The translations under genes were made by a program, and so were the position numbers. A stretch of DNA of 64,000 bases from Heptranchias perlo (taxonomy: Eukaryota): assembly GCF_035084215.1 (NCBI RefSeq), contig NC_090335.1, positions 48,112,001-48,176,000 of the forward strand, read 5' to 3'. Positions 1 to 64,000 of the stretch are shown here, one piece after another. The notes under the pieces were generated by a model that was not told the origin of the DNA, did no database searches, and was given only the letters and a program-made list of their open reading frames with translations. How positions within the stretch are numbered: position 1 is the stretch's first letter; every line of letters starts with the position of its first letter.

Positions 1-11649: not shown

Positions 11650-13830
11650 CTAATTTTGAGGGGATGAGAATGGAACTAGGGAAGGTAAACTGGAAAAAAA
11701 TGTTGACAGACAAAGAAGTAGAACAGCAGTGGGTAATATTTAAAACAGTGATCAGTAGAGTTCAGAAGTATATTCCTCTAAAAAGCAAGAATAAACTAGC
11801 CAATAATGAAATACCATGAATGAATAAAGAGATAAGGGTAAAATTTAAACTAAAGTAAAAGGCATAATCTAAGTACATAGACAATAAAGGAGAGGATGAC
11901 AAAAGGGAATACAGAGGTTAGGAAAGAAGTCAGAAAAATAATTAGGAAAGCAAAGAGAAACTATGAGATTAAATTACCAAGGAATATAAAAAGAAATAGT
12001 AAAGTATTCTACAAACACATAAATAACAAAAGAAAAGTCTGAATAGGGATAGGGCCACTAAGGGATGCACACGATAAACTCGCAGGTAATGACAGTGAAA
12101 TGGCAGAAATATTGAATGGTTACTTTGCCTCTGTAGTTACCAGGGAGACTAACAAGGTAGGTAAGACATTAGAAGAAGAGATCAAAAAAGATATTAAAAC
12201 ATTTAAGATAGAAAGGTGGGGGGGAGATAATTGATAAACTAATTAAACTTAGGGAGGATAAAACACCTGGTCTGGATGGATTGCATTCGGAAATATTAAG
12301 AGAAGTTAGGGAGGAGACAGCAGAAGCACTATTACATATACATAAAATTTACTCGAAAAGGGAACAGTGCCAGAGCACTGGCGGACAGCTAATGTTATTT
12401 CTATATTTAAAAAGGGAGATAGAACAAGTCCAGGGAACTATAGACCAGTTAGCTTAACGTCAGTGGTAGGAAAGATAACCGACTCTTTAGTCAAAGATGT
12501 AATAGAAAGACATCTACAGAATGAAAATATAATAAAGAATAGTCAGCACAGATTTCAGAAGGGAAAACCATGCTTGACCAACCTTATTAAATTGTTTGAA
12601 GAAATAACAGAAAGAATAGACAAGGGTAATGCAGTAGATGTAATATATTTAGATTTTGAAATGGCCTTCGATGAGGTACCACATTGTAGACTCATGGCTA
12701 AGGTCAGAGCTTGTGGAGTCAAGGAACAGGTAGCAGAATGGATAGCAAGAAAACAGAGAGTTGGGGTTAAGGGTAGTTACTCAGACTAGCCAAAGGTGGG
12801 AAGTGGTGTTCCACAAGGATTGTGCTAGGACCACTGTTGTTCACAATTTACATTAATTATTTGGATTCGGAAATCGGAAGTACAATTATAAAATTTGCGG
12901 ACGTCACCAAATTGGAGGGTGCAGTCAATACAAAGGAAAAATGCGTCAAAATGCAAGAGGACATTAATAAACTTGCAGAATTGCATGTAATTGCCAAATT
13001 AATTTCAATATGGATAAATGTGAGGTGGTGCATTTTTGTAGGAAGAATAAGGAGGCCACATACTGCTTGGACAATAAGAGTCTCAACAGGATAGGGGAAC
13101 AAAGGTATCTGGGGTACAGACACACATATCACTAAAAGTAGCGACAGAAGTTAATAAGGCCATAAAAAAAGCAAATGAAGCACTAGGGTTAATTTCTAGA
13201 GGGATAGAACTGAAAAGCAAAGAAGGTATGTTATACTTCTATCGAACTTTGGTTAGATCACACTTGGAGTATTGTGCACAGTTCTGGTCTCCATATTATA
13301 AAAAGGATATAGAGGCATCGGAGAGGGTGCAAAAATGATTCACAAGGATAATACCAGAACTGAGAGGATATCCTTATTAGGAAAGGCTGAACAGGCTGGG
13401 ACTCTATTATCTAGAAAAGAGAGGTCTGAATGGTGACCTAATAGAGGTCTTTAAGATAATGATGTGGCTTGATAGGGTAGACATAGAGAAAATGTTTCCA
13501 CTTGTGAGGAGTCCAAAACTAGAGGTCGTAAATATAAAATAGTTGCCAATAAATCCAATAGATAATTCAGGAGAAACTTCCATACCCAAAGAGTGGTAAG
13601 AATGTGGAACGTGCTACTACAAGGAGTAGTTGAGGCAAATAACATAGATGCATTTTAGGGAAAGCTAGATAAGCATATGAGGGAGAAAGGAACAGAAGGG
13701 CATCCTGATAGGGTTAGATGAAGTAAGGAGGGAGGATGCTCGTGTGGAGCATAAATGGCGGCATAGACCAATTGGGTTGAATGGTCTGTTTTCCTGTGCT
13801 GTAGTTTCGATGTAATTCGATGTAACAGTG
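11650..13830 (+). mobile_element. Degraded CR1 LINE ORF2 and 3' end
   Basis: ORFs 12367..12789 and 12822..13094 carry RT motifs with frameshifts and stops. Confidence 0.88.
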
Positions 13831-14016
13831 GAACAACAGATGAGTCAATAAGGGAAATTAAAAGGTGATTAATTTTACAACTTATAAAATATTTATTTGC
13901 ATGCTGAATGTGATACTGTAACATTCTTTGTAATAGGAACTTACGTAAGTGTTTGGACCACAAATACAATTAATGTATGAAGACACTGATAAAATCAATA
14001 CTTTATTTTTTTCAGC

Positions 14017-14071
14017 ATGCCGTCACTGCACTGTCTGGTATTTTTCTTGTTTCTGCTGTTTATTTGTTGTG
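14017..14071 (+). CDS. Gene 1 leader exon (MPSLHCLVFFLFLLFICC)
   Basis: Acceptor ttttttcag lies one base before the ATG; hydrophobic signal peptide; strong phase-1 donor G|gtaagt at 14071/14072. Implies an upstream 5' UTR exon. Confidence 0.8.
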
Positions 14072-17000
14072 GTAAGTTCTTTTCCTTCCTTCTACTGGAC
14101 AATTATTTTATTGTTAATTTGAGCATCCAAAGCCCATGAATAGACTTGAATGAAGATTAAATACAAATATCAATGTGACAGATACTAGATACATAAATAA
14201 TGTGAAATGTATTTTCTCCTTTGTTCAAACAAGTATTAACTCTTACTTTATCCTTAATTGTGACTTGTTAACAAGAAGGTGGGTGTGGTAGATTTTAGAA
14301 GTGTGGTTTCATATAATGTGATTTTATTAATGGGACCAACAATCATGACTCCCTTGTATTGATGAAGCTTTAATTCTTCTCAAACAAAAAATGACCCATT
14401 TAGCTGATACAGTCGATGAAAGGTTTGGTAATCCAACTATGGAATATGCAATCTTATGTGAAAAGTTTGACCAGGAGATTTAAAATACCAAGAACAACCT
14501 TTTCCAAACTCCAAAGCCCATGCAATCCAATCAAGACAAACCAGAAAGTAACAAATATAAGTGCAAATAGAACAAAATTGCTGTGTTTCATGGGCTGGAT
14601 GCCATGCCTTGCAGAGCATGTGGCTCATTGGGCCATAGTTTGCACACTTCTTCTACGTTCTCAATATTTAATATGCGAGCAATGCTTACATCATAATAAA
14701 TTGGCTTTGGGATCAATTGCATGAAAAATACTGATTTAAATTGTGAGAATTGGACATTTTAGTGGACAAAGAAAGTGATAGGAAATTAGCAAAATGAGTA
14801 CGGTGTTTTCAACCAGGAACATGAAAGAAAATTTGTGACATTAAATACTGTGCACAACCATTAGCTTTAACAAGTAAATGCAATACCAACCAGGAGAAAT
14901 GGGAACTACTATTACATACGCCCACGATGGTTAATGGGGCACCTCACAGTCACAGTTCACACTTCGCCGTGCTGTGGAAATAAAGCTACCCCTTCAGGGA
15001 TGTTCTGCTGCCAATCTGGGAGGACACTGAGCAGAATAAAACTGAGAGGAAACATTCAGAGATTACCGGCCTTTTAAGTCAGTGCAGAAATGCAAAGAAA
15101 AGGAAATGATTAAGAAAGTAGATATCTGCCAATCTAATTTTCTTTCACTAAATTTACTGACAAGTTGCCACCATAAGATATTAGTTACTTAGTCATGATC
15201 GAGAAGTTGAAAGTTTCTGGGCAAGGAATTGATTGATTATTGCGTAAATTATTGCTCAGATTTGCTTTCCTCAACTGAAATGTTAAATATAACCAAACTT
15301 GGTTGAAACAGCACTCACAAAATTAAAAATTCTTAAGTGGTCTTAAATGGCATTTAAATTAAGGGAGGAAGGGCAGAATTCAAAGATGACTTTAGAAGTA
15401 AATTTTTCAATGGTATGCTGCTGGCACAGAGCCTAACCCACCAGGAGCGCATATTGTGAAATCACGTACACAGCCCATGATTGTCTATTCGTTTGTTTTA
15501 TTGGATGGAAATTCATTGTCTGCACATACATGATTTCATGGGGAGCATGCAATCTGAAAATCTACATCCAAAAGAAGCATATTTCCATTCAGCTCCACCA
15601 ACAAAAAATTGGATAGAATAACCAATGAGTAGAAGAGCCTTTGGGACAGAATGATATTTCAGATTTCTGTCTGACTGAATTTTATCTGCCGTCACTTGAA
15701 ATCAGCCAAGATAAAAATCTGAATTTAGAGAAGTCCATGAAGGTCATTGGTACAGTCTGTAGGATTTGAATAATTCGGCTAAAAGTATGGCACCCGACAG
15801 AATAAATCTTGGCGATTTGCTAACTTTCCACTGTGGTAATCAGCCTTGGCTCAATGGTAGCATTCTCACCTCAATGTCACAAGGTTGTGTTCGTGCCATA
15901 CTCCAGGATTTGAACACACGATCTAGGCTGACACTGTAGTGCAGTATTGAGGAGTATTGCATTGTCAGAGAGCCAGGGGACGATCAGTGATTTCCACCCG
16001 AAACAGGGGTGAAGTTGATGGAGCGGCTGAACTGCCCGTCCAAAGCTGGCATCGAAAGGACCAAACCGTTTTTGGATCTGATTGTATTTAAATGCTGCCA
16101 GTGAGCTGCAGGTGCTGAATATTTGGTCACAGATAAAACATTTCAGTGGCTTTATGTCTAGCTGTCAGACTGTGCTGTTTGTGGTTGTAACAGCCCAATA
16201 TATTTTGCTTAATTTATTTTCTAGGCTATTGTCAGGATAGGGCCAAACCATACTAAAGCCTTGGTAGAAACCTAGAAAACATTTTGAAGTTGTAAAATTA
16301 CCTTCCTATTTTGTTATTGGTTTTGTTATTGGATCTTGAAAAGTCACATAGGTCAGTGTGGAACAGCAGCGCATTGTTGTTCCAACATAATGTCAGAGGG
16401 GTAGGACATCAGATTATGATTTTATACAGTGAAGGGGAACTGCAAAGTGGAGGCCAGTTGTTATCCCTCAGGGAAATAGCCAGCCAGTGCTCTTTTTCAT
16501 TATCTAACAATCAAATCCAGAAGAAAAGGCCTGGGTCACTGTGCACCATCTAAACTGGTAACGATTCATTCCACAAAGGATGAAAATGAGGGGAGAAAAT
16601 AAAATTGAAAATGGAGCCAACGCCATTCGGCGTTATTGTTTGTTACACAATGGAATATAGGGGAACCGGTTGGGGAGGCAGTTAAAATGGACCGGGGGAC
16701 TTACCCACTCTGTTCCCACACTCTGGCCCACTGCAATTTAAATTGCAAGTGGCAAGGACACCCGCTCAAAGCCAGCAGGGTCCTTTTTAAATATGCAGAT
16801 GGGGCTTCGATGACGTCATCGCAGCCCAACTGCTATTTTTACCTGAGACCTGACCCTATCAGTGGTGGCTTCCACGCCAGGCCAAACCTGCCAGGAACAG
16901 GATCTACGGCCAGATGAGGCCAAGTAAGGTAAGTTTAAAAAAAATTTCTGTAAGGTCCCTTGTGGGCCAGTTCTTTCCCCTCCCCCGACTGTGATTCCCA

Positions 17001-20000
17001 TTTCTGAGCCACTTACCTTGTGCCGAGGACTGTTCTCTTAGGACCCCCGTGGTGGCCTTGAGCCGTGTGATTTTATCAGCCGGGCAGCCGCTTCCTGACG
17101 ACTTCCCGGCCCTTTTGATTGGGAAGTCGTCATGCGGAATCCTAATGAATCGCTGAGGCTCCCCGCCTCCGCTCCTGGAAGGTCTGGCTGATTGCTCGCT
17201 GCATTCCCATACATAGATAGAATTGACCTCATAGGGCTCGATTTTCGGACGTCCGAGACGGCGGGTTTGTGGCGGGGGGGGCTCCGAAAATCGGGGATTC
17301 CCGGGGCGGGTCCGGAGCCCAGCGCACGCAACCCCTGGGACTCTTGCCGGCAATTAAAGCCGGCGGGATCCTACTTAAACCAATTAATTAGACAGTTCAG
17401 GTCGTTTGCAGTCCTGTGAATTGTCTTTCAAGTGGATTTTTGTGTCTTACTGAAAATCTCTAAACGTAAATTCAGGTGAAACACCAGGGTGTTACAGCTC
17501 TAAAAACAACAAATTAATAGTTAGTCATGAAGCTATTGGAAATTTACAGTCGGCTCAGATTTTAAAAAAATATTCAGTACTTACCAACAATTTACATAGG
17601 CTGAGAAATTCCTCGGAGCTGGTTCTGTTTTTTCACTGTAACTTTGCCAGAAGTGAGGGGAAAACCAGATCTGAGGAATTTCCCGGCCATAATTTATTCC
17701 ATTGTATGGGTATAAAAATGTGCTTTATTGCTACTTTTTTTTAATAAATGATGAAAAAACTGATCTGGACAGGGGTTAATGTATATTTATATGAATATTT
17801 GGTGAAGGTTTTATTTGTAACTGCATTATTTTCATCCCTTATTCAGAGACGATCACTGTTTCCTCTGATAAGCACTCTGTTGCAGAGGTTGGCAAAGATG
17901 TCACCCTCACGTGTATATTTGAGGGCGACAGTAATCCTACGGTGATCTGGGAGAAAGAAGGTGTGACGGGAACTGTGCACATGTACCTGAATAATAAGGA
18001 TGACTTCAGCGAACAACATGTCAACTACACGAAAAGAACTGAAGTTCATGGAAGCTCAGCCAGCAAAGGAAACGCATCTCTTACACTGAAGAATGTTCGT
18101 ATCTGGGATGAAGGAAGTTACAAGTGCTCTGTCAACACAAACAAAGGATTTGGAGAAGCAGAAGTGAATCTGAATGTTTGGGGTATGTCAGCTGTCCAGT
18201 TCTCTTTCTCTGTCGGTTTGTAATCAGGGTAAAGTGCAGCTCGGTTTCATATTTTGAATTATTACATAAATTTCCAATGGCACCAGAGAAACAAATAGTT
18301 TTCATTTCATTTAATTGTTAACAAAGTTTGTCACAGAAAGGCAATAATAATGGATTCTCACATGGAATAGCGAGCTAAATATACGCCTGAATTTCTGCGG
18401 GGTTCTCCTGATCTCCTGCCGTAAAATCAGCAGTTATGCATCAGGTGGGCTTTGGGTGTCCCCCCACTCCCTAACCTCTAGGTGTTGAACTGCCGGCCGC
18501 CTATTTATCAGGCGAGAAACCAGTGGGTGGAAGTTGAATACCGGCCCCAGTAATTGTGCCGAACTCCATTTTTCCTAGCTAGTGAGTATAGCAAAGCAGG
18601 CAGTATAGCTCAGATCTTCTAGCTTAGTATCACTCTCAGTACCGGTCCAGTAGTATAATTGGTGAAGAGCATCCTATTTCTGTGTCTAAATGTACTGGAT
18701 CACCCGTGCGCAGCAAGGAGAGGAGGATGGAGCGGGGAAGATCACATGCCTGTAAAGATACTTGTCCAATTTTCTGTCCATTTAAATTAATAGAAGGAAA
18801 ATCAGAATGGCTCCCTTACAGGTGTGCTATTCTCGCTTCCTGATTTTCTTTTCGACACTGCGTCCAGGCAATTCAATACCTCAGGCTCAGGAACAGGAAA
18901 ATCTGCCCAATGGTGTTCTTAGAGTTAACAAAAAAACCTGAAAAAGTGACATTTGATGGATTTATTCTAATTTACATCAAGAAAAAGAACCACAATAAGA
19001 CCAAAATGGCAATGTTTACAAAGAAACTTGGCTCATCAGGACCATGTAATCATCTATATATCTTTATGCTGGAATTTGGGGCTTTGGATTAAATAAAGCT
19101 TTCAACTCATTAGTGTTTTTTTGTTCTGAAGTAAACACCATTGGTTACAGGCACATTCTTATCTATGTGGTGCTCTATATAATGACATGCTAAAGTTCAG
19201 TGACTATAATTCATATTTCTTTCTTAGCAAAAAGTAATGATGGTATCCATATCTCACGGAAGTCTGATGAAGTGCTGTCTTGCCAATCATCAGGGTGGTA
19301 CCCAGCCCCAACGGTTACCTGGCATGACAAATCTGGTAACAACTTGAACAAGGATGGTAAACTAACCCTGACAATAGACAACAATGGACTTTATAACATG
19401 ACACATGACCTAAAACAACACCGTAACTCGAAGAATCAGTATATCTGCACCATAAAGCATAAGTGGATGGAAGATCGTATTCGAGTGGTATTCTCAGGTG
19501 AGCTTATTTGTGAGGTTAATGCTTATGTTAAAGGTAACTTAACAGACCATTGTAACAGTTGTGGAAAAGAAATATATCTGTTGGGTAGAAGGAGGAACAC
19601 AGCAAGAACACGACCAAAGAGGCGGAGTAAGGATAAAAATAACCTAAGGAGAGGCAGAAATATTTTAAAGACACAGGAAACGTATACCTTGAAATTGTAC
19701 GGTGTGATATTAGAGTGAACGCTTAACATAGTCATTTGAAATTTCTTTGTCTGGTGCATTAATGGATGTATTAACCCAACAAGAGGGATTCATGAAATGT
19801 TTATTTGCAGACAGAAAGTAAAAACCCAGATCAATAATTTAAGGGATAAATTGAGTAAAACTGTTATCACATGTTAGGAATTGACTGATGTTAAAAGAAT
19901 TCTTGATATCAGTCTGCACAAATAATTGGATTAATGTCTTGTTAAAATAGCAGCTAAAGAAATGTTATTAATACAAATACATGATGTATGTTTTAGTATG

Positions 20001-22502
20001 GGAGTATTGCATTGTGTGATTTCACCCACAGTTCTAGTTTTGTAAAACTATTAGATTGACCAAAAATGAAGAATCTTTCGCTTGAATGTGACCCTTTTTA
20101 ATCTGTCAGTTTCCTCAGGAGTTGAAAGCTTAAATAAGGAACATATAGAAAACCCAACATAGATTCATATTTGTTTCAATAAGGAAACATGGGTATCCTC
20201 AAACTGGGAGTGCATACTGAAACAGGAAGGGTGTACTCCAACAGAAAGGATATACTCAAAAAGGGAGGGAATACTCAAACAGGGAGGGCCTGCTCAAACA
20301 GTGAGGAAACTTTCTATCTATGTTAAAAATTAGCATCTTTATCCGTGCTGTACTTGAAATTGTTCTTGAGGAAGAAAGTCAGGGAATGTGAGGACAGCCA
20401 CTTCAGGCCTAAGCAAATTTAGGGCCTTGTGAGTTTCTATCCCGGGGTTTTAAAGTAAGTAGGTGAGAACGTTGCAGAAGCCCTACTATAATCTTCCAAA
20501 GTTCTCTCGATTCAGGAACTATTCCTTTAGATTGAAAAATTGCACACGTCACTCTGCCATTTAAGAAAGGTGAGAGAAGGAAACTAGGGAATTATAGACC
20601 AGTTAGCCTAACATCTGTTGTCGGGAAATTACTAGAGTCTATAATTAAGGATAGAGTATCTGAACACCTTGAAAATTTTCAGCTGACCAGAGAGAGCCAG
20701 CATGGATTTGTAAAGGGTAGATTGTGCCTGATGAACCTGATTGAATTTTTTGAAGAGGTGGCTAAAGTAGTGGACAGGGGAATGTCTATGGATGTTGTTT
20801 ATATGGACTTCCTGAAGGCATTCGATAAAGGCCCTGATAAGAGATTGTTAGCTAAAGTTGAAGCTCTTGGAATTGAGGGAAAATTAATAACCTGCGTAGG
20901 AAATTGGCTGAGCGGCAGGAGACAGAGTATGGATAATGGGCAGTTACTCAAATTGACAGGATGTGACTAGTGGTGTCCCACAGGGATCTGTGTTGGTGCC
21001 TCAACTATTCACTATTTATTAACGACTTAAATGACGGGATAGAGAGCCACATATCCAAGTTTTCCGATGACACAAAGATAGACAGCATTGTAAGCAGTGT
21101 GGATGGAAGCATAAAATTACAGAGAGATATTAATAGATTAAGTGAATGGGCAAAACTGTGGCAAATGGATTTCATTGTAGGCAAGTGTCCATTTTGGACC
21201 TAAAAAGGATAGATCAGAGTACTTTCTAAATGGTGAAAAGCTCGAAACAGTGGAGGTCCAAAGAGACTTAGGGGTCTATGTAAATAGATCATTAAAATGT
21301 CATGAACAGGTACAGAAAATATGAAAAAGGCTAATGGAATGCTGGCCTTTATATCTAGAGGACTAGAATACAATGGGGTAGAAGTTATGCTACTGCTATA
21401 CAAAGCCCTGGTTAGACCACACCTGGAGTATTGTATTCAGTTATGGGCACTGCACCTTAGGAAGGATATATTGACCTAGGAGAGAGTGCAACGTAGATTT
21501 ACTGGAATGATACCTGGACTCCAAGGGTTAAATTATGAGGAGAGATTACATTATCTAGGGTTGCATTCCCTGGAATTTAAAAGATTATGGGGTGATTTGA
21601 TCAAGGTTTTCAAAATATTAAGGAGAACTGATAGGGTCGATGGAAAGAAACTATTTCCGCTGGTTGGGGAGTCTAGGACTAGAGGACATAGCCTAAAAAT
21701 TAGAGCCAGGACTTTCAGGAGTGAAATTAGGAAACACTTCTACACGCAAAGGGTGGTAGAAGTTTGGAACTCTCTTCCACAAACGGCAGTTGATGCTAGC
21801 TCAATTGTTAATTTTAAATCTGAGATTGATAGATTTTTGTTAACCAAAGGTATTAAGGGTTATGGAGCTAAGGTGTGTATATGGAGCTAGGTCACAGATC
21901 AGCCATGATCTCATTGAATGGTGGACAGGCTCGAGGGGCTAAATGGCCTACTCCTGTTCCTATGTTCCTATGAATAAATCAAAATGTTCTCATTTTTTAA
22001 AAAGTAATTTTACATGAATATTACAATCTCCACAGCTGGATTAACAAACTTTGGGACATTTACACTGGTTGTAGCTTATTAGCTCTTGAGAAGCTTTAAA
22101 AGATTGTTGTTAGTGGTGCTGAATGATTGGTAGCTATCTTTTGGGTTCCTATTAACAAAATCACATCTTGAAGACGTGCACATTTCAAAACTGTGTTCTG
22201 TTGTTAAAGAAAAATAGATACTTCTGTCATTTTTTTTAATGGAAGGGGAACTAGCCCAAGGTTAAATATAAAATGGAAATCACCCACACTCTTGCTTTTA
22301 CAGTATTTGAAATAATCTGAAGGTATCTTGAACAATTATCTTAGATATTGCCAACCTCTATTGTGATGGCACTGTTTTTACACATCTGCACATCATAACA
22401 CAGCACTAGCAGAAATACTGATATGTCTTTATATTTCCTTTATTTTCAGACATGGGAGCGATGATTCGTTTAGATGATGGAAAAGATTCGCCAGAATTAT
22501 AA
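14017..22502 (+). CDS. VTCN1-like: Gene 1 (spliced): B7-family IgV-IgC protein, V domain VTCN1/B7-H4-like; exons 14017-14071, 17847-18182, 19228-19497, 22450-22502; 237 aa, no TM in this model
   Basis: All introns are GT-AG and phase 1, and the 714-nt joined CDS is open from ATG to TAA. The V domain carries B7-H4-like motifs (W.KEGV.G.VH, KD..SEQ, GNASL.LKNV, D.G.YKC, T.KG.G.A). The C domain carries the B7/butyrophilin motif C.S.GWYP.P.V.W. Orthology to VTCN1 versus another B7/BTN-like member is not proven. Confidence 0.8.
15838..15972 (+). mobile_element. tRNA-derived SINE 5' fragment
   Basis: A-box-like TGGCTCAATGG and degenerate B box, followed by a SINE-like body. Confidence 0.55.
16650..17420. 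mobile_element. GC-rich non-autonomous DNA-transposon (Harbinger-type MITE) fragments
   Basis: 16840-16970 is closely similar to 61325-61465 (aggccaaacctgcc.ggaac...gaggcc.agt.aggtaagttt); family assignment is inferred. Confidence 0.5.
17599..17688. mobile_element. 90-bp MITE with 16-bp TIRs and a 3-bp TSD
   Basis: GGCTGAGAAATTCCTC ... GAGGAATTTCCCGGCC, flanked by ATA on both sides. Confidence 0.7.
17847..18182 (+). CDS. Gene 1 IgV exon (ETITVSSDKHSVAEVGKDVTLTCIF...VIWEKEGVTGTVH...GNASLTLKNVRIWDEGSYKCSVNTNKGFGEAEVNLNVW)
   Basis: Acceptor attcag|, donor G|gtatgt, 336 nt open; canonical B-strand Cys, C-strand Trp and DxGxYxC; overlaps ORF 17942..18223. Confidence 0.93.
19228..19497 (+). CDS. 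Gene 1 IgC exon (AKSNDGIHISRKSDEVLSCQSSGWYPAPTVTW...NQYICTIKHKWMEDRIRVVFS)
   Basis: Acceptor ttcttag|, donor G|gtgag, 270 nt; B7/BTN-type C domain with two Cys; overlaps ORF 19200..19718. Confidence 0.9.
20196..20309 (+). repeat. Degenerate 6 x 19-bp minisatellite (TACTCAAACAGGGAGGGNN)
   Basis: Six aligned units read directly. Confidence 0.75.
20435..21972 (+). mobile_element. CR1 LINE 3' half, degraded, in intron 3 of gene 1
   Basis: ORFs 20722, 20970 and 21486; TTCCTATG tail. Confidence 0.9.
22450..22502 (+). CDS. Gene 1 probable terminal coding exon (DMGAMIRLDDGKDSPEL*)
   Basis: Strongest acceptor downstream of the C exon (ctgat branch site, long pyrimidine tract, tttcag|); phase-1 join stays open to TAA at 22500-22502. 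Confidence 0.6.
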
Positions 22503-22621
22503 ATCAAAAGCTGTGTTGCCGTCGGAGACTTCAAATAGTTTCTCTGAACAATTCTTTGATCCTCATTAATGCATTGCAAAACTTTTCCAGAAGGAAAACT
22601 ACGGATGTTATACCCATTTAA

Positions 22622-23471
22622 TTGTAAACAATTTTACAACACCAAGTTATAGTCCAACAATTTTATTTTTAATCCCACAAGCTTTCGGGGGCTTTCCCCT
22701 TCCTCAGGCGGTGTGGAAATGAGATTTTCGAATCCGTCGCATTTTAAGATCACATAACAATGCCTGGTGATTACTGCCCGTTGCCAAGGCAATCACAGTG
22801 AGCAGACAGAAAGGTGTCACCTAAAAAGGCCACCGAATATACAAACCCCCAAAAAAAAGAGAGAGAGACAGAACGAAGACAGTCAATGACCCGTTATATT
22901 AAAAACAGATAACATTTGTTCGCTGGTGGGGTTACGTGTAGTGTGACATGAACCCAAGATCCCGGTTGAGGCCGTCCTCATGGGTGCGGAACTTGGCTAT
23001 CAATTTCTGCTCGACGATTTTGCGTTGTCGTGTGTCTCGAAGGCCGCCTTGGAGTATGCTTACCCGAAGGTCGGTGGCTGAATGTCCATGACTGCTGAAG
23101 TGTTCCCCGACAGGGAGAGAACCCTCCTGTTTGGCGATTGTTGCGCGGTGTCCGTTCATCCGTTGTCGCAGCGTCTGCATGGTCTCGCCAATGTACCATG
23201 CTCTGGGGCATCCTTTCCTGCAACGTATGAGGTAGACAACGTTGCAGGAACGTAGTCTGCTCACTGTGATTGCCTTGGCAACGGGCAGTAATCACCAGGC
23301 TTTGTTATGTGATCTTAAAATGCGAAGGATTCGAAAATCTCATTTCCACACCGCCTGAGGAAGGGGAAAGCCCCCGAAAGCTTGTGGGATTAAAAATAAA
23401 ATTGTTGGACTATAACTTGGTGTTGTAAAATTGTTTACAATTGTCAACCCCATCACCGGCATCTCCACATC
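22622..23471 (-). mobile_element. Penelope-like retroelement insertion: GIY-YIG endonuclease C-terminal fragment between about 187-bp inverted pLTR arms
   Basis: ORF 22932..23264 (NVVYLIRC..C...YIGET...LRQRMNGHR...VGEHF...H...E...I......GLN); arms 22621-22807 and 23255-23441 with 2 mismatches; perfect TSD ATACCCATTTAA at 22610-22621 and 23472-23483. Confidence 0.92.
23351..23387 (+). ncRNA. Minimal type I hammerhead-ribozyme-like motif (PLE type); further copies at 22675-22711 (-), 4790-4828 (+) and 4735-4773 (-)
   Basis: CCGC-CUGAGGA-A-GGGG-AAAGC-CCCC-GAAAGCUU-GUGG: stem I, core box, stem II, GAAA box, palindromic AAGCUU in place of stem III. Confidence 0.65.
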
Positions 23472-23788
23472 ATACCCATTTAAAGAATTGTCTGTTTCTT
23501 TGCTATAGATCAAGGCATGAATAAGGAATACTTTTGCCTTTGAAAAAAACTCACTGAGTAACTGGGAGAGAAATTCAACTGACAGCTGTCCCTTTTGCAC
23601 CTGAAAAACGTTAGAAAATCGGGGCTTAGGGGGCACCTCGGCCGATCCATTGACCCTGGTGTCCTGGGCCTGTAAATAGGTGAGCAGCCCACCCGCCTGA
23701 AATAGGCAAGAGGCTGCTTAAATGTGCAAATTGGAGCCTCCGTCTGTTGTAGGACCTCGATTCAAATTTAGGTACAAATGGATGGAGC

Positions 23789-24735
23789 TTGCACCATGCA
23801 ACCCCCATCTGGGTCTAGAGTGGCCGAACCAGCGATTCTTAAAGGGAGCTGCCGGCCCATGCTCGTCCCTGTACCTTTGCCTCCCCCTATTCCCGCCCCC
23901 CCCTTTATGTGTTGTCCCAGGACCAGAATCGGACGGAATTCGTCAGGCCCCGACTGATGAGCTATATCATGACCCCTGTTTGGTCGCTGCTTTCATTCAA
24001 ATGAGGCCTGACGAATTTGGCTCGGGCCTCAGGCTGGCATGGACCAGCACAAGGATTAATTACTCTGCTGACTTGCAGCCCGCTTTGGATGTAAGTCGAA
24101 TTTCTCCATCACAGTTACATTTTTGCAGATCCACACTTAAGGTGCAATTTTAACCCTGCCCGCCTGACAGAAACCAGGCGAGCGGGTAGTTAAAATCGCC
24201 TGTATGACTTACCCGTCGAGGTCCTGCTTTCTACCCGCAAATTCTGAGCAGGTGAGGGCGACACCAGGCAGGGTCGCCTTTAAATTTGCAGATCGGGATT
24301 CGGTGACCTCATCGGGACAGTTTGTCGCCCGCTTCAGCTGCTGCCCGCAGGACTGCCGCCCTGAGTTAAAATTGAGGCTTTAGTGCTTCTGCTCTTTACA
24401 CTTTTTAAAAATCACTTTCACTTCTAATTCAAATTGGAGAGGAAAAATTATACAGGGACTAAAAGCAGTTGCACCATGCAACCCCCATCTGGGTCTAGAG
24501 TGGCCGAACCAGTGATTCTTAAAGGGAGCTGCCGGCCCATGCTCGTCCCTGTGCCTTTGCCTCCCCCTATTCCCCCCCCCCCCCCCCGCCTTTATGTGGA
24601 CCAGGACCAGATTCGGACAGAATTCTTCAGGCCCTGACTGGTGATCTATATCATGACTCCTGTTTGGTCGCCGCTTCCATTCAAATGAGGCCTGACGAAT
24701 TTGGCTCGGGCCTCAGGCTGGTATGGACTGGCACA
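23789..24735 (+). repeat. Direct repeat of about 265 bp (23789-24051 and 24469-24735) within MITE-like GC-rich DNA
   Basis: The two copies align end to end with a small number of substitutions and indels. Confidence 0.9.
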
Positions 24736-26399
24736 CTTCCATTGAAGTTATGCTGGCAGAGCAGGAGCAGCACCAAGGAAATTCCGTGCCTAATATAGAG
24801 CTCATTGTGCATCGGACAGGGTGACAGAAAGTAACTCTTACATAGTGGATTGTGGATGACTTGAGATTTGCTTTTGGTGGGTGGTATTTGTATTTACTTA
24901 TAATGTTAAAGTTATCTGTTGGAGCTATGTTGATTTAAATGAGATTGGTTGCACTGCTGTAGTTTTGTGGGTTGGTCCATGATCACGGCACATGATGCAT
25001 GATGTATATGGTGGGTATTGTTGGTGTGCCGGCCAGTGTTGGCAGCAGACAGAGAGCAGATATTGGAGACTTTTTCGACCTTTCGGCATACTACATTTCT
25101 TCCTCCTGCACAAATGGGACCCTGAAGTTTCAGTAGAAAGGTGGAATGCACAATCTTTCACATTTTCCGTTTATGCGCAAAGACCCAGCTCTGTAAAGGT
25201 CACTTCCTTGAATCCAAAAGATCAGTGAACTTACAATAAAGGCAGACAAACAAAGTGTACTCTGTTCTGGGCATTCCCATATCATTTCTTAGTTCTCTGA
25301 CATGGGCAAACCCTAACTAAAGCATAATGGTATCATCTAGTGAGGTAGCATCAGGCTGAAAGAAGTTTGCTTTTCTGTACTCATACATAATTTTTATTAA
25401 GGGTAACCAGGATTTATAGGGGTAAATATAGGTGTGACAGCAGGCAATGTACCTCAGTATTGGCTTGGAAAATTCACACCATAGGTTTAGGGGTAGATTC
25501 CATGAATTAGTGCAGGAGCAGAGCTTTGTGTGACAGAAAATCACGTGGAGAGCACCAGGTTGGCATTCCTGACGTGCTGTGTTCACTTGAAGTTCTGCAC
25601 TTTAATATCTTACACTCTACTGTCAGATTATGTTGGCCTCAAATCATATGTAGATGGTATGCTGTAATTCTACTACCTTGTCTATCTGAGAGCAACCTTT
25701 TTAGCTTGTATGAAATTAATTAAATTCTGAATAATGTGGAAAGTGTTGAGTTTGTAGTTTTCTTTCACTAAATCTTTTATGTACTTTATGGCTTGTTTTC
25801 TTCACCGCCCATTTTGTGTTATTATTTCCTCACCTCTCTAGTTTTCTGGCCACATTCCATTCCCGATACTTCCATTTGGGATCAACCTGGTAACTCCAGC
25901 TTCAGCCACAGTTCGGATTAGAATTTCATTGTCTTGGAAATCAGAAGTTAATTGTGTTGGACATTGCAGACATAAACCTTTATCTCACCACTTCATTGGA
26001 TAGATGATTAGAATGACAATTGTTATGTCCTGTAACCTGTAAATATTTCTGCAGAATTTTCAAAGTTGTATCCATATTTTGTTACATTTGTAATTCCCAT
26101 TGGTGCTTCTGTAATAGGATTTTCCCATTTGCCACACTTAACTCTAAATAATTTTCCTTGTCACACAATCCGTGACCCCGTGCAATTCCCCAATTAAAAA
26201 TACTTTGTCTGAATCTGCAAGCAGGCTCAGGCCAGCAGCTGGTTGAGAGCAAACAATGCCTTTTTGAGGGAAACAGAGAAGATGGGGGGTAGGAGAGGAG
26301 GGAAACAGGTTTGAAGGTGAGGGAAGGTCTGGTCTCTCCCCACCTGGCTTCGGAAGGAAAATGGGAGTGATAGGGGCTGAAAAATACTGGTACAAATGG

Positions 26400-26800
26400 G
26401 ACCTATATACGCAGGTCAGTGGGCAAGTACAACTTGGCCGGGAAGGTCAGGATCCAGCATATCCACGTCCCAACATCATGGCGCTTTAAACTTTTATCAT
26501 GTGGCAGGCTTTCCCAGGGTGCAAGGGGCTATAGATCATACCCATGTAGCAACAAGGATTGCACCACAAAACCCCCTACATTTTTCAAATCACCAGGAAT
26601 TCCAGTCCCTCAATATATATGTGGTATGCGACCAGTATTGTAAGATCTTGCACATTAATGAAGGAAGCTGCCATGACACCTTTCTGCAGAGGAACTCCAG
26701 CATTCGTTCTCTGTTTCAGGGCCAAAGAGAAGGGTCTGGCCTAGTAACTAGGACTATCACTTGCTACCCTGGCTAATGACACCTGTCTGCTACTGCATCA
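26400..26800 (+). pseudogene. PIF/Harbinger DDE transposase remnant
   Basis: ORF 26396..26776: AGFPRVQGAIDHTHV...SLNIYVVCD...GSCHD. Confidence 0.85.
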
Positions 26801-27299
26801 TTTTTCCCTGCTGAAGGGTCTTCCAATGGACAAGCCAAAAGAGAAAAGGAAGTGAGCAGCAGGAGCTCAGCAGCCACTTGACCAGCAGTCACTTGACCAA
26901 CAGCAAAGGAAGAAAAAGAGGAGGCCCTGGGACATAGAGACAATCTCAACAACACCCGATGAACACTGCTTTCTCTAACCAATAAATAAAGAGGTGGCTT
27001 CATCTTATATCCCTTACACTACTGCCAATACCTTTGTCCTTAATGACAACCCATGACTTTGCCCTTTTCTCAACCACAATTTTCCAACCAATGTAGCTTA
27101 ATTTTTGCTGTCTTCAAGTACACTATAACATTGACTCAACCAAAGAACAGTCATAATTCTAAATACTGGACTTGATATCGCAAAGCATTTTTACTGCACA
27201 CATATATTTACAGTAAGTGTATCCTTTTTTCAACATGCATACTCCTGGTGCCTCTCTGTGCTGTTCTTAAACCTATCCTGGTGTTTCATCTAGGTGCTT

Positions 27300-28700
27300 C
27301 CCAAGGACCAGTGATACCAGAGATGCTTGGCTGCACTTTGTCAATGTGAACTTCTTGACAGCAAGGTGGTGCTCACCTCAGGGCTTCTGATTCCCGAAAG
27401 GACACTTCAGCATGCTGCATCCCCTCTGTAGGTTCATGGGCAGCATGGTCCTGCCTCCTGACACCTAAATGAGGAGGCATTTGAAGGCAGTTGACTGAGA
27501 AGTTGACAAAAACTGTTGTCAGGAGTGAGGACAGCATCATGACACATAATTTGTGCTGGATGCTGGATCTAGGGGCCCACAGGTAAGTCGAAGGGCAGAC
27601 CCAATGGTATTTAGATCTTGCAGAGATTACATCTTGTAGCTCTCACAAGCTGAATTCCATAATGCCATCCAAGGCCTGAAAGCCACATTGGGAGCATAAA
27701 CAAATCTGGGGACCTCTCTACCAGAGAAGATGGATGCAGATATTTCTGCTGCTGTCAGTCACTCCAGGTAGTGCTGTATCATGTCAAATCCTTCTCAGAT
27801 ATTGGGACAAGGGATGGCATGGACTCTACTGTGATCCTTGCAATCTGTCCCAGGTCCTTTGAGATGGTCCTCAGTGTTTCTAGGTCCAGCAGTCTTCTGT
27901 TTTATAGCAGAACCCCTGAGATCTGAGTCAACAATCTGTAGAGCCAGAGGATAACTTCTGCAGAGCCTCCATTCCCCATTTTCAGACTCCATTTTCACCT
28001 GTGACTTCTTCAACAACCTTGTGCTCCGAGACTCATCCAGTGATAAACCCTTATCAGAACTATTTAGATATCCAAGTGGATTTTTCTGGGCTAGTGAGTG
28101 AGAAAGAAAGAATGAAAAATGGTATGGATGGGAATTGGGTTGCTCAGGAATTTCCTCATCATCTTCTTTCAATTTCCTCATCACCATCCTCCTTCTCCTC
28201 AGCAGCATCTTGCTGTAGCTCATCTAAAGGGGCATAGAAATGGAAAGATTTTAGTCATGTAGACTGGTTACTGGATGTCTTATTAGCACAATTTGAAGGA
28301 GGCTGATCAGGTTGCTTACACGGGTGCTAGTGTCCACAAGCCACAATTATGGCAAGCTCTGATGATTCTGACAATCCTGCAGCTGCTATTGGGACTCTAA
28401 CTTGTCCTTCTCCAACAAATGTTGCTGTCTGTCTCCCCAGAATCTGCAAGGCTTCCTCCTCTTGTGGCGGCAATGGTCTAATATCTGGTAGTCCTCTGCC
28501 TATAGCTTGCAACTCTGTATTGTTGAGGGAGACATTCTCCTGTAATGAAGTGTAGAAGAGAATAGACTTGAGTTCAATATTGGCAGTAGGGCAGTGTCTC
28601 TTGTTCTGAAAACTCTACCCATCAGCTTCTGATGGACTGAGACCTGCACAGCATAAGTGATGGCATTTCAGGAGACATGCTCATACGTGTCATTTCTAGA
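27300..28700 (-). mobile_element. Probable decayed Harbinger second (Myb/SANT-type) gene region
   Basis: Convergent with the transposase remnant; fragment LPPQEEEALQILGRQ; highly degenerate. Confidence 0.4.
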
Positions 28701-29635
28701 GAGAAAGTCCATCTTTTTGTTGCAACTACTGCAGGGTGCTGATAAGGATGGATACGTAACATTAGAGCCTCATATCGCAGTGAGGTTCATTATCGAGGAT
28801 CTCACTTACAGTTTTCACAGAATAATGAACAGTTGTGTAGTTCAATGCCCAGTAAAAATCTCAGAATGCCATTCAATAAAAATGGAATTTGATGTTTTCA
28901 GTCACTGTAAATAAGTATCCTTGACATTATCTCCTACATGGCATAAATACCCCTATTGATAGAAAACAACAAATCCTCCAACTCACCTTGGACAACGCCA
29001 CAGGAGATCCACTAGAATAGAATTATAAATGGCTGAAATTGAATAAGAATCTGTAATTTTATGAAATGATTCAAAAATCATAAATCATGGGATCAAGAGT
29101 CAGAGAAGGCTGAAGCCATTTAATAAAGTCTTTAAAAGATATGAAGGGTTTTGATAGGGTGAAAAGGGAAAGACTATTTCCTCTACTGGGGGGTGGTGAG
29201 ATGAAGGGCCATCAATTTAACATTGTCACTGTGAGAGTCAAGAGGAAGGTTAGGAGAAATTTCTTTACACAGAAAGCTGTTGGAAAATAGACTGTTTTGC
29301 AACAAAGCATAGTTGAATCTTAGGTGTTTCATGTTTTAAAGGAAAAGTGGATAAATATTTGAAGCAGATGGAGATATAGAACTATAGGGATTAGTTCTGG
29401 ATTGCTGTAAACTTCTTTGGTTCTAAATGGTTAATGGATGTCAACTAACCCCCGAGATGAAATTACAATACACTATTACATTAAGTTTCTAAGTAGATTT
29501 TTCTCAATAAAGTGAAAGTAACGTGAACAAACAGATAAAGGCAGAGGAGAAATTACACTGAAGTATTCTGAAGAGGTTTAACAACAAAATGTGTAACACA
29601 GGATGAAACAGGATGGTTTGTTTTCGATCAGTAAC

Positions 29636-30322
29636 ACATAGAATCATAGAATCATAAAAAGCTATGGACAGAAGGAGGCCATTCGGCCCATTGTGTCCAT
29701 GCCGGCCGAAGAAGAGCTAGCTAGCTTAATTCCACTTTCCAGCACTTGGTCCGTAACCCTGTAGGGTACAACATTTCAAATGCTCATCCAAGTATCTTTT
29801 AAATGAGTTGAGGGTTTCTGTCTCTACCACTCAGTCAGTGAGTTCCAGACCCCCACCACCCACGAGATGAAAACATTTCTCCTCAGCTCTCTTCTAATCC
29901 TTCTACCAATTACTTTAAATCTATGTCCCCTGGTCACTGACCCCTCTGCTAAGGGAAATAGGTCCTCCCTATCCACTCTATCTAGTCCCATTATAATTTT
30001 ATATACCTCAATTGAATCTCCCCTCAGCCTCCTTTGTTCCACAGAAAACAACCCCAGCCTATCCAAACTTTTCTCATAGCTAAAATTCTCCAGCCCTGGC
30101 AACATCCTCGTAAATCTCCTCTGCACCCTCTCTAGTGTAATCACATCTTTCCTGTAATGTGGTGACCAGAACTGTACACAATACTCCAGCTGTGGCCTAA
30201 CCAATGTTTTATACAGTTCAAGCATAACCTCCCTGCTCTTATATTCTACACCTCGGCTCATAAAGGAAACTATCCCATATGCCTTTTTAACCACCTTATC
30301 TATCTGTCATGCTACCTTCAGG
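29636..30322 (-). mobile_element. CR1 LINE 3' fragment
   Basis: ORF 29824..30294; CATAGAAT tail repeats at 29636-29657. Confidence 0.9.
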
Positions 30323-30529
30323 CAGATCAGGTGATCTCAGAAACCAAATGAGTATTTTCTGGGTGTTATCTGAACTGAGCGAGTTCCATCAGCTGGAATT
30401 CCTGTGGTTTACAGATGTATTTATTTTTGAATTTTTAAGGAAAGTTGTTGATGTTAGGGTTTGCGATTGTACCACTCAATTTAACATCAAATGATACTCT
30501 ATTAACTGACTGAACTGAAATGATACAGG

Positions 30530-30586
30530 ATTTTATTGCAGTAACCCATTTTATTGCAGTAACCCATTTTATTAAAGTAACCCATT
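30530..30586 (+). repeat. 3 x 18-bp tandem repeat (ATTTTATTGCAGTAACCC) in the proximal promoter region of gene 2
   Basis: Two identical units and one variant unit, about 130 bp upstream of the ATG. Confidence 0.85.
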
Positions 30587-30718
30587 CGGTTCAACGAGCA
30601 GCCAGTGTGATGTAACGCACTGTGCGCTACAACCGCAATAATCTCCCAGCGATCTTAACTTTCTTTAGAATAGCCAACAGGTCTAACCAACTGGTAACAC
30701 AATGCTTTCTTCAGCAAT

Positions 30719-30767
30719 ATGGGTCCATTTAGAAACATTGTTCTCAAACTTTGGTTCCTTGTATTAG
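30719..30767 (+). CDS. Gene 2 leader exon (MGPFRNIVLKLWFLVL)
   Basis: ATG, hydrophobic stretch, donor G|gtaagc, then a 92-nt intron to the V exon. Confidence 0.82.
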
Positions 30768-33700
30768 GTAAGCGTTCTCTTTTACCCCAGTTAACATTTA
30801 TTCTAGTTGTACTCAGATCATTTGGATTTTATGTTCCTACTTGTAATTTTATGTCCCAGGGCCTGCTGTCGGTCTGAGAGTGATCCAGTCTCCTTCAGTT
30901 CTGTCCCTCCTGAGAGGACAGACAGCTCGGATCAACTGCACCCTGTTACCCGGAGAGGAGCGGGTGGATTCGGTGAGATATTACTGGTATAGAACAAGAG
31001 ACAATCCTGGCATCAGAGGCAACGAAACTAAGAATTTCCTCAATCAAAGCTCTCGCGTGTCTGTGTCTGAGGGTTCGCTTGTCATTCGGGAGGTGATTGT
31101 GAAAGATTCAGATACTTACCACTGCCTGGTTCTTAAAGAGACGCCTCGACCCGGGAGAACCTTGACAGGAGAAGAAACAGAACTGAACATCCAAGGTAAT
31201 TATGAAATAAAAACAGAAAATGTTGGAAACGCTCAATAGGTAAAGCAGCATCTGTGAAGCGAGAACCAGAGTTAACGTTTCAGGTCGATGACCATTCATC
31301 AGAACTGGAAGAATTTAGACATTTAAGTTTCTAAGGTCATGGACCTGAAACGTTAATCCGGTTTCTCTCTCCACAAATACTGCCTGACCCGCTGAGTGTT
31401 TCCAGCATTTCCTGTCTTTATTTCAGATTTCCAACATCCGCGGTATTTTGCTTTTGATCCATGGTAATTAGATTAACTAAAACTGAAATAATTCAATATA
31501 TGGGGCAAAGGAAACAGAAATAGCCGCACACACATCTAATCTGGGACTGACATGTTCTGTGCACTGGGAGCTAGGCTGAATACACCAGCGTTTAGCTTTA
31601 ATTCCACAATAACCATTCAACAGCAGGGACTTTCATATAGTTTTAAAACTTCGACGGAAGAAAAACAACCAAAAGACAAAACTGTAGAATGCTGACACCA
31701 ATATTAACGGCTGAATATTATTTATGTAAGAAGCGAATTACAAATAGCTAAACGGATTTTGTGAACTAAGTATTGTCAATTTATTTCAGTTTTCTTGACG
31801 ATATTGATCCAAAGAAAAATAAACGGAATTTGTGCCCGATAGAAACTTATTGTGAAGTCACGGGATATTATTCTGACCCGTTTTTCATTGTTACATGTGT
31901 GTTATATTTTATTATATGTATCTGGTGATTTGTATATTGAGACACAATCTAATCAAATTGATTCTGCAGTTTCCCATTTAATATCAAATATACACGTTTT
32001 ACATCTTTTACACAGTTGTTCTCTATATAATATTTGCTGTAACTCAGATTGTTATAATTTGAGTTATTTTAATGTGTTTTTTTAGCGGAACCTCAAGTCT
32101 ATCTCTCTGCGGATCCAGAGAATGAAGTTGCTGGGATTCAGACTCTGATTTGTGTGGCTGTGGGATTTTTTCCGAGAGATCTGAACATTTCTTGGATTGT
32201 AGAGGGAAATGTCTCCCATCAAACAGAACAGGGCTCCCCGACTGTAAACAGTGACGGCACCTACAACCTGAGCTCCCGGCTGTGGATTAGAGACACTCAC
32301 TGGGACCGGGGAACGGTCGTCACCTGTCAGGTACAACACGTTACAGTCCTCGGCTCAGTGAGGAAAAAGATCAGTCACAGCGGAGGTAAGTTGTTTACGA
32401 AGGGGATAAATCCCACAGTTCGCTACTCCCAGTTACTGTTAATATACGGAGGTTAAAATAGCAATTTTGTACAACCATATGTAAAACGCGACTCATTAAT
32501 CCGGATAGAATTACAAACAGTAACGCGGTATGAACACTGGAAACATACGGTCTCAATTTTATACATAGCAATGAACAAATTGCACTTCTAAATAAATTAA
32601 ATTGATACAATGGACCCGCGGTGTTTTATTGGTAAATATTACAAATATTGCTGGTATATTGAGAAGGTAGGGGGTCAATTGAAATGGGCAACAATAACCA
32701 ACTAGACTGAAACGCAAACAGCTGGAAATTCACAACAGCTGGGACCTGATGTAATATCTCAAATATTTCTCTTTACAGATGCTAACTGACCTGCTATGTA
32801 TTTCCAACATTTACGATCTTTTGTGCTTTATTTATGCCGACTAGATAGATTCGCTTTTAGTAACTGCGTTGTACAGCAGAGAGTAACTCAAAGAAATATA
32901 AAAATGGCATGCAAACACCAGCGAGTTTTAAACCGTTGTTCTAATACTGAGCTGTTTAAGAGCTGCAGTAATTTATAAACAGCCCACTGTGGAATCGCTC
33001 TTAACTCCTGAGTTCTAGTATGAAAAGGGGCTGACTCGATAAAATATGATAAATGACAAAAAAGCACAATCACTAAATATCATTTGTTTAACTGAAAAGT
33101 TCTGCATCACTGAATTAATTTAATTTATTCAAGCTTCATGAATCGACAGAGAAAAAGTTGCCGGAACCATAATGGACAACGTTTAAACAGTACAAAATAG
33201 GCAAATAAAACACCTTCATATTGGATATAAGGACATCCCGATCGTGGAGGTTATGCCTCAGAACCGCTGTACTGTGCTCACTCTGAGTTACCTTGATTTC
33301 TATATTTGAAAAGGAAGAACTTAGAAGGAAGGGGAGGAAAGGGACGTGAAATAAGGTTAGGTAAAAGCTAGCACGGACACATGAGCAATGGGCCGAATGG
33401 TCTCCTGTGCTGTAATTTCTATAGTTCCGATTAACAACCCTTTGCCATTTAATCAGTTTACAGAATTCTCAATTTCCGTAGCAGCTGTGAATAAACTGCA
33501 CACATTTTTGCAAATAAAGCGCCCAATATTACCAAACGAATACTGTGCATATCAATGCAGAAGTGGCATTATAACATTTACATGTCTTCCACCAAGTCTC
33601 CGCTTATTTATTCAGTTATGTACACAGGCAATCGCCCTGATTTCAGGTTAAGGGTGATATTGCACCCCTACATCTTTGGATGCAGAATGAACAGTCTTAC

Positions 33701-36700
33701 AGTCACTAACCCTGCCAACTCCATTGTTTAGTTAAATTACAAATCACGTCGATCTTTTAGATTCTGAAGGAGAATTTGTCCATTCAGTTCATTCCTTCAC
33801 ACCCCAGACCATTAAAAGGCACTGTATCCTGTTTCCATCCCTGCTCATTAAAGCCCAATTAATAATAATATGACTTTAATCCCCAATCTCGACGTTTTTT
33901 TGTACAATTATTTAGCGCGTGGTTGTAACCCACTTCTTTAAGGCAACATGTGCAAATGAAACAGCGAGAAGACAGATTTAAAACATACAAAGACACCGAT
34001 TAGCCGCCAGCAGCGGTGAGAGCTGCGTTTACACAGCCCGCTTCAAGCGCTTGAGATGGTGAAGGTTGTGAGATGGCGTGGGCCAATTGTATTTGTGCGT
34101 CTGCAGGAAACTTTGCATAATAATCTTGGACAGCAGTGAATTCATTACTGACTTGAGAAGTATTAGGGAATGGGAGCACAGGGGCTTGCCTTTGGCTGCC
34201 ACGGTTTGGTTGATGCATAGTGTTTTTTTGAGCGCGTATCAATGCAGAAGCGACATTATAACTCAGAAGACAACAGAATGCGCTAAAAACGTTGGGGGTA
34301 TGAGATTTCCTCTTGTAGGCTGCCTCCCATTGGTTTCTGTTTCCAAAACGTGCAGTACAAATACAGTCTTAACTTTAAAAAAATGTATTTTATGCTGCCA
34401 TTATGTGCTAATGGAAGCATAAAATATTGACCTGCCAGGCCGGAAAACTAACAAAAGCTGATCAACTGCTTCAGAAAAGCTCACACAGCCCCAGAAAAGC
34501 TGGTAGCTCAATAAGAACCTTCAATATAGGCCACCTCACACATGAAGTCAAGGAGCTAGACTGAGAGTGTAGTGGGATATGGGTTTGCCATAACAATCAG
34601 CAGGTATAGCCAACAAACAGCAACAGTAGTGATTTAGAAATTACTGAAGAAAGATGTGAATGTTGAAGGCATGAGATTTATTTTCTATGGGAGAACCACC
34701 CCCTTCAGAATAGTTTGACTTTTGATAACTGATTTTGTGTATGTATTGACATTTTGGAACTTACTGTAATTCTAAATCTTGGTGTGATTTTAAAAAAATC
34801 AAACAAAATGCATCACCCCATTTTATTTCCAAACTCAGGCAATTCCATGATGCAGTCACTTGTATTCTCAAATAAAGATATTTGGCGTTATCTCAAAAAG
34901 GCAGCTGCAACCACACTTTAAGAAAAGAAACCTTCAAATGAAACAACAGGCAGGCATGCCCCAAATGGTTCCTTTGAGGAAAATAAACGTTTTAAAAGCT
35001 GTATTTTAGCAGCTTATTTACTATATACAAACTTCTTTTGAAGTAATCACTAAATAAGCACACCTTTAAATGTGACTCTCAGAAACCATCAACTCATTTT
35101 CAATTGTCCACCTCAAGTTTGCACCCATGAAACAATGAGAGAAAGTAGCACCTGATTTATTCTAGTTCTGTCCCCCAACCAGTCAGGTCCTGACAGGCTC
35201 CAGTCCCACCATTCAAATGATCTGATTGATTTATACTGACAACCTACAATGCAGGTGAAAAAAAGTTGAAGTTTCTTGTGAAACACTGACAAACTGACAG
35301 GTTGGAATATTAACCGTCAGTTTGAAACACTGATGGTTGTCATGTATGCATTGATGCAAAACAAAAATTGTGTAAGCCAACTTTAGGAAGTAGTCTTGCT
35401 AAGATTACAGTTGGATATAGTCAAATCTATGGGGTGAGGGGATGGGAAGGAGAAAGCATGCATAAAGTACTTCTGCAATTGGCCAACATAATTTGAGCAG
35501 AGAGTTGAGGTTACGCTGCCCTCTTCAAACCTGTGCTACTGCTGTAGCAGAGAGTAGCGGGGGTGGGATGGGGGTGAGGGAGGTTCAGTAAGAAGGTGGC
35601 AGAGCATTGGTTTTGTGCACTCAAGCACACACAGATAATTTGCTTACTAATCTCTGACCATGGTAGATTTATTACCGATCATGAAGAGTTAGAGAATGGA
35701 AACACAACAGGCTGTCTTAGCATTTAACATTATTTTTGAATATCTATACAGATGTTTGGTACAAAGTGAAAATATCACAAGACCCATCTCTTAGGGTGCA
35801 GGTATACAGCTAATTTTGTAATGATGCAAAGTAGTTTTGGGTGTGCTTCAATTAAAAGTGGTAATATAACTCAGGAAGCTATGCAACACACTAAAGCAGT
35901 GAGGTTTGACATCGCTCCAGGCAGTGGTGACATCCCTCATGAATAATGGGGCTGCCATCATAGAGATCTAGGACTCCATGGAAGAATGGGCTTTCTTCTC
36001 CAACCAATAAAAAACTGCTACATTTAATTGCGGATTATTAGTAGAAATAGGATAATGCATGATTATGCAATATTACTATTTCTACAGATGGAAGTATTCT
36101 TGACATCTATTCCTCAATGGAGTTCCTGCTGGGTGAATCCTATTGGTATATTTCACAAGAACAAGCCAATTCAAAAACTCATAAATGACAGATATTAACT
36201 ATATTTCTGATTCAATATATGGTTTAAATAATATACATGATGTGAATTTAAAATTATTATATGTAACTTAATATACATTGGTCATGTTTGTAATAAGCAA
36301 CTAATGATTTTGATTCACATTTCAATCATAATTTTGAAGGTTTCCCCAAATACTACTATTACTTCAGCCTGCTGAGTCTCATCCTCGTTGCACCATTTTG
36401 TCTCTGGATTATTAAGAGTCAGTGCAATAAACTGAAGAATGGAAAAGGTAATCAGATACAATGTGCATTTTATTTTGGTACTGAACTAAACATATCAAAA
36501 ATGAAAAACATATTTAAATCCTAGAAGAAATAATTCCAATAAAAATACATTTTAAAAAATGAAAACCAATTACATTTTCCATCTAAAATACAGTATTTGG
36601 AATGAACATACTAACTGTATACTAACTGATAGAACATACTATCTGCAAAATTAATATAATTAAGCTAAGGGAACTGTACTAATATAGGTGTATATGGAAA

Positions 36701-39700
36701 TATTTTAACACAGCTAAATATAAATATATTCACATTCAACTATCCTAACATAGCTTTCATGTGTAAATGATGAAGCCTCAAATGTAAGTAAGTTAAAAAT
36801 GGGAATAGTGATACTCACTAGTTATTGACTCTTTTTACTGTTGCTTCTCACTACATACACCACAATACTATAAGTTACCCTAAGGCATTTATGATATTCA
36901 TGATATTCATTTAGATTCATCGATCCATGACAAAAATGTAGATGGTCAAATAATGGGAACATTGGTGAATGCATCAGTAAATGAAGTAAGTATATTGTTT
37001 GATATTTTTCCTACACTGTATGCATCTGCACTGTGCTGAACTGACCGTGCATTATAAAGCAATGTCAACTTACTTAAATAAATTGGCAGCACTCTTGGAC
37101 ATGATGCACTGGGAACACAAAGGGGCCAGAATATCTGGCGCCAGTGGGGTGGATTTTTTTTTACCACCTGGGTGTTAAGCATTGCCTGGGCGGAGCGCAG
37201 CGAGAAAAATTGGGTGGGGAGGATCACATCACTGTTATGGGGCCTGCCCAACTTTCCTTCCAGCATTAATTGGTACTAGCATGGAGTTTGCAAAATCTTT
37301 CTGCAAAATCCATTCCAACTTCTTCTATGTACTCAGGGCCCACAGTCTCAAGGGTCAGCTTCTCCTGGTGCCTTAGGGGTTTGATATTCAGATGGGCTCC
37401 AACAGTTTTGTGCCATTTCCTTCTCTTAGGGGCTCCTTTTTCCTGTAAGCAGGTATAAAATGATGAAGTGTAGGGAGTCTGAAAAGTGCACATATTGCCA
37501 CAGTACATCCAAACTTATACACAACTCAATGAGCTAGCAGCATTCACATAGATGATAATGGAAGCTACAATGGTGGGCATAGTTATTCTGATGAGTGAGC
37601 ATCATAAGTTTTCCTTGGAAGCAGGCATGTTAATGTGTGAAAGAAGCTGAAGAATGGCACGTGTCCACATTCCAGATGCAGCTGGTTAAGATAAAAGTCT
37701 TTGTTCCAGGTATGCTGTACCCATACACTTGATGTAGGTAAATGCAGCAACTCTTACCTTGGCAAACTTCCTCCAGGTGGATTTTTTTTTCATCTGGACA
37801 GGAGACCTGGACCTATACATTGGGAGGGTTGCATTAAATCATTGTGACCTCATGCCAGGCAAACCAGACAGCTATGCTTTGTACACCTCTGTCCCAAGAA
37901 GAGCAGTCCCTTTTTGTTGCACCTCTTCCTGAAAAGCTCTACAAGGCTGAGTCAAAAAAGTTGGTTGTCATTTCACTTGGCCCAGGCCTGCTTCCATCTT
38001 AAGCCTTCTTTGACTTGATTTCAACAAGTTTCACCTGCCAAAAATAACCTATGCTGAATGCCGCAGAACTCCTTTAAATAATGTTGGCAGCACTTCTTAT
38101 GAATTGTTGCTATGCTGGGTATACCGTTCACACCATTAGCTTGCTCGCTGCACAGGGATCAATGAATAATTATGTGAATAAGCAGTCTCTGAATGTCGCA
38201 GAAGGTCTACTCCATGTTCCTTCATTGCGAGCTGTGCTTACAGCATCCAGTCTGGGCTGCAATTAGCTCAGACAGGAAAATCTACCCTTAAGTTACAAGC
38301 TATCCAGGGCAAGGTTGTCCAAGGATTACTGACATTAGCAATATAGGTCAGACTTGGGAACTTTAATACACTTTGTTTGTAAATTCTCCAAATTGAAGAA
38401 GTTTTGGGACCAATGCTGAAGCAACACGTAAGTCTACCGGCCTTGCTACGATAATCTAGGGAAATACTAAAGGTGGATGGGGAAGGGTGCTATTTCTCTA
38501 GAACTACCATTTATTTAGTTCTAACACTTTTGGCCCTTAGTTAGAAGATGATAGCATTGTAAAGGTTGCAAGCCAAAACCAACTGAGGAATATTCTTTGA
38601 AATAATAATAATCAACTATGAAAGCGATGATACTAGGATTTTGCATTGGATCTCAGTCTTGTTAGCTAATTGTTCCAGGATGTAAAATGATGAATTGCAA
38701 TCCCCCAAAAAATCTTTGTTTTTTTATTTGGCTACCCCACCTGGTTCAGATGAATGACAATAATAGTGTCATTGGATCTTCCCTTGCCACAATGGCGTAT
38801 GTGGCTTATGTAATTCACATTTAATGGACTATTTTATTTTAAACTATTGCTGAAGTTTAACTATTAATGAATCCCTCTTTGAAGTTCTGTCATTTTTTAA
38901 TCAGTTTTCGCTCTTCTACTCCTGAAAGCATTTACTCGCACTGGAGTATGGCACAGCAGCTGTCACATAATTTGTCCAGATGGCTTTTCTTCATGTGTTT
39001 AGTCCAGGCAGTGAACATTAGCAGGTTGTTTGACCATAGGGGTAACATGGGCAAGTCCAATCATGTGCACATGCACACACACTTTCCAGCAGGAGTCACT
39101 GGGAAGCATTCAGGAGTACAAACCTTTTTCTATTCCTAGAACAATAGCACTCAGGCCAACTGTACTGTACTAGCTGTTGCCGGATTGAGATCAGGGAATC
39201 AAAACTGAAATCTTCTGGTCTGTATGGATTAATAAATAGTGGGTGAGGCTTAACCCACTAGTCCATCACTAAATATACTGCAGCAGAGAGGGATTGGGGT
39301 TGATTGTTGTCTCTGGCACATATCGGGTGGGTGGTGAATGGGGTGTCTGCTCCGCCCACCCAATCACATCGGCGGAGACCGGATCGATTTTAGCGGCCGG
39401 GTCTCACTTAAATACAACAGGTGAGCTGTCAGCTCTAATTACGCTACTTATAGGGAGCTTGCTGTTTGGGTGGGCCGGAAATCTATCGGGCTGGCCACCA
39501 TTTAAAGACATCCTGCATTCTTGAAAGGCAAGGTTCACTTTTCAAAGATGGTCTGTAGACAGTGCATTATTGAGGCAGCAGGCAGCATGATATTGGACAG
39601 GGCCCCCCAATTCTCCAATACAGCTGTGCAAGTCCAAATGAGGAATAGGAAGGAGGTCGTTTTTACCAGCGAAGGGTGCCAAGTGCCCTGGCAAATTAGC

Positions 39701-40291
39701 CAGCAGCAGTGGAGAGAGCTGGCTGGGCATATAAATCGTTGATTTCAGTGGAATGAAAATCAGACAGGGTCTCTAAAGGGTATGTGATCCACCCGGTCAG
39801 AGTACTGCCCAGGCAGTGAAGACAAAAATCTACAGTTTAAGTTGCTTCCCATTGGATGTTTGCTGTTGGAGTTGGATTATTGCCATTTCCATGTAGCACA
39901 ACTGGAAGACAACATTTATGTTAATTAAGGTCATGCCAAAAAATGGTATAATGAGAAAATGTGCCGTGTTTTTAATGATATCAGCATGTATGTTCTTGTT
40001 GTTTATTGTTACTTTATTACTATGTTACAGGGTAATGTTTCTGCCAGCAATGAATCTCTGCATTATGCATTTGTTCAATTCAATCATCCTCTAAAAAGGA
40101 AGCAAAAACAGGAATTGAAAAGACCACAGCAGGACCAGGCAACTGAATATGCTGTTTTAAAGGTCAAAGATAAAAATAATCCATTCTATGAAGAATCGGT
40201 ACATTACTCCACAGTCGGCATTTGTCCCACATCAAAGAGAACACAAACTGCTAACTACAATGCAACCATATATGTTTCGCTTAAGCACTAA
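30719..40291 (+). CDS. Gene 2 (spliced): non-rearranging VJ-C1 type I membrane inhibitory receptor (PRARP/VJC1/SIRP/NKp30-like architecture); exons 30719-30767, 30860-31195, 32086-32385, 36340-36447, 36915-36985, 40031-40291; 374 aa
   Basis: Six exons with GT-AG introns of phase 1,1,1,1,0 join into an open 1125-nt CDS: leader, V with J-like end, C1 domain, TM, and a cytoplasmic tail with four tyrosine inhibitory-type motifs. Confidence 0.85.
30860..31195 (+). CDS. Gene 2 VJ-type IgV exon (GPAVGLRVIQSPSVLSLLRGQTARINC...YYWYR...DSDTYHCLVLKETPRPGRTLTGEETELNIQ)
   Basis: Acceptor cccag|, donor G|gtaat; Ig/TCR-like V.QSP start, C, WYR, D..TY.C, and a J-like G strand TGEETELNI in the same exon; overlaps ORF 30880..31239. 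Confidence 0.93.
31203..31457. mobile_element. Penelope-derived inverted-repeat element with a hammerhead-like motif (31270-31306, - strand)
   Basis: Imperfect inverted arms; the - strand reads AGUU-CUGAUGA-AU-GGUC-AUC-GACC-U-GAAAC-GUU-AACU. Confidence 0.7.
32086..32385 (+). CDS. Gene 2 C1-set exon (AEPQVYL...TLICVAVGFFPRDLNISW...NSDGTYNLSSRL...W...TCQVQH...)
   Basis: Acceptor tttttag|, donor G|gtaagt, 300 nt; C1 hallmarks P.VY, C...GFFP..L.I.W, N.DGTY, C.V.H; overlaps ORF 32154..32456. Confidence 0.93.
36340..36447 (+). CDS. Gene 2 transmembrane exon (GFPKYYYYFSLLSLILVAPFCLWIIKSQCNKLKNGK)
   Basis: Acceptor ttttgaag|, donor G|gtaatc, phase 1-1, 108 nt; about 21 uncharged hydrophobic residues followed by basic residues. 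Absent from the ORF track. Confidence 0.8.
36915..36985 (+). CDS. Gene 2 short cytoplasmic exon (DSSIHDKNVDGQIMGTLVNASVNE)
   Basis: Acceptor atttag|, strong donor GAA|gtaagt; its 71 nt convert phase 1 to the phase 0 required by the last exon. Confidence 0.72.
38930..39268 (-). mobile_element. Old tRNA-head SINE, possibly DeuSINE-type
   Basis: Degenerate tRNA-like head at the right end on the - strand; body recalled as Deu-domain-like; unverified. Confidence 0.4.
39290..39830 (+). mobile_element. Harbinger-derived remnant with Myb/SANT-like fragment
   Basis: RAPQFSNTAVQV...RKEVVF...QQWRELAGHIN in ORF 39521..39742. Confidence 0.55.
40031..40291 (+). CDS. Gene 2 terminal cytoplasmic exon with LHYAFV, TEYAVL, VHYSTV and TIYVSL motifs
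   Basis: Acceptor tgttacag|; open to TAA at 40291 (ORF 39959..40291); two ITIMs and two TxYxxL ITSM-like motifs. Confidence 0.87.
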   Translation, partial: GNVSASNESLHYAFVQFNHPLKRKQKQELKRPQQDQATEYAVLKVKDKNNPFYEESVHYSTVGICPTSKRTQTANYNATIYVSLKH

Positions 40292-40566
40292 ACATTTATT
40301 ATACCTATTTACGTGGCCTTTAACTCTGATTTTACAACAAATGTAATATATGGAAGAACGGCGTTGCAGCTACAAATAGATTAACAAATGTATTATTAAA
40401 GTAGCTCCAATGTTTCAAAATGGACTTTTGACAGTCATTGTTCCTTTAAACGGAAATCAAGAAGTATTGAACTTTTAAATGCTTAGGGTGCAAAGTGATG
40501 TTTACTAGATTCATTGTACATTTATATGCTTAATTTACTACTTCTTAAAATGATCTAAATTCTACT

Positions 40567-40572
40567 AATAAA
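40567..40572 (+). promoter_or_regulatory. Candidate polyadenylation signal of gene 2
   Basis: AATAAA about 275 nt after the stop, followed by T-rich sequence. Confidence 0.45.
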
Positions 40573-41477
40573 TAGCTTAATGATTTTATAATGTTGATTA
40601 CATTTTCCTCCGTTTTTTTTTGATTAACTGAATGTGTATTTTTCTTATCTTAGCTATGATCAAAAATAACGTTTTTTTTAAATTGCATTTTCTGTCAAAG
40701 TAATTGACGTCTCAAATCAGACGGTGGGGGCGATTTTCATCTCTCTACCACCCCATTTGCACTCATGTGGCAGTAGTAGGCAGAAAGTAAATTGCTGTTC
40801 TTTTCGCCCACTTATGGCTGCTTTCATAGCTGGTCAGATTTGAGGGCACATCAAATCTGATGGCCAGACTTCCAACTGAAACAGGTGGAAACCTCATGAA
40901 TAAATTCAAATTGGGGTCAATTGACAACGCCGACCCCAATTTTGCAACCTCATTGTCTGACTGCCGCCACTTCCTGCTCACCAACCATGTGCATCAATTT
41001 TAAATGCTATTTGAAAGGATCCTCATCTGCTCTCGAGTAAAGCTGTACAGAGCATTTGGAGATAGCATTATTGTAGTAGATTCTGGATTTTATTTGACCT
41101 TGAAGGATTCAAAAGTGCTTGCAGATGCTAATATAAGCTGTTAGTTACAGACAATATTTGCAAGTGGGTGGAATTTTGGCAGATAAAATTCGATGGAGAT
41201 AAATGGAAAGTCTTACACACCGGAAGAAAAATTGGGGGATACACTTAATGAACGGTATTGAACTAGCTAAAAGAGATCTGGAAATGAGTCTCAACGCTGG
41301 CCTTGTCGTCATTGCAGAGCAGCAATTAACAAAGCAAACAGGATGCTGAGCCATATTGCTAAGTCAGAAGGGTATACATCTATAGTTGAGGTTTTCATGC
41401 TTAAGCTGTATAGAGTTCTGCTCAATGGCTGCACCTCAAACACTGCATTCAGTTATGGTCAATAAGCAAAAGGCTAA

Positions 41478-43410
41478 CACTAGTTAGGCCACAGCTTGAG
41501 TACTGCTTACAGTTCTGGTCACCACATTACAGGAAAGATATGACTGCACTAGAAGGCACAGAGGAGATTTCTGAGGATGTTGCCAGGACTGGAGAATTTT
41601 AGCTATGAGAAAAGATTGGATAGGCTGGAGTTTTTTTCTTTGGAACAGAGGAGGCTGAGGGGAGATTTAATTGAGGTGTATAAAATTATGAGGGGCCTAG
41701 ATAGAATGGATAGGAAGGACCTATTTCCCTTAGCAGAGGGGTGAATAACCGGGGGGCATAGATTTAAAGCAATTGGTAGAAGGATTAGGGGGGAGCGGAG
41801 GAAATTTAGGATAGTAAGGGTCTGGAACTCACTGCCTGAAAGGGTGGTACAGGCAGATACCCTCAGTGCATTTAAAAAAGGTGCTTGGATGTGCACTTGA
41901 AGTGCCGTAACTTACAAGTCTACGGACCAAGAGCTGGGATTTTTTTATTCGTTCATGGGACGTGGGCGTCACTGGCAAGGCCAGCATTTATTGCCCATCC
42001 CTAATTGCCCTTGAGAAGGTGGTGGTGAGCTGCCTTCTTGAACCGCTGCAGTCTGTGTGGTGAAGGTTCTCTCACAGTGCTGTTAGGTCGGGAGTTCCAG
42101 GATTTTGATCCAGCGACGATGAAGGAATGGCGATATATTTCCAAGTCGGGATGGTGTGTGACTTGGAGGGGAACGTGCAGGTGGTGTTGTTCCCATGTGC
42201 CTGCTGCCCATGTCCTTCTAGGTGGTTGAGATCGTGGGTTGGGAGGTGCTGTTGAAGAAGCCTTGGCGAGTTGCTGCAGTGTATCCTGTGGATGGTACAC
42301 ACTGCAGCCACAGTGCGCCGGTGGTGCAGGGAGTGAATGTTTAGGGTGGTGGATGGGGTGCCAATCAAGCGGGCTGCTTTAACCTGGATGGTGTCGAGCT
42401 TCTTGAGTGTTGTTGGAGCTGCACTCATCCAGGCAAGTGGAGAGTGTTCCATCACACTCCTGACTTGTGCCTTGTAGATGGTGGAAAGGCTTTGGGGAGT
42501 CAGGAGGTGAGTCACTCACCACAGAATACCAAGTCTCTGACCTGCTCTTGTAGCCACAGTATTTATGTGGCTGGTCCAGTTAAGTTTCTGGTCAATGGTG
42601 ACCCCCAGGATGTTGATGGTGGGGAATTCGGCAATGGTAATGCCGTTGAATGGCAAGGGGAGCTGGTTAGACTTTCTCTTGTTGGACATGGTCATTGCCT
42701 GGCACTTGTCTGGAGCGAATGTTAATTGTTACTTATCAGCCCAAGCCTGGATGTTGTCCAGGTCTTGCTGCACGCGGGCACGGACTGCTTCATTATCTGA
42801 GGGGTTGCGAATGGAACTGAACACACTGCAATCATCAGCGAACATCTCCATTTCTGATGTTATGATGGAGGGAAGGTCATTGATGAAGCAGCTGAAGATG
42901 GCTGGGCCTAGGACACTGCCCTGAGGAACTCCTGCTGCAATGTCCTGGGGCTGAGATGATTGGCCTCCAACAACCACTACTATCTTCCTTTGCGCTAAGT
43001 ACGACTCCAGCCACTGGAGAGCTTTCCCCCTGATTCCCATTGACTTCAGTTTTACTAGGGCTCCTTGGTGCCTCAATCGGTCAAATGCTACCTTGATGTC
43101 AAGGGCAGTCACTCTCACCTCACCTCTGGAATTCAGCTCTTTTGTCCATGTTTGGACCAAGGCTGTAATGAGGTCTGGAGCAGAGTGGTCCTGGTGGAAC
43201 CCAAACTGAGCATCAGTGAGCAGGTTCTTGGTGAGTAAGTGCTGCTCAATAGCACTGTCGACGACACCTTCCATCACTTTGCTGATGATTGAGAGTAGAC
43301 TGATGGAGCAGTAATTGGCCGGATTAGGCTGAATAGTTCTTTTTCGGCCGGCACAGACATAATGGGCCAAATGGCCTTCTTCTGTGCCGTAAATTTCTAT
43401 GATTCTATGA
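41478..43410. mobile_element. CR1 3' fragment (+) split by a family-B LINE (-, about 41940-43322)
   Basis: CR1 stops at gagctggga and resumes at ggattaggctg through to its TTCTATGA tail; the insert carries RT ORFs 42729..43514 and 42072..42515. Confidence 0.9.
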
Positions 43411-44032
43411 ATTAAGTCCTGGGACAGGACAATACAACTCCTTATAAGTTTACTGCTGCTGGGATTTAAAATGCTGCAGCTATTTAAAGGGGCACATATG
43501 TTTTTGATGTGCAAAAAACTGGAGTTGCTAATATGCCAGAGAGAGCAGCAGCCTTGAGGGTGTCAGTAGGGCAGGGAGCTCCATAAGAGGCTGTCTCAGG
43601 GAGTATGGAGGGAGGTTATGGTGGCAGTCAGTGCAACCTCCACCACCCCAAGAACTATCATACCATGCAGAAAGAGATTCAATCACCTCATAAGATAAGT
43701 GAGGTAAGTCAAAGGTACTGCTCCAAATACCACCAATACTCACCTTCTTACCTGTCATACTACTTCTCTTTCAGCACCTGGTTGTCAGGGATACTAACAT
43801 ATGATAGGCCAACCTCTGCAAGCACTCAAGCACAATCTTAACTCAAAACCACTTTGTCAAAGCACATTATCTGCCACAAGAATTACTTCTAGTCTTCAAG
43901 ACTACATAGAATTGCATGGAAATTACAATATGGAAACTGGCCATTCAGCCCAACCAATTTATGTTGACACAAGCTGCAATCTTAATCCCATGTGCCCAAT
44001 TTGCTCCCTTATTTATTTTCCCCTTTCCTCAA

Positions 44033-45010
44033 CTGGGAAGTGGTGTTCCACAAGGATCGGTGCTGGGACCACTGTTGTTCACCACTTGCATAAATGATTT
44101 GGACTCGGGAATCGGAAATCGGAAGTACAATTTCAAAATTTGTGGACGACACCAAATTAGGTGGGTATAGTTAGAACAGAGGAGGACTGCGACAAAATAC
44201 AGGAACACACTAATAAACTTGCAGAATGGGTATATAATTGGCAAATTAATTTCAATAGATAAGTGTGAGGCATTGCATTTTGGTAAGATGAATAAGGGGA
44301 CCACACACTGCTTGGATAATAAGAGTCTAAATGGAGTAGAGGAGCAAAGGGATACACAAATCACAAAGTAGTAACGCAGGTTAATAAGGCCATAAAAAAA
44401 AGCACACCAAGCACCTGGGTTCATTTCTAGATGGATATAAATGAAAAGCAGAGAAGTTATATTAAACTTGTATAGAACCTTGGTTAGATCACACTTGGAG
44501 TACTGTGAACAGTTCTGGTCTCCATATTATAAAAAGGATATAGTGGCATTGGAGAAGGTGCAAAAAAGATTTACTAGGATGATAACAGACCTGAGAGGTT
44601 ATACCTATCAGGAAAGATTGAGCAGGCTGGGACTCTTCTCCGGAAAAGAGACTGAGGGGTGACTTGATAGAGGTCTTTAAGATTATGAAAGAGTTTGATA
44701 GGGTTGACGTAGAGCAGATGTTTCCACTTGCGGGGATGACCAGAACTAGGGGCCATAAATGTAAGATAGTCACTAATAAATACAATAGGAAATTCATGAG
44801 AAACTTCTTTGCCCAAAGAGTGGTTAGAATGTGAAACACATTAGCACAAGGAGTAGTTGAGGCGACTAGCATAGATGTGTTTAAGGGGAAGCTAGATAAA
44901 CACACGAGGGAGAAAGGAACAGAAGGATATACTGATAGGGTTAGATGAAGTCGGGAAGGAGGACGCTCATGGAGCATAAACACCAGCATGGACTTGTTGG
45001 TAAATCTATG
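44033..45010 (+). mobile_element. CR1 LINE 3' fragment (same subfamily as 11650-13830)
   Basis: GVPQGSVLGP through ORF2 C-terminus and 3' UTR. Confidence 0.88.
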
Positions 45011-46503
45011 TAACTACCTATTAAAAGTTGACAAGATCTCTGCTTCAATCATTAACACCAGAAGTGCATTCCACAGTCTCACAACCCTCTGTAAAAAAAA
45101 GTTGATTCTATGTGTCACCTTTTTTGACCATTCTACGATCTAACTCAACATTCTCTTGCAGCTTCCTTCCAGAATTATTTGCTATGCTTCCAATTTTAGT
45201 ATTGTCTGCAATTTGGATGCCACTCCCTCTAGTCCTACAGCCAAATCATTGATGTACAGTGAACAGAAGCAGTCCCAGAACAGAACCTTGTGGGACACCG
45301 CTACCCACTTCCAAGCACTCAGAGAAACTGACCTTAACTCGTACTCTCTATTTCCTCACTTGTAACCAGTTTTTAAATCCAATTTTCTATTTTTACCCTA
45401 ATTTCATACCCCTTAATCTTCTCCAAAGATTTTCTTTGAGGTGCCTTGTCAAAGACTTTCTGAAAGTCCATATACTCACCCAAATGTCAACCCATACTGC
45501 TTTTCTTAAAAGACGATTTACTAACTTTACTACTCCTACAAGGTGTTCCCTCAATGGCTTCAGCAAAGCTGGTGGAAGGTTGCTGTTGTTCATGTTGGAA
45601 CCCTTGAGTTGCTTGTGGCTGTTGACTTCTGGGTCTTTGAGACTCTGGCTCCAGACTACAGCTCTTCAGCTGCTCGGGCAATCTGGTTCAGTTGGCTTTC
45701 ATGGTACCATGGTACGTATCAGATGAGGGGGTGTAATGGGAGCAGATGTGATAACATCCTGAGGGGGCAACATATGTCTCTAACATTGCACCACTGCCAC
45801 CTCCATGGGCCTGCAGCTAATCAGTCCCACCAATCTATGGGTGAGCAGACTCCAGGAGATGAGTGACACCACCAGTCTCTCCAAGATGGAGACCAGAGTC
45901 TGAATGGCAGATGTTTGGGCTTCCACCAAAGCTGCAAAGGCTGGTAACAGACTCCTGTTGTGAGGGCCCAGCTGCAGCATTCCTGAAGGTGGACTGCAGA
46001 GTGCAATTGCCTTGTGAGATGACAACACACAAGCTAGAAATAGACTTCTCCATACTTTCAGCTATGCAGCCCTTCCAATGCCTTGTATAACTGCTTGTAA
46101 GAGGCAAGCAGTTTTCTTTTCATAGCTGGGCCTCTGAAGTCTGCATATCTATCCTGCTGAGCAGAGTTGGCAGAGGACCTCACCCTCTGGTGCCACTGCT
46201 ACATGCTTCTGCTCACTCCTGCAGGACCCTCGAACTCACTCTCTAACCCAGTGGGGGTGCCAATCTCTCTGCTGATGCTTGGGAAGGCTGGAGCATGTGA
46301 CAGTGCCTCCTCAGAAGGATTGTCCTCCTCCAAGGTTGCTTCTTCAGGAGGTTCTTGTTGTTGAGAAGGACCTAAAGGAAAGAGAAAAAGGGCAAGAGTT
46401 AGCATGACACCAACTGGCTGGACTGTAGTAGGTATTGTTGTCAAGTTGGCTGAAAGTATATTTTTCCTGAGATACATGAAGGGGTATAAGTAATAGTCAG
46501 AGA

Positions 46504-46709
46504 TGTTATAAATGAACTACCACATGGTGAAGAATAGAATACTAGAGCCTGGTCTTTAATTCTTTCCAAGCTTTTATTCATAGAGAATCCCCTTACACAC
46601 ACCACACCCTAGATAAGCTCTCCTATAAAAAGGATACAAGACATTGCCCAATTGATACCCACCACCGGAATACAATTAACACTCATTGATATAAATCATA
46701 CAATTAACA
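46504..46709 (-). mobile_element. 206-bp solo LTR
   Basis: TGTTA...TAACA termini, 5-bp TSD AGAGA (46499-46503 and 46710-46714), internal - strand AATAAA. Confidence 0.78.
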
Positions 46710-46904
46710 AGAGACTGTGTTCAAATAAGCCCCCAGCCTCAAAAGTTCCAATACAGATAGATCTCCATAGGGGCCACTGCTGCTCCAGCTCTAGCAGGAT
46801 GGGTGTTCCTCCATTGGTTTTCCTCCTTTCCCTGATGTGTGTTGTGTTCTCCTGCAGGAAGAGTAGGCAAGAATTTGAGAGTGTATACTGAAAAGTTACA
46901 TTAT

Positions 46905-49900
46905 AGTTTCAGAGTAGGAAAAGCACAGGAGGAGGCCATTTGGCCCATTGTGCCTGTGCTGGTTCTTTGAAAGAGCTATCCAATTAGTCCTATTCCCCTG
47001 CTCTTTCCCCATAGCCCTGTAAATTTTTTCCCTTCAAGTATTTATCTAATTATGTTTTTAAAGTTACTATTGAATCTGCTTTCACTACTCTTTCAGGTAA
47101 TACATTCCAGATCATTACAACTCGCTACATTAAAAAATGTTTCCTTATGTTGCCTCTGGCCCTTTTGCTGATCACCACCTTAAATCTGTGTCCTCTGGTT
47201 ACTGACCCTTCTAAGGAGAAAGCTTAAATAAGGAGCAATTCTATCAAAACTGTTCATGATTTTGAACACTTCTATCAAATCTCCCCTTAACCCTGTCTGT
47301 TCTAAGAACAACCCCAGCTTCTCCAGTCTCTCCACATAACTGAAGTCCCTCATCCATGGTCCCATTCTAGTAAATCTCTTCTGCACCCTCTCTACGGCCT
47401 TGATATCCTTCCTAAAGTACGGTGCCCAGAATTAAAACACAATACTCCAGCTGAGGCCTAACCAGTGTTTTATAAAGGTTTAGCATAACTTCCTTGCTTT
47501 TGTACTCTATGCCTCTATTAATAAAGCCCAGGATCCTGTATGCTTTTTTAACAGCCTTCTCAATGTGTCCTGCAAAGATTTGTGTATGTGCACCCTCAGG
47601 TCTCTCTGTTCCTGCACCCTCTTTAAAATTGTACCATTTAGTTTATATTGTCTCTCCTCATTCTTCCTATCAAAATGCATCACTTCATACCTCTCTGTGT
47701 TAAATTTCATCTGCCATGTGTCTGCCCAATTCACCAGTCTGTCTATGTTCCCCTGAAATCTGTTACTATCCTCCACATTGTTTACTACATTTCTGAGTTT
47801 CATGTCATCTGCAAACTTTGAAATTATAACCTCTATACCCAAGTCCAGGTCATTAATATATATCAAAAAGAGCAGTGGTCCTAAAATACTGACCCCTGGG
47901 GAACGCCACTGTATTCTTCCCTCCAGTCTGAAAAACAACTGTTCACCACTATTCTCAACTTTCTGTCCCTTAGCCAATTTTGTGTCCACACTGCCACTGT
48001 CCCTTTAATCCTATGGGCTTTAATTTTGCTACCAAGTCTATTATGTGATACTTTATCAAATGTTCTTTGAAAGTCCATATACACAACATCAACCGCACTA
48101 CCCTCACCAATCCTTTCCGTTACTTCATCAAAGAACTCAATCAAGTTAGTCAAACACGATTTTCCTTTAATAAATATGTGCTGACTTTTATTTAGTAGCC
48201 CATACCTTTCCAAGTACCAATTAATTTTGTCCCGGATTATTGTCTCTAAAAGTTTCCCCACCACTGACGTTAGGTTGACTGGCCTGTAATTGCCGGGTTT
48301 ATCCCTCTCCTTTTTGGATCGGGGTTTAAAATTTGCAATCCTCCTGTCCTCCAGCATTGTCCCCATATCTAAGGAGGATTGGAAGATTGTGGCTAGAGCC
48401 TCTGCAATTTCCGCCCTTACTTCCCTCGTAACCTAGGATGCATCCCATCTAGACCTGGGCTTTATTAATAGAGGCGTAGAGTACATCCCATCACTTCATT
48501 GAATAAATTCAAAGCTGAGTTAGACAAATTTTTGATCAGCAAGGGAGTCAAAGGATATGGGGAAAAGGCGGGAAAGTGGAGTTAAGGTAAAAACCAGATC
48601 AGCCATGATCTCATTGAATGAGGAAGCAAGCTTGAAGGGCCAAATGGCCTACTCCTGCTCCTATCCCTAATGGTCTTATGGACTGGGCGACTTTTCTACT
48701 TTGAGTACTGGCAATCTTTTAAGTACCTCCTCATTATTTATTTATATCCTATCCAATATCGCTAGTACCTCCTTCTTTACTGATACAATGGCAGCGTCCT
48801 CTTCTCGAGTGAAGGCAGATGCAAAATATTCATTTAGTACCTCAGCCATGCCCTCTGCCTCCACAAGAAGAGCTGCTTTTATGTCCCCAATCGGCCCCAC
48901 CCTCCCTTTGACTACCCTTTTACTATTTATATGTTAATAAAAGACTTTTGGGTTCCCTTTTATGTTAGTTGCTAATCTATTCTCATTCTCTCTCTTTGGC
49001 CCTCTCATTCCCTTTTTTAGATCTCCTCTGTACTTTCTGTATTTAGCTTGGTTCTCTACTGTATTATGAACCTTACATTCATCGTAAGCCTCCTTTTTCT
49101 TTTTCATTTTAATCTCTATATCTTTAGTCATCCATGGAGCTCTAGCTTTGAATGTCCTTGCTTTCTCCCTTGCAGGAATGTGTCTACTCTGTGCCCAAAC
49201 CAACTCCTCCTTGAAGGCCTCCAATTGCTCAATTACCGTTTTGCCTACCAATTTTTGATTCCAATCCAGATCCCTTTTTTATTCACTGAAATTAGCCCTC
49301 CTCCAGTTAAGCATTTTGACATTTGATTGTTCCTTGTCCTTTTCCGTAACTATTCTAAACCTATTGATATTATGATCGCTGTTTCCCTAATGCTCCCCCC
49401 CCCCCCCCCCCCCACTGAAACATGCTCCACCTGCCCCACTTAATTTGACAGAACTAGATCCAGCACTGTTTCCTTCCTGGTTGGGCTGGAAAACACACTG
49501 TTCCAGAAAGTTCTGTTGAACACATTTCAGGAAATCCTCCCCCTCTTTGCCCTTTACGTTGTTATGTCCCAGTTTGTATTGGGATAATTGAAGTCCCCTA
49601 TTATCTCTACCGTATAGTTCATGTATCTTTGTGTGATTTGCCTTTAAATTTGTTTCTTTATCTCCTTCCCACTATATGATGGCCTATAGTGTACACCCTG
49701 TAGCATATTAGCTCCTCTATTATTTCTTAATTCTAACCAAATAATTCGGTCTTTGACCTCTCAACTACATCATCCATTTCCAGTGCTAAAATCGTTTCTT
49801 TGATCAATACTGCTACCGCAGCCCCCCCCCATGTTCTTTCCTTCCCTATCTTTCCTGAATACCATGTAGCCAGGAATATTAAGTACCCAATACTCCCCTT

Positions 49901-50380
49901 CTTTGAGCCAGTTCCCTGTTATTGCTATTATACCAAAGTCCCATGTATCATCTTGAGCCTGCATCTCACCAACCTTATTTACCACGCTGCGTGCATTTAC
50001 GCACATGCACTCCAATCTCATTTTAGACTGCCTTGCATTTGCCCTCTGTCTGATCCCTCCTATTTTTGAACTATTCTTTACTCTATTGCTACTTGTCCCT
50101 CCCAGTGCATCTTTTTTCTCCTCTCTAATGTTTCATCCTTTTGCCCATCTCCCTGCCAAATTAGTTTAAATCCCCACCCACAGCACTAATTAACCTCCAC
50201 GCGAGGACATTGGTCCCAGCTTTGTTGAGGTGCAACCCGTCCATCTTGAACAGATCCCTCCTGCCCCAGAACTGGTCCCACTGCCCCAGGAATCCCTCAC
50301 TTCTGCACCATTGCTCCAGCCACACATTAACCTGTCTTTTCCTTCTATTTCTATGCTCACTAGCATGTGGCACTGGGAGT
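46905..50380 (-). mobile_element. Long degraded CR1 LINE (ORF1 esterase end, endonuclease, RT, 3' end), with a nested + strand CR1 tail at about 48490-48680
   Basis: ORF 50161..50373 (WGRRDLFKMDGLHLN, SGNH-type ORF1), 49770..50021 (NARSVVNK), and 47881 and 47507 (RT). Confidence 0.9.
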
Positions 50381-50389
50381 ATGTGTAGG

Positions 50390-51190
50390 GCCTCTGCTGG
50401 TGGTGCTCATGCTGAGAGGGAGAAGAAGCAAAATGATAGCAGGATGGAAGGTGCTGAATAGAAAGCAAGTAGCTGAAGTGTGAAGTGAAGAAGGAGAGAT
50501 GAGAGAAGTTGCCGATTCTGCGAAGGCTAGCATGTGAGAACAAAATGCTGTTAATGGCTACAGCGAGGTGAGAATATGTTTGGAGTGAGAATGAGTGGTG
50601 GTACAATATACCCTTATAATGGGTGGTGAAGGATGTCATGCAGAAGAGAGAATTGTTCAGGGTGCTGGAGGAGGAGGGAAGGACTGTTGCCAACTGCTAT
50701 GCAGAGATGGAGAAATGAAGAGCTGTACTCTTGCTGTCCTGAGGGGTAATTGATGTGCTTCCTGCACTGGATCCAGGTCCTGAGGGTAATACTCCTGAGC
50801 TGATGCTCTTAGCTACATCTCTCCTGGCCTAGTGAACATCTGTTTTTGGAATATTTCTGCCATTTGTAGGAGAGAGAACTTACCTTCTCGCCCTCAGCTC
50901 TTTGACCATGACCTCCAGGGAGGCTTCAGAAAACCTTGGGACTTGCCTGTGGCTCATTTCTGACCAAATTCCTTCTTGCAAGAATGAAACAGCGAAACCA
51001 GTGAGAAGGGTATACAGCCTCCCTTTAAGAGTTGCATTCCCACTTTAAATAGATCTCTGCAGGCTTGCCAAAAATCCCGCTGGGAAAGTGGACGAGCTTC
51101 CTGTCCCTGATACGATTTGACGGAAAACCCGCCAGTCAAATTTAAATGAGGATTGGGAGTTAAAACAGCCCGGGCTTGAAATTTCAGCCA
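50390..51190 (-). mobile_element. Harbinger Myb/SANT gene remnant and element end; probably continuous with 45540-46500 across the CR1 and LTR insertions
   Basis: The - strand reads PRFSEASLEVMVKELRARR near 50885-50942. Confidence 0.55.
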
Positions 51191-51404
51191 GTGAGTGCAT
51201 TTCTCACACTCTCCTCCCCCACCCACCAGGAGTATGCTCCAAGTGTTGATCCCCTGGAGTCACATTAGGACCTGAAGATGGCACTATACTGCCACTTGTC
51301 TGTGGGAGCTGCTTCAAGTAGATCTTCACCTTTCATTCATATGTTTAACGGAAGTAATGTGTCTGGATGGTTTTAATTTTGTTAAATGATATATAAGTTG
51401 AGAT

Positions 51405-51664
51405 GCATGGGAACACCACCACCCGCACGTTACCCTTCAAGTCACACACCATCCTGACTTGGAAATATATCGCCTTTCCTTCATCGTCGCTGTGTCAAAA
51501 TCCTGGAACTCCCTACCTAATAGCACTGTGAGAGAACCTTCACCACACAGACTGCAGCGGTTCAAGAAGACGGCTCACCACCACCTTCTCAAGGGCAATT
51601 AGAGATCAGCAATAAATGCTGGCCTTGCCAGCGATGCCCACATCCCATGAATGAATTTAAAAAA
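51405..51664 (+). mobile_element. Family-B LINE 3' fragment
   Basis: Matches 6460-6717, including the ATGAATGAATTTAAAAAA tail. Confidence 0.88.
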
Positions 51665-54600
51665 TCATTCTAAATATGTGAAATCATTCAGACTAATATT
51701 TGAAACTCTATAGTACAAACCTAAAATAAATTTAATATGGACAGAGCTTTTCACACTGTGTTTAAGTGAATCACATTAGCCTATAAATTCAGCTATGCAG
51801 TGCCCATTGTCTGGGCACTAACTGGCCTACTAATCTCCCAATATGGCAGGCAGGAAGCATGTGCACATTTCCATCCAGAAGTACGCCACCCGCCATATTG
51901 GGAAAGGAAAAAAGTAGGCGCCCAGGGCCCAGGCCTGAAGCAGACATTAGGCCCCTCATTTGAAGATTGGTATGCGCTGAGTGCAGCCTGCTCCAATGCC
52001 AGCTGCACTCAGTAAAACCAAACCTTGGGACCGCCTGTGACCCACAAGGTAAGTATTTCACCTTTACTTACCTGAATATGGAGCCCAGAGGAACAGGAGT
52101 ACTCACATTTAAAGAAAGCTCGCCGCCACTCCCGACTCCCCACATCGATCCCGACCCCCTCCCGATTGCCAGCACTCCCACCCTCTCCATCCCAGCCTCC
52201 TCTCCCTCTCCCCATCACCCCCTCCCTCGGCCTCCGTAGCTGACCCCCGACCCTCCCCCCGGCCACCCTCACGAACCTTGATCCTCCCCCCGACTGCCGG
52301 TCTCCTATCCCTGACCCCGGACCTGACTCCTGGCCCCGAACCTGCACCCAGGTGCACACGAATTTCTAGGTCATTGAGTCCAATTAAAATATTTATTATT
52401 AAAATAGACCGGGCATGTTTTGGAGAAGGTGGGTGGCAAAACAACATTAGAACTAGTTCTCTGTGGTCCAATGTTGGCTACGCATTTTAGCGGAACTGAG
52501 ACTAACCGCAAAGAAGACATTCTTTCCATTCAATGACTAAAGTCACAACTCAGTAAAAATAAAGTTAATGACAAGGAATATGTTAGTCATTTGCAAGACT
52601 GACCACAATAAATCATTTCCTGTGTTTCTCCTCCTTCATAGAACCAGTCTCGAGCACCAGGCAACAAACAGCTAATATACACAGCAATCTATTTCAGCTT
52701 GTGGTGAGTGTAACAGCCAGTCAAGGATGTAGATGAAAGATTATGAATGTTGGCTAAAAGAATACAATGTATGTAGCAAGTTTATCGTTAGTCACAAATT
52801 TAAATTTGTTTTTATAAAGCTTTCAGATGTGTAGATTTAAGGGCATTCTTTACATGATTTTCAAGACTTTACTAAGTGCTATTAGCACGTGAATTAAGAC
52901 GACTTTGTGAACAGTTCTTGACAGGACATGGCTGCTAACCTGACCCTGGCACAGCACTTCCTGTGGCCAGTGCTGCTCAGGTGCTTCGTGCACCTGTGGA
53001 AGAATGAGTTGACCGTGCCAAATAATGCAAGGCCAGTTTATTTGAATATTTTTCTGGTGCCTGGATGCGTCCCTTATAATATGCCAGGAGCACTAGCGGA
53101 GGTGGGAGCCAGAATTCTGGGTACCAACAATCAGTCAAGGGCTGCTGGCTGCCTGTAGAATGCAACAGGGTTTTCAGGTGTTGGGGCAAAAGGGTAGAGA
53201 GGTACCAGGCAGGTGACTTTTTAAATTGGGCTTTCACCTTATGTACCCATTCTAAATGGGCACTGCTCAGGCACTCCAGTTGCATTATGGGGAGGCCTGA
53301 CAATTTATATTTTTTTAGGGGGGCTGTAATGAGTCTTGCACACAGATTCTGTGCAGGCTCCCAGTGCCTCGCTTGCTGGTTGCCCACATTAAGGTATTGC
53401 AGGCCTTAGATCTCCATGCCTGATAATACATGACACTCGATGTGCTTCAGAGCATTGGGTGCCATTCATTGGATTGTTGGTCTAATTGTAGGCTGGTGCT
53501 AAATTCCTCTCTGTGCTAATTTAAACAGGCATTAATTTGTTCATTTTAAATGGGTTAATGTCTGTATTAAAATAGTGCAGAGAGAAATTCAGTATCTTCA
53601 CATTAAGCATTTCTTGTAACACCACCAGTTGAAAAAATCAACCTCTATATGCACTGCCGCATTAGTGGATTCCCACTGCTATTGTCTAGGGCTGAATCGA
53701 GATCAATCTCCAAGGTTATCTATGCTCTATTTATATCATCTGAGTACATGGAAATAAAGATTACATATCCCTGAGAAACTAGCTTGGGTGCACTTTTATG
53801 GGATGGATGTAAGGAAGGTTTCCAAGTGGCTGATTGACCCTGGTGCAGTTGGCCTTGTCAATTAGAAGGGTTTGATGTGCAGATTAAGTAAATGTTCTAG
53901 CTGAACTGGAATTCAACTTGAAGGGTGTCCTTCTAAATGCACCTGTTAATATTGTCGGCTAGACAGGCAAAAACTGGAATGCTGGGATTGCACCCCTTGG
54001 TGCCCTCCAGCGCTGACCTCACTGGTGTTTGCAGGGTCAATGGGAGGGCACTTATGTGACAGGAGGGTACAAGTGTCACTTTGGGCACATATCAGGCACC
54101 TGCCTGTCCATGGAAGCTGGAAATTCCGGTAACCACCCGACCATGTTTGGGGGTAGGGTTGGGGGGGGGGGTGGTTGGTCTAGGGCTCCGACTCTAGCCA
54201 TGGGTCCATTGCCCACTGATGAAACGCCCAACGTCCTACTGGCAGCCACTTGCAATGACGGAGTTAGGATGGGATGATCTCACCTCCTCCCCAGCCACCC
54301 TTGAGAATGTGTACCACTATTTAAAAGGCACAAATTGCAGGACCCATTCATCAGGGAGGAAGTACTTGTTTAAAGGTACACTGCTGAACTGAGATTATTT
54401 GTGGAAATGGTTGCTTGGGATTCACTGCACATATTGGAAAGATAATTTCACTGCAATAAATCACATGATTATTTGATGTAAGGACTGTCTGGTATTTGAT
54501 TCTTTTGTATGACAATGGGGAAGAGGTAATGTGCTGATGTTAAGGTTCAAGATTAGGATGTAGTAGCTAACTGTGAGGGCCAAAGATTTTACTTAGACAA

Positions 54601-54799
54601 TAGAGAATTTTGTGACAGGAGGCAGATTTTGACTTCCACATAATGCTGCTCTATTCACTTGTGCCTAATGATTGTGTCCCTTAGCTGTCTAGCAGCACTA
54701 GCCACTGCATCTTCTTTCTGTTCTTCATGGGCCTGGTCTTCAGCATTAGTAATGTCATCATTGCCAAGTTCTCTGGTGTCCTCTGAGACATCTACCATT

Positions 54800-55270
54800 T
54801 CCTGATTGTAAAGTTGTGAAGCATGCAACATGCGACCACAATTTGTGAGGCAGTGTTGGGGGCATAACTACAAAGAACCCCCATACACATCCAAGTACCG
54901 GAACCTTCTTTTGAGCATCCAAATGGTTTGCTCAATTCTTATCCTTGCCTTAAAGTATGCTTCATTGTAGTGTTCCTCTGCAGCACTGGTGGTCCTACGA
55001 AAGGGTGGCATGAGCCATGGGGGAAGTGAGTATCACTTGTCACCCAACAGCCATCCAGATCTTTGCTCCTTCTTTTGAAAGAAAGCTGGGACATCAGACT
55101 GACAAAGTATAAAAGCATCAGCTCCCAGCATGTCAGCATGGCAAATGAGCTACACATATAGGGAATGGAAGTTGTTGTGGTTCAGATAGATATGGCGGTT
55201 TACTTTTGGGGCACGCATTGCCACATGGGTACAATCTATAGCCCATACAACCCTACGGAATCCATCAGAT
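54800..55270 (-). pseudogene. PIF/Harbinger transposase remnant
   Basis: The - strand reads RVVWAIDCTHVAMRAP at about 55205-55255, with further decayed transposase-like sequence toward 54800. Confidence 0.7.
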
Positions 55271-56345
55271 CTGAAAAACTTATTAGCCCTTTCAGTCATC
55301 TGTCTGTTGAGCACTGTTGAATTGTGTTTGCCTTGGCAAAATGACCTTGGTGACTTACCTTATAGAGGAAAATGTACAGCAAAATGGCTGATCTGTTAAA
55401 AATTCCCAGAGGACTTTGTATAAATGGCAGAACTCCAATGCTATCCTCAATGCTAATATCTGAGAAAGATTTGACACAATGCAGCTCCACGTGGAGCATG
55501 TGGTGGCAACATTAACATCTGCATCCATCCCCTCTGATGGAGAGGCCTCCAGACCAGTCAGTGTATCCAAAGTGGATGTTTTGACCACTATCCTTCAGGC
55601 CTTGAGAGACCATTTGGAGAGAACAATGGAAAGTGGCTTCTGAGAGTTTCCAGGCAACATCTCTCAGGATCTGCAGGTTCTAATTGTGCTTACCCATCTT
55701 TTCTACAGGCTTAACTGAACTCAGGTCCAATTCTGGTGTAAATGGCAGAATTCCTGGAACAGTAACTTTTGTCGTCTTTATCCTGTCATTTGCATAAATG
55801 CACCACTTGGGGGCAGGCATATCTTCTGTCAGCGTCTAATTCTACCAAAACGTAGGATATACTTTAGAATAGGCCTCTCTGACTTACACCCAAATTCTGG
55901 TCCCCTATGTCAGAACTATATTATTTTTGCACAAAAAGATCAGAATTCCAGACCACATGTCTATTAACTATCCTCCTACTTTTCTAACCACTGTCTCAAC
56001 AATGGTCCTCACAATTTTTCCTTTCACAGAACCTGACCTGCAGCCTTCTTTTTTAAAAGCCTGACACAAGTGTCAGCTTTTAGTCAAACTGATTGTCCCC
56101 TCAAAAGTGAAATTCACCAGCCTAACTTGGCATTGATCTCTACTGACTTCAGTTGAATGGAATTGTTGCAGCAACAATGAGTGTGAATGATCACTACAAT
56201 GTTAAACTATCTTTCATTGGGGTCATTTTAACTTTTGGCGAGAGTGTACAATGGCCAATATTGGTTTGGCTGCCCATTATACACTCCACTCATTGTCCCT
56301 TTCCATTGACTTGAACGGAAAGGAAAGCCAGACAAGCTCTATAAC

Positions 56346-57363
56346 ATAAGAACATAAGAAATAGGAGCAGGAGTAGGCCAATCGGCCCCTCGAGCCTGCT
56401 CCGCCATTCAATAAGATCATGGCTGATCTGATCCTAACCTCAAATCTAAATTCATGTCCAATTTCCTGCCCGCTCCCCGTAACCCCTAATTCCCTTTACT
56501 TCTAGGAAACTGTCTATTTCTGTTTTAAATTTATTTAATGATGTAGCTTCCACAGCTTCCTGGGGCAGCAAATTCCACAGACCTACTACCCTCTGAGTGA
56601 AGAAGTTTCTCCTCATCTCAGTTTTGAAAGAGCAGCCCCTTATTCTAAGATTATGCCCCCCAGTTCTAGTTTCACCCATCCTTGGGAACATCCTTACCGC
56701 ATCCACCCGATCAAGCCCCTTCACAATCTTATATGTTTCAGTAAGATCGCCTCTCATTCTTCTGAACTCCAATGAGTAGAGTCCCAATCTACTCAACCTC
56801 TCCTCATATGTCCACCCCCTCATCCCCGGGATTAACCGAGTGAACCTTCTTTGTACTGCCTCGAGAGCAAGTATGTCTTTTCTTAAGTATGGACACCAAA
56901 ACTGTATGCAGTATTCCAGGTGCAGTCTCACCAATACCTTATATAACTGCAGCAATACCTCCCTGTTTTTATATTCTATCCCCCTAGCAATAAAAGCCAA
57001 CATTCCGTTGGCCTTCTTGATCACCTGCTGCACCTGCATACTAACTTATTGATTTTCTTGCACTAGGACCCCCAGATCCCTTTGTACTGCAGTACTTTCC
57101 AGTTTCTCGCCATTAAGATAATAACTTGCTCTCTGATTTTTCCTGCCAAAGTGCATAACCTCACATTTTCCAATATTGTATTGCATCTGCCAAATCTCCG
57201 CCCACTCACCCAGCCTGTCTATATCCCCTTGTAGGTTTTTTTATGTCCTCCTCACTCTCTACTTTCCCTCCCATCTTTGTATCATCTGCAAACTTTGATA
57301 TGTTACACTCGGTCCCCTCTTCCAAATTGTTAATATAGATTGTAAAGAGTTGGGGACCCAGCA
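56346..57363 (-). mobile_element. Young CR1 3' fragment inserted in a MITE (about 56219-57429)
   Basis: ORF 56452..57039; CATAAGAA tail; 8-bp TSD TCTATAAC at 56338-56345 and 57364-57371; MITE TIRs GGGGTCATTTT / AAAATGACCTC. Confidence 0.9.
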
Positions 57364-58714
57364 TCTATAACGGGCGGACGATCTGATATTACCCATTTTA
57401 TACTATTACCAAAAGATAAAATGACCTCCATTGTCTTCAGCACACTTGTTTCGACATCCAATCTCAATTCTAATCCACATCTCCCAATCTGACTGCCCTG
57501 TGAACTGAAGGTTTAGCTGAATAATAGCGTTTTTAACATATATTACACCAAAGTTCCCCTAGTCAGAAATCCCAAAGTGTGACACTAAGGAATTAGCATA
57601 AATCAATTTCAAAGATTGATTTAATTTTCAAATGTTAATTAGAATGTATAGACTTTCGATTGACATTTAGAGAAACTGGTGATTGGCATAAAATATTTCA
57701 AGAGCTTATTCAATATACCAGTAAATGTAAACAAACAGATTATTGCTCAATAAAAGCAAGTGATGAAAATGACTCAGTAAATGAATGGGACTTATAAAAC
57801 CTCATGGAATGTCATGAAGAAATCAAAGTGAACAAGTAGATGGAACATTTTTTCCATCTTTTAAGAAAGATAAGCATTTGTAATGCAGGATAAATGTAGG
57901 ACTAAACATAAAACATTATTGATAGCAACTCCACGGATATTTTGATATTTCTTGACAGTGGTCTTGCCACCCTTGGGATTGGGAAAGGGTAATGTTGATT
58001 CATGTCTTTGGCCAGTATATGGCACTGTTGTACTTTGCAATTGCAGTATTGTGGCCTGTTAGAGAAGGGATCGCAAAGGCAGAACATGCCAATGTGGCAG
58101 GTAACCAAGTACCAGGTTTATCATTACATGGCAACGAACTACAAAGTTCAATCAACATTTCCTGCTGCATGCTTCAAAATCCCACAAAACAGCAAAAGCA
58201 ATTGGCAGATTTTAACATAAATTGCATGATTACACCAACAAATGCAGCATTTTCCTGATTAAATTATTAATAAATCTAATCAATGTCTTTGTAGTACGCA
58301 TTGATAAAAAGAGTTGGGGCATGATGAAGAAAATTTGCAGTTCGAGCATCAGTGTAGGCTAAAAACACAATACAACATTCTGATGTATTCTTGTAAAGTC
58401 CTTAAAGGTGATGCTTTGGAAACACGGTAAAATAATGCTTTTTAAAAACTGTAAGTGCCCAATTTGTGTCAAATGAAATATTACACCTGGTTTGTAAAAG
58501 TCATTGCTTGCTATTCTGCTTTAACTTCATTAATCAGGAAATGTAACTGCATAGATTTTTAATAAATTGCTTCACTTCAAGGATAAACCTTATTATTTTT
58601 TAACCTTCTTATCAACGTCCTGGGCAGCCCTGCTTATACTTTACTTATATCTCCATTCTTACTTAGTTCCCACAAAGGCTTATGCACAACAGGCCTTGAA
58701 TGGAAAATATTGTT

Positions 58715-61101
58715 GTTTTTTTTATTCGTTCATGGGATGTGGGCATCGCTGGTGAGGCCGGCATTTATTGCCCATCCCTAATTCCCTTGAGAAGGTGGTG
58801 GTGAGCTGCCTTCTTGAACCGATGCAGTCCGTGTGGTGAAGGTTCTCCCACAGTGCTGTTAGGAAGGGAGTTCCAGGATTTTGACCCAGTGACGATGAAG
58901 GAACAGCGATATGTTTCCAAGTCGGGATGGTGTGTGACTTGGAGGGGAACATGCAGGTGGTTCCCATGTGCCTGCTGCTCTTGTCCTTCTAGGTGGTAGA
59001 GGTCGTGGGTTGGGAGGTGCTGTCGAAGAAGCCTTGGCGAGTTGCTGCAGTGCATCCTGTGATGGTACACATTGCAGTCACTGTGGGCCGGTGGTGAAGG
59101 GAGTGAATGTTTAGGGTGGTGGATGGGGTGCCAATCAAGCGGGCTGCTTTGTCCTGGATGGTGTCAAGCTTCTTGAGTGTTCTTGGAGCTGCACTCGTCC
59201 AGGCAAGTGGAGAGTATTCCATCACACTCCTGCCTTGTGCCTTGTACACGGTGAAAAGGCTTTGTGGAGTCAGGAGGTGAGTCACTCGCCACAGAATACC
59301 CAGTCTCTGACCTGCTCTTGTAGCCACAGTATTCATATGGCTGGTCCAGTTAAGTTTCTGGTCAATGGTGATGGTGGGGGATTTGGCGATGGTAATGCCG
59401 TTGAATGTCAAGGGGAGGTGGTTAGACTCTTTCTTGTTGGAGATGGTCATTGCCTGGCACTTGTCTGGCGCGAATGTTACTTGCCACTTATCAGCCCAAG
59501 CCTGGATGTTGTCCAGGTCTTGCTGCATGCGAGCTCGGACTGCTTCATTATTTGAGGGGTTGCGAATGGAACTGAACACTGTGCAATGATCAGCGAACAT
59601 CCCCATTTCTGACCTTATGATGGAGGGAAGGTCACTGATGAAGCAGCTGAAGATGGTTGGGCTTAGGACACTGCCTTGAGGAACTCCTGCTGCAATGTCC
59701 TGGGGCTGAGATGATTGGCCTTCGACAACCACTACCATCTTCCTTTGTGCTAGGTATGACTCCAGCCACTGGAGAGTTTTCCCCTTGATTCCCATTGACT
59801 TCAATTTTACTAGGGTGCCACACTCAGTCAAATGCTGCCTTGATGTCAAGGGCAGTTACTCTCACCTCACCTCTGGAATTCAGCTCTTTTGTCCACGTTT
59901 GGACCAAGGCTGTAATGAGGTCTGGAGCCGAGTGGTCCTGGCGGAACCCAAACTGAGCATCGGTGAGCAGGTTATTGGTGAGTAAATGCCACTTGATAGC
60001 ACTGTCGACGACACCTTCCATCACTTTGCTGATGATTGAGAGTAGACTGATGGGGCGGTAATTGGCCGGATTGGATTTGTCCTGCTTTTTGTGGACAGGA
60101 CATACCTGGGCAATTTTCCACATTGTCGGGTAGATGCCAGTTTTGTAGCTGTACTGGAACAGCTTGGCTAGAGGCGCAGCTAGTTCTGGAGCCCAAGGCT
60201 TCAGCACGACAGCTGGGATGTTGTCGGGGCCCATAGCCTTTGCTGTATCCAGTGCACTCAGCCGTTTCTTGATATCACGTGGAGTGAATCGAATTGGCTG
60301 AAGACTGGCTTCTGTGATGGTGGGGATATCGGGAGGCGGCCGAGATGGATCATCTACTCGGCACTTCTGGCTGAAGATGGTTGCAAACGCTTCAGCCTTG
60401 TCTTTTGCGCTCACGTGCTGGACTACGCCATCATTGAGGATGGGGATGTTTACAGAGCCTCCTCCTCCCATTAGTTGTTTAATTGTCCACCACCATTCAC
60501 GACTGGATGTGGCAGGACTGCAGTGCTTTGATCTGATCCGTTGGTTGTGGAATCGCTTAGCTCTGTCTATAGCATGTTGCTTCCGCTGTTTAGCATGCAT
60601 GTAGTCCTGAGTTGTAGCTTCACCAGGTTGGCACCTCATTTTTAGGTACGCCTGGTGCTCCTGGCATGCTCTTCTACACTCCTCATTGAACCAGGGTTGA
60701 TCCCCTGGCTTTTTGGTAATGGTAGAGTGAGGAATATGCCGGGCCATGAGGTTACAGATTGTGTTGGAATACAGTTCTGCTGCTGCTGATGGCCCACAGC
60801 GCATCATGGATGCCAAGTTTTGAGTTGCTAGATCTGATCTGAATCTATCCCATTTAGCACGGTGGTTGTGCCATACAACACTTTAGATGGTATCCTCAGT
60901 GCGAAGACGGGACTTCGTCTCCACGAGGACTGTGCGGTGGTCACTCCTACCAATACTGTCATGGACAGATGCATTAGCGACAGGTAGATTGGTGAGGACG
61001 AGGTCAAGTAAGCTTTTCCTTCGTGTTGGTTCGCTCAACACCTGCCGCAGGTCCAGTCTGGCAGCTATATCCTCCAGGACTCGGCCAGCTCGGTCAGTAG
61101 T
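58715..61101 (-). mobile_element. Family-B CR1-group LINE, 5'-truncated, frameshifted ORF2
   Basis: ORFs 59824..60816 and 58989..59849 (PWFN, KAMGPDNIP, YRPISLL, QFGFR, GVPQGS, FAD). Confidence 0.92.
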
Positions 61102-61504
61102 ACTTCATATACAGGTATATGTTAGTTTAATTATTTTCTTGTAAATTTTGTAATTATAATTGTGCCTTTATTATGCTACAAACCTTGGACACCATTTTAA
61201 CTCCCCCCACCAATCAGGCAAGGGGCAGTTAAATTCAAACGGGAGACTTACTCCATCCCATCCTAATCTTACTGACTGCAATTTTAAGGTGGATGGGGGG
61301 TCCTATTTAAATATAGCTCAATCTGCCATTTTAACCTGAGGCCTGAACAGGGGAGCAGTGGTGGCTTCCCCACCAGGCCAAACCTGCCGGGAACGGCAGC
61401 CAGTGCCGAAAGAGGCCTAGTGAGGTAAGTTTTTACTTTTTATTTTAATTTGCTTGTGGGCCAGGAGCTGTAGGAGGAATATACTATGTTGGTATATACT
61501 ATTC

Positions 61505-64000
61505 TATAGAACCATAGAACCATAGAAAGGGTACAGCACAGAAGGGGGCCATTCAGCCCATCATGTCCGCGCCGGCTCGAAGAACAACCAGGTGCCCATT
61601 CTAATCCCAACTTCCAGCATCCAATCCGTAGCCTTGCTGCTTACAGCACTTTAGGTGTAGGTCCAGGTACTTTTTAAAAGAGTTGAGGGTCCTTATCTCT
61701 ACCACCAATTCAGGCATTGCATATACCCACCGCCCTCTGGAATTGCATACACCCACCGCCCTCTGGGTAAAAAAGTTTTTCTTCATGTCCCCTCTAATCC
61801 TTCCGCCAATCAGCTTAAATCTATGTCCTCTAGTTCTTGAACTCTCCGCTAGGGGAACAGGTACTTCCTGTCTACTCTATCTGGGCCCCTCATAATTTTG
61901 TACACCTCAATCAAGTCTTCCCTCAGCCTCCTCTACTCCAAGGAAAACAACCCCAGCCTATCCAATCTCTCTTCGTAGCTGCAATTTTCAAGCTCTAGCA
62001 ACATTCTTGTAAATCTTCTCTGCACTCTCACCAGAGCAATTACGTCCTTCCTGTAATGTGGTGACCAGAACTGCGCACAATACTCCAGCTGTGGTGTTAC
62101 CAGAGTTTTATACAGTTCCATCATTACATCCCTGCTTTTGTATTCATTACCTCAGCTAATAACGGAGAGCATTCCGTATGCTTTCTTCACAACCTTATCT
62201 TCCTGTATTGCCACCTTCAGGGACCTGTGCATATGCACTCCAAGGTCTCTCACTTCCTCTACCCCTCTCAATATATTCCCGTTTACTGCGTATTCCCTTT
62301 TACTGTTTGCCCTCCCTAAGTGCATTACCTCACACTTCTCTGGGTTGAACTCCATTTGCCACTTTTTCGCCCACTCCACCAACCCATTGATATCTTCTTG
62401 GAATCTACAGCTATCCTCTTCGCTATCAACTACACGGCCAATTTGCCAATCATACCCCCTACATTCAAGTTGAAATCATTAATATATACCACAAACAGCA
62501 AGGGACCCAACACTGAGTCCTGTGGCACACCACTAGAAACGGATTTCCATTCGCAAAGACATCCATCGACTTTTACCCTTTGTTTCCTGTTACTGAGCCA
62601 ATTTTGGATCCAATTTGCCACATTTCCCTGTATCCCAAGGCTTTTACCTTTCTGACCAGTCTGCCATGTGGGACCTTGTCAAATGCTTACTAAAATCCAT
62701 GTAAAGCATCCACTACACTATCCTCATCAATCCTCCTTGTCATTTCCTCAAAGAATTCAATTAGATTTGTAAGGCATGACCTTCCCTGAACAAATCCATG
62801 CTGACTATCCCTGATTAAACCATGCCTTTCCAAGTGACAGTTTATCCTATCTCTCAGTATTGATTCTAATAGTTTGCACACCACTGAGGTAAGACTGATC
62901 GGCCTGCAATTGTTCGGTCTTTCCCTCGTACCCTTTTTAAACAATGGTATTACGTTTGCAGTCTTCCAGTCCTCCGGTACCTCCCCTGTATCTAGTGAGG
63001 ATTGGAAAATGATCCTCAGAGCATCCACTGTTTCCTCCCTGGCTTCCTTCAATAGCCTAGGAAACAATCCATCCGGCCCTGGTGACTTATCAACTTTCAA
63101 GGATTCCAGTCCCTCAGGTACTTCCTCTCTCGTTATGTTCACCTTATCCAATATTTCACACCTCTCCTCTTTAACTACTACGTCCGGATCATTCCTTTCC
63201 TTTGTGAATAAGGAGACAAAATATTCATTTAAAACCCTACCCACATCCTCCGTTTCTACACACAAGTTACCCTTATCATCCCTGATAGGTCCCATCTTTT
63301 CCTTGGCTATCCTCTTGTTCTTAATGTACTGATAAAACATCTTTGGCTTTTCTTTAATCTTACTTGCTAATATTTTTTCATGCCCTCGCTTTACTTTTCT
63401 TATTTCCTTTTTTACGTCATCCCTGTACTTTCTATACTCCTCTAGGCTTTCTGCAGTATTTAGTTTTCTGTGACAGTCATAAGCTTTCTTTTTCCGCTTT
63501 ATCTTGCCCCGTATACTTCTAGACAACCAGGGGGCTCTAAATTTGGCAGTGCCACCCTTTTTCTTTGAGGGGACGTGTCTGCATTGTACCCGTAGAATTT
63601 CACTTTTTAGTGTCTCCCACTGGCTTGCCACTGATTTCTCCTCAAGTAGTTGCGTCCAGTGCACTTCTGCCAAATCACCTCTTAGTTCTGTACAATTTGC
63701 CTTCCCCCAATTTAAAACATTTACTCCTGATTTAACTCTGTCCTTTTCCATAATAATGCTAAATCTAACTGAATTGTGGTCACTATCCCCAATATGGTCA
63801 CCCACTGTCACTTCACCCACTTGCCCATCTTCATTTCCCAGGACTAAATCTAGAATTGCATCACCTCTTGTTGGGCTTGTCACGTACTGGCTAAAAAAGT
63901 TCTCCTGAACACCGATCAAGAATTTTGCGCCCTCTGTGCCCCTCACACTGTTTGAATCCCAGTTGATGTTAGGCTAGTTGAAGTCCCCTACTATTATTGC
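61505..64000 (-). mobile_element. CR1 LINE ORF2 (continues beyond the window), degraded
   Basis: ORF 62690..63946 and downstream RT fragments; CATAGAAC tail at 61505-61527. Confidence 0.92.

What the first reader, a model, noticed from the sequence alone, without database searches (positions are those of the whole stretch)
14017..40291. Tandem B7-H4-like ligand and non-rearranging VJ-C1 inhibitory receptor: candidate linked checkpoint pair in a cartilaginous fish
Seen: two intact spliced IgSF genes on the same strand, about 8 kb apart, and no other host gene recognisable between them. One is a B7-type V-C protein; the other is a VJ-C1 receptor with ITIM and ITSM-like motifs. Established: B7 proteins bind V/VJ-domain receptors (CD28, CTLA-4, PD-1, NKp30 with B7-H6), and mammalian B7-H4 is inhibitory with no agreed receptor. 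Inference: gene 2 could be the receptor for gene 1, making this a compact ancestral ligand-receptor cassette whose receptor half may be lost in mammals. Adjacency alone does not prove binding.
Basis: partly seen in the sequence, partly recalled or inferred. Interest (0 to 1): 0.9.

Follow-up and report, generated by a model that had tools for sequence, protein, structure and literature searches.

The report
Shark B7-H4 gene beside SIRP-like receptor
Two real and already annotated shark immune genes lie side by side, a B7-H4 relative with no membrane anchor and a SIRP-like inhibitory receptor, but nothing beyond their adjacency suggests that one binds the other.

Summary
The window matches Heptranchias perlo RefSeq proteins at 100% identity.

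Gene 1 (14017-22502, + strand) is the RefSeq protein named VTCN1/B7-H4 (237 aa). Its V domain scores 75.1 bits against human VTCN1 IgV, against about 38 bits per B7-H3 V domain. All 11 elasmobranch orthologues examined lack a transmembrane segment.

Gene 2 (30719-40291, + strand) is a RefSeq protein misnamed "immunoglobulin kappa light chain-like" (374 aa). Spliced contigs from four runs of one sample join C1, TM, a 71-nt exon and the tyrosine-motif tail exon. The tail carries two ITIMs, two ITSM-like motifs and NPFY.

Orthologues were returned from 13 other named elasmobranch species, mostly named SIRP-like. Rays also have near-identical charged-TM, short-tail forms, which marks a paired-receptor family. 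The best single V+C1 match among solved structures is SIRPα.

VTCN1 and the gene-2 orthologue sit on contigs of identical length in 5 of 5 species where both were listed. No binding evidence exists. First-stage notes on this window had already flagged parts of both genes.

The parts
14017..14071 (+). Gene 1 (VTCN1/B7-H4 orthologue), exon with the start codon and an 18-aa signal peptide. The donor is G|GTAAGT, phase 1.
   Evidence: Sequence read. The translation matches the start of P0001.
17847..18182 (+). Gene 1 IgV exon (336 nt, phase 1-1).
   Evidence: Sequence; Pfam V-set 7e-09. Per domain, human VTCN1 IgV (4gos) scores 75.1 bits against 38.3 and 38.8 bits for the two CD276 V domains.
19228..19497 (+). 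Gene 1 IgC exon (270 nt, phase 1-1).
   Evidence: Sequence; Pfam C2-set_3 (BTN3A2-like Ig-C) 1.8e-13. Best PDB matches are BTNL8 and BTN3A. P0001 matches at 100%.
22450..22502 (+). Gene 1 last coding exon. It encodes ...DMGAMIRLDDGKDSPEL followed by a stop, with no hydrophobic segment.
   Evidence: Sequence; matches the C-terminus of P0001. Nine of the 11 orthologues end in a similar ..[IV][RQ]xDDG..[DE]L peptide; Pristiophorus P0114 and Leucoraja P0002 differ.
22503..30718 (.). Intergenic stretch of about 8.2 kb in which only transposon-derived ORFs were recognised.
   Evidence: GIY-YIG hit at 22932-23264 (-) and DDE_Tnp_4 hit at 26396-26776 (+). Reverse-transcriptase-like ORF tail at 29824-30294 (-), judged by eye from the translation. 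No Ig exon was found.
30719..30767 (+). Gene 2 exon with the start codon and signal peptide (MGPFRNIVLKLWFLVL). It is followed by a 92-nt leader intron.
   Evidence: Sequence; matches the start of P0100.
30860..31195 (+). Gene 2 V exon with a germline-joined J-like strand (..TGEETELNIQ), 336 nt, phase 1-1.
   Evidence: Sequence; Pfam V-set 4.2e-10. There are only weak PDB matches to IgL, VNAR and TCRα V domains. Orthologues are 54-71% identical.
32086..32385 (+). Gene 2 C1-set exon (300 nt, phase 1-1).
   Evidence: Sequence; Pfam C1-set 2.1e-13. Per domain it scores 44-45 bits to IgG CH3 and 32.5 bits to a UrIg2 C domain. Its last letters appear as the loose end before the TM exon in all 4 runs.
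36340..36447 (+). Gene 2 transmembrane exon (FPKYYYYFSLLSLILVAPFCLWIIKSQCNKLKNGK). The hydrophobic core has no charged residue.
   Evidence: Translation. Spliced contigs cover it in the three runs whose pieces are listed (X2-X4), and the joints appear in 4 of 4 runs. KD(19) is 2.1. RefSeq isoform X2 (P0106) skips this exon.
36915..36985 (+). Gene 2 small cytoplasmic exon (71 nt). It shifts the phase from 1 to 0.
   Evidence: Joints 36445>36913 (GT..AG, cut +2) and 36985>40031 (GT..AG) occur in 4 of 4 runs. Translation.
40031..40291 (+). Gene 2 tail exon coding part. It carries ITIM LHYAFV, ITSM-like TEYAVL, NPFY, ITIM VHYSTV and ITSM-like TIYVSL, then a stop.
   Evidence: Sequence; motif scan. 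Y300, A301, Y328, A329, L331 and K332 are invariant in 8 of 8 aligned family members.
40292..40576 (+). Gene 2 3' UTR as far as the contigs reach. An AATAAA lies at about 40567-40572.
   Evidence: Contigs end at 40406 to 40576. Sequence.

Best explanation
These are two separate, intact and already annotated immunoglobulin-superfamily genes of the sevengill shark Heptranchias perlo. They lie next to each other in an IgSF-rich region.

Gene 1 is the orthologue of VTCN1 (B7-H4). It encodes a signal peptide, an IgV domain, an IgC domain and a short conserved C-terminal peptide. In elasmobranchs it has no membrane anchor, so it is most likely secreted (inferred).

Gene 2 is the inhibitory member of a SIRP-like paired-receptor family. 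It encodes a single-exon V domain that already contains its J-like strand, one C1-set domain, an uncharged transmembrane helix and a cytoplasmic tail. The tail has two ITIMs, two ITSM-like motifs and an NPxY motif.

By analogy with SIRPα, PD-1, PECAM-1 and the Siglecs (recalled knowledge), ligand binding would lead to tyrosine phosphorylation and recruitment of the SHP-1/SHP-2 phosphatases, damping the cell that carries the receptor. This mechanism is inferred, not shown. Near-identical ectodomains on charged-TM, short-tail proteins in rays would deliver the opposite, activating signal through an adaptor (inferred).

The ligand of gene 2 is unknown. The adjacency to VTCN1 is best read as membership of a local IgSF gene cluster, not as evidence of pairing.
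For: - Identity: gene 1 matches P0001 (XP_067849049.1, VTCN1, H. perlo) at 100% on the C-exon query, and P0001's sequence and accession agree with my exons. Gene 2 corresponds to P0100 (XP_067848433.1), whose 374 aa read the same as my six exon translations.
- VTCN1 assignment: human VTCN1 IgV is the best per-domain match at 75.1 bits, against 38 bits for each CD276 V domain and 45-46 bits for MOG.
- No anchor: 11 of 11 elasmobranch VTCN1 orthologues are 231-244 aa long, with a maximum KD(19) of 1.27 or less outside the signal peptide.
- Gene 2 transcript: GT..AG joints C1>TM>71-nt exon>tail occur in contigs of 4 of 4 runs from one sample. Those runs hold 0.32-0.38 of the sampled words of the V-intron-C1 stretch, close to the exon share of 0.42.
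- Family: orthologues named SIRP-β1-like or SHPS-1-like occur in sharks and rays.
- SIRP likeness: the profile of 8 family members gives its best single-stretch PDB score to SIRPα d1-d2 (67.7 bits, query 21-217), ahead of UrIg2 (59.2 bits). The family consensus G-N-G-T-x-L-N-I-Q-A-K-P aligns with SIRPα's GAGTELSVRAKP.
- Paired forms: P0085 and P0110 have an Arg in or beside the TM and tails of 2 and 15 aa. P0085 groups with its ITIM counterpart P0084 in the tree.
- Tail motifs: the first ITIM tyrosine and the TEYA tyrosine are invariant in 8 of 8 aligned members.
Against: - No functional data exist for either protein.
- SIRP membership is not established. SIRPs have two C1 domains and sharks have one. 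UrIg2 and Ig heavy chains have higher summed PDB scores. My tree had no Ig, TCR or UrIg sequences, and the deep branches had support of only 80-88.
- In H. perlo the second Gly of the J-like G-x-G is Glu, the only such case among the 8 aligned members.
- The anchorless VTCN1 models are automatic predictions. I could not lay reads on gene 1, so a further membrane exon used in some tissue is not excluded.
- The four runs are one sample and are recorded only as 'RNA?' (a guess). Low-depth contigs also cover intron sequence in X1.
- The two genes share a chromosome-scale contig in 5 of 5 species.
Confidence: 0.75

Rival explanations
1. Gene 2 is the receptor for the B7-H4 orthologue next to it, and the two have been kept together as an ancestral ligand-receptor cassette. 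The receptor half was later lost or moved in mammals.
For: - The genes are on the same strand, 8.2 kb apart, with only transposon remains recognised between them.
- Both lie on contigs of identical length in 5 of 5 shark species where both were listed.
- B7-type ligands generally bind V or VJ-domain receptors (recalled knowledge).
- Abstracts from 2025-2026 still describe the B7-H4 receptor as poorly understood.
- An anchorless VTCN1 could act as a soluble ligand.
Against: - Adjacency is the only argument.
- The nearest solved relative of gene 2 by single V+C1 stretch is SIRPα, which binds CD47 (recalled knowledge).
- The receptor family has paired activating forms, which no known B7 receptor has (recalled knowledge).
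- Known B7 receptors (CD28, CTLA-4, PD-1, NKp30) have a single V domain and no C1 domain (recalled knowledge).
- First-stage notes report more IgSF genes immediately upstream, so a neighbouring IgSF gene is expected here (unchecked).
- Adjacency in other species could not be checked (closed). Accession numbers are no proxy for position: they are 616 apart in H. perlo although the genes are adjacent.
Confidence: 0.07
2. Gene 2 is a true orthologue or co-orthologue of tetrapod SIRPα. It recognises a shark CD47 as a self marker on myeloid cells, which would date the CD47-SIRP axis to the base of the jawed vertebrates.
For: - The best single V+C1 PDB stretch is SIRPα, and SIRPγ ranks tenth of 9788 matches.
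- The J-to-C1 junction motif is shared with SIRPα.
- The tail has four tyrosine motifs, and paired activating forms exist.
- NCBI names most orthologues SIRP-like.
- Tetrapod SIRP-like proteins (Rhinatrema P0058, Thamnophis P0077) are among the few V-C1 proteins hit by the V exon in a library of 1.84 billion representatives.
Against: - Sharks have one C1 domain rather than two.
- The locus is beside VTCN1, not in a region I could relate to the human SIRP cluster.
- Thamnophis SIRP sits on a very long branch outside the family.
- A 2026 survey table dates the SIRP family to Tetrapoda (PMC13262535, passages seen).
- No CD47 data were examined.
Confidence: 0.25
3. Gene 2 is a non-rearranging relic of the antigen-receptor lineage, like UrIg and UrIg2. 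It would work as a dimeric recognition molecule rather than as a SIRP-type self sensor.
For: - UrIg2 has the top summed PDB score for the family profile (1.3e-34).
- The V exon's only PDB matches are IgL, VNAR and TCRα V domains.
- The V and J are in a single exon.
- The region would belong to an MHC paralogous region on human 1p13. This is my inference from the VTCN1 assignment and was not tested.
- The literature treats VJ-C1 genes in MHC paralogous regions as possible precursors of antigen receptors (PMC10751288, passages seen).
Against: - UrIg2's score is summed over three C domains. Its best stretch (59.2 bits) is below SIRPα's (67.7 bits).
- UrIg and UrIg2 have three to nine C domains and lie in the MHC or the antigen-receptor complex (PMC12227049, abstract and passages).
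- Gene 2 has an ITIM tail and paired activating counterparts, which are features of innate paired receptors.
Confidence: 0.1

Closest known systems
VTCN1 / B7-H4 (human, solved IgV structure 4gos)
   Same: Signal peptide, IgV and IgC layout with phase-1 exons. The V domain is the best per-domain match in the PDB at 75.1 bits. NCBI gives the same name to this gene and to 10 elasmobranch orthologues.
   Different: There is no hydrophobic C-terminal segment in 11 of 11 elasmobranch proteins. The protein ends instead in a short peptide, conserved as ..[IV][RQ]xDDG..[DE]L in 9 of the 11. That mammalian B7-H4 is membrane-anchored is recalled knowledge. The TRIM45 neighbour is known only from a first-stage note.
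SIRPα / SHPS-1 and the SIRP paired-receptor family
   Same: N-terminal V domain with a J-like strand followed by ..AKP and a C1-set domain. SIRPα is the best single V+C1 stretch among solved structures. The tail has four tyrosine motifs. Activating forms with a charged TM and short tail exist in rays.
   Different: Sharks have one C1 domain rather than two; rays have a second through recent duplication (P0006, P0101). The genomic neighbourhood differs. The ligand is unknown. Orthology is unresolved.
UrIg / UrIg2 (elasmobranch non-rearranging VJ-C1 genes; PMC12227049)
   Same: Germline-joined VJ exon spliced to C1-set domains, found in elasmobranchs. UrIg2 has the top summed PDB score for the family profile.
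   Different: UrIg2 has nine C domains in nurse shark and lies in the antigen-receptor complex; UrIg is MHC-linked (passages). The word ITIM does not occur in the paper's main text (0 occurrences). Gene 2 has one C1 domain, an ITIM tail and paired activating forms.
B7H6-NKp30 and other B7 ligand / V-domain receptor pairs
   Different: Those receptors have a single V domain and no C1 domain (recalled knowledge). No binding or co-evolution evidence was obtained here.

Membership tests
VTCN1 (B7-H4) orthologue | Signal peptide, IgV and IgC ectodomain of the B7/butyrophilin type | tested here: met
   Pfam V-set and C2-set_3 (BTN3A2-like Ig-C) hits. Exon structure read.
VTCN1 (B7-H4) orthologue | Closer to VTCN1 than to other B7 proteins | tested here: met
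   Per domain, 75.1 bits to human VTCN1 IgV, against 38.3 and 38.8 bits for CD276, 45-46 bits for MOG and about 38 bits for PD-L1. No phylogeny was made.
VTCN1 (B7-H4) orthologue | Membrane anchorage through a C-terminal hydrophobic segment | tested here: not met
   11 of 11 elasmobranch orthologues have a maximum KD(19) of 1.27 or less after the signal peptide. In the window, the only hydrophobic ORF end near gene 1 (19986-20042) has no usable phase-1 acceptor that I could see.
VTCN1 (B7-H4) orthologue | Conserved synteny with TRIM45 and MAN1A2 | not testable with these tools
   TRIM45 is reported about 22 kb upstream of the window only by a first-stage note.
SIRP family | N-terminal V domain with a J-like G strand joined in the germline | tested here: met
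   A single V exon ends ..TGEETELNIQ and splices to C1. Seven of 8 aligned members have G-x-G-T-x-L; H. perlo has G-E-E-T-E-L.
SIRP family | Two membrane-proximal C1-set domains | tested here: not met
   There is one C1 exon and no other Ig exon in the window. Shark orthologues have one. Ray proteins P0006, P0086 and P0101 have two near-identical copies.
SIRP family | Inhibitory member with ITIM-type tyrosines, paired with activating members that have a charged TM | tested here: met
   Two ITIMs and two ITSM-like motifs in P0100. P0085 and P0110 have a charged TM region and tails of 2 and 15 aa. The H. perlo activating copy is known only from a note.
SIRP family | Groups with tetrapod SIRPs in a phylogeny, or shares their synteny | tested here: inconclusive
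   The best single PDB stretch is SIRPα. The tree of 19 rows had no Ig, TCR or UrIg rows, long branches for the tetrapod rows and support of 80-88.
SIRP family | Binds CD47 | not testable with these tools
   This needs protein binding assays.
Rearranging antigen receptors (Ig/TCR) | Separate V and J segments that are joined somatically | tested here: not met
   The V and J-like strand are in one exon with an ordinary GT donor. The RefSeq model matches the germline sequence exactly.
UrIg / UrIg2 | VJ followed by three or more C1-type domains, linked to the MHC or the antigen-receptor complex | tested here: not met
   One C1 exon only, and the locus is beside VTCN1. UrIg features were taken from PMC12227049 passages.
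Linked B7 ligand-receptor pair | Physical binding of the two ectodomains | not testable with these tools
No binding data exist.

The most novel reading that the evidence does not exclude
In elasmobranchs B7-H4 is a secreted factor, and the SIRP-like VJ-C1 paired receptors encoded around it are its receptors. On this reading the long-sought B7-H4 receptor would be a SIRP-type molecule, and the gene pair would be a surviving ancestral checkpoint cassette of the jawed-vertebrate MHC paralogous region.
Probability: 0.07. Interest if true: 0.85.

Novelty: new member of a known kind. Interest (0 to 1): 0.35.

Why it matters
If the pairing were real it would give a concrete, testable candidate for the B7-H4 receptor, which abstracts from 2025-2026 still describe as poorly understood.

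What the evidence does support is more modest, with three points of interest:

1. Cartilaginous fish have a SIRP-like VJ-C1 family with inhibitory and activating members. Proteins of the same architecture occur in a paddlefish and a caecilian. A 2026 survey table dates the SIRP family to Tetrapoda (PMC13262535, passages seen).
2. It is a further non-rearranging VJ-C1 gene, by inference in an MHC paralogous region. The antigen-receptor-origin literature is actively looking for this kind of gene (PMC10751288 and PMC12227049, passages seen).
3. Elasmobranch B7-H4 is predicted to be anchorless in all 11 species examined.

NCBI's name for gene 2 in H. perlo, "immunoglobulin kappa light chain-like", is misleading.

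Tried and rejected
- I searched gene 1 for a membrane exon. Hydrophobic windows in 19.5-30.9 kb gave six candidates. The one near the gene (19986-20042) lacks a convincing phase-1 acceptor, and the RefSeq model and 10 orthologues all use the 22450 exon instead. I rejected it.
- I looked for further Ig exons in the window by tblastn of the five exon translations and found none.
- I first thought the tail exon might not belong to gene 2, because the TM exon ends in phase 1 and the tail exon starts in phase 0. The 71-nt exon seen in the contigs resolves this.
- I tested whether RefSeq accession numbers could stand in for gene order. They cannot: they are 616 apart in H. perlo, where the genes are adjacent, and 2 apart in Heterodontus.
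- The Atlas search gave only generic V-C1 neighbours such as tapasin-related proteins, SIRPα and Ig heavy chains, and was not decisive.
- The tail's weak hit to Pfam DUF4578 (24.9 bits, below the cut-off of 27) led nowhere. No paper holds the term.
- Rfam and tRNA scans of 13000-41500 found nothing.
- Literature searches for a described shark SIRP-like or VJ-C1 gene beside B7-H4 found none. This covers only the held library. Flajnik et al. 2012 on B7 evolution is not held.
- I did not search any exon-joined model of my own. My models were searched exon by exon. The full-length proteins used in later searches were those returned by the tools.

Full report
**What is in the window.** The window has no N runs. 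On the + strand between 14.0 and 40.3 kb there are four immunoglobulin-domain exons and no others: a V-set and a butyrophilin-type Ig-C exon at 17.8-19.5 kb, and a V-set and a C1-set exon at 30.9-32.4 kb (Pfam). A tblastn of these exons and the tail exon against the whole window found only themselves and their weak cross-matches. The rest of the window is dominated by ORFs that look retrotransposon-derived, judged by eye from the translations. One is a 750-aa stop-free reverse-transcriptase-like frame at 8607-10856 (part of the output was cut).

**Gene 1 structure.** Reading the splice sites gives four coding exons: 14017-14071, 17847-18182, 19228-19497 and 22450-22502. All introns are phase 1 with GT..AG ends. 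A search with the natural ORF around the C exon returned a 237-aa protein at 100% identity, named [quoted passage not shown] (P0001, XP_067849049.1). Its sequence reads the same as my four exons, including the odd last exon that encodes ...DMGAMIRLDDGKDSPEL. The window is therefore from the sharpnose sevengill shark, and gene 1 is already annotated.

**Gene 1 identity.** By summed score the V exon's best PDB hit is 4Ig B7-H3. Per domain, human VTCN1 IgV scores 75.1 bits against 38.3 and 38.8 bits for the two B7-H3 V domains, so the VTCN1 name is justified by sequence. A first-stage note places TRIM45 about 22 kb upstream of the window. TRIM45 is the human neighbour of VTCN1 (recalled knowledge).

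**Gene 1 has no membrane anchor.** The search with P0001 returned ten further elasmobranch VTCN1 proteins of 231-244 aa. In 11 of 11 the highest 19-residue Kyte-Doolittle mean after the signal peptide is 1.27 or less. Nine of 11 end in a similar ..[IV][RQ]xDDG..[DE]L peptide; Pristiophorus P0114 and Leucoraja P0002 differ. Elasmobranch B7-H4 is therefore predicted to be secreted. These are automatic models and I could not lay reads on gene 1, so a tissue-specific anchored isoform is not excluded.

**Gene 2 structure and expression.** The splice sites give a signal exon (30719-30767), a 92-nt leader intron, a V exon (30860-31195) that ends in a J-like strand, and a C1 exon (32086-32385), all in phase 1. 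The tail ORF at 40031-40291 starts in phase 0, which at first did not fit the phase-1 end of the candidate TM exon (36340-36447).

Four runs of one sample hold 0.32-0.38 of the sampled words of the V-intron-C1 stretch. That is close to the exon share of 636 of 1526 bases. Laying their contigs on 34600-40599 showed two GT..AG joints in 4 of 4 runs: 36445>36913 (cut +2, so 36447>36915) and 36985>40031. The loose end before the TM exon spells the last letters of the C1 exon. The 71-nt exon restores the reading frame.

The transcript is therefore signal, V, C1, TM, 71-nt exon and tail. The 1125 coding bases equal the 374-aa RefSeq protein P0100 (XP_067848433.1), named "immunoglobulin kappa light chain-like isoform X1". 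Isoform X2 (P0106) skips the TM exon.

Three caveats apply. The runs are one sample. They are recorded only as a guessed RNA. X1 also has low-depth contigs over intron sequence.

**What gene 2 is.** The tail has LHYAFV and VHYSTV (ITIM pattern), TEYAVL and TIYVSL (ITSM-like) and NPFY. The TM core has no charged residue.

The V exon, searched against 1.84 billion representatives, found 80 proteins at E of 0.001 or better. Only four were at E of 1e-20 or better, and all four are elasmobranch proteins of 54-71% identity. NCBI names three of them SIRP-β1-like or SHPS-1-like; the fourth (Narcine) is uncharacterized. A search with the catshark orthologue P0005 found 15 proteins. Together these come from 13 further named elasmobranch species; Rhincodon was added.

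In Pristis, P0085 has almost the same V-C1 as the ITIM form P0084, but a TM region with Arg and a 2-aa tail. Hemitrygon P0110 is similar. This is the pattern of paired inhibitory and activating receptors. A first-stage note reports a charged-TM VJ receptor upstream in H. perlo as well (unchecked).

**Relation to known V-C1 proteins.** A profile of eight family members (A1) searched against the PDB matched 9788 sequences. By summed score the order is UrIg2, IgA1 and IgG chains, then SIRPα. By single stretch, SIRPα d1-d2 is best at 67.7 bits, aligned continuously over V and C1, ahead of UrIg2 at 59.2 bits. The family's G-N-G-T-x-L-N-I-Q-A-K-P aligns with SIRPα's GAGTELSVRAKP. H. perlo alone has Glu at the second Gly (1 of 8).

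Among the weaker V-exon hits I named 18 of the 80. The V-C1 proteins among them include a caecilian "SHPS-1-like" protein (P0058) and a paddlefish protein (P0074). P0058 has V, C1, TM and four tyrosine motifs. P0074 has a TM region, PQHYYYF..VP..IWILKK, that resembles the shark one, and it carries two tyrosine motifs. A snake SIRP-β1-like protein (P0077) is also among them.

I built a maximum-likelihood tree of 19 rows: 11 from the elasmobranch family, 5 other V-C1 proteins and 3 VTCN1 as outgroup. The tree recovers the elasmobranch clade (91/98). The other V-C1 proteins fall outside it with support of 80-88 and long branches, so it does not settle SIRP orthology. I therefore call the family SIRP-like, not SIRP.

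**The ligand-receptor idea.** The evidence in favour is adjacency, plus the fact that VTCN1 and the gene-2 orthologue lie on contigs of identical length. This holds in 5 of 5 species where both were listed: Heptranchias, Heterodontus, Mustelus, Scyliorhinus canicula and Stegostoma. That shows the same chromosome, not adjacency. Accession numbers cannot serve as a proxy for position.

Against it, the receptor's nearest solved relative binds CD47 (recalled knowledge). The family is of the paired kind. Known B7 receptors lack a C1 domain (recalled knowledge). The region appears to hold several IgSF genes (notes). I could not fetch other species' loci.

**Literature.** Abstracts from 2025-2026 say the B7-H4 receptor remains poorly understood and propose galectin-9 as a binding partner (PMC13588502 and its preprint, abstracts in the listing). 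UrIg and UrIg2 are the described elasmobranch non-rearranging VJ-C1 genes (PMC12227049, abstract and passages). VJ-C1 genes linked to MHC paralogous regions are discussed as possible precursors of antigen receptors (PMC10751288, passages). A 2026 survey table lists the SIRP family under Tetrapoda (PMC13262535, passages). Five searches found no paper describing this family or its position beside VTCN1. Supplements were not available.

**Verdict.** The identity of each gene is well supported. The inhibitory mechanism is a standard inference from the motifs. The pairing is an untested guess, which I put at about 7%. Interest is moderate. It rests on three points: a mislabelled SIRP-like VJ-C1 paired-receptor family at the base of the jawed vertebrates, an anchorless B7-H4, and a cheap and decisive binding experiment.

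My models were searched exon by exon, and the full-length queries were proteins returned by the tools.

Noticed in passing
window 22450-22502 and P0001-P0003, P0111-P0118: All 11 elasmobranch VTCN1 proteins examined lack a transmembrane segment. Nine of the 11 end in a conserved ..[IV][RQ]xDDG..[DE]L peptide. The C-terminal D/E-L is faintly reminiscent of ER-retrieval signals, but positions -3 and -4 do not fit that motif (recalled knowledge).
   Followed up: partly
window 36340-36447; P0106: RefSeq isoform X2 of gene 2 skips the 108-nt TM exon in frame. This predicts a soluble V-C1 protein that still carries the tyrosine-motif tail. The contigs laid all contain the TM exon.
   Followed up: partly
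window 31165-31190 (J-like strand of the gene 2 V exon): H. perlo has G-E-E-T-E-L where 7 of 8 aligned family members have G-x-G-T-x-L. The second glycine of the bulge motif is replaced by glutamate.
   Followed up: no
P0006, P0086, P0101 (Hypanus and Mobula orthologues): Ray orthologues carry two near-identical tandem C1 domains. This gives a SIRP-like V-C1-C1 layout through recent internal duplication.
   Followed up: no
window 37160-37204: Many very short contigs (35-56 nt) of high depth lie here on the minus strand in X2 and X3. X4 has one plus-strand piece here, and X1 shows only loose ends. The loose ends run on into sequence unlike the window. This is probably a repeat fragment expressed elsewhere in the genome. 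Rfam and tRNA scans found nothing.
   Followed up: partly
window 8607-10856 (+): A 750-aa stop-free frame that looks, by eye, like a reverse-transcriptase/endonuclease ORF2 of a CR1/L2-type LINE, probably a young copy. Similar long frames occur at 59827-60882 (-) and 62693-63973 (-). No Pfam scan was run on these.
   Followed up: no
window 22932-23264 (-) and 26396-26776 (+): A GIY-YIG domain ORF (Penelope-like element) lies just after the gene 1 stop codon, and a DDE_Tnp_4 (Harbinger-type) transposase fragment lies in the intergenic stretch.
   Followed up: partly
window 3440-3680: A long run of GA/CT dinucleotides, which translates as RERERE or SLSLSL in several frames.
   Followed up: no
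window 35063-35300 and 37432-39965: Run X1 alone has low-depth contigs (depth 3-11) across the introns of gene 2. This means either unspliced pre-mRNA or some DNA in a run whose type is only guessed.
   Followed up: no

What the first reader, a model, noticed from the sequence alone, without database searches (positions are those of the whole stretch)
22420..22502. B7-family protein that appears to lack a membrane anchor and ends in ...GKDSPEL
Seen: the best acceptor after the IgC exon gives a 17-residue hydrophilic tail and a stop. I found no convincing TM exon between 19498 and 22449. Established: B7 proteins are normally membrane-bound. Inference: a natively secreted B7 (soluble ligand or decoy). 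The terminal xxEL also loosely resembles KDEL-type ER-retrieval signals, which would instead imply an ER-resident role.
Basis: partly seen in the sequence, partly recalled or inferred. Interest (0 to 1): 0.7.

Follow-up and report, generated by a model that had tools for sequence, protein, structure and literature searches.

The report
Anchorless B7-H4 across cartilaginous fishes
This shark's single copy of the likely B7-H4 immune-checkpoint gene is spliced into a protein with no membrane anchor, as are the matching proteins from other sharks, rays and a chimaera, so a ligand that sits on the cell surface in mammals is likely a secreted molecule in these fishes.

Summary
The gene has five exons and encodes a 237-aa signal peptide + IgV + IgC + 17-aa hydrophilic tail. 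RNA contigs join 19497 to 22450 in 3 of 4 runs of this species (one sample) and 4 of 4 runs of a relative; no join to a TM exon was listed. It is the likely VTCN1/B7-H4 orthologue: its IgV matches human B7-H4 best (75 bits against at most 46 per domain for others), it is single-copy, and it lies between TRIM45-type and MAN1A-type genes. All 19 chondrichthyan orthologues counted, chimaera included, lack TM and GPI signals. By the mammalian KDEL-receptor code, whose gatekeeper residues are kept in 3 of 3 shark receptors, SPEL (Pro at -3, Ser at -4) should not be retrieved. Best reading: a natively secreted B7-H4 (about 0.6). Main rival: weak KDEL-receptor retrieval with regulated release (about 0.2). 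The sequences are annotated in databases; I found no paper noting the anchor loss, but two key B7-evolution papers could not be read.

The parts
5395..5469 (+). 5' untranslated exon (5' limit is where an RNA contig ended, not a mapped start); donor GT at 5470; no ATG in these 75 nt
   Evidence: 75-nt loose end before 14016 in run X2 maps here; no upstream in-frame ATG
14016..14071 (+). Exon 2: ATG at 14017, predicted cleavable signal peptide (about 18 aa), phase-1 donor
   Evidence: junction 14071>17847; small residues at -3/-1 in orthologues; SignalP not run
17847..18182 (+). Exon 3: IgV domain (C41-C112; N-glycan sequons N78, N94), best match human B7-H4 IgV
   Evidence: N78 invariant in 20 aligned sequences
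19228..19497 (+). Exon 4: IgC domain, Pfam C2-set_3 (C149-C204; sequon N187), phase-1 donor at 19498
   Evidence: junction 18182>19228
22420..22449 (+). Polypyrimidine tract and AG acceptor of the last exon
   Evidence: used in RNA contigs
22450..22502 (+). Coding part of last exon: 17-aa hydrophilic tail and TAA; no TM or GPI signal
22461..22475 (+). Residues 225-229 (MIRLD): predicted extra beta-strand after the IgC G strand; hydrophobic pattern conserved to chimaera
   Evidence: AlphaFold model, block pLDDT about 60; alignment; solved B7/butyrophilin chains align only to about residue 224-226
22488..22499 (+). Terminal SPEL, predicted disordered; [D/E]L in 16 of 19 orthologues, commonest ending S-x-D-L
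22503..22625 (+). 3' UTR covered by the spliced RNA contigs, up to the edge of a repeat element
   Evidence: table 8

Best explanation
This gene is the likely shark orthologue of VTCN1 (B7-H4); its transcripts join the IgC exon to a short last exon with no membrane anchor, so the product is likely a secreted two-Ig glycoprotein. Shown: exon structure, splicing, lack of TM/GPI signal, single copy, and the same anatomy in sharks, rays, skates and a chimaera. Inferred: the signal peptide is cleaved; the last exon adds one beta-strand that caps the IgC domain where a stalk and anchor would follow in mammals; the terminal SPEL is too poor a KDEL-receptor ligand to hold the protein in the ER; the released protein acts through its IgV face as a diffusible ligand for the still unidentified B7-H4 receptor, or competes for a receptor shared with membrane-bound B7 relatives. 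It cannot be a decoy for its own membrane form unless such a form exists, and none was seen.
For: Junction 19497>22450 in 3 of 4 and 4 of 4 runs, two organisms, two studies. All 21 sequences scored (19 after one per species or cluster) lack a hydrophobic segment after residue 30: best KD19 0.27-1.32. The 19 form one clade apart from six paralogous shark V exons, support 96/97. IgV scores 75.3 bits on human B7-H4 (4gos) against 46 for MOG and 38-39 per domain for B7-H3 and PD-L1; 3 other shark B7-like V exons tested score 60-61 on 4gos. RING + B-box + filamin gene about 50-60 kb upstream and a GH47 mannosidase about 260 kb downstream match the human order TRIM45, VTCN1, MAN1A2 (PMC9394163) and the salmon block (PMC13752854). 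One close copy in the genome for both domains. KDEL code: Pro not tolerated at -3, Ser weaker at -4, Asp weak at -2, and CSDL and CTDL reporters secreted (PMC2140024); ADEL and DDEL secreted, with D50 and E117 as gatekeepers (PMC8248988). R47, Y48, D50, E117, W120, R159, R169 are present in 3 of 3 shark receptors found. Three species end without [D/E]L. In mice, soluble IgV-IgC B7-H4 is biologically active through its IgV (PMC2760136).
Against: No protein-level evidence of secretion. The last two residues are better conserved than the linker before them (entropy 0.59 and 1.16 bits at -1 and -2, 2.06-2.86 at -3, -5, -6; related sequences, no test), which plain secretion does not explain. Arg at -4 in catshark (RLDL) and chimaera (RADL) resembles working signals RTDL and REDL. 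On whole-protein scores B7-H3 and butyrophilins rank above 4gos, which holds only the IgV; databases label the chimaera protein CD276-like or butyrophilin-like, its branch is long and its synteny was not tested. Only 3 of 20 other V-exon matches were tested reciprocally. In mice the monomeric soluble form blocks signalling and only the Fc fusion is an agonist, so how a soluble-only ligand would signal is open. Rare or tissue-restricted TM isoforms are not excluded.
Confidence: 0.6

Rival explanations
1. The conserved terminal [D/E]L is a deliberately weak KDEL-receptor signal: part of the protein cycles back to the ER and is released when retrieval is saturated or under ER stress, as described for MANF and CRELD2.
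For: [D/E]L in 16 of 19 orthologues at an exposed, low-confidence terminus; kept although the linker length changes; fits the broad XX[DE][FLM] screen pattern; RTDL (MANF) and REDL (GPX7) are on ER proteins (PMC2140024); R-x-D-L in catshark and chimaera.
Against: PROSITE pattern met in 0 of 21; Pro at -3 in 5 of 19 including this species, Ser at -4 in 13 of 19; the nearest tested motifs, CSDL and CTDL, were secreted; ending lost in saw shark (GL), little skate (SD) and Rhinoraja (RK); shark receptors keep the vertebrate gatekeepers.
Confidence: 0.2
2. The protein lacks its own anchor but is displayed on cells, or held in the ER, by binding a membrane partner through the IgC domain and the extra strand, as butyrophilins pair through IgC domains.
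For: The hydrophobic pattern of the tail strand is kept in the aligned orthologues and also in Rhinoraja, which lost the DL; the fold matches butyrophilin ectodomains (Z 19.9, rmsd 1.8, 201 residues); membrane-anchored B7-like genes exist in the genome.
Against: No partner is identified; the strand is equally explained as an intramolecular cap; its pLDDT is only about 60.
Confidence: 0.12
3. The short form is one isoform; a membrane-anchored B7-H4 is made from the same gene in tissues not sampled.
For: Contigs miss rare forms; tissues of the runs are not on record; the TM-exon scan found candidates in only 3 of 5 control genes.
Against: Every one of the 21 scored orthologue records lacks an anchor, as do two dropped variant records (P0169, P0172); the only hydrophobic candidate before the next gene is antisense retroelement; the one minor join seen from 19497 lands in the same last exon.
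Confidence: 0.06

Closest known systems
Mammalian VTCN1 / B7-H4 (B7x, B7S1)
   Same: Signal peptide + IgV + IgC; best IgV match; position between TRIM45 and MAN1A2-type genes.
   Different: Human protein is 282 aa with a transmembrane segment and small cytoplasmic tail, GPI anchoring once proposed (PMC11275172, PMC2760136). The shark protein is 237 aa and ends in a hydrophilic tail.
Soluble B7-H4 (sH4) of human serum and the engineered mouse B7-H4VC
   Same: Same two-domain soluble ectodomain; active through IgV (PMC2760136).
   Different: sH4 is thought to be shed or alternatively spliced from a membrane form and blocks it. Here the soluble form is the only product seen and is encoded directly.
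KDEL-receptor clients with xxDL ends (MANF RTDL, GPX7 REDL, ERp57 QEDL)
   Same: Signal peptide, no anchor, exposed acidic-Leu terminus in 16 of 19 orthologues.
   Different: Efficient signals have a basic or aromatic residue at -4 and no Pro at -3; SPEL and the common SSDL/SPDL do not. No B7 protein is in the list of tested clients that I read.
Butyrophilin and B7-H3/PD-L1 ectodomains
   Same: Same V + C2-set_3 fold.
   Different: Lower IgV scores; these have TM segments, and the solved chains do not align past about residue 224-226.

Membership tests
B7 family | Signal peptide, IgV and IgC domains on phase-1 exons | tested here: met
B7 family | Transmembrane segment and cytoplasmic tail, or GPI signal | tested here: not met
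   best KD19 after residue 30 is 0.28, best KD15 in last 40 residues 0.83; splicing; DeepTMHMM and GPI predictors not available
B7 family | Binds a CD28-family or other lymphocyte receptor | not testable with these tools
   no binding data
VTCN1 / B7-H4 orthologue | IgV closest to B7-H4 among solved human B7-type domains, and better than other shark B7-like V exons | tested here: met
   75.3 bits against 60-61 for 3 of 20 other matches tested
VTCN1 / B7-H4 orthologue | Synteny TRIM45 - VTCN1 - MAN1A2 | tested here: met
   RING/B-box/filamin gene at C11:48.056-48.066 Mb, GH47 gene at 48.393-48.453 Mb; human and salmon order. Naming the neighbours TRIM45 and MAN1A2 is inferred from domains (architecture recalled).
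VTCN1 / B7-H4 orthologue | Groups with bony-vertebrate VTCN1 in a tree | not tested
   no bony-vertebrate VTCN1 sequence was returned; the tree holds chondrichthyan rows only
VTCN1 / B7-H4 orthologue | Inhibits T cells or neutrophil progenitors | not testable with these tools
   needs experiment
KDEL-type ER-resident protein | PROSITE [KRHQSA]-[DENQ]-E-L at the C terminus | tested here: not met
   0 of 21
KDEL-type ER-resident protein | Broad pattern XX[DE][FLM] | tested here: met
   this protein; 16 of 19 orthologues
KDEL-type ER-resident protein | No Pro at -3 and basic or aromatic residue at -4 | tested here: not met
   SPEL; rule from PMC2140024 and PMC8248988; Arg at -4 in 2 of the 16 [D/E]L ends
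KDEL-type ER-resident protein | ER localisation that depends on the terminal motif | not testable with these tools
   needs expression and deletion test

The most novel reading that the evidence does not exclude
In cartilaginous fishes B7-H4 is a checkpoint ligand made only as a soluble protein whose release is metered by a weak, ancient KDEL-receptor signal (xxDL), like MANF; the membrane anchor of mammalian B7-H4 would then be a later addition to a secreted ancestor.
Probability: 0.15. Interest if true: 0.8.

Novelty: new variant of a known kind. Interest (0 to 1): 0.52.

Why it matters
B7 ligands are understood as contact-dependent signals, and the B7-H4 receptor is still unidentified (called 'putative' in PMC2760136; current status recalled). 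A lineage that has kept a single-copy, anchorless B7-H4 from chimaera to skates shows that a conserved B7-H4 function need not require its own membrane anchor. It gives a natural soluble probe for receptor hunting and bears on whether human serum B7-H4 is debris, decoy or a remnant of an older function. The conserved terminal DL is a small puzzle that one deletion experiment can settle.

Tried and rejected
Annotation artefact or wrong acceptor: rejected by RNA junctions. Hidden TM exon at 29835: antisense strand of a retroelement ORF, 63% identical to the RT-type ORF at 8607-10856. Intron read-through after IgC: hydrophilic and basic, no anchor. N-terminal signal-anchor (type II) topology: no ATG upstream in the transcribed 5' exon, and batoid leaders have short hydrophobic cores with A-D-A type cleavage sites; SignalP not run. 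GPI anchor: no hydrophobic C terminus. Truncation by the repeat in the 3' UTR: it lies about 110 nt past a stop shared with other species. Conserved 'EL': 1 of 19. Homodimer prediction: no verdict. No listed run is on record as RNA; the GT..AG joins are what mark them as spliced. The profile search of representatives was filled by multi-domain Ig proteins and gave only the chimaera orthologue as new. No bony-vertebrate VTCN1 sequence was obtained, so ancestral versus derived is open. Literature searches listed no paper on an anchorless shark B7-H4; (six exact phrases) returned 0. Flajnik et al. 2012 was not held and Hansen et al. 2009 was not looked up; either may mention it. The elephant shark genome supplement gave 0 hits for B7 terms, which may reflect how the file is held. 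The supplement of PMC2140024, with the full motif table, could not be read. Earlier-findings look-ups returned nothing.

Full report
Observation. The window holds a five-exon gene on the + strand: a 5' untranslated exon ending at 5469, a leader exon 14016-14071, IgV 17847-18182, IgC 19228-19497 and a last exon from 22450. All coding introns are phase 1. The spliced product is 237 aa and identical to record P0003, which NCBI names VTCN1 of Heptranchias perlo.

RNA. Contigs with all three coding junctions appear in 3 of 4 runs laid at 95% (X2-X4, one sample, depth 312-1180; X1 does not cover the exons) and in 4 of 4 runs of a related organism from another study laid at 85%. The runs are not on record as RNA; the GT..AG joins mark them as spliced. 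The only other join listed from the IgC donor is a minor contig in X7 (depth 8.6 against 112) that lands inside the same last exon.

No anchor. After residue 30 the best 19-residue hydropathy window is 0.28. A scan for acceptors followed by a hydrophobic stretch between 19498 and 30700 gave one candidate, at 29835, on the opposite strand of a retroelement fragment. The same scan gave TM-like candidates after the last Ig exon in 3 of 5 control genes (the three on C8) and missed two, so it is suggestive only.

Identity. The IgV scores 75.3 bits against human B7-H4 IgV (4gos), 46 against MOG and 38-39 per domain against B7-H3 and PD-L1. Three other shark B7-like V exons, of 20 other matches, score 60-61 on 4gos. 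Whole-protein scores favour B7-H3 and butyrophilins because 4gos holds only one domain. Both domains have one close copy in the genome. A RING, B-box and filamin gene lies about 50-60 kb upstream and a GH47 mannosidase about 260 kb downstream. The human list reads TRIM45, VTCN1, MAN1A2 (PMC9394163, passage) and salmon has the same block (PMC13752854, passages). Orthology to VTCN1 is therefore likely; a tree with bony vertebrates could not be built.

Conservation. Searches returned orthologues from sharks, rays, skates and Callorhinchus. All 21 scored lack a TM or GPI segment (KD19 0.27-1.32). Taking one per species or cluster leaves 19, which form one clade apart from six paralogous V exons (96/97; chimaera branch long). 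Dropped before the count of 19: second records P0170 and P0171, chimaera duplicates P0064 and P0168, the N-extended model P0173, an intron read-through model P0169 and a short Logan protein P0172; none has an anchor by inspection. Terminal Leu is in 17 of 19, [D/E]L in 16 of 19, EL in 1 of 19, Pro at -3 in 5 and Ser at -4 in 13. Saw shark ends GL, little skate SD, Rhinoraja RK.

Structure. The AlphaFold model (mean pLDDT 79.6, 14-row alignment) is a V + C tandem with one more strand at 225-229 (block pLDDT about 60) and a disordered 233-237. Solved butyrophilin and B7 chains align to about residue 224-226 (best Z 19.9, rmsd 1.8, 201 residues). In the ESM Atlas structure search of residues 132-237, two clusters named VTCN1 (271 aa, 50 members; 236 aa, 58 members) align through 237, whereas five of the other eight rows stop at 223-224 and three reach 231-236. 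This hints that the extra strand may be a VTCN1 feature; the 236-aa cluster may be this protein's own.

The KDEL question. In the human reporter screen (PMC2140024; parts 1-3 of 7 and passages read, supplement unavailable) every residue but Pro worked at -3, Ser was weaker at -4, Asp weak at -2, and CSDL and CTDL were secreted, while RTDL and REDL occur on ER proteins. ADEL and DDEL are secreted, with D50 and E117 as gatekeepers (PMC8248988, passages). The three shark receptors found keep R47, Y48, D50, E117, W120, R159 and R169 (numbering), so the code probably applies. SPEL fails at -3 and -4. Yet the last two residues are more conserved than the linker, and catshark and chimaera have R-x-D-L. 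Efficient ER residence is unlikely; weak retrieval is possible.

Mechanism. Most likely (0.6) the protein is secreted and works through its IgV as a diffusible ligand or competitor. In mice, soluble IgV-IgC B7-H4 blocks the membrane form while an Fc fusion is an agonist (PMC2760136, passages); human B7-H4 has a TM and short tail (PMC11275172, passage). With no membrane form seen in the shark, a simple self-decoy role is not available, so it must signal as a soluble ligand, compete with another B7, or be presented by a partner. Rivals: weak KDEL-receptor retrieval with regulated release (0.2), display or retention by a membrane partner (0.12), unseen TM isoform (0.06).

Novelty. The sequences are in public annotation under the name VTCN1. 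Seven searches listed no paper that notes the missing anchor; passages of PMC11599192, PMC13262535, PMC12151841 and PMC12227049 did not mention it. Flajnik et al. 2012 was not held and Hansen et al. 2009 was not read, so prior mention is possible. Verdict: real, lineage-wide, a new variant of a known kind; interest 0.52.

Noticed in passing
window 30860-40288 (+): Neighbouring receptor gene: V exon (30860-31200), C1 exon (32085-32390), TM-like exon (36297-36521) and a tail with ITIM/ITSM-like motifs (LHYAFV, TEYAVL, VHYSTV). Near-identical C1 exons at C11:48,033,691 and 48,042,965 (-) and a V exon at 48,086,501 suggest a small inhibitory-receptor cluster around the B7-H4 gene. Motif labels are recalled.
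   Followed up: partly
window 22622-23471: Repeat element in the 3' UTR with a 12-bp target-site duplication (22610-22621, 23472-23483), 188-nt inverted arms and a GIY-YIG fragment (Penelope-like, label recalled); it holds the nearest AATAAA (23395).
   Followed up: partly
window 19498-19533: The first 36 nt of the last intron read in frame to a second donor-like site (AAG|GTAACT at 19534); the chimaera read-through model P0169 has a similar run (8 of 14 residues). Possible conserved alternative donor or splicing element; no such junction was listed.
   Followed up: partly
P0012, P0014-P0016, P0167, P0170, P0171, P0177 (orthologues): The second canonical IgV cysteine (C112 here) is lost in sawfish, skates and chimaera, which carry other cysteines near the N terminus.
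   Followed up: no
run X7, join 19497 to 22492: A minor contig of the related organism enters the last exon about 18 nt downstream; read as printed, its frame closes with TAA four codons early, which would remove the terminal four residues. One low-depth contig; may be an error.
   Followed up: no
G000:C8:2.17-2.53 Mb and C11:54.15-54.16 Mb: A cluster of B7-like V-C genes with TM-like exons on C8, and a V-C-V gene on C11 (HHLA2-like architecture, recalled).
   Followed up: partly
window 8607-10856 (+): Open 750-codon retroelement ORF (CR1-like, label recalled) in intron 1; related fragments at 20536-21887 (RVT_1) and 29827-30306.
   Followed up: no
ESM Atlas: A 236-aa cluster named VTCN1 with 58 members, more than the chondrichthyan records found here; if it includes bony vertebrates, anchorless B7-H4 reaches beyond sharks. 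Members could not be listed.
   Followed up: no

Follow-up and report, generated by a model that had tools for sequence, protein, structure and literature searches.

Several described gene families combine a VJ-type V domain with C1-set constant domains. PRARP, described by Fu et al. in 2019 (J Immunol 202:1992), is reported to comprise non-rearranging VJ-C1-TM-ITIM genes of bony fish, amphibians, reptiles and birds, with a VJ exon, a C1 domain in the non-avian species, a transmembrane (TM) segment and an ITIM tail, and to be absent from mammals; we know of no earlier report of it from cartilaginous fish. UrIg, the subject of a 2023 paper, is reported to be a secreted protein containing several C domains. 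For UrIg2, 9-11 C domains of the C1 type plus a TM segment have been described (PMC12227049), PRARP has been counted among the VJ genes relevant to antigen-receptor origins (PMC10751288), and the SIRPs have been argued to be antigen-receptor-precursor-like since 2009 (PMC2785349). The C1-set domain itself is recognized by three hallmarks, namely an (F/Y)(F/Y/H)P motif at the BC loop, 13 residues separating the B-strand Cys from the C-strand Trp, and xVxH after the F-strand Cys (PMC2785349).

The gene considered here lies in a window of 64,000 nucleotides, the whole stretch of DNA of the sharpnose sevengill shark, Heptranchias perlo, that was analysed, which is free of N stretches and has no portion resembling human DNA. 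The initial annotation of this DNA had noticed a VJ exon and a C1 exon built like an antigen-receptor chain and had related them to genes proposed as relics of the pre-RAG receptor. These exons turn out to be the ectodomain part of a six-exon gene with a RefSeq model of 374 aa. They are not an orphan relic but the head of what appears to be an ordinary inhibitory receptor, already present in RefSeq, which also has a TM segment and carries four ITIM/ITSM-like tyrosines. In our assessment it is very probably an intact, transcribed and non-rearranging gene for a 374-aa type I inhibitory receptor, for which a mechanism of the SIRP-alpha type is the most likely one.

Gene structure and transcription

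The six exons of the gene are as follows.

30719-30767, + strand: exon 1, with the ATG at 30719, encoding most of the signal peptide, MGPFRNIVLKLWFLVL, plus 1 nt; phase-1 donor GT at 30768
30860-31195, + strand: exon 2, encoding the end of the leader and a complete V-set domain with the J-like G strand GEETELNIQ; phase 1 at both ends; no recombination signal sequence (RSS)
32086-32385, + strand: exon 3, encoding the C1-set Ig domain, with FFP, a Cys-Trp interval of 13 residues, and CQVQH; phase 1
36340-36447, + strand: exon 4, encoding a short stalk, the uncharged TM helix YYYYFSLLSLILVAPFCLWII and a basic stop-transfer segment; both boundaries in phase 1
36915-36985, + strand: exon 5, the first cytoplasmic exon (cyt1), (D)SSIHDKNVDGQIMGTLVNASVNE, in which the phase changes from 1 to 0
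40031-40291, + strand: exon 6 (cyt2), encoding the cytoplasmic tail with LHYAFV, TEYAVL, NPFY, VHYSTV and TIYVSL; TAA stop at 40289-40291

The translations of these six exons are exact, ordered substrings of the RefSeq protein P0097, named "immunoglobulin kappa light chain-like isoform X1" (374 aa), exon 1 supplying residues 1-16, and the whole-protein analyses were run on this public sequence, which is identical exon by exon. Exon 5 was located by comparison with the catshark orthologue. A second RefSeq isoform, X2 (P0103), is devoid of the TM exon 36340-36447, and a soluble form produced from it may also exist. Because of the Pfam E-values of the two Ig domains and the exact match to the public protein model, a chance arrangement is excluded; the gene is real and expressed, and had already been predicted in the public annotation.

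Splicing can be followed in RNA contigs assembled from four runs of one sample. The joints of 31195 to 32086 and of 32385 to 36340, both with GT..AG introns, occur in all four runs, and the loose end that extends past 36447, again in four of four, reads ATTCATCGATCC..., the sequence with which exon 5 begins. The split leader with a 92-nt intron pointed out in the initial annotation is borne out by the intron at 30768-30859, which begins with GT and ends with AG and whose joint (30767 to 30860, GT..AG) is covered by a contig of run X1. One RNA contig begins at 30676, which places at least 43 nt of 5' UTR before the ATG. An Rfam scan of the window returned no match, and a B7-H3/H4-like gene is the only neighbour that the window contains.

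Domains, germline configuration and tail

The V exon matches the Pfam V-set profile with an E-value of 3.5e-10 over profile positions 1-108 of 109, so that the G strand is included. It reads ...DSDTYHC, 14 residues and then GEETELNIQ (C105 to G120 in P0097), one residue more than the 13 previously counted between the Cys and the G, whereas the joining of V and J-like G strand in a single exon with a phase-1 donor was described correctly. From the unusual TGEET of this strand it had further been suggested that the domain may not form V-V dimers of the Ig style. We reject this inference, since the GEET motif is a substitution private to Heptranchias, with G-x-G-T found in 11 of the 12 orthologues. 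The C1 exon deserves the label of a textbook C1-set domain that it had been given, with a Pfam E-value of 4.7e-18 and all three hallmarks present (FFP; 13 residues between Cys151 and Trp165; C209-Q-V-Q-H213), and it also carries three N-glycosylation sites. No second C1 exon is found in the window, nor a second C1 domain in P0097. In an AlphaFold2 (AF2) model built from a 32-sequence alignment, the ectodomain is mostly predicted with pLDDT 80-94, followed by a TM helix at 233-263 and a disordered tail.

The VJ-C1 gene does not rearrange. The earlier remark that no CACAGTG heptamer follows the second Cys stands in a stricter form, as the V exon contains no heptamer of this type even when one mismatch is allowed, and no heptamer-spacer-nonamer site occurs in 30600-32400 or anywhere else in the window. 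V and the J-like strand share one exon, the main contigs are identical to the germline, and the check for junctional diversity proposed in the initial annotation revealed none in the transcript contigs. For three runs out of four, the V exon shows 0 differences between the genome and the RNA contigs, which can hide rare variants, and a single difference, T>C at 30899, is seen in a separate low-depth X2 contig.

The TM segment contains no charged residue. Behind it, the tail of P0097 bears tyrosines in LHYAFV (Y300), TEYAVL (Y328), NPFY (Y341), VHYSTV (Y347) and TIYVSL (Y369), that is, four [SIVLT]xYxx[IVL] motifs and one NPxY. The motifs are mostly conserved, and the majority of the other orthologues scanned have between two and four of them. 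The tail is ITIM/ITSM-like, and these motifs are what suggests that it may act as an inhibitory one. Outside the two Ig disulfides, the only cysteines are 249, 257 and 353, and there is no C-terminal interchain or stalk cysteine.

Orthologues and place among V-C1 receptors

Orthologues are present in at least 12 sharks and rays as well as in Callorhinchus, the genera being Scyliorhinus, Mustelus, Stegostoma, Hemiscyllium, Heterodontus, Cetorhinus, Pristis, Hypanus, Mobula, Narcine, Hemitrygon and Callorhinchus. Their NCBI names are inconsistent from species to species (SIRP-alpha-like, SIRP-beta-1-like or SIRP-beta-like, Ig kappa-like, IgH-like, TCR-beta-like). Hypanus and Mobula, a stingray and a manta, have two C1 domains, which are near-identical recent internal duplicates. 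In the V tree the shark family forms a clade with support 100/99, outside the starred tetrapod SIRP clade (99/98), and the deep branches of the tree do not resolve. Among other vertebrates, the caecilian protein P0055 (XP_029433897) aligns end to end (20-372 against 44-395, E 4e-33), four-tyrosine tail included, and the paddlefish protein P0071 (XP_041092942) aligns across V, C1 and TM. These two uncharacterised V-C1-TM-ITIM genes have the domain order and ITIM tails of the shark gene and a similar Tyr-rich start of the TM segment (HYYYFLIVGL... versus YYYYFSLLSL...), and of all proteins compared they give the best reciprocal BLAST pairing (117-125 bits), but they differ in sharing only 27-32% identity and in their long branches, and support for placing them with the shark family is weak (83/74; AU p 0.50). 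The shark gene represents one conserved orthologue group of Chondrichthyes within a wider set of non-rearranging V-C1-TM-ITIM receptors. This set takes in SIRP and the two homologues from paddlefish and caecilian, and probably PRARP as well.

How the gene relates to the named members of this set can be judged from several lines of evidence. The possibility that SIRP (SIRPA/PTPNS1) has its true chondrichthyan orthologue in this gene, whose second C1 domain would have been lost or never acquired and whose ligand would be CD47-like, is in our view rather unlikely. It would agree with the automatic SIRP-alpha and SIRP-beta names at NCBI and with the collinear V-C1 match to solved structures of SIRP-alpha and SIRP-gamma, of which the SIRP-alpha ectodomain (PDB 2wng) is the best collinear one (22-219 against 4-207, 78.5 bits). 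It would also agree with language-model features, by which SIRP-alpha clusters rank first (0.96), and the four-tyrosine tail of the shark gene resembles that of SIRP-alpha. However, a single C1 domain is present where SIRPs have two, the V and C1 sequences both fall outside the tetrapod SIRP clades, and the family profile gives the snake SIRP, a true reptile one, only 20 (V) and 25 (C1) bits, compared with 41-57 bits for the V-C1-TM genes of paddlefish, caecilian and chimaera. The initial annotation had named firm nesting within SIRP or germline-joined Ig light chains as the result that would count against its reading; such nesting is not observed, the family forming its separate clade, while an AU test with the family and SIRP as one clade does not reject their sisterhood (p 0.31). 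Orthology to PRARP, which would make this its cartilaginous-fish representative, is a more serious possibility, if still short of an even chance. The gene fits the architecture reported for PRARP in having a VJ exon, the C1 domain of the non-avian species, a TM segment and ITIMs; its closest homologues outside Chondrichthyes, the paddlefish and caecilian genes, come from taxa with reported PRARP orthologues, and the listing of PRARP among the VJ genes relevant to antigen-receptor origins (PMC10751288) is in keeping with this reading. On the other hand, no bird match and no reptile V-C1-TM match occurs among 80 V-domain relatives.

The resemblance to antigen receptors raises the question of whether the gene is a surviving relic of a pre-RAG antigen-receptor precursor, of the UrIg-type lineage, rather than a derived innate receptor. 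The germline VJ-C1 layout is indeed antigen-receptor-like, as first proposed: it combines a split leader, a single VJ exon and a C1 domain without RSS, its V domain is matched best by Ig lambda, shark VNAR and TCR alpha and its C1 domain by IgG CH3 and UrIg2, and Foldseek ranks a TCR beta chain and Ig light chains highest for the model, with Fab light chains flooding the list. Yet SIRPs show the same features and have prompted the same argument since 2009 (PMC2785349), and the structural comparison does not separate IgSF families, all Z scores lying at 12-14 (B7-H6, VNAR, CH3, MHC II); the model C1 domain, for instance, superposes on IgG4 CH3 with Z 12.8, an rmsd of 2.2 A and 31% identity. The lack of resolution in the deep V tree likewise weakens a relic interpretation, as does the combination of one C1 domain with an ITIM tail, compared with the many C domains of UrIg and UrIg2, and we regard it as distinctly improbable. 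With UrIg and UrIg2 the gene shares the split leader, the single-exon VJ, the C1-set constant domain and an elasmobranch-specific or retained distribution. Nevertheless, no ITIM tail has been described for them, whereas Heptranchias has four tyrosines of the inhibitory type, and membership in UrIg/UrIg2 is rejected on account of the single C domain. For the C1 domain, the best matches include 9dmx, a UrIg2 structure, which scores no better than IgG CH3, and no UrIg2 V domain appears among the best 60 PDB matches of the V domain. As for a germline-joined Ig light chain, or another gene of the rearranging lineage, the RefSeq name of P0097 and the frequency of light chains as the commonest Foldseek match would suggest one, but the TM exon and ITIM tail effectively refute it by gene structure. 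The C-terminal interchain cysteine and the RSS are missing as well, orthologues bear four other automatic names, and V similarity to any light chain is at most 27 bits, which leaves this origin next to no credibility. An Ig or TCR chain is equally ill matched by a gene with no RSS, no stalk cysteine and an uncharged TM segment, that of TCR being charged for CD3.

Proposed mode of action and meaning

Because the V tree keeps the gene outside the SIRP clade, there is better support for a receptor that works like SIRP-alpha than for one that is SIRP itself. The likeness lies in a V domain that does not rearrange and has a J-like G strand, in the collinear C1-set domain behind it, and in an uncharged TM segment continued by a tail with four ITIM-like tyrosines. 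From its start, the receptor comprises a signal peptide, a single V domain of the germline VJ type, a single C1-set domain, the uncharged TM helix and the disordered tail. According to a SIRP-alpha-type mechanism, the V domain would bind a putative conserved ligand through its CDR-like loops, with the C1 domain probably serving as a spacer, and ligand engagement would lead Src-family kinases to phosphorylate the tail tyrosines. The phosphotyrosines could then recruit phosphatases of the SHP-1/SHP-2 type and so damp activation of the presumed host cell type.

A bolder proposal would unite the shark group and the paddlefish and caecilian genes in a gnathostome-wide lineage older than the split between chimaeras and sharks, distinct from SIRP and UrIg, lost in mammals and descended directly from the V-C1 stock behind the antigen receptors, with the adjacent B7-H3/H4-like gene as a co-evolving ligand in the manner of NKp30 and B7-H6; we consider it a speculative and unlikely one. 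The gene is of a known kind, SIRP-alpha-like or PRARP-like, and fairly ordinary, and it leaves unchanged the picture drawn from SIRP, PRARP and UrIg. Its value is mainly that of a data point and of an annotation correction, given the inconsistent RefSeq names for one orthologue. Non-rearranging VJ-C1 genes inform what the RAG transposon invaded, and to these the Heptranchias gene adds a conserved, expressed, single-C1 and ITIM-bearing example found in all main lineages of Chondrichthyes, with collinear homologues in basal bony fish and an amphibian.

Gene structure and transcription

The SIRP-like VJ-C1 receptor gene is real, intact and expressed, and it has the following six exons:

30719-30767, forward strand: exon 1, leader; ATG at 30719, 16 codons plus the first base of the next; GT donor at 30768
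30860-31195, forward strand: exon 2, VJ; rest of the leader and the whole V domain, ending in phase 1
32086-32385, forward strand: exon 3, C1; encodes EPQVYLSADPE...LICVAVGFFPRDLNISW...VTCQVQHVTV
36340-36447, forward strand: exon 4, transmembrane (GFPKYYYYFSLLSLILVAPFCLWIIKSQCNKLKNGK), from downstream ORFs; both ends in phase 1
36915-36985, forward strand: exon 5, 71 nt
40031-40291, forward strand: exon 6, tail ORF starting at 40031, from downstream ORFs; four ITIM/ITSM-like tyrosines

The transmembrane exon and the tail ORF have incompatible phases when taken as neighbours; the catshark orthologue P0002 carries 24 residues between its transmembrane segment and tail, which pointed to the 71-nt exon, and this exon takes the phase from 1 to 0. 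Each of the six exon translations occurs unchanged, and in the same order, in P0097 (374 aa), the Heptranchias RefSeq protein named "immunoglobulin kappa light chain-like isoform X1", and the gene is therefore already modelled in RefSeq; whole-protein analyses were based on this public sequence. A predicted isoform X2 (P0103) leaves out the 108-nt transmembrane exon in frame and would be a V-C1 protein lacking the membrane segment, with the tail retained, possibly secreted; the exon-skipping joint was found in none of the RNA contigs of four runs.

These four public runs come from one sample of one individual. RNA contigs contain the spliced joint 30767|30860 (GT..AG) in run X1 and the joints 31195|32086 and 32385|36340 (GT..AG) in all four, and the contig overhang past 36447 reads ATTCATCGATCCATGAC..., the start of exon 5. 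Intron coverage is nil apart from a repeat at about 31250-31450. In the V exon the main contigs show no differences from the genome and thus give no pointer to junctional diversity, with the proviso that contigs may conceal rare variants. The short interspersed repeat of intron 2 (31247-31445) reaches contig depths in the thousands in all four runs, and this signal is due to transcripts from other genomic copies.

Domains, recombination signals and orthologues

The initial annotation proposed a germline-joined VJ plus C1 ectodomain, and most of its particulars are borne out: the split leader with its 92-nt intron is present, V and the J-like G strand share one exon ending in phase 1 (Pfam V-set, E 3.5e-10, profile positions 1-108 of 109), and the C1 exon is of textbook type (Pfam C1-set, E 4.7e-18), carrying FFP, 13 residues from Cys to Trp, and xVxH, the hallmarks of the C1-set (Hatherley et al., PMC2785349). 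The G strand reads ...TYHC LVLKETPRPGRTLT GEETELNIQ, and the distance from the second Cys to G, given as 13 residues, is in fact 14. The absence of an RSS also holds, as no heptamer-spacer-nonamer was found in the whole 64-kb window, no relaxed RSS in 30600-32400 and no heptamer in the V exon with one mismatch allowed; the 17 bare heptamers in the window are dispersed, none adjoining the V exon.

When the V exon was searched exhaustively against 1.84 billion protein representatives, four close clusters emerged (54-71% identity), after which identity falls sharply to 38% or less. Orthologues occur in the sharks Scyliorhinus, Mustelus, Stegostoma, Hemiscyllium, Heterodontus and Cetorhinus, in Pristis, Hypanus, Mobula, Narcine and Hemitrygon, and in Callorhinchus as a fragment, P0110, with which P0013 clusters. 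Their names in NCBI automatic annotation conflict (SIRP-alpha-like, SIRP-beta-1-like, Ig kappa-like, Ig heavy chain Mem5-like, TCR beta-like). Eleven of the 12 aligned species have the canonical J motif G-x-G-T-x-L; the sole exception is Heptranchias with G-E-E-T, its second Gly replaced by Glu (GAA, codon E122, given as window 31222-31224) through a single G-to-A change whose base is backed by RNA contigs. Because G-E-E-T is thus restricted to Heptranchias, the earlier suggestion that this motif may prevent Ig-style V-V dimers does not apply to the family, the chondrichthyan orthologue group.

Most aligned orthologues keep the tail motifs LHYASV, TEYAVLKVKDKNN and TxYASL, and about half keep xVxYSTV. 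Part of the tail (40031-40190, P0097 residues 289-341) gives a weak, sub-threshold match to Pfam DUF4578 (PF15147; E 2e-4, 22 bits, cut-off 27), which is also precomputed for the Hemiscyllium orthologue. The stingray (Hypanus P0003/P0083) and manta (Mobula P0098) orthologues each have two near-identical C1 domains, the two copies being each other's nearest relatives within each species, through either independent duplications or gene-conversion homogenisation, the latter as described for UrIg2 C domains.

Relatives and placement among receptor families

Family HMM scores of proteins beyond the orthologue group
Protein: V (bits), C1 (bits)
Callorhinchus paralogue P0024: 55, 57
Sawfish paralogue P0056: 50, 52
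Paddlefish P0071: 48, 41
Caecilian P0055: 45, 43
True snake SIRP-beta-1 P0074: 20, 25

The caecilian protein aligns with P0097 in a single HSP (residues 20-372, 27% identity, E 4e-33) that includes the four-tyrosine tail, and the paddlefish protein aligns across V-C1-TM, with a likewise Tyr-rich start of the transmembrane segment. In the V tree, whose reference set was assembled without authentic Ig, TCR, UrIg or PRARP sequences, the family forms a clade (100/99), reptile SIRP V domains form their own starred clade apart from it (99/98), and paddlefish, caecilian and frog V-TM genes attach to the family weakly (83/74); AU tests rejected neither family plus SIRP (p 0.31) nor family plus paddlefish and caecilian (p 0.50). 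P0024 and P0056 (Pristis) represent a second, paralogous V-C1-TM lineage, with an IPPP motif in the FG loop that recalls the MYPPPY loop of CD28/CTLA-4 and a C1 domain scoring higher against Pfam C1-set (7.9e-22) than that of the Heptranchias gene.

By sequence, the C1 exon is nearest to IgG CH3 (44.6 bits per domain) and UrIg2 (9dmx), and the V exon to Ig lambda, shark VNAR and TCR alpha, all at 27 bits or less. P0097 gives single collinear V-C1 alignments with SIRP-alpha (2wng) and SIRP-gamma (4i2x) (22-219 against 4-207, 78.5 bits), and by protein-language-model features two SIRP-alpha clusters rank first (0.96; 210 and 205 of 256 features in common). An AF2 model from 32 sequences has pLDDT mostly 80-94 in both Ig domains; it places the transmembrane helix at residues 233-263 and leaves the tail disordered. 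Foldseek matches this model best to a TCR beta chain and to Ig light chains, and a representative-wide structure aligner returned B7-H6 (Z 14.1), VNAR (13.8), IgG4 CH3 (12.8) and MHC II (12.8), scores so tied that they confirm the folds and nothing beyond.

V-C1-C1 is one defining feature of SIRPs, whereas this gene has V-C1. The architecture that Fu et al. reportedly described for PRARP in 2019 agrees with that of the gene, a candidate member of that family. A literature search found no published description of the gene. Membership of UrIg/UrIg2 was rejected, as these have many C domains (PMC12227049). Kinship of V-C1 receptors with the antigen-receptor precursor was argued for SIRP already in 2009 (PMC2785349) and later for PRARP and UrIg (PMC10751288).

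Predicted signalling and genomic neighbourhood

The gene encodes a type I membrane protein whose ectodomain combines V and C1 domains and whose transmembrane segment is uncharged. Beyond the two Ig disulfides its only cysteines are 249, 257 and 353, so no extracellular Cys is available for an interchain bond. The tail tyrosines Y300, Y328, Y347 and Y369 lie in [SIVLT]xYxx[IVL] contexts, and NPFY occurs at 338-341. By analogy with SIRP-alpha and other ITIM receptors, we infer that the receptor probably works like SIRP-alpha: the V domain would bind ligand, the tail tyrosines would then be phosphorylated, and SHP-type phosphatases would be recruited.

The receptor gene has a B7-family gene about 11 kb upstream of it, in the same orientation, and much of the remaining window is retrotransposon debris, with long reverse-transcriptase ORFs, one of 750 aa:

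17795-18220 and 19194-19715, forward strand: B7-family gene
8607-10856, 42732-43562, 56455-57045, 58992-60882, 62693-63973 and others, both strands: retrotransposon debris

The V exon of the B7-family gene is nearest to CD276/B7-H3 (1.6e-23) and VTCN1/B7-H4 (3.4e-20); for its IgC exon the match is to C2-set_3, a family of butyrophilin type (1.9e-13). This neighbour could be a candidate ligand gene. The 50-80% conservation of the receptor's V domain among elasmobranchs, seen in their sequences, suggests a conserved ligand rather than a polymorphic one.
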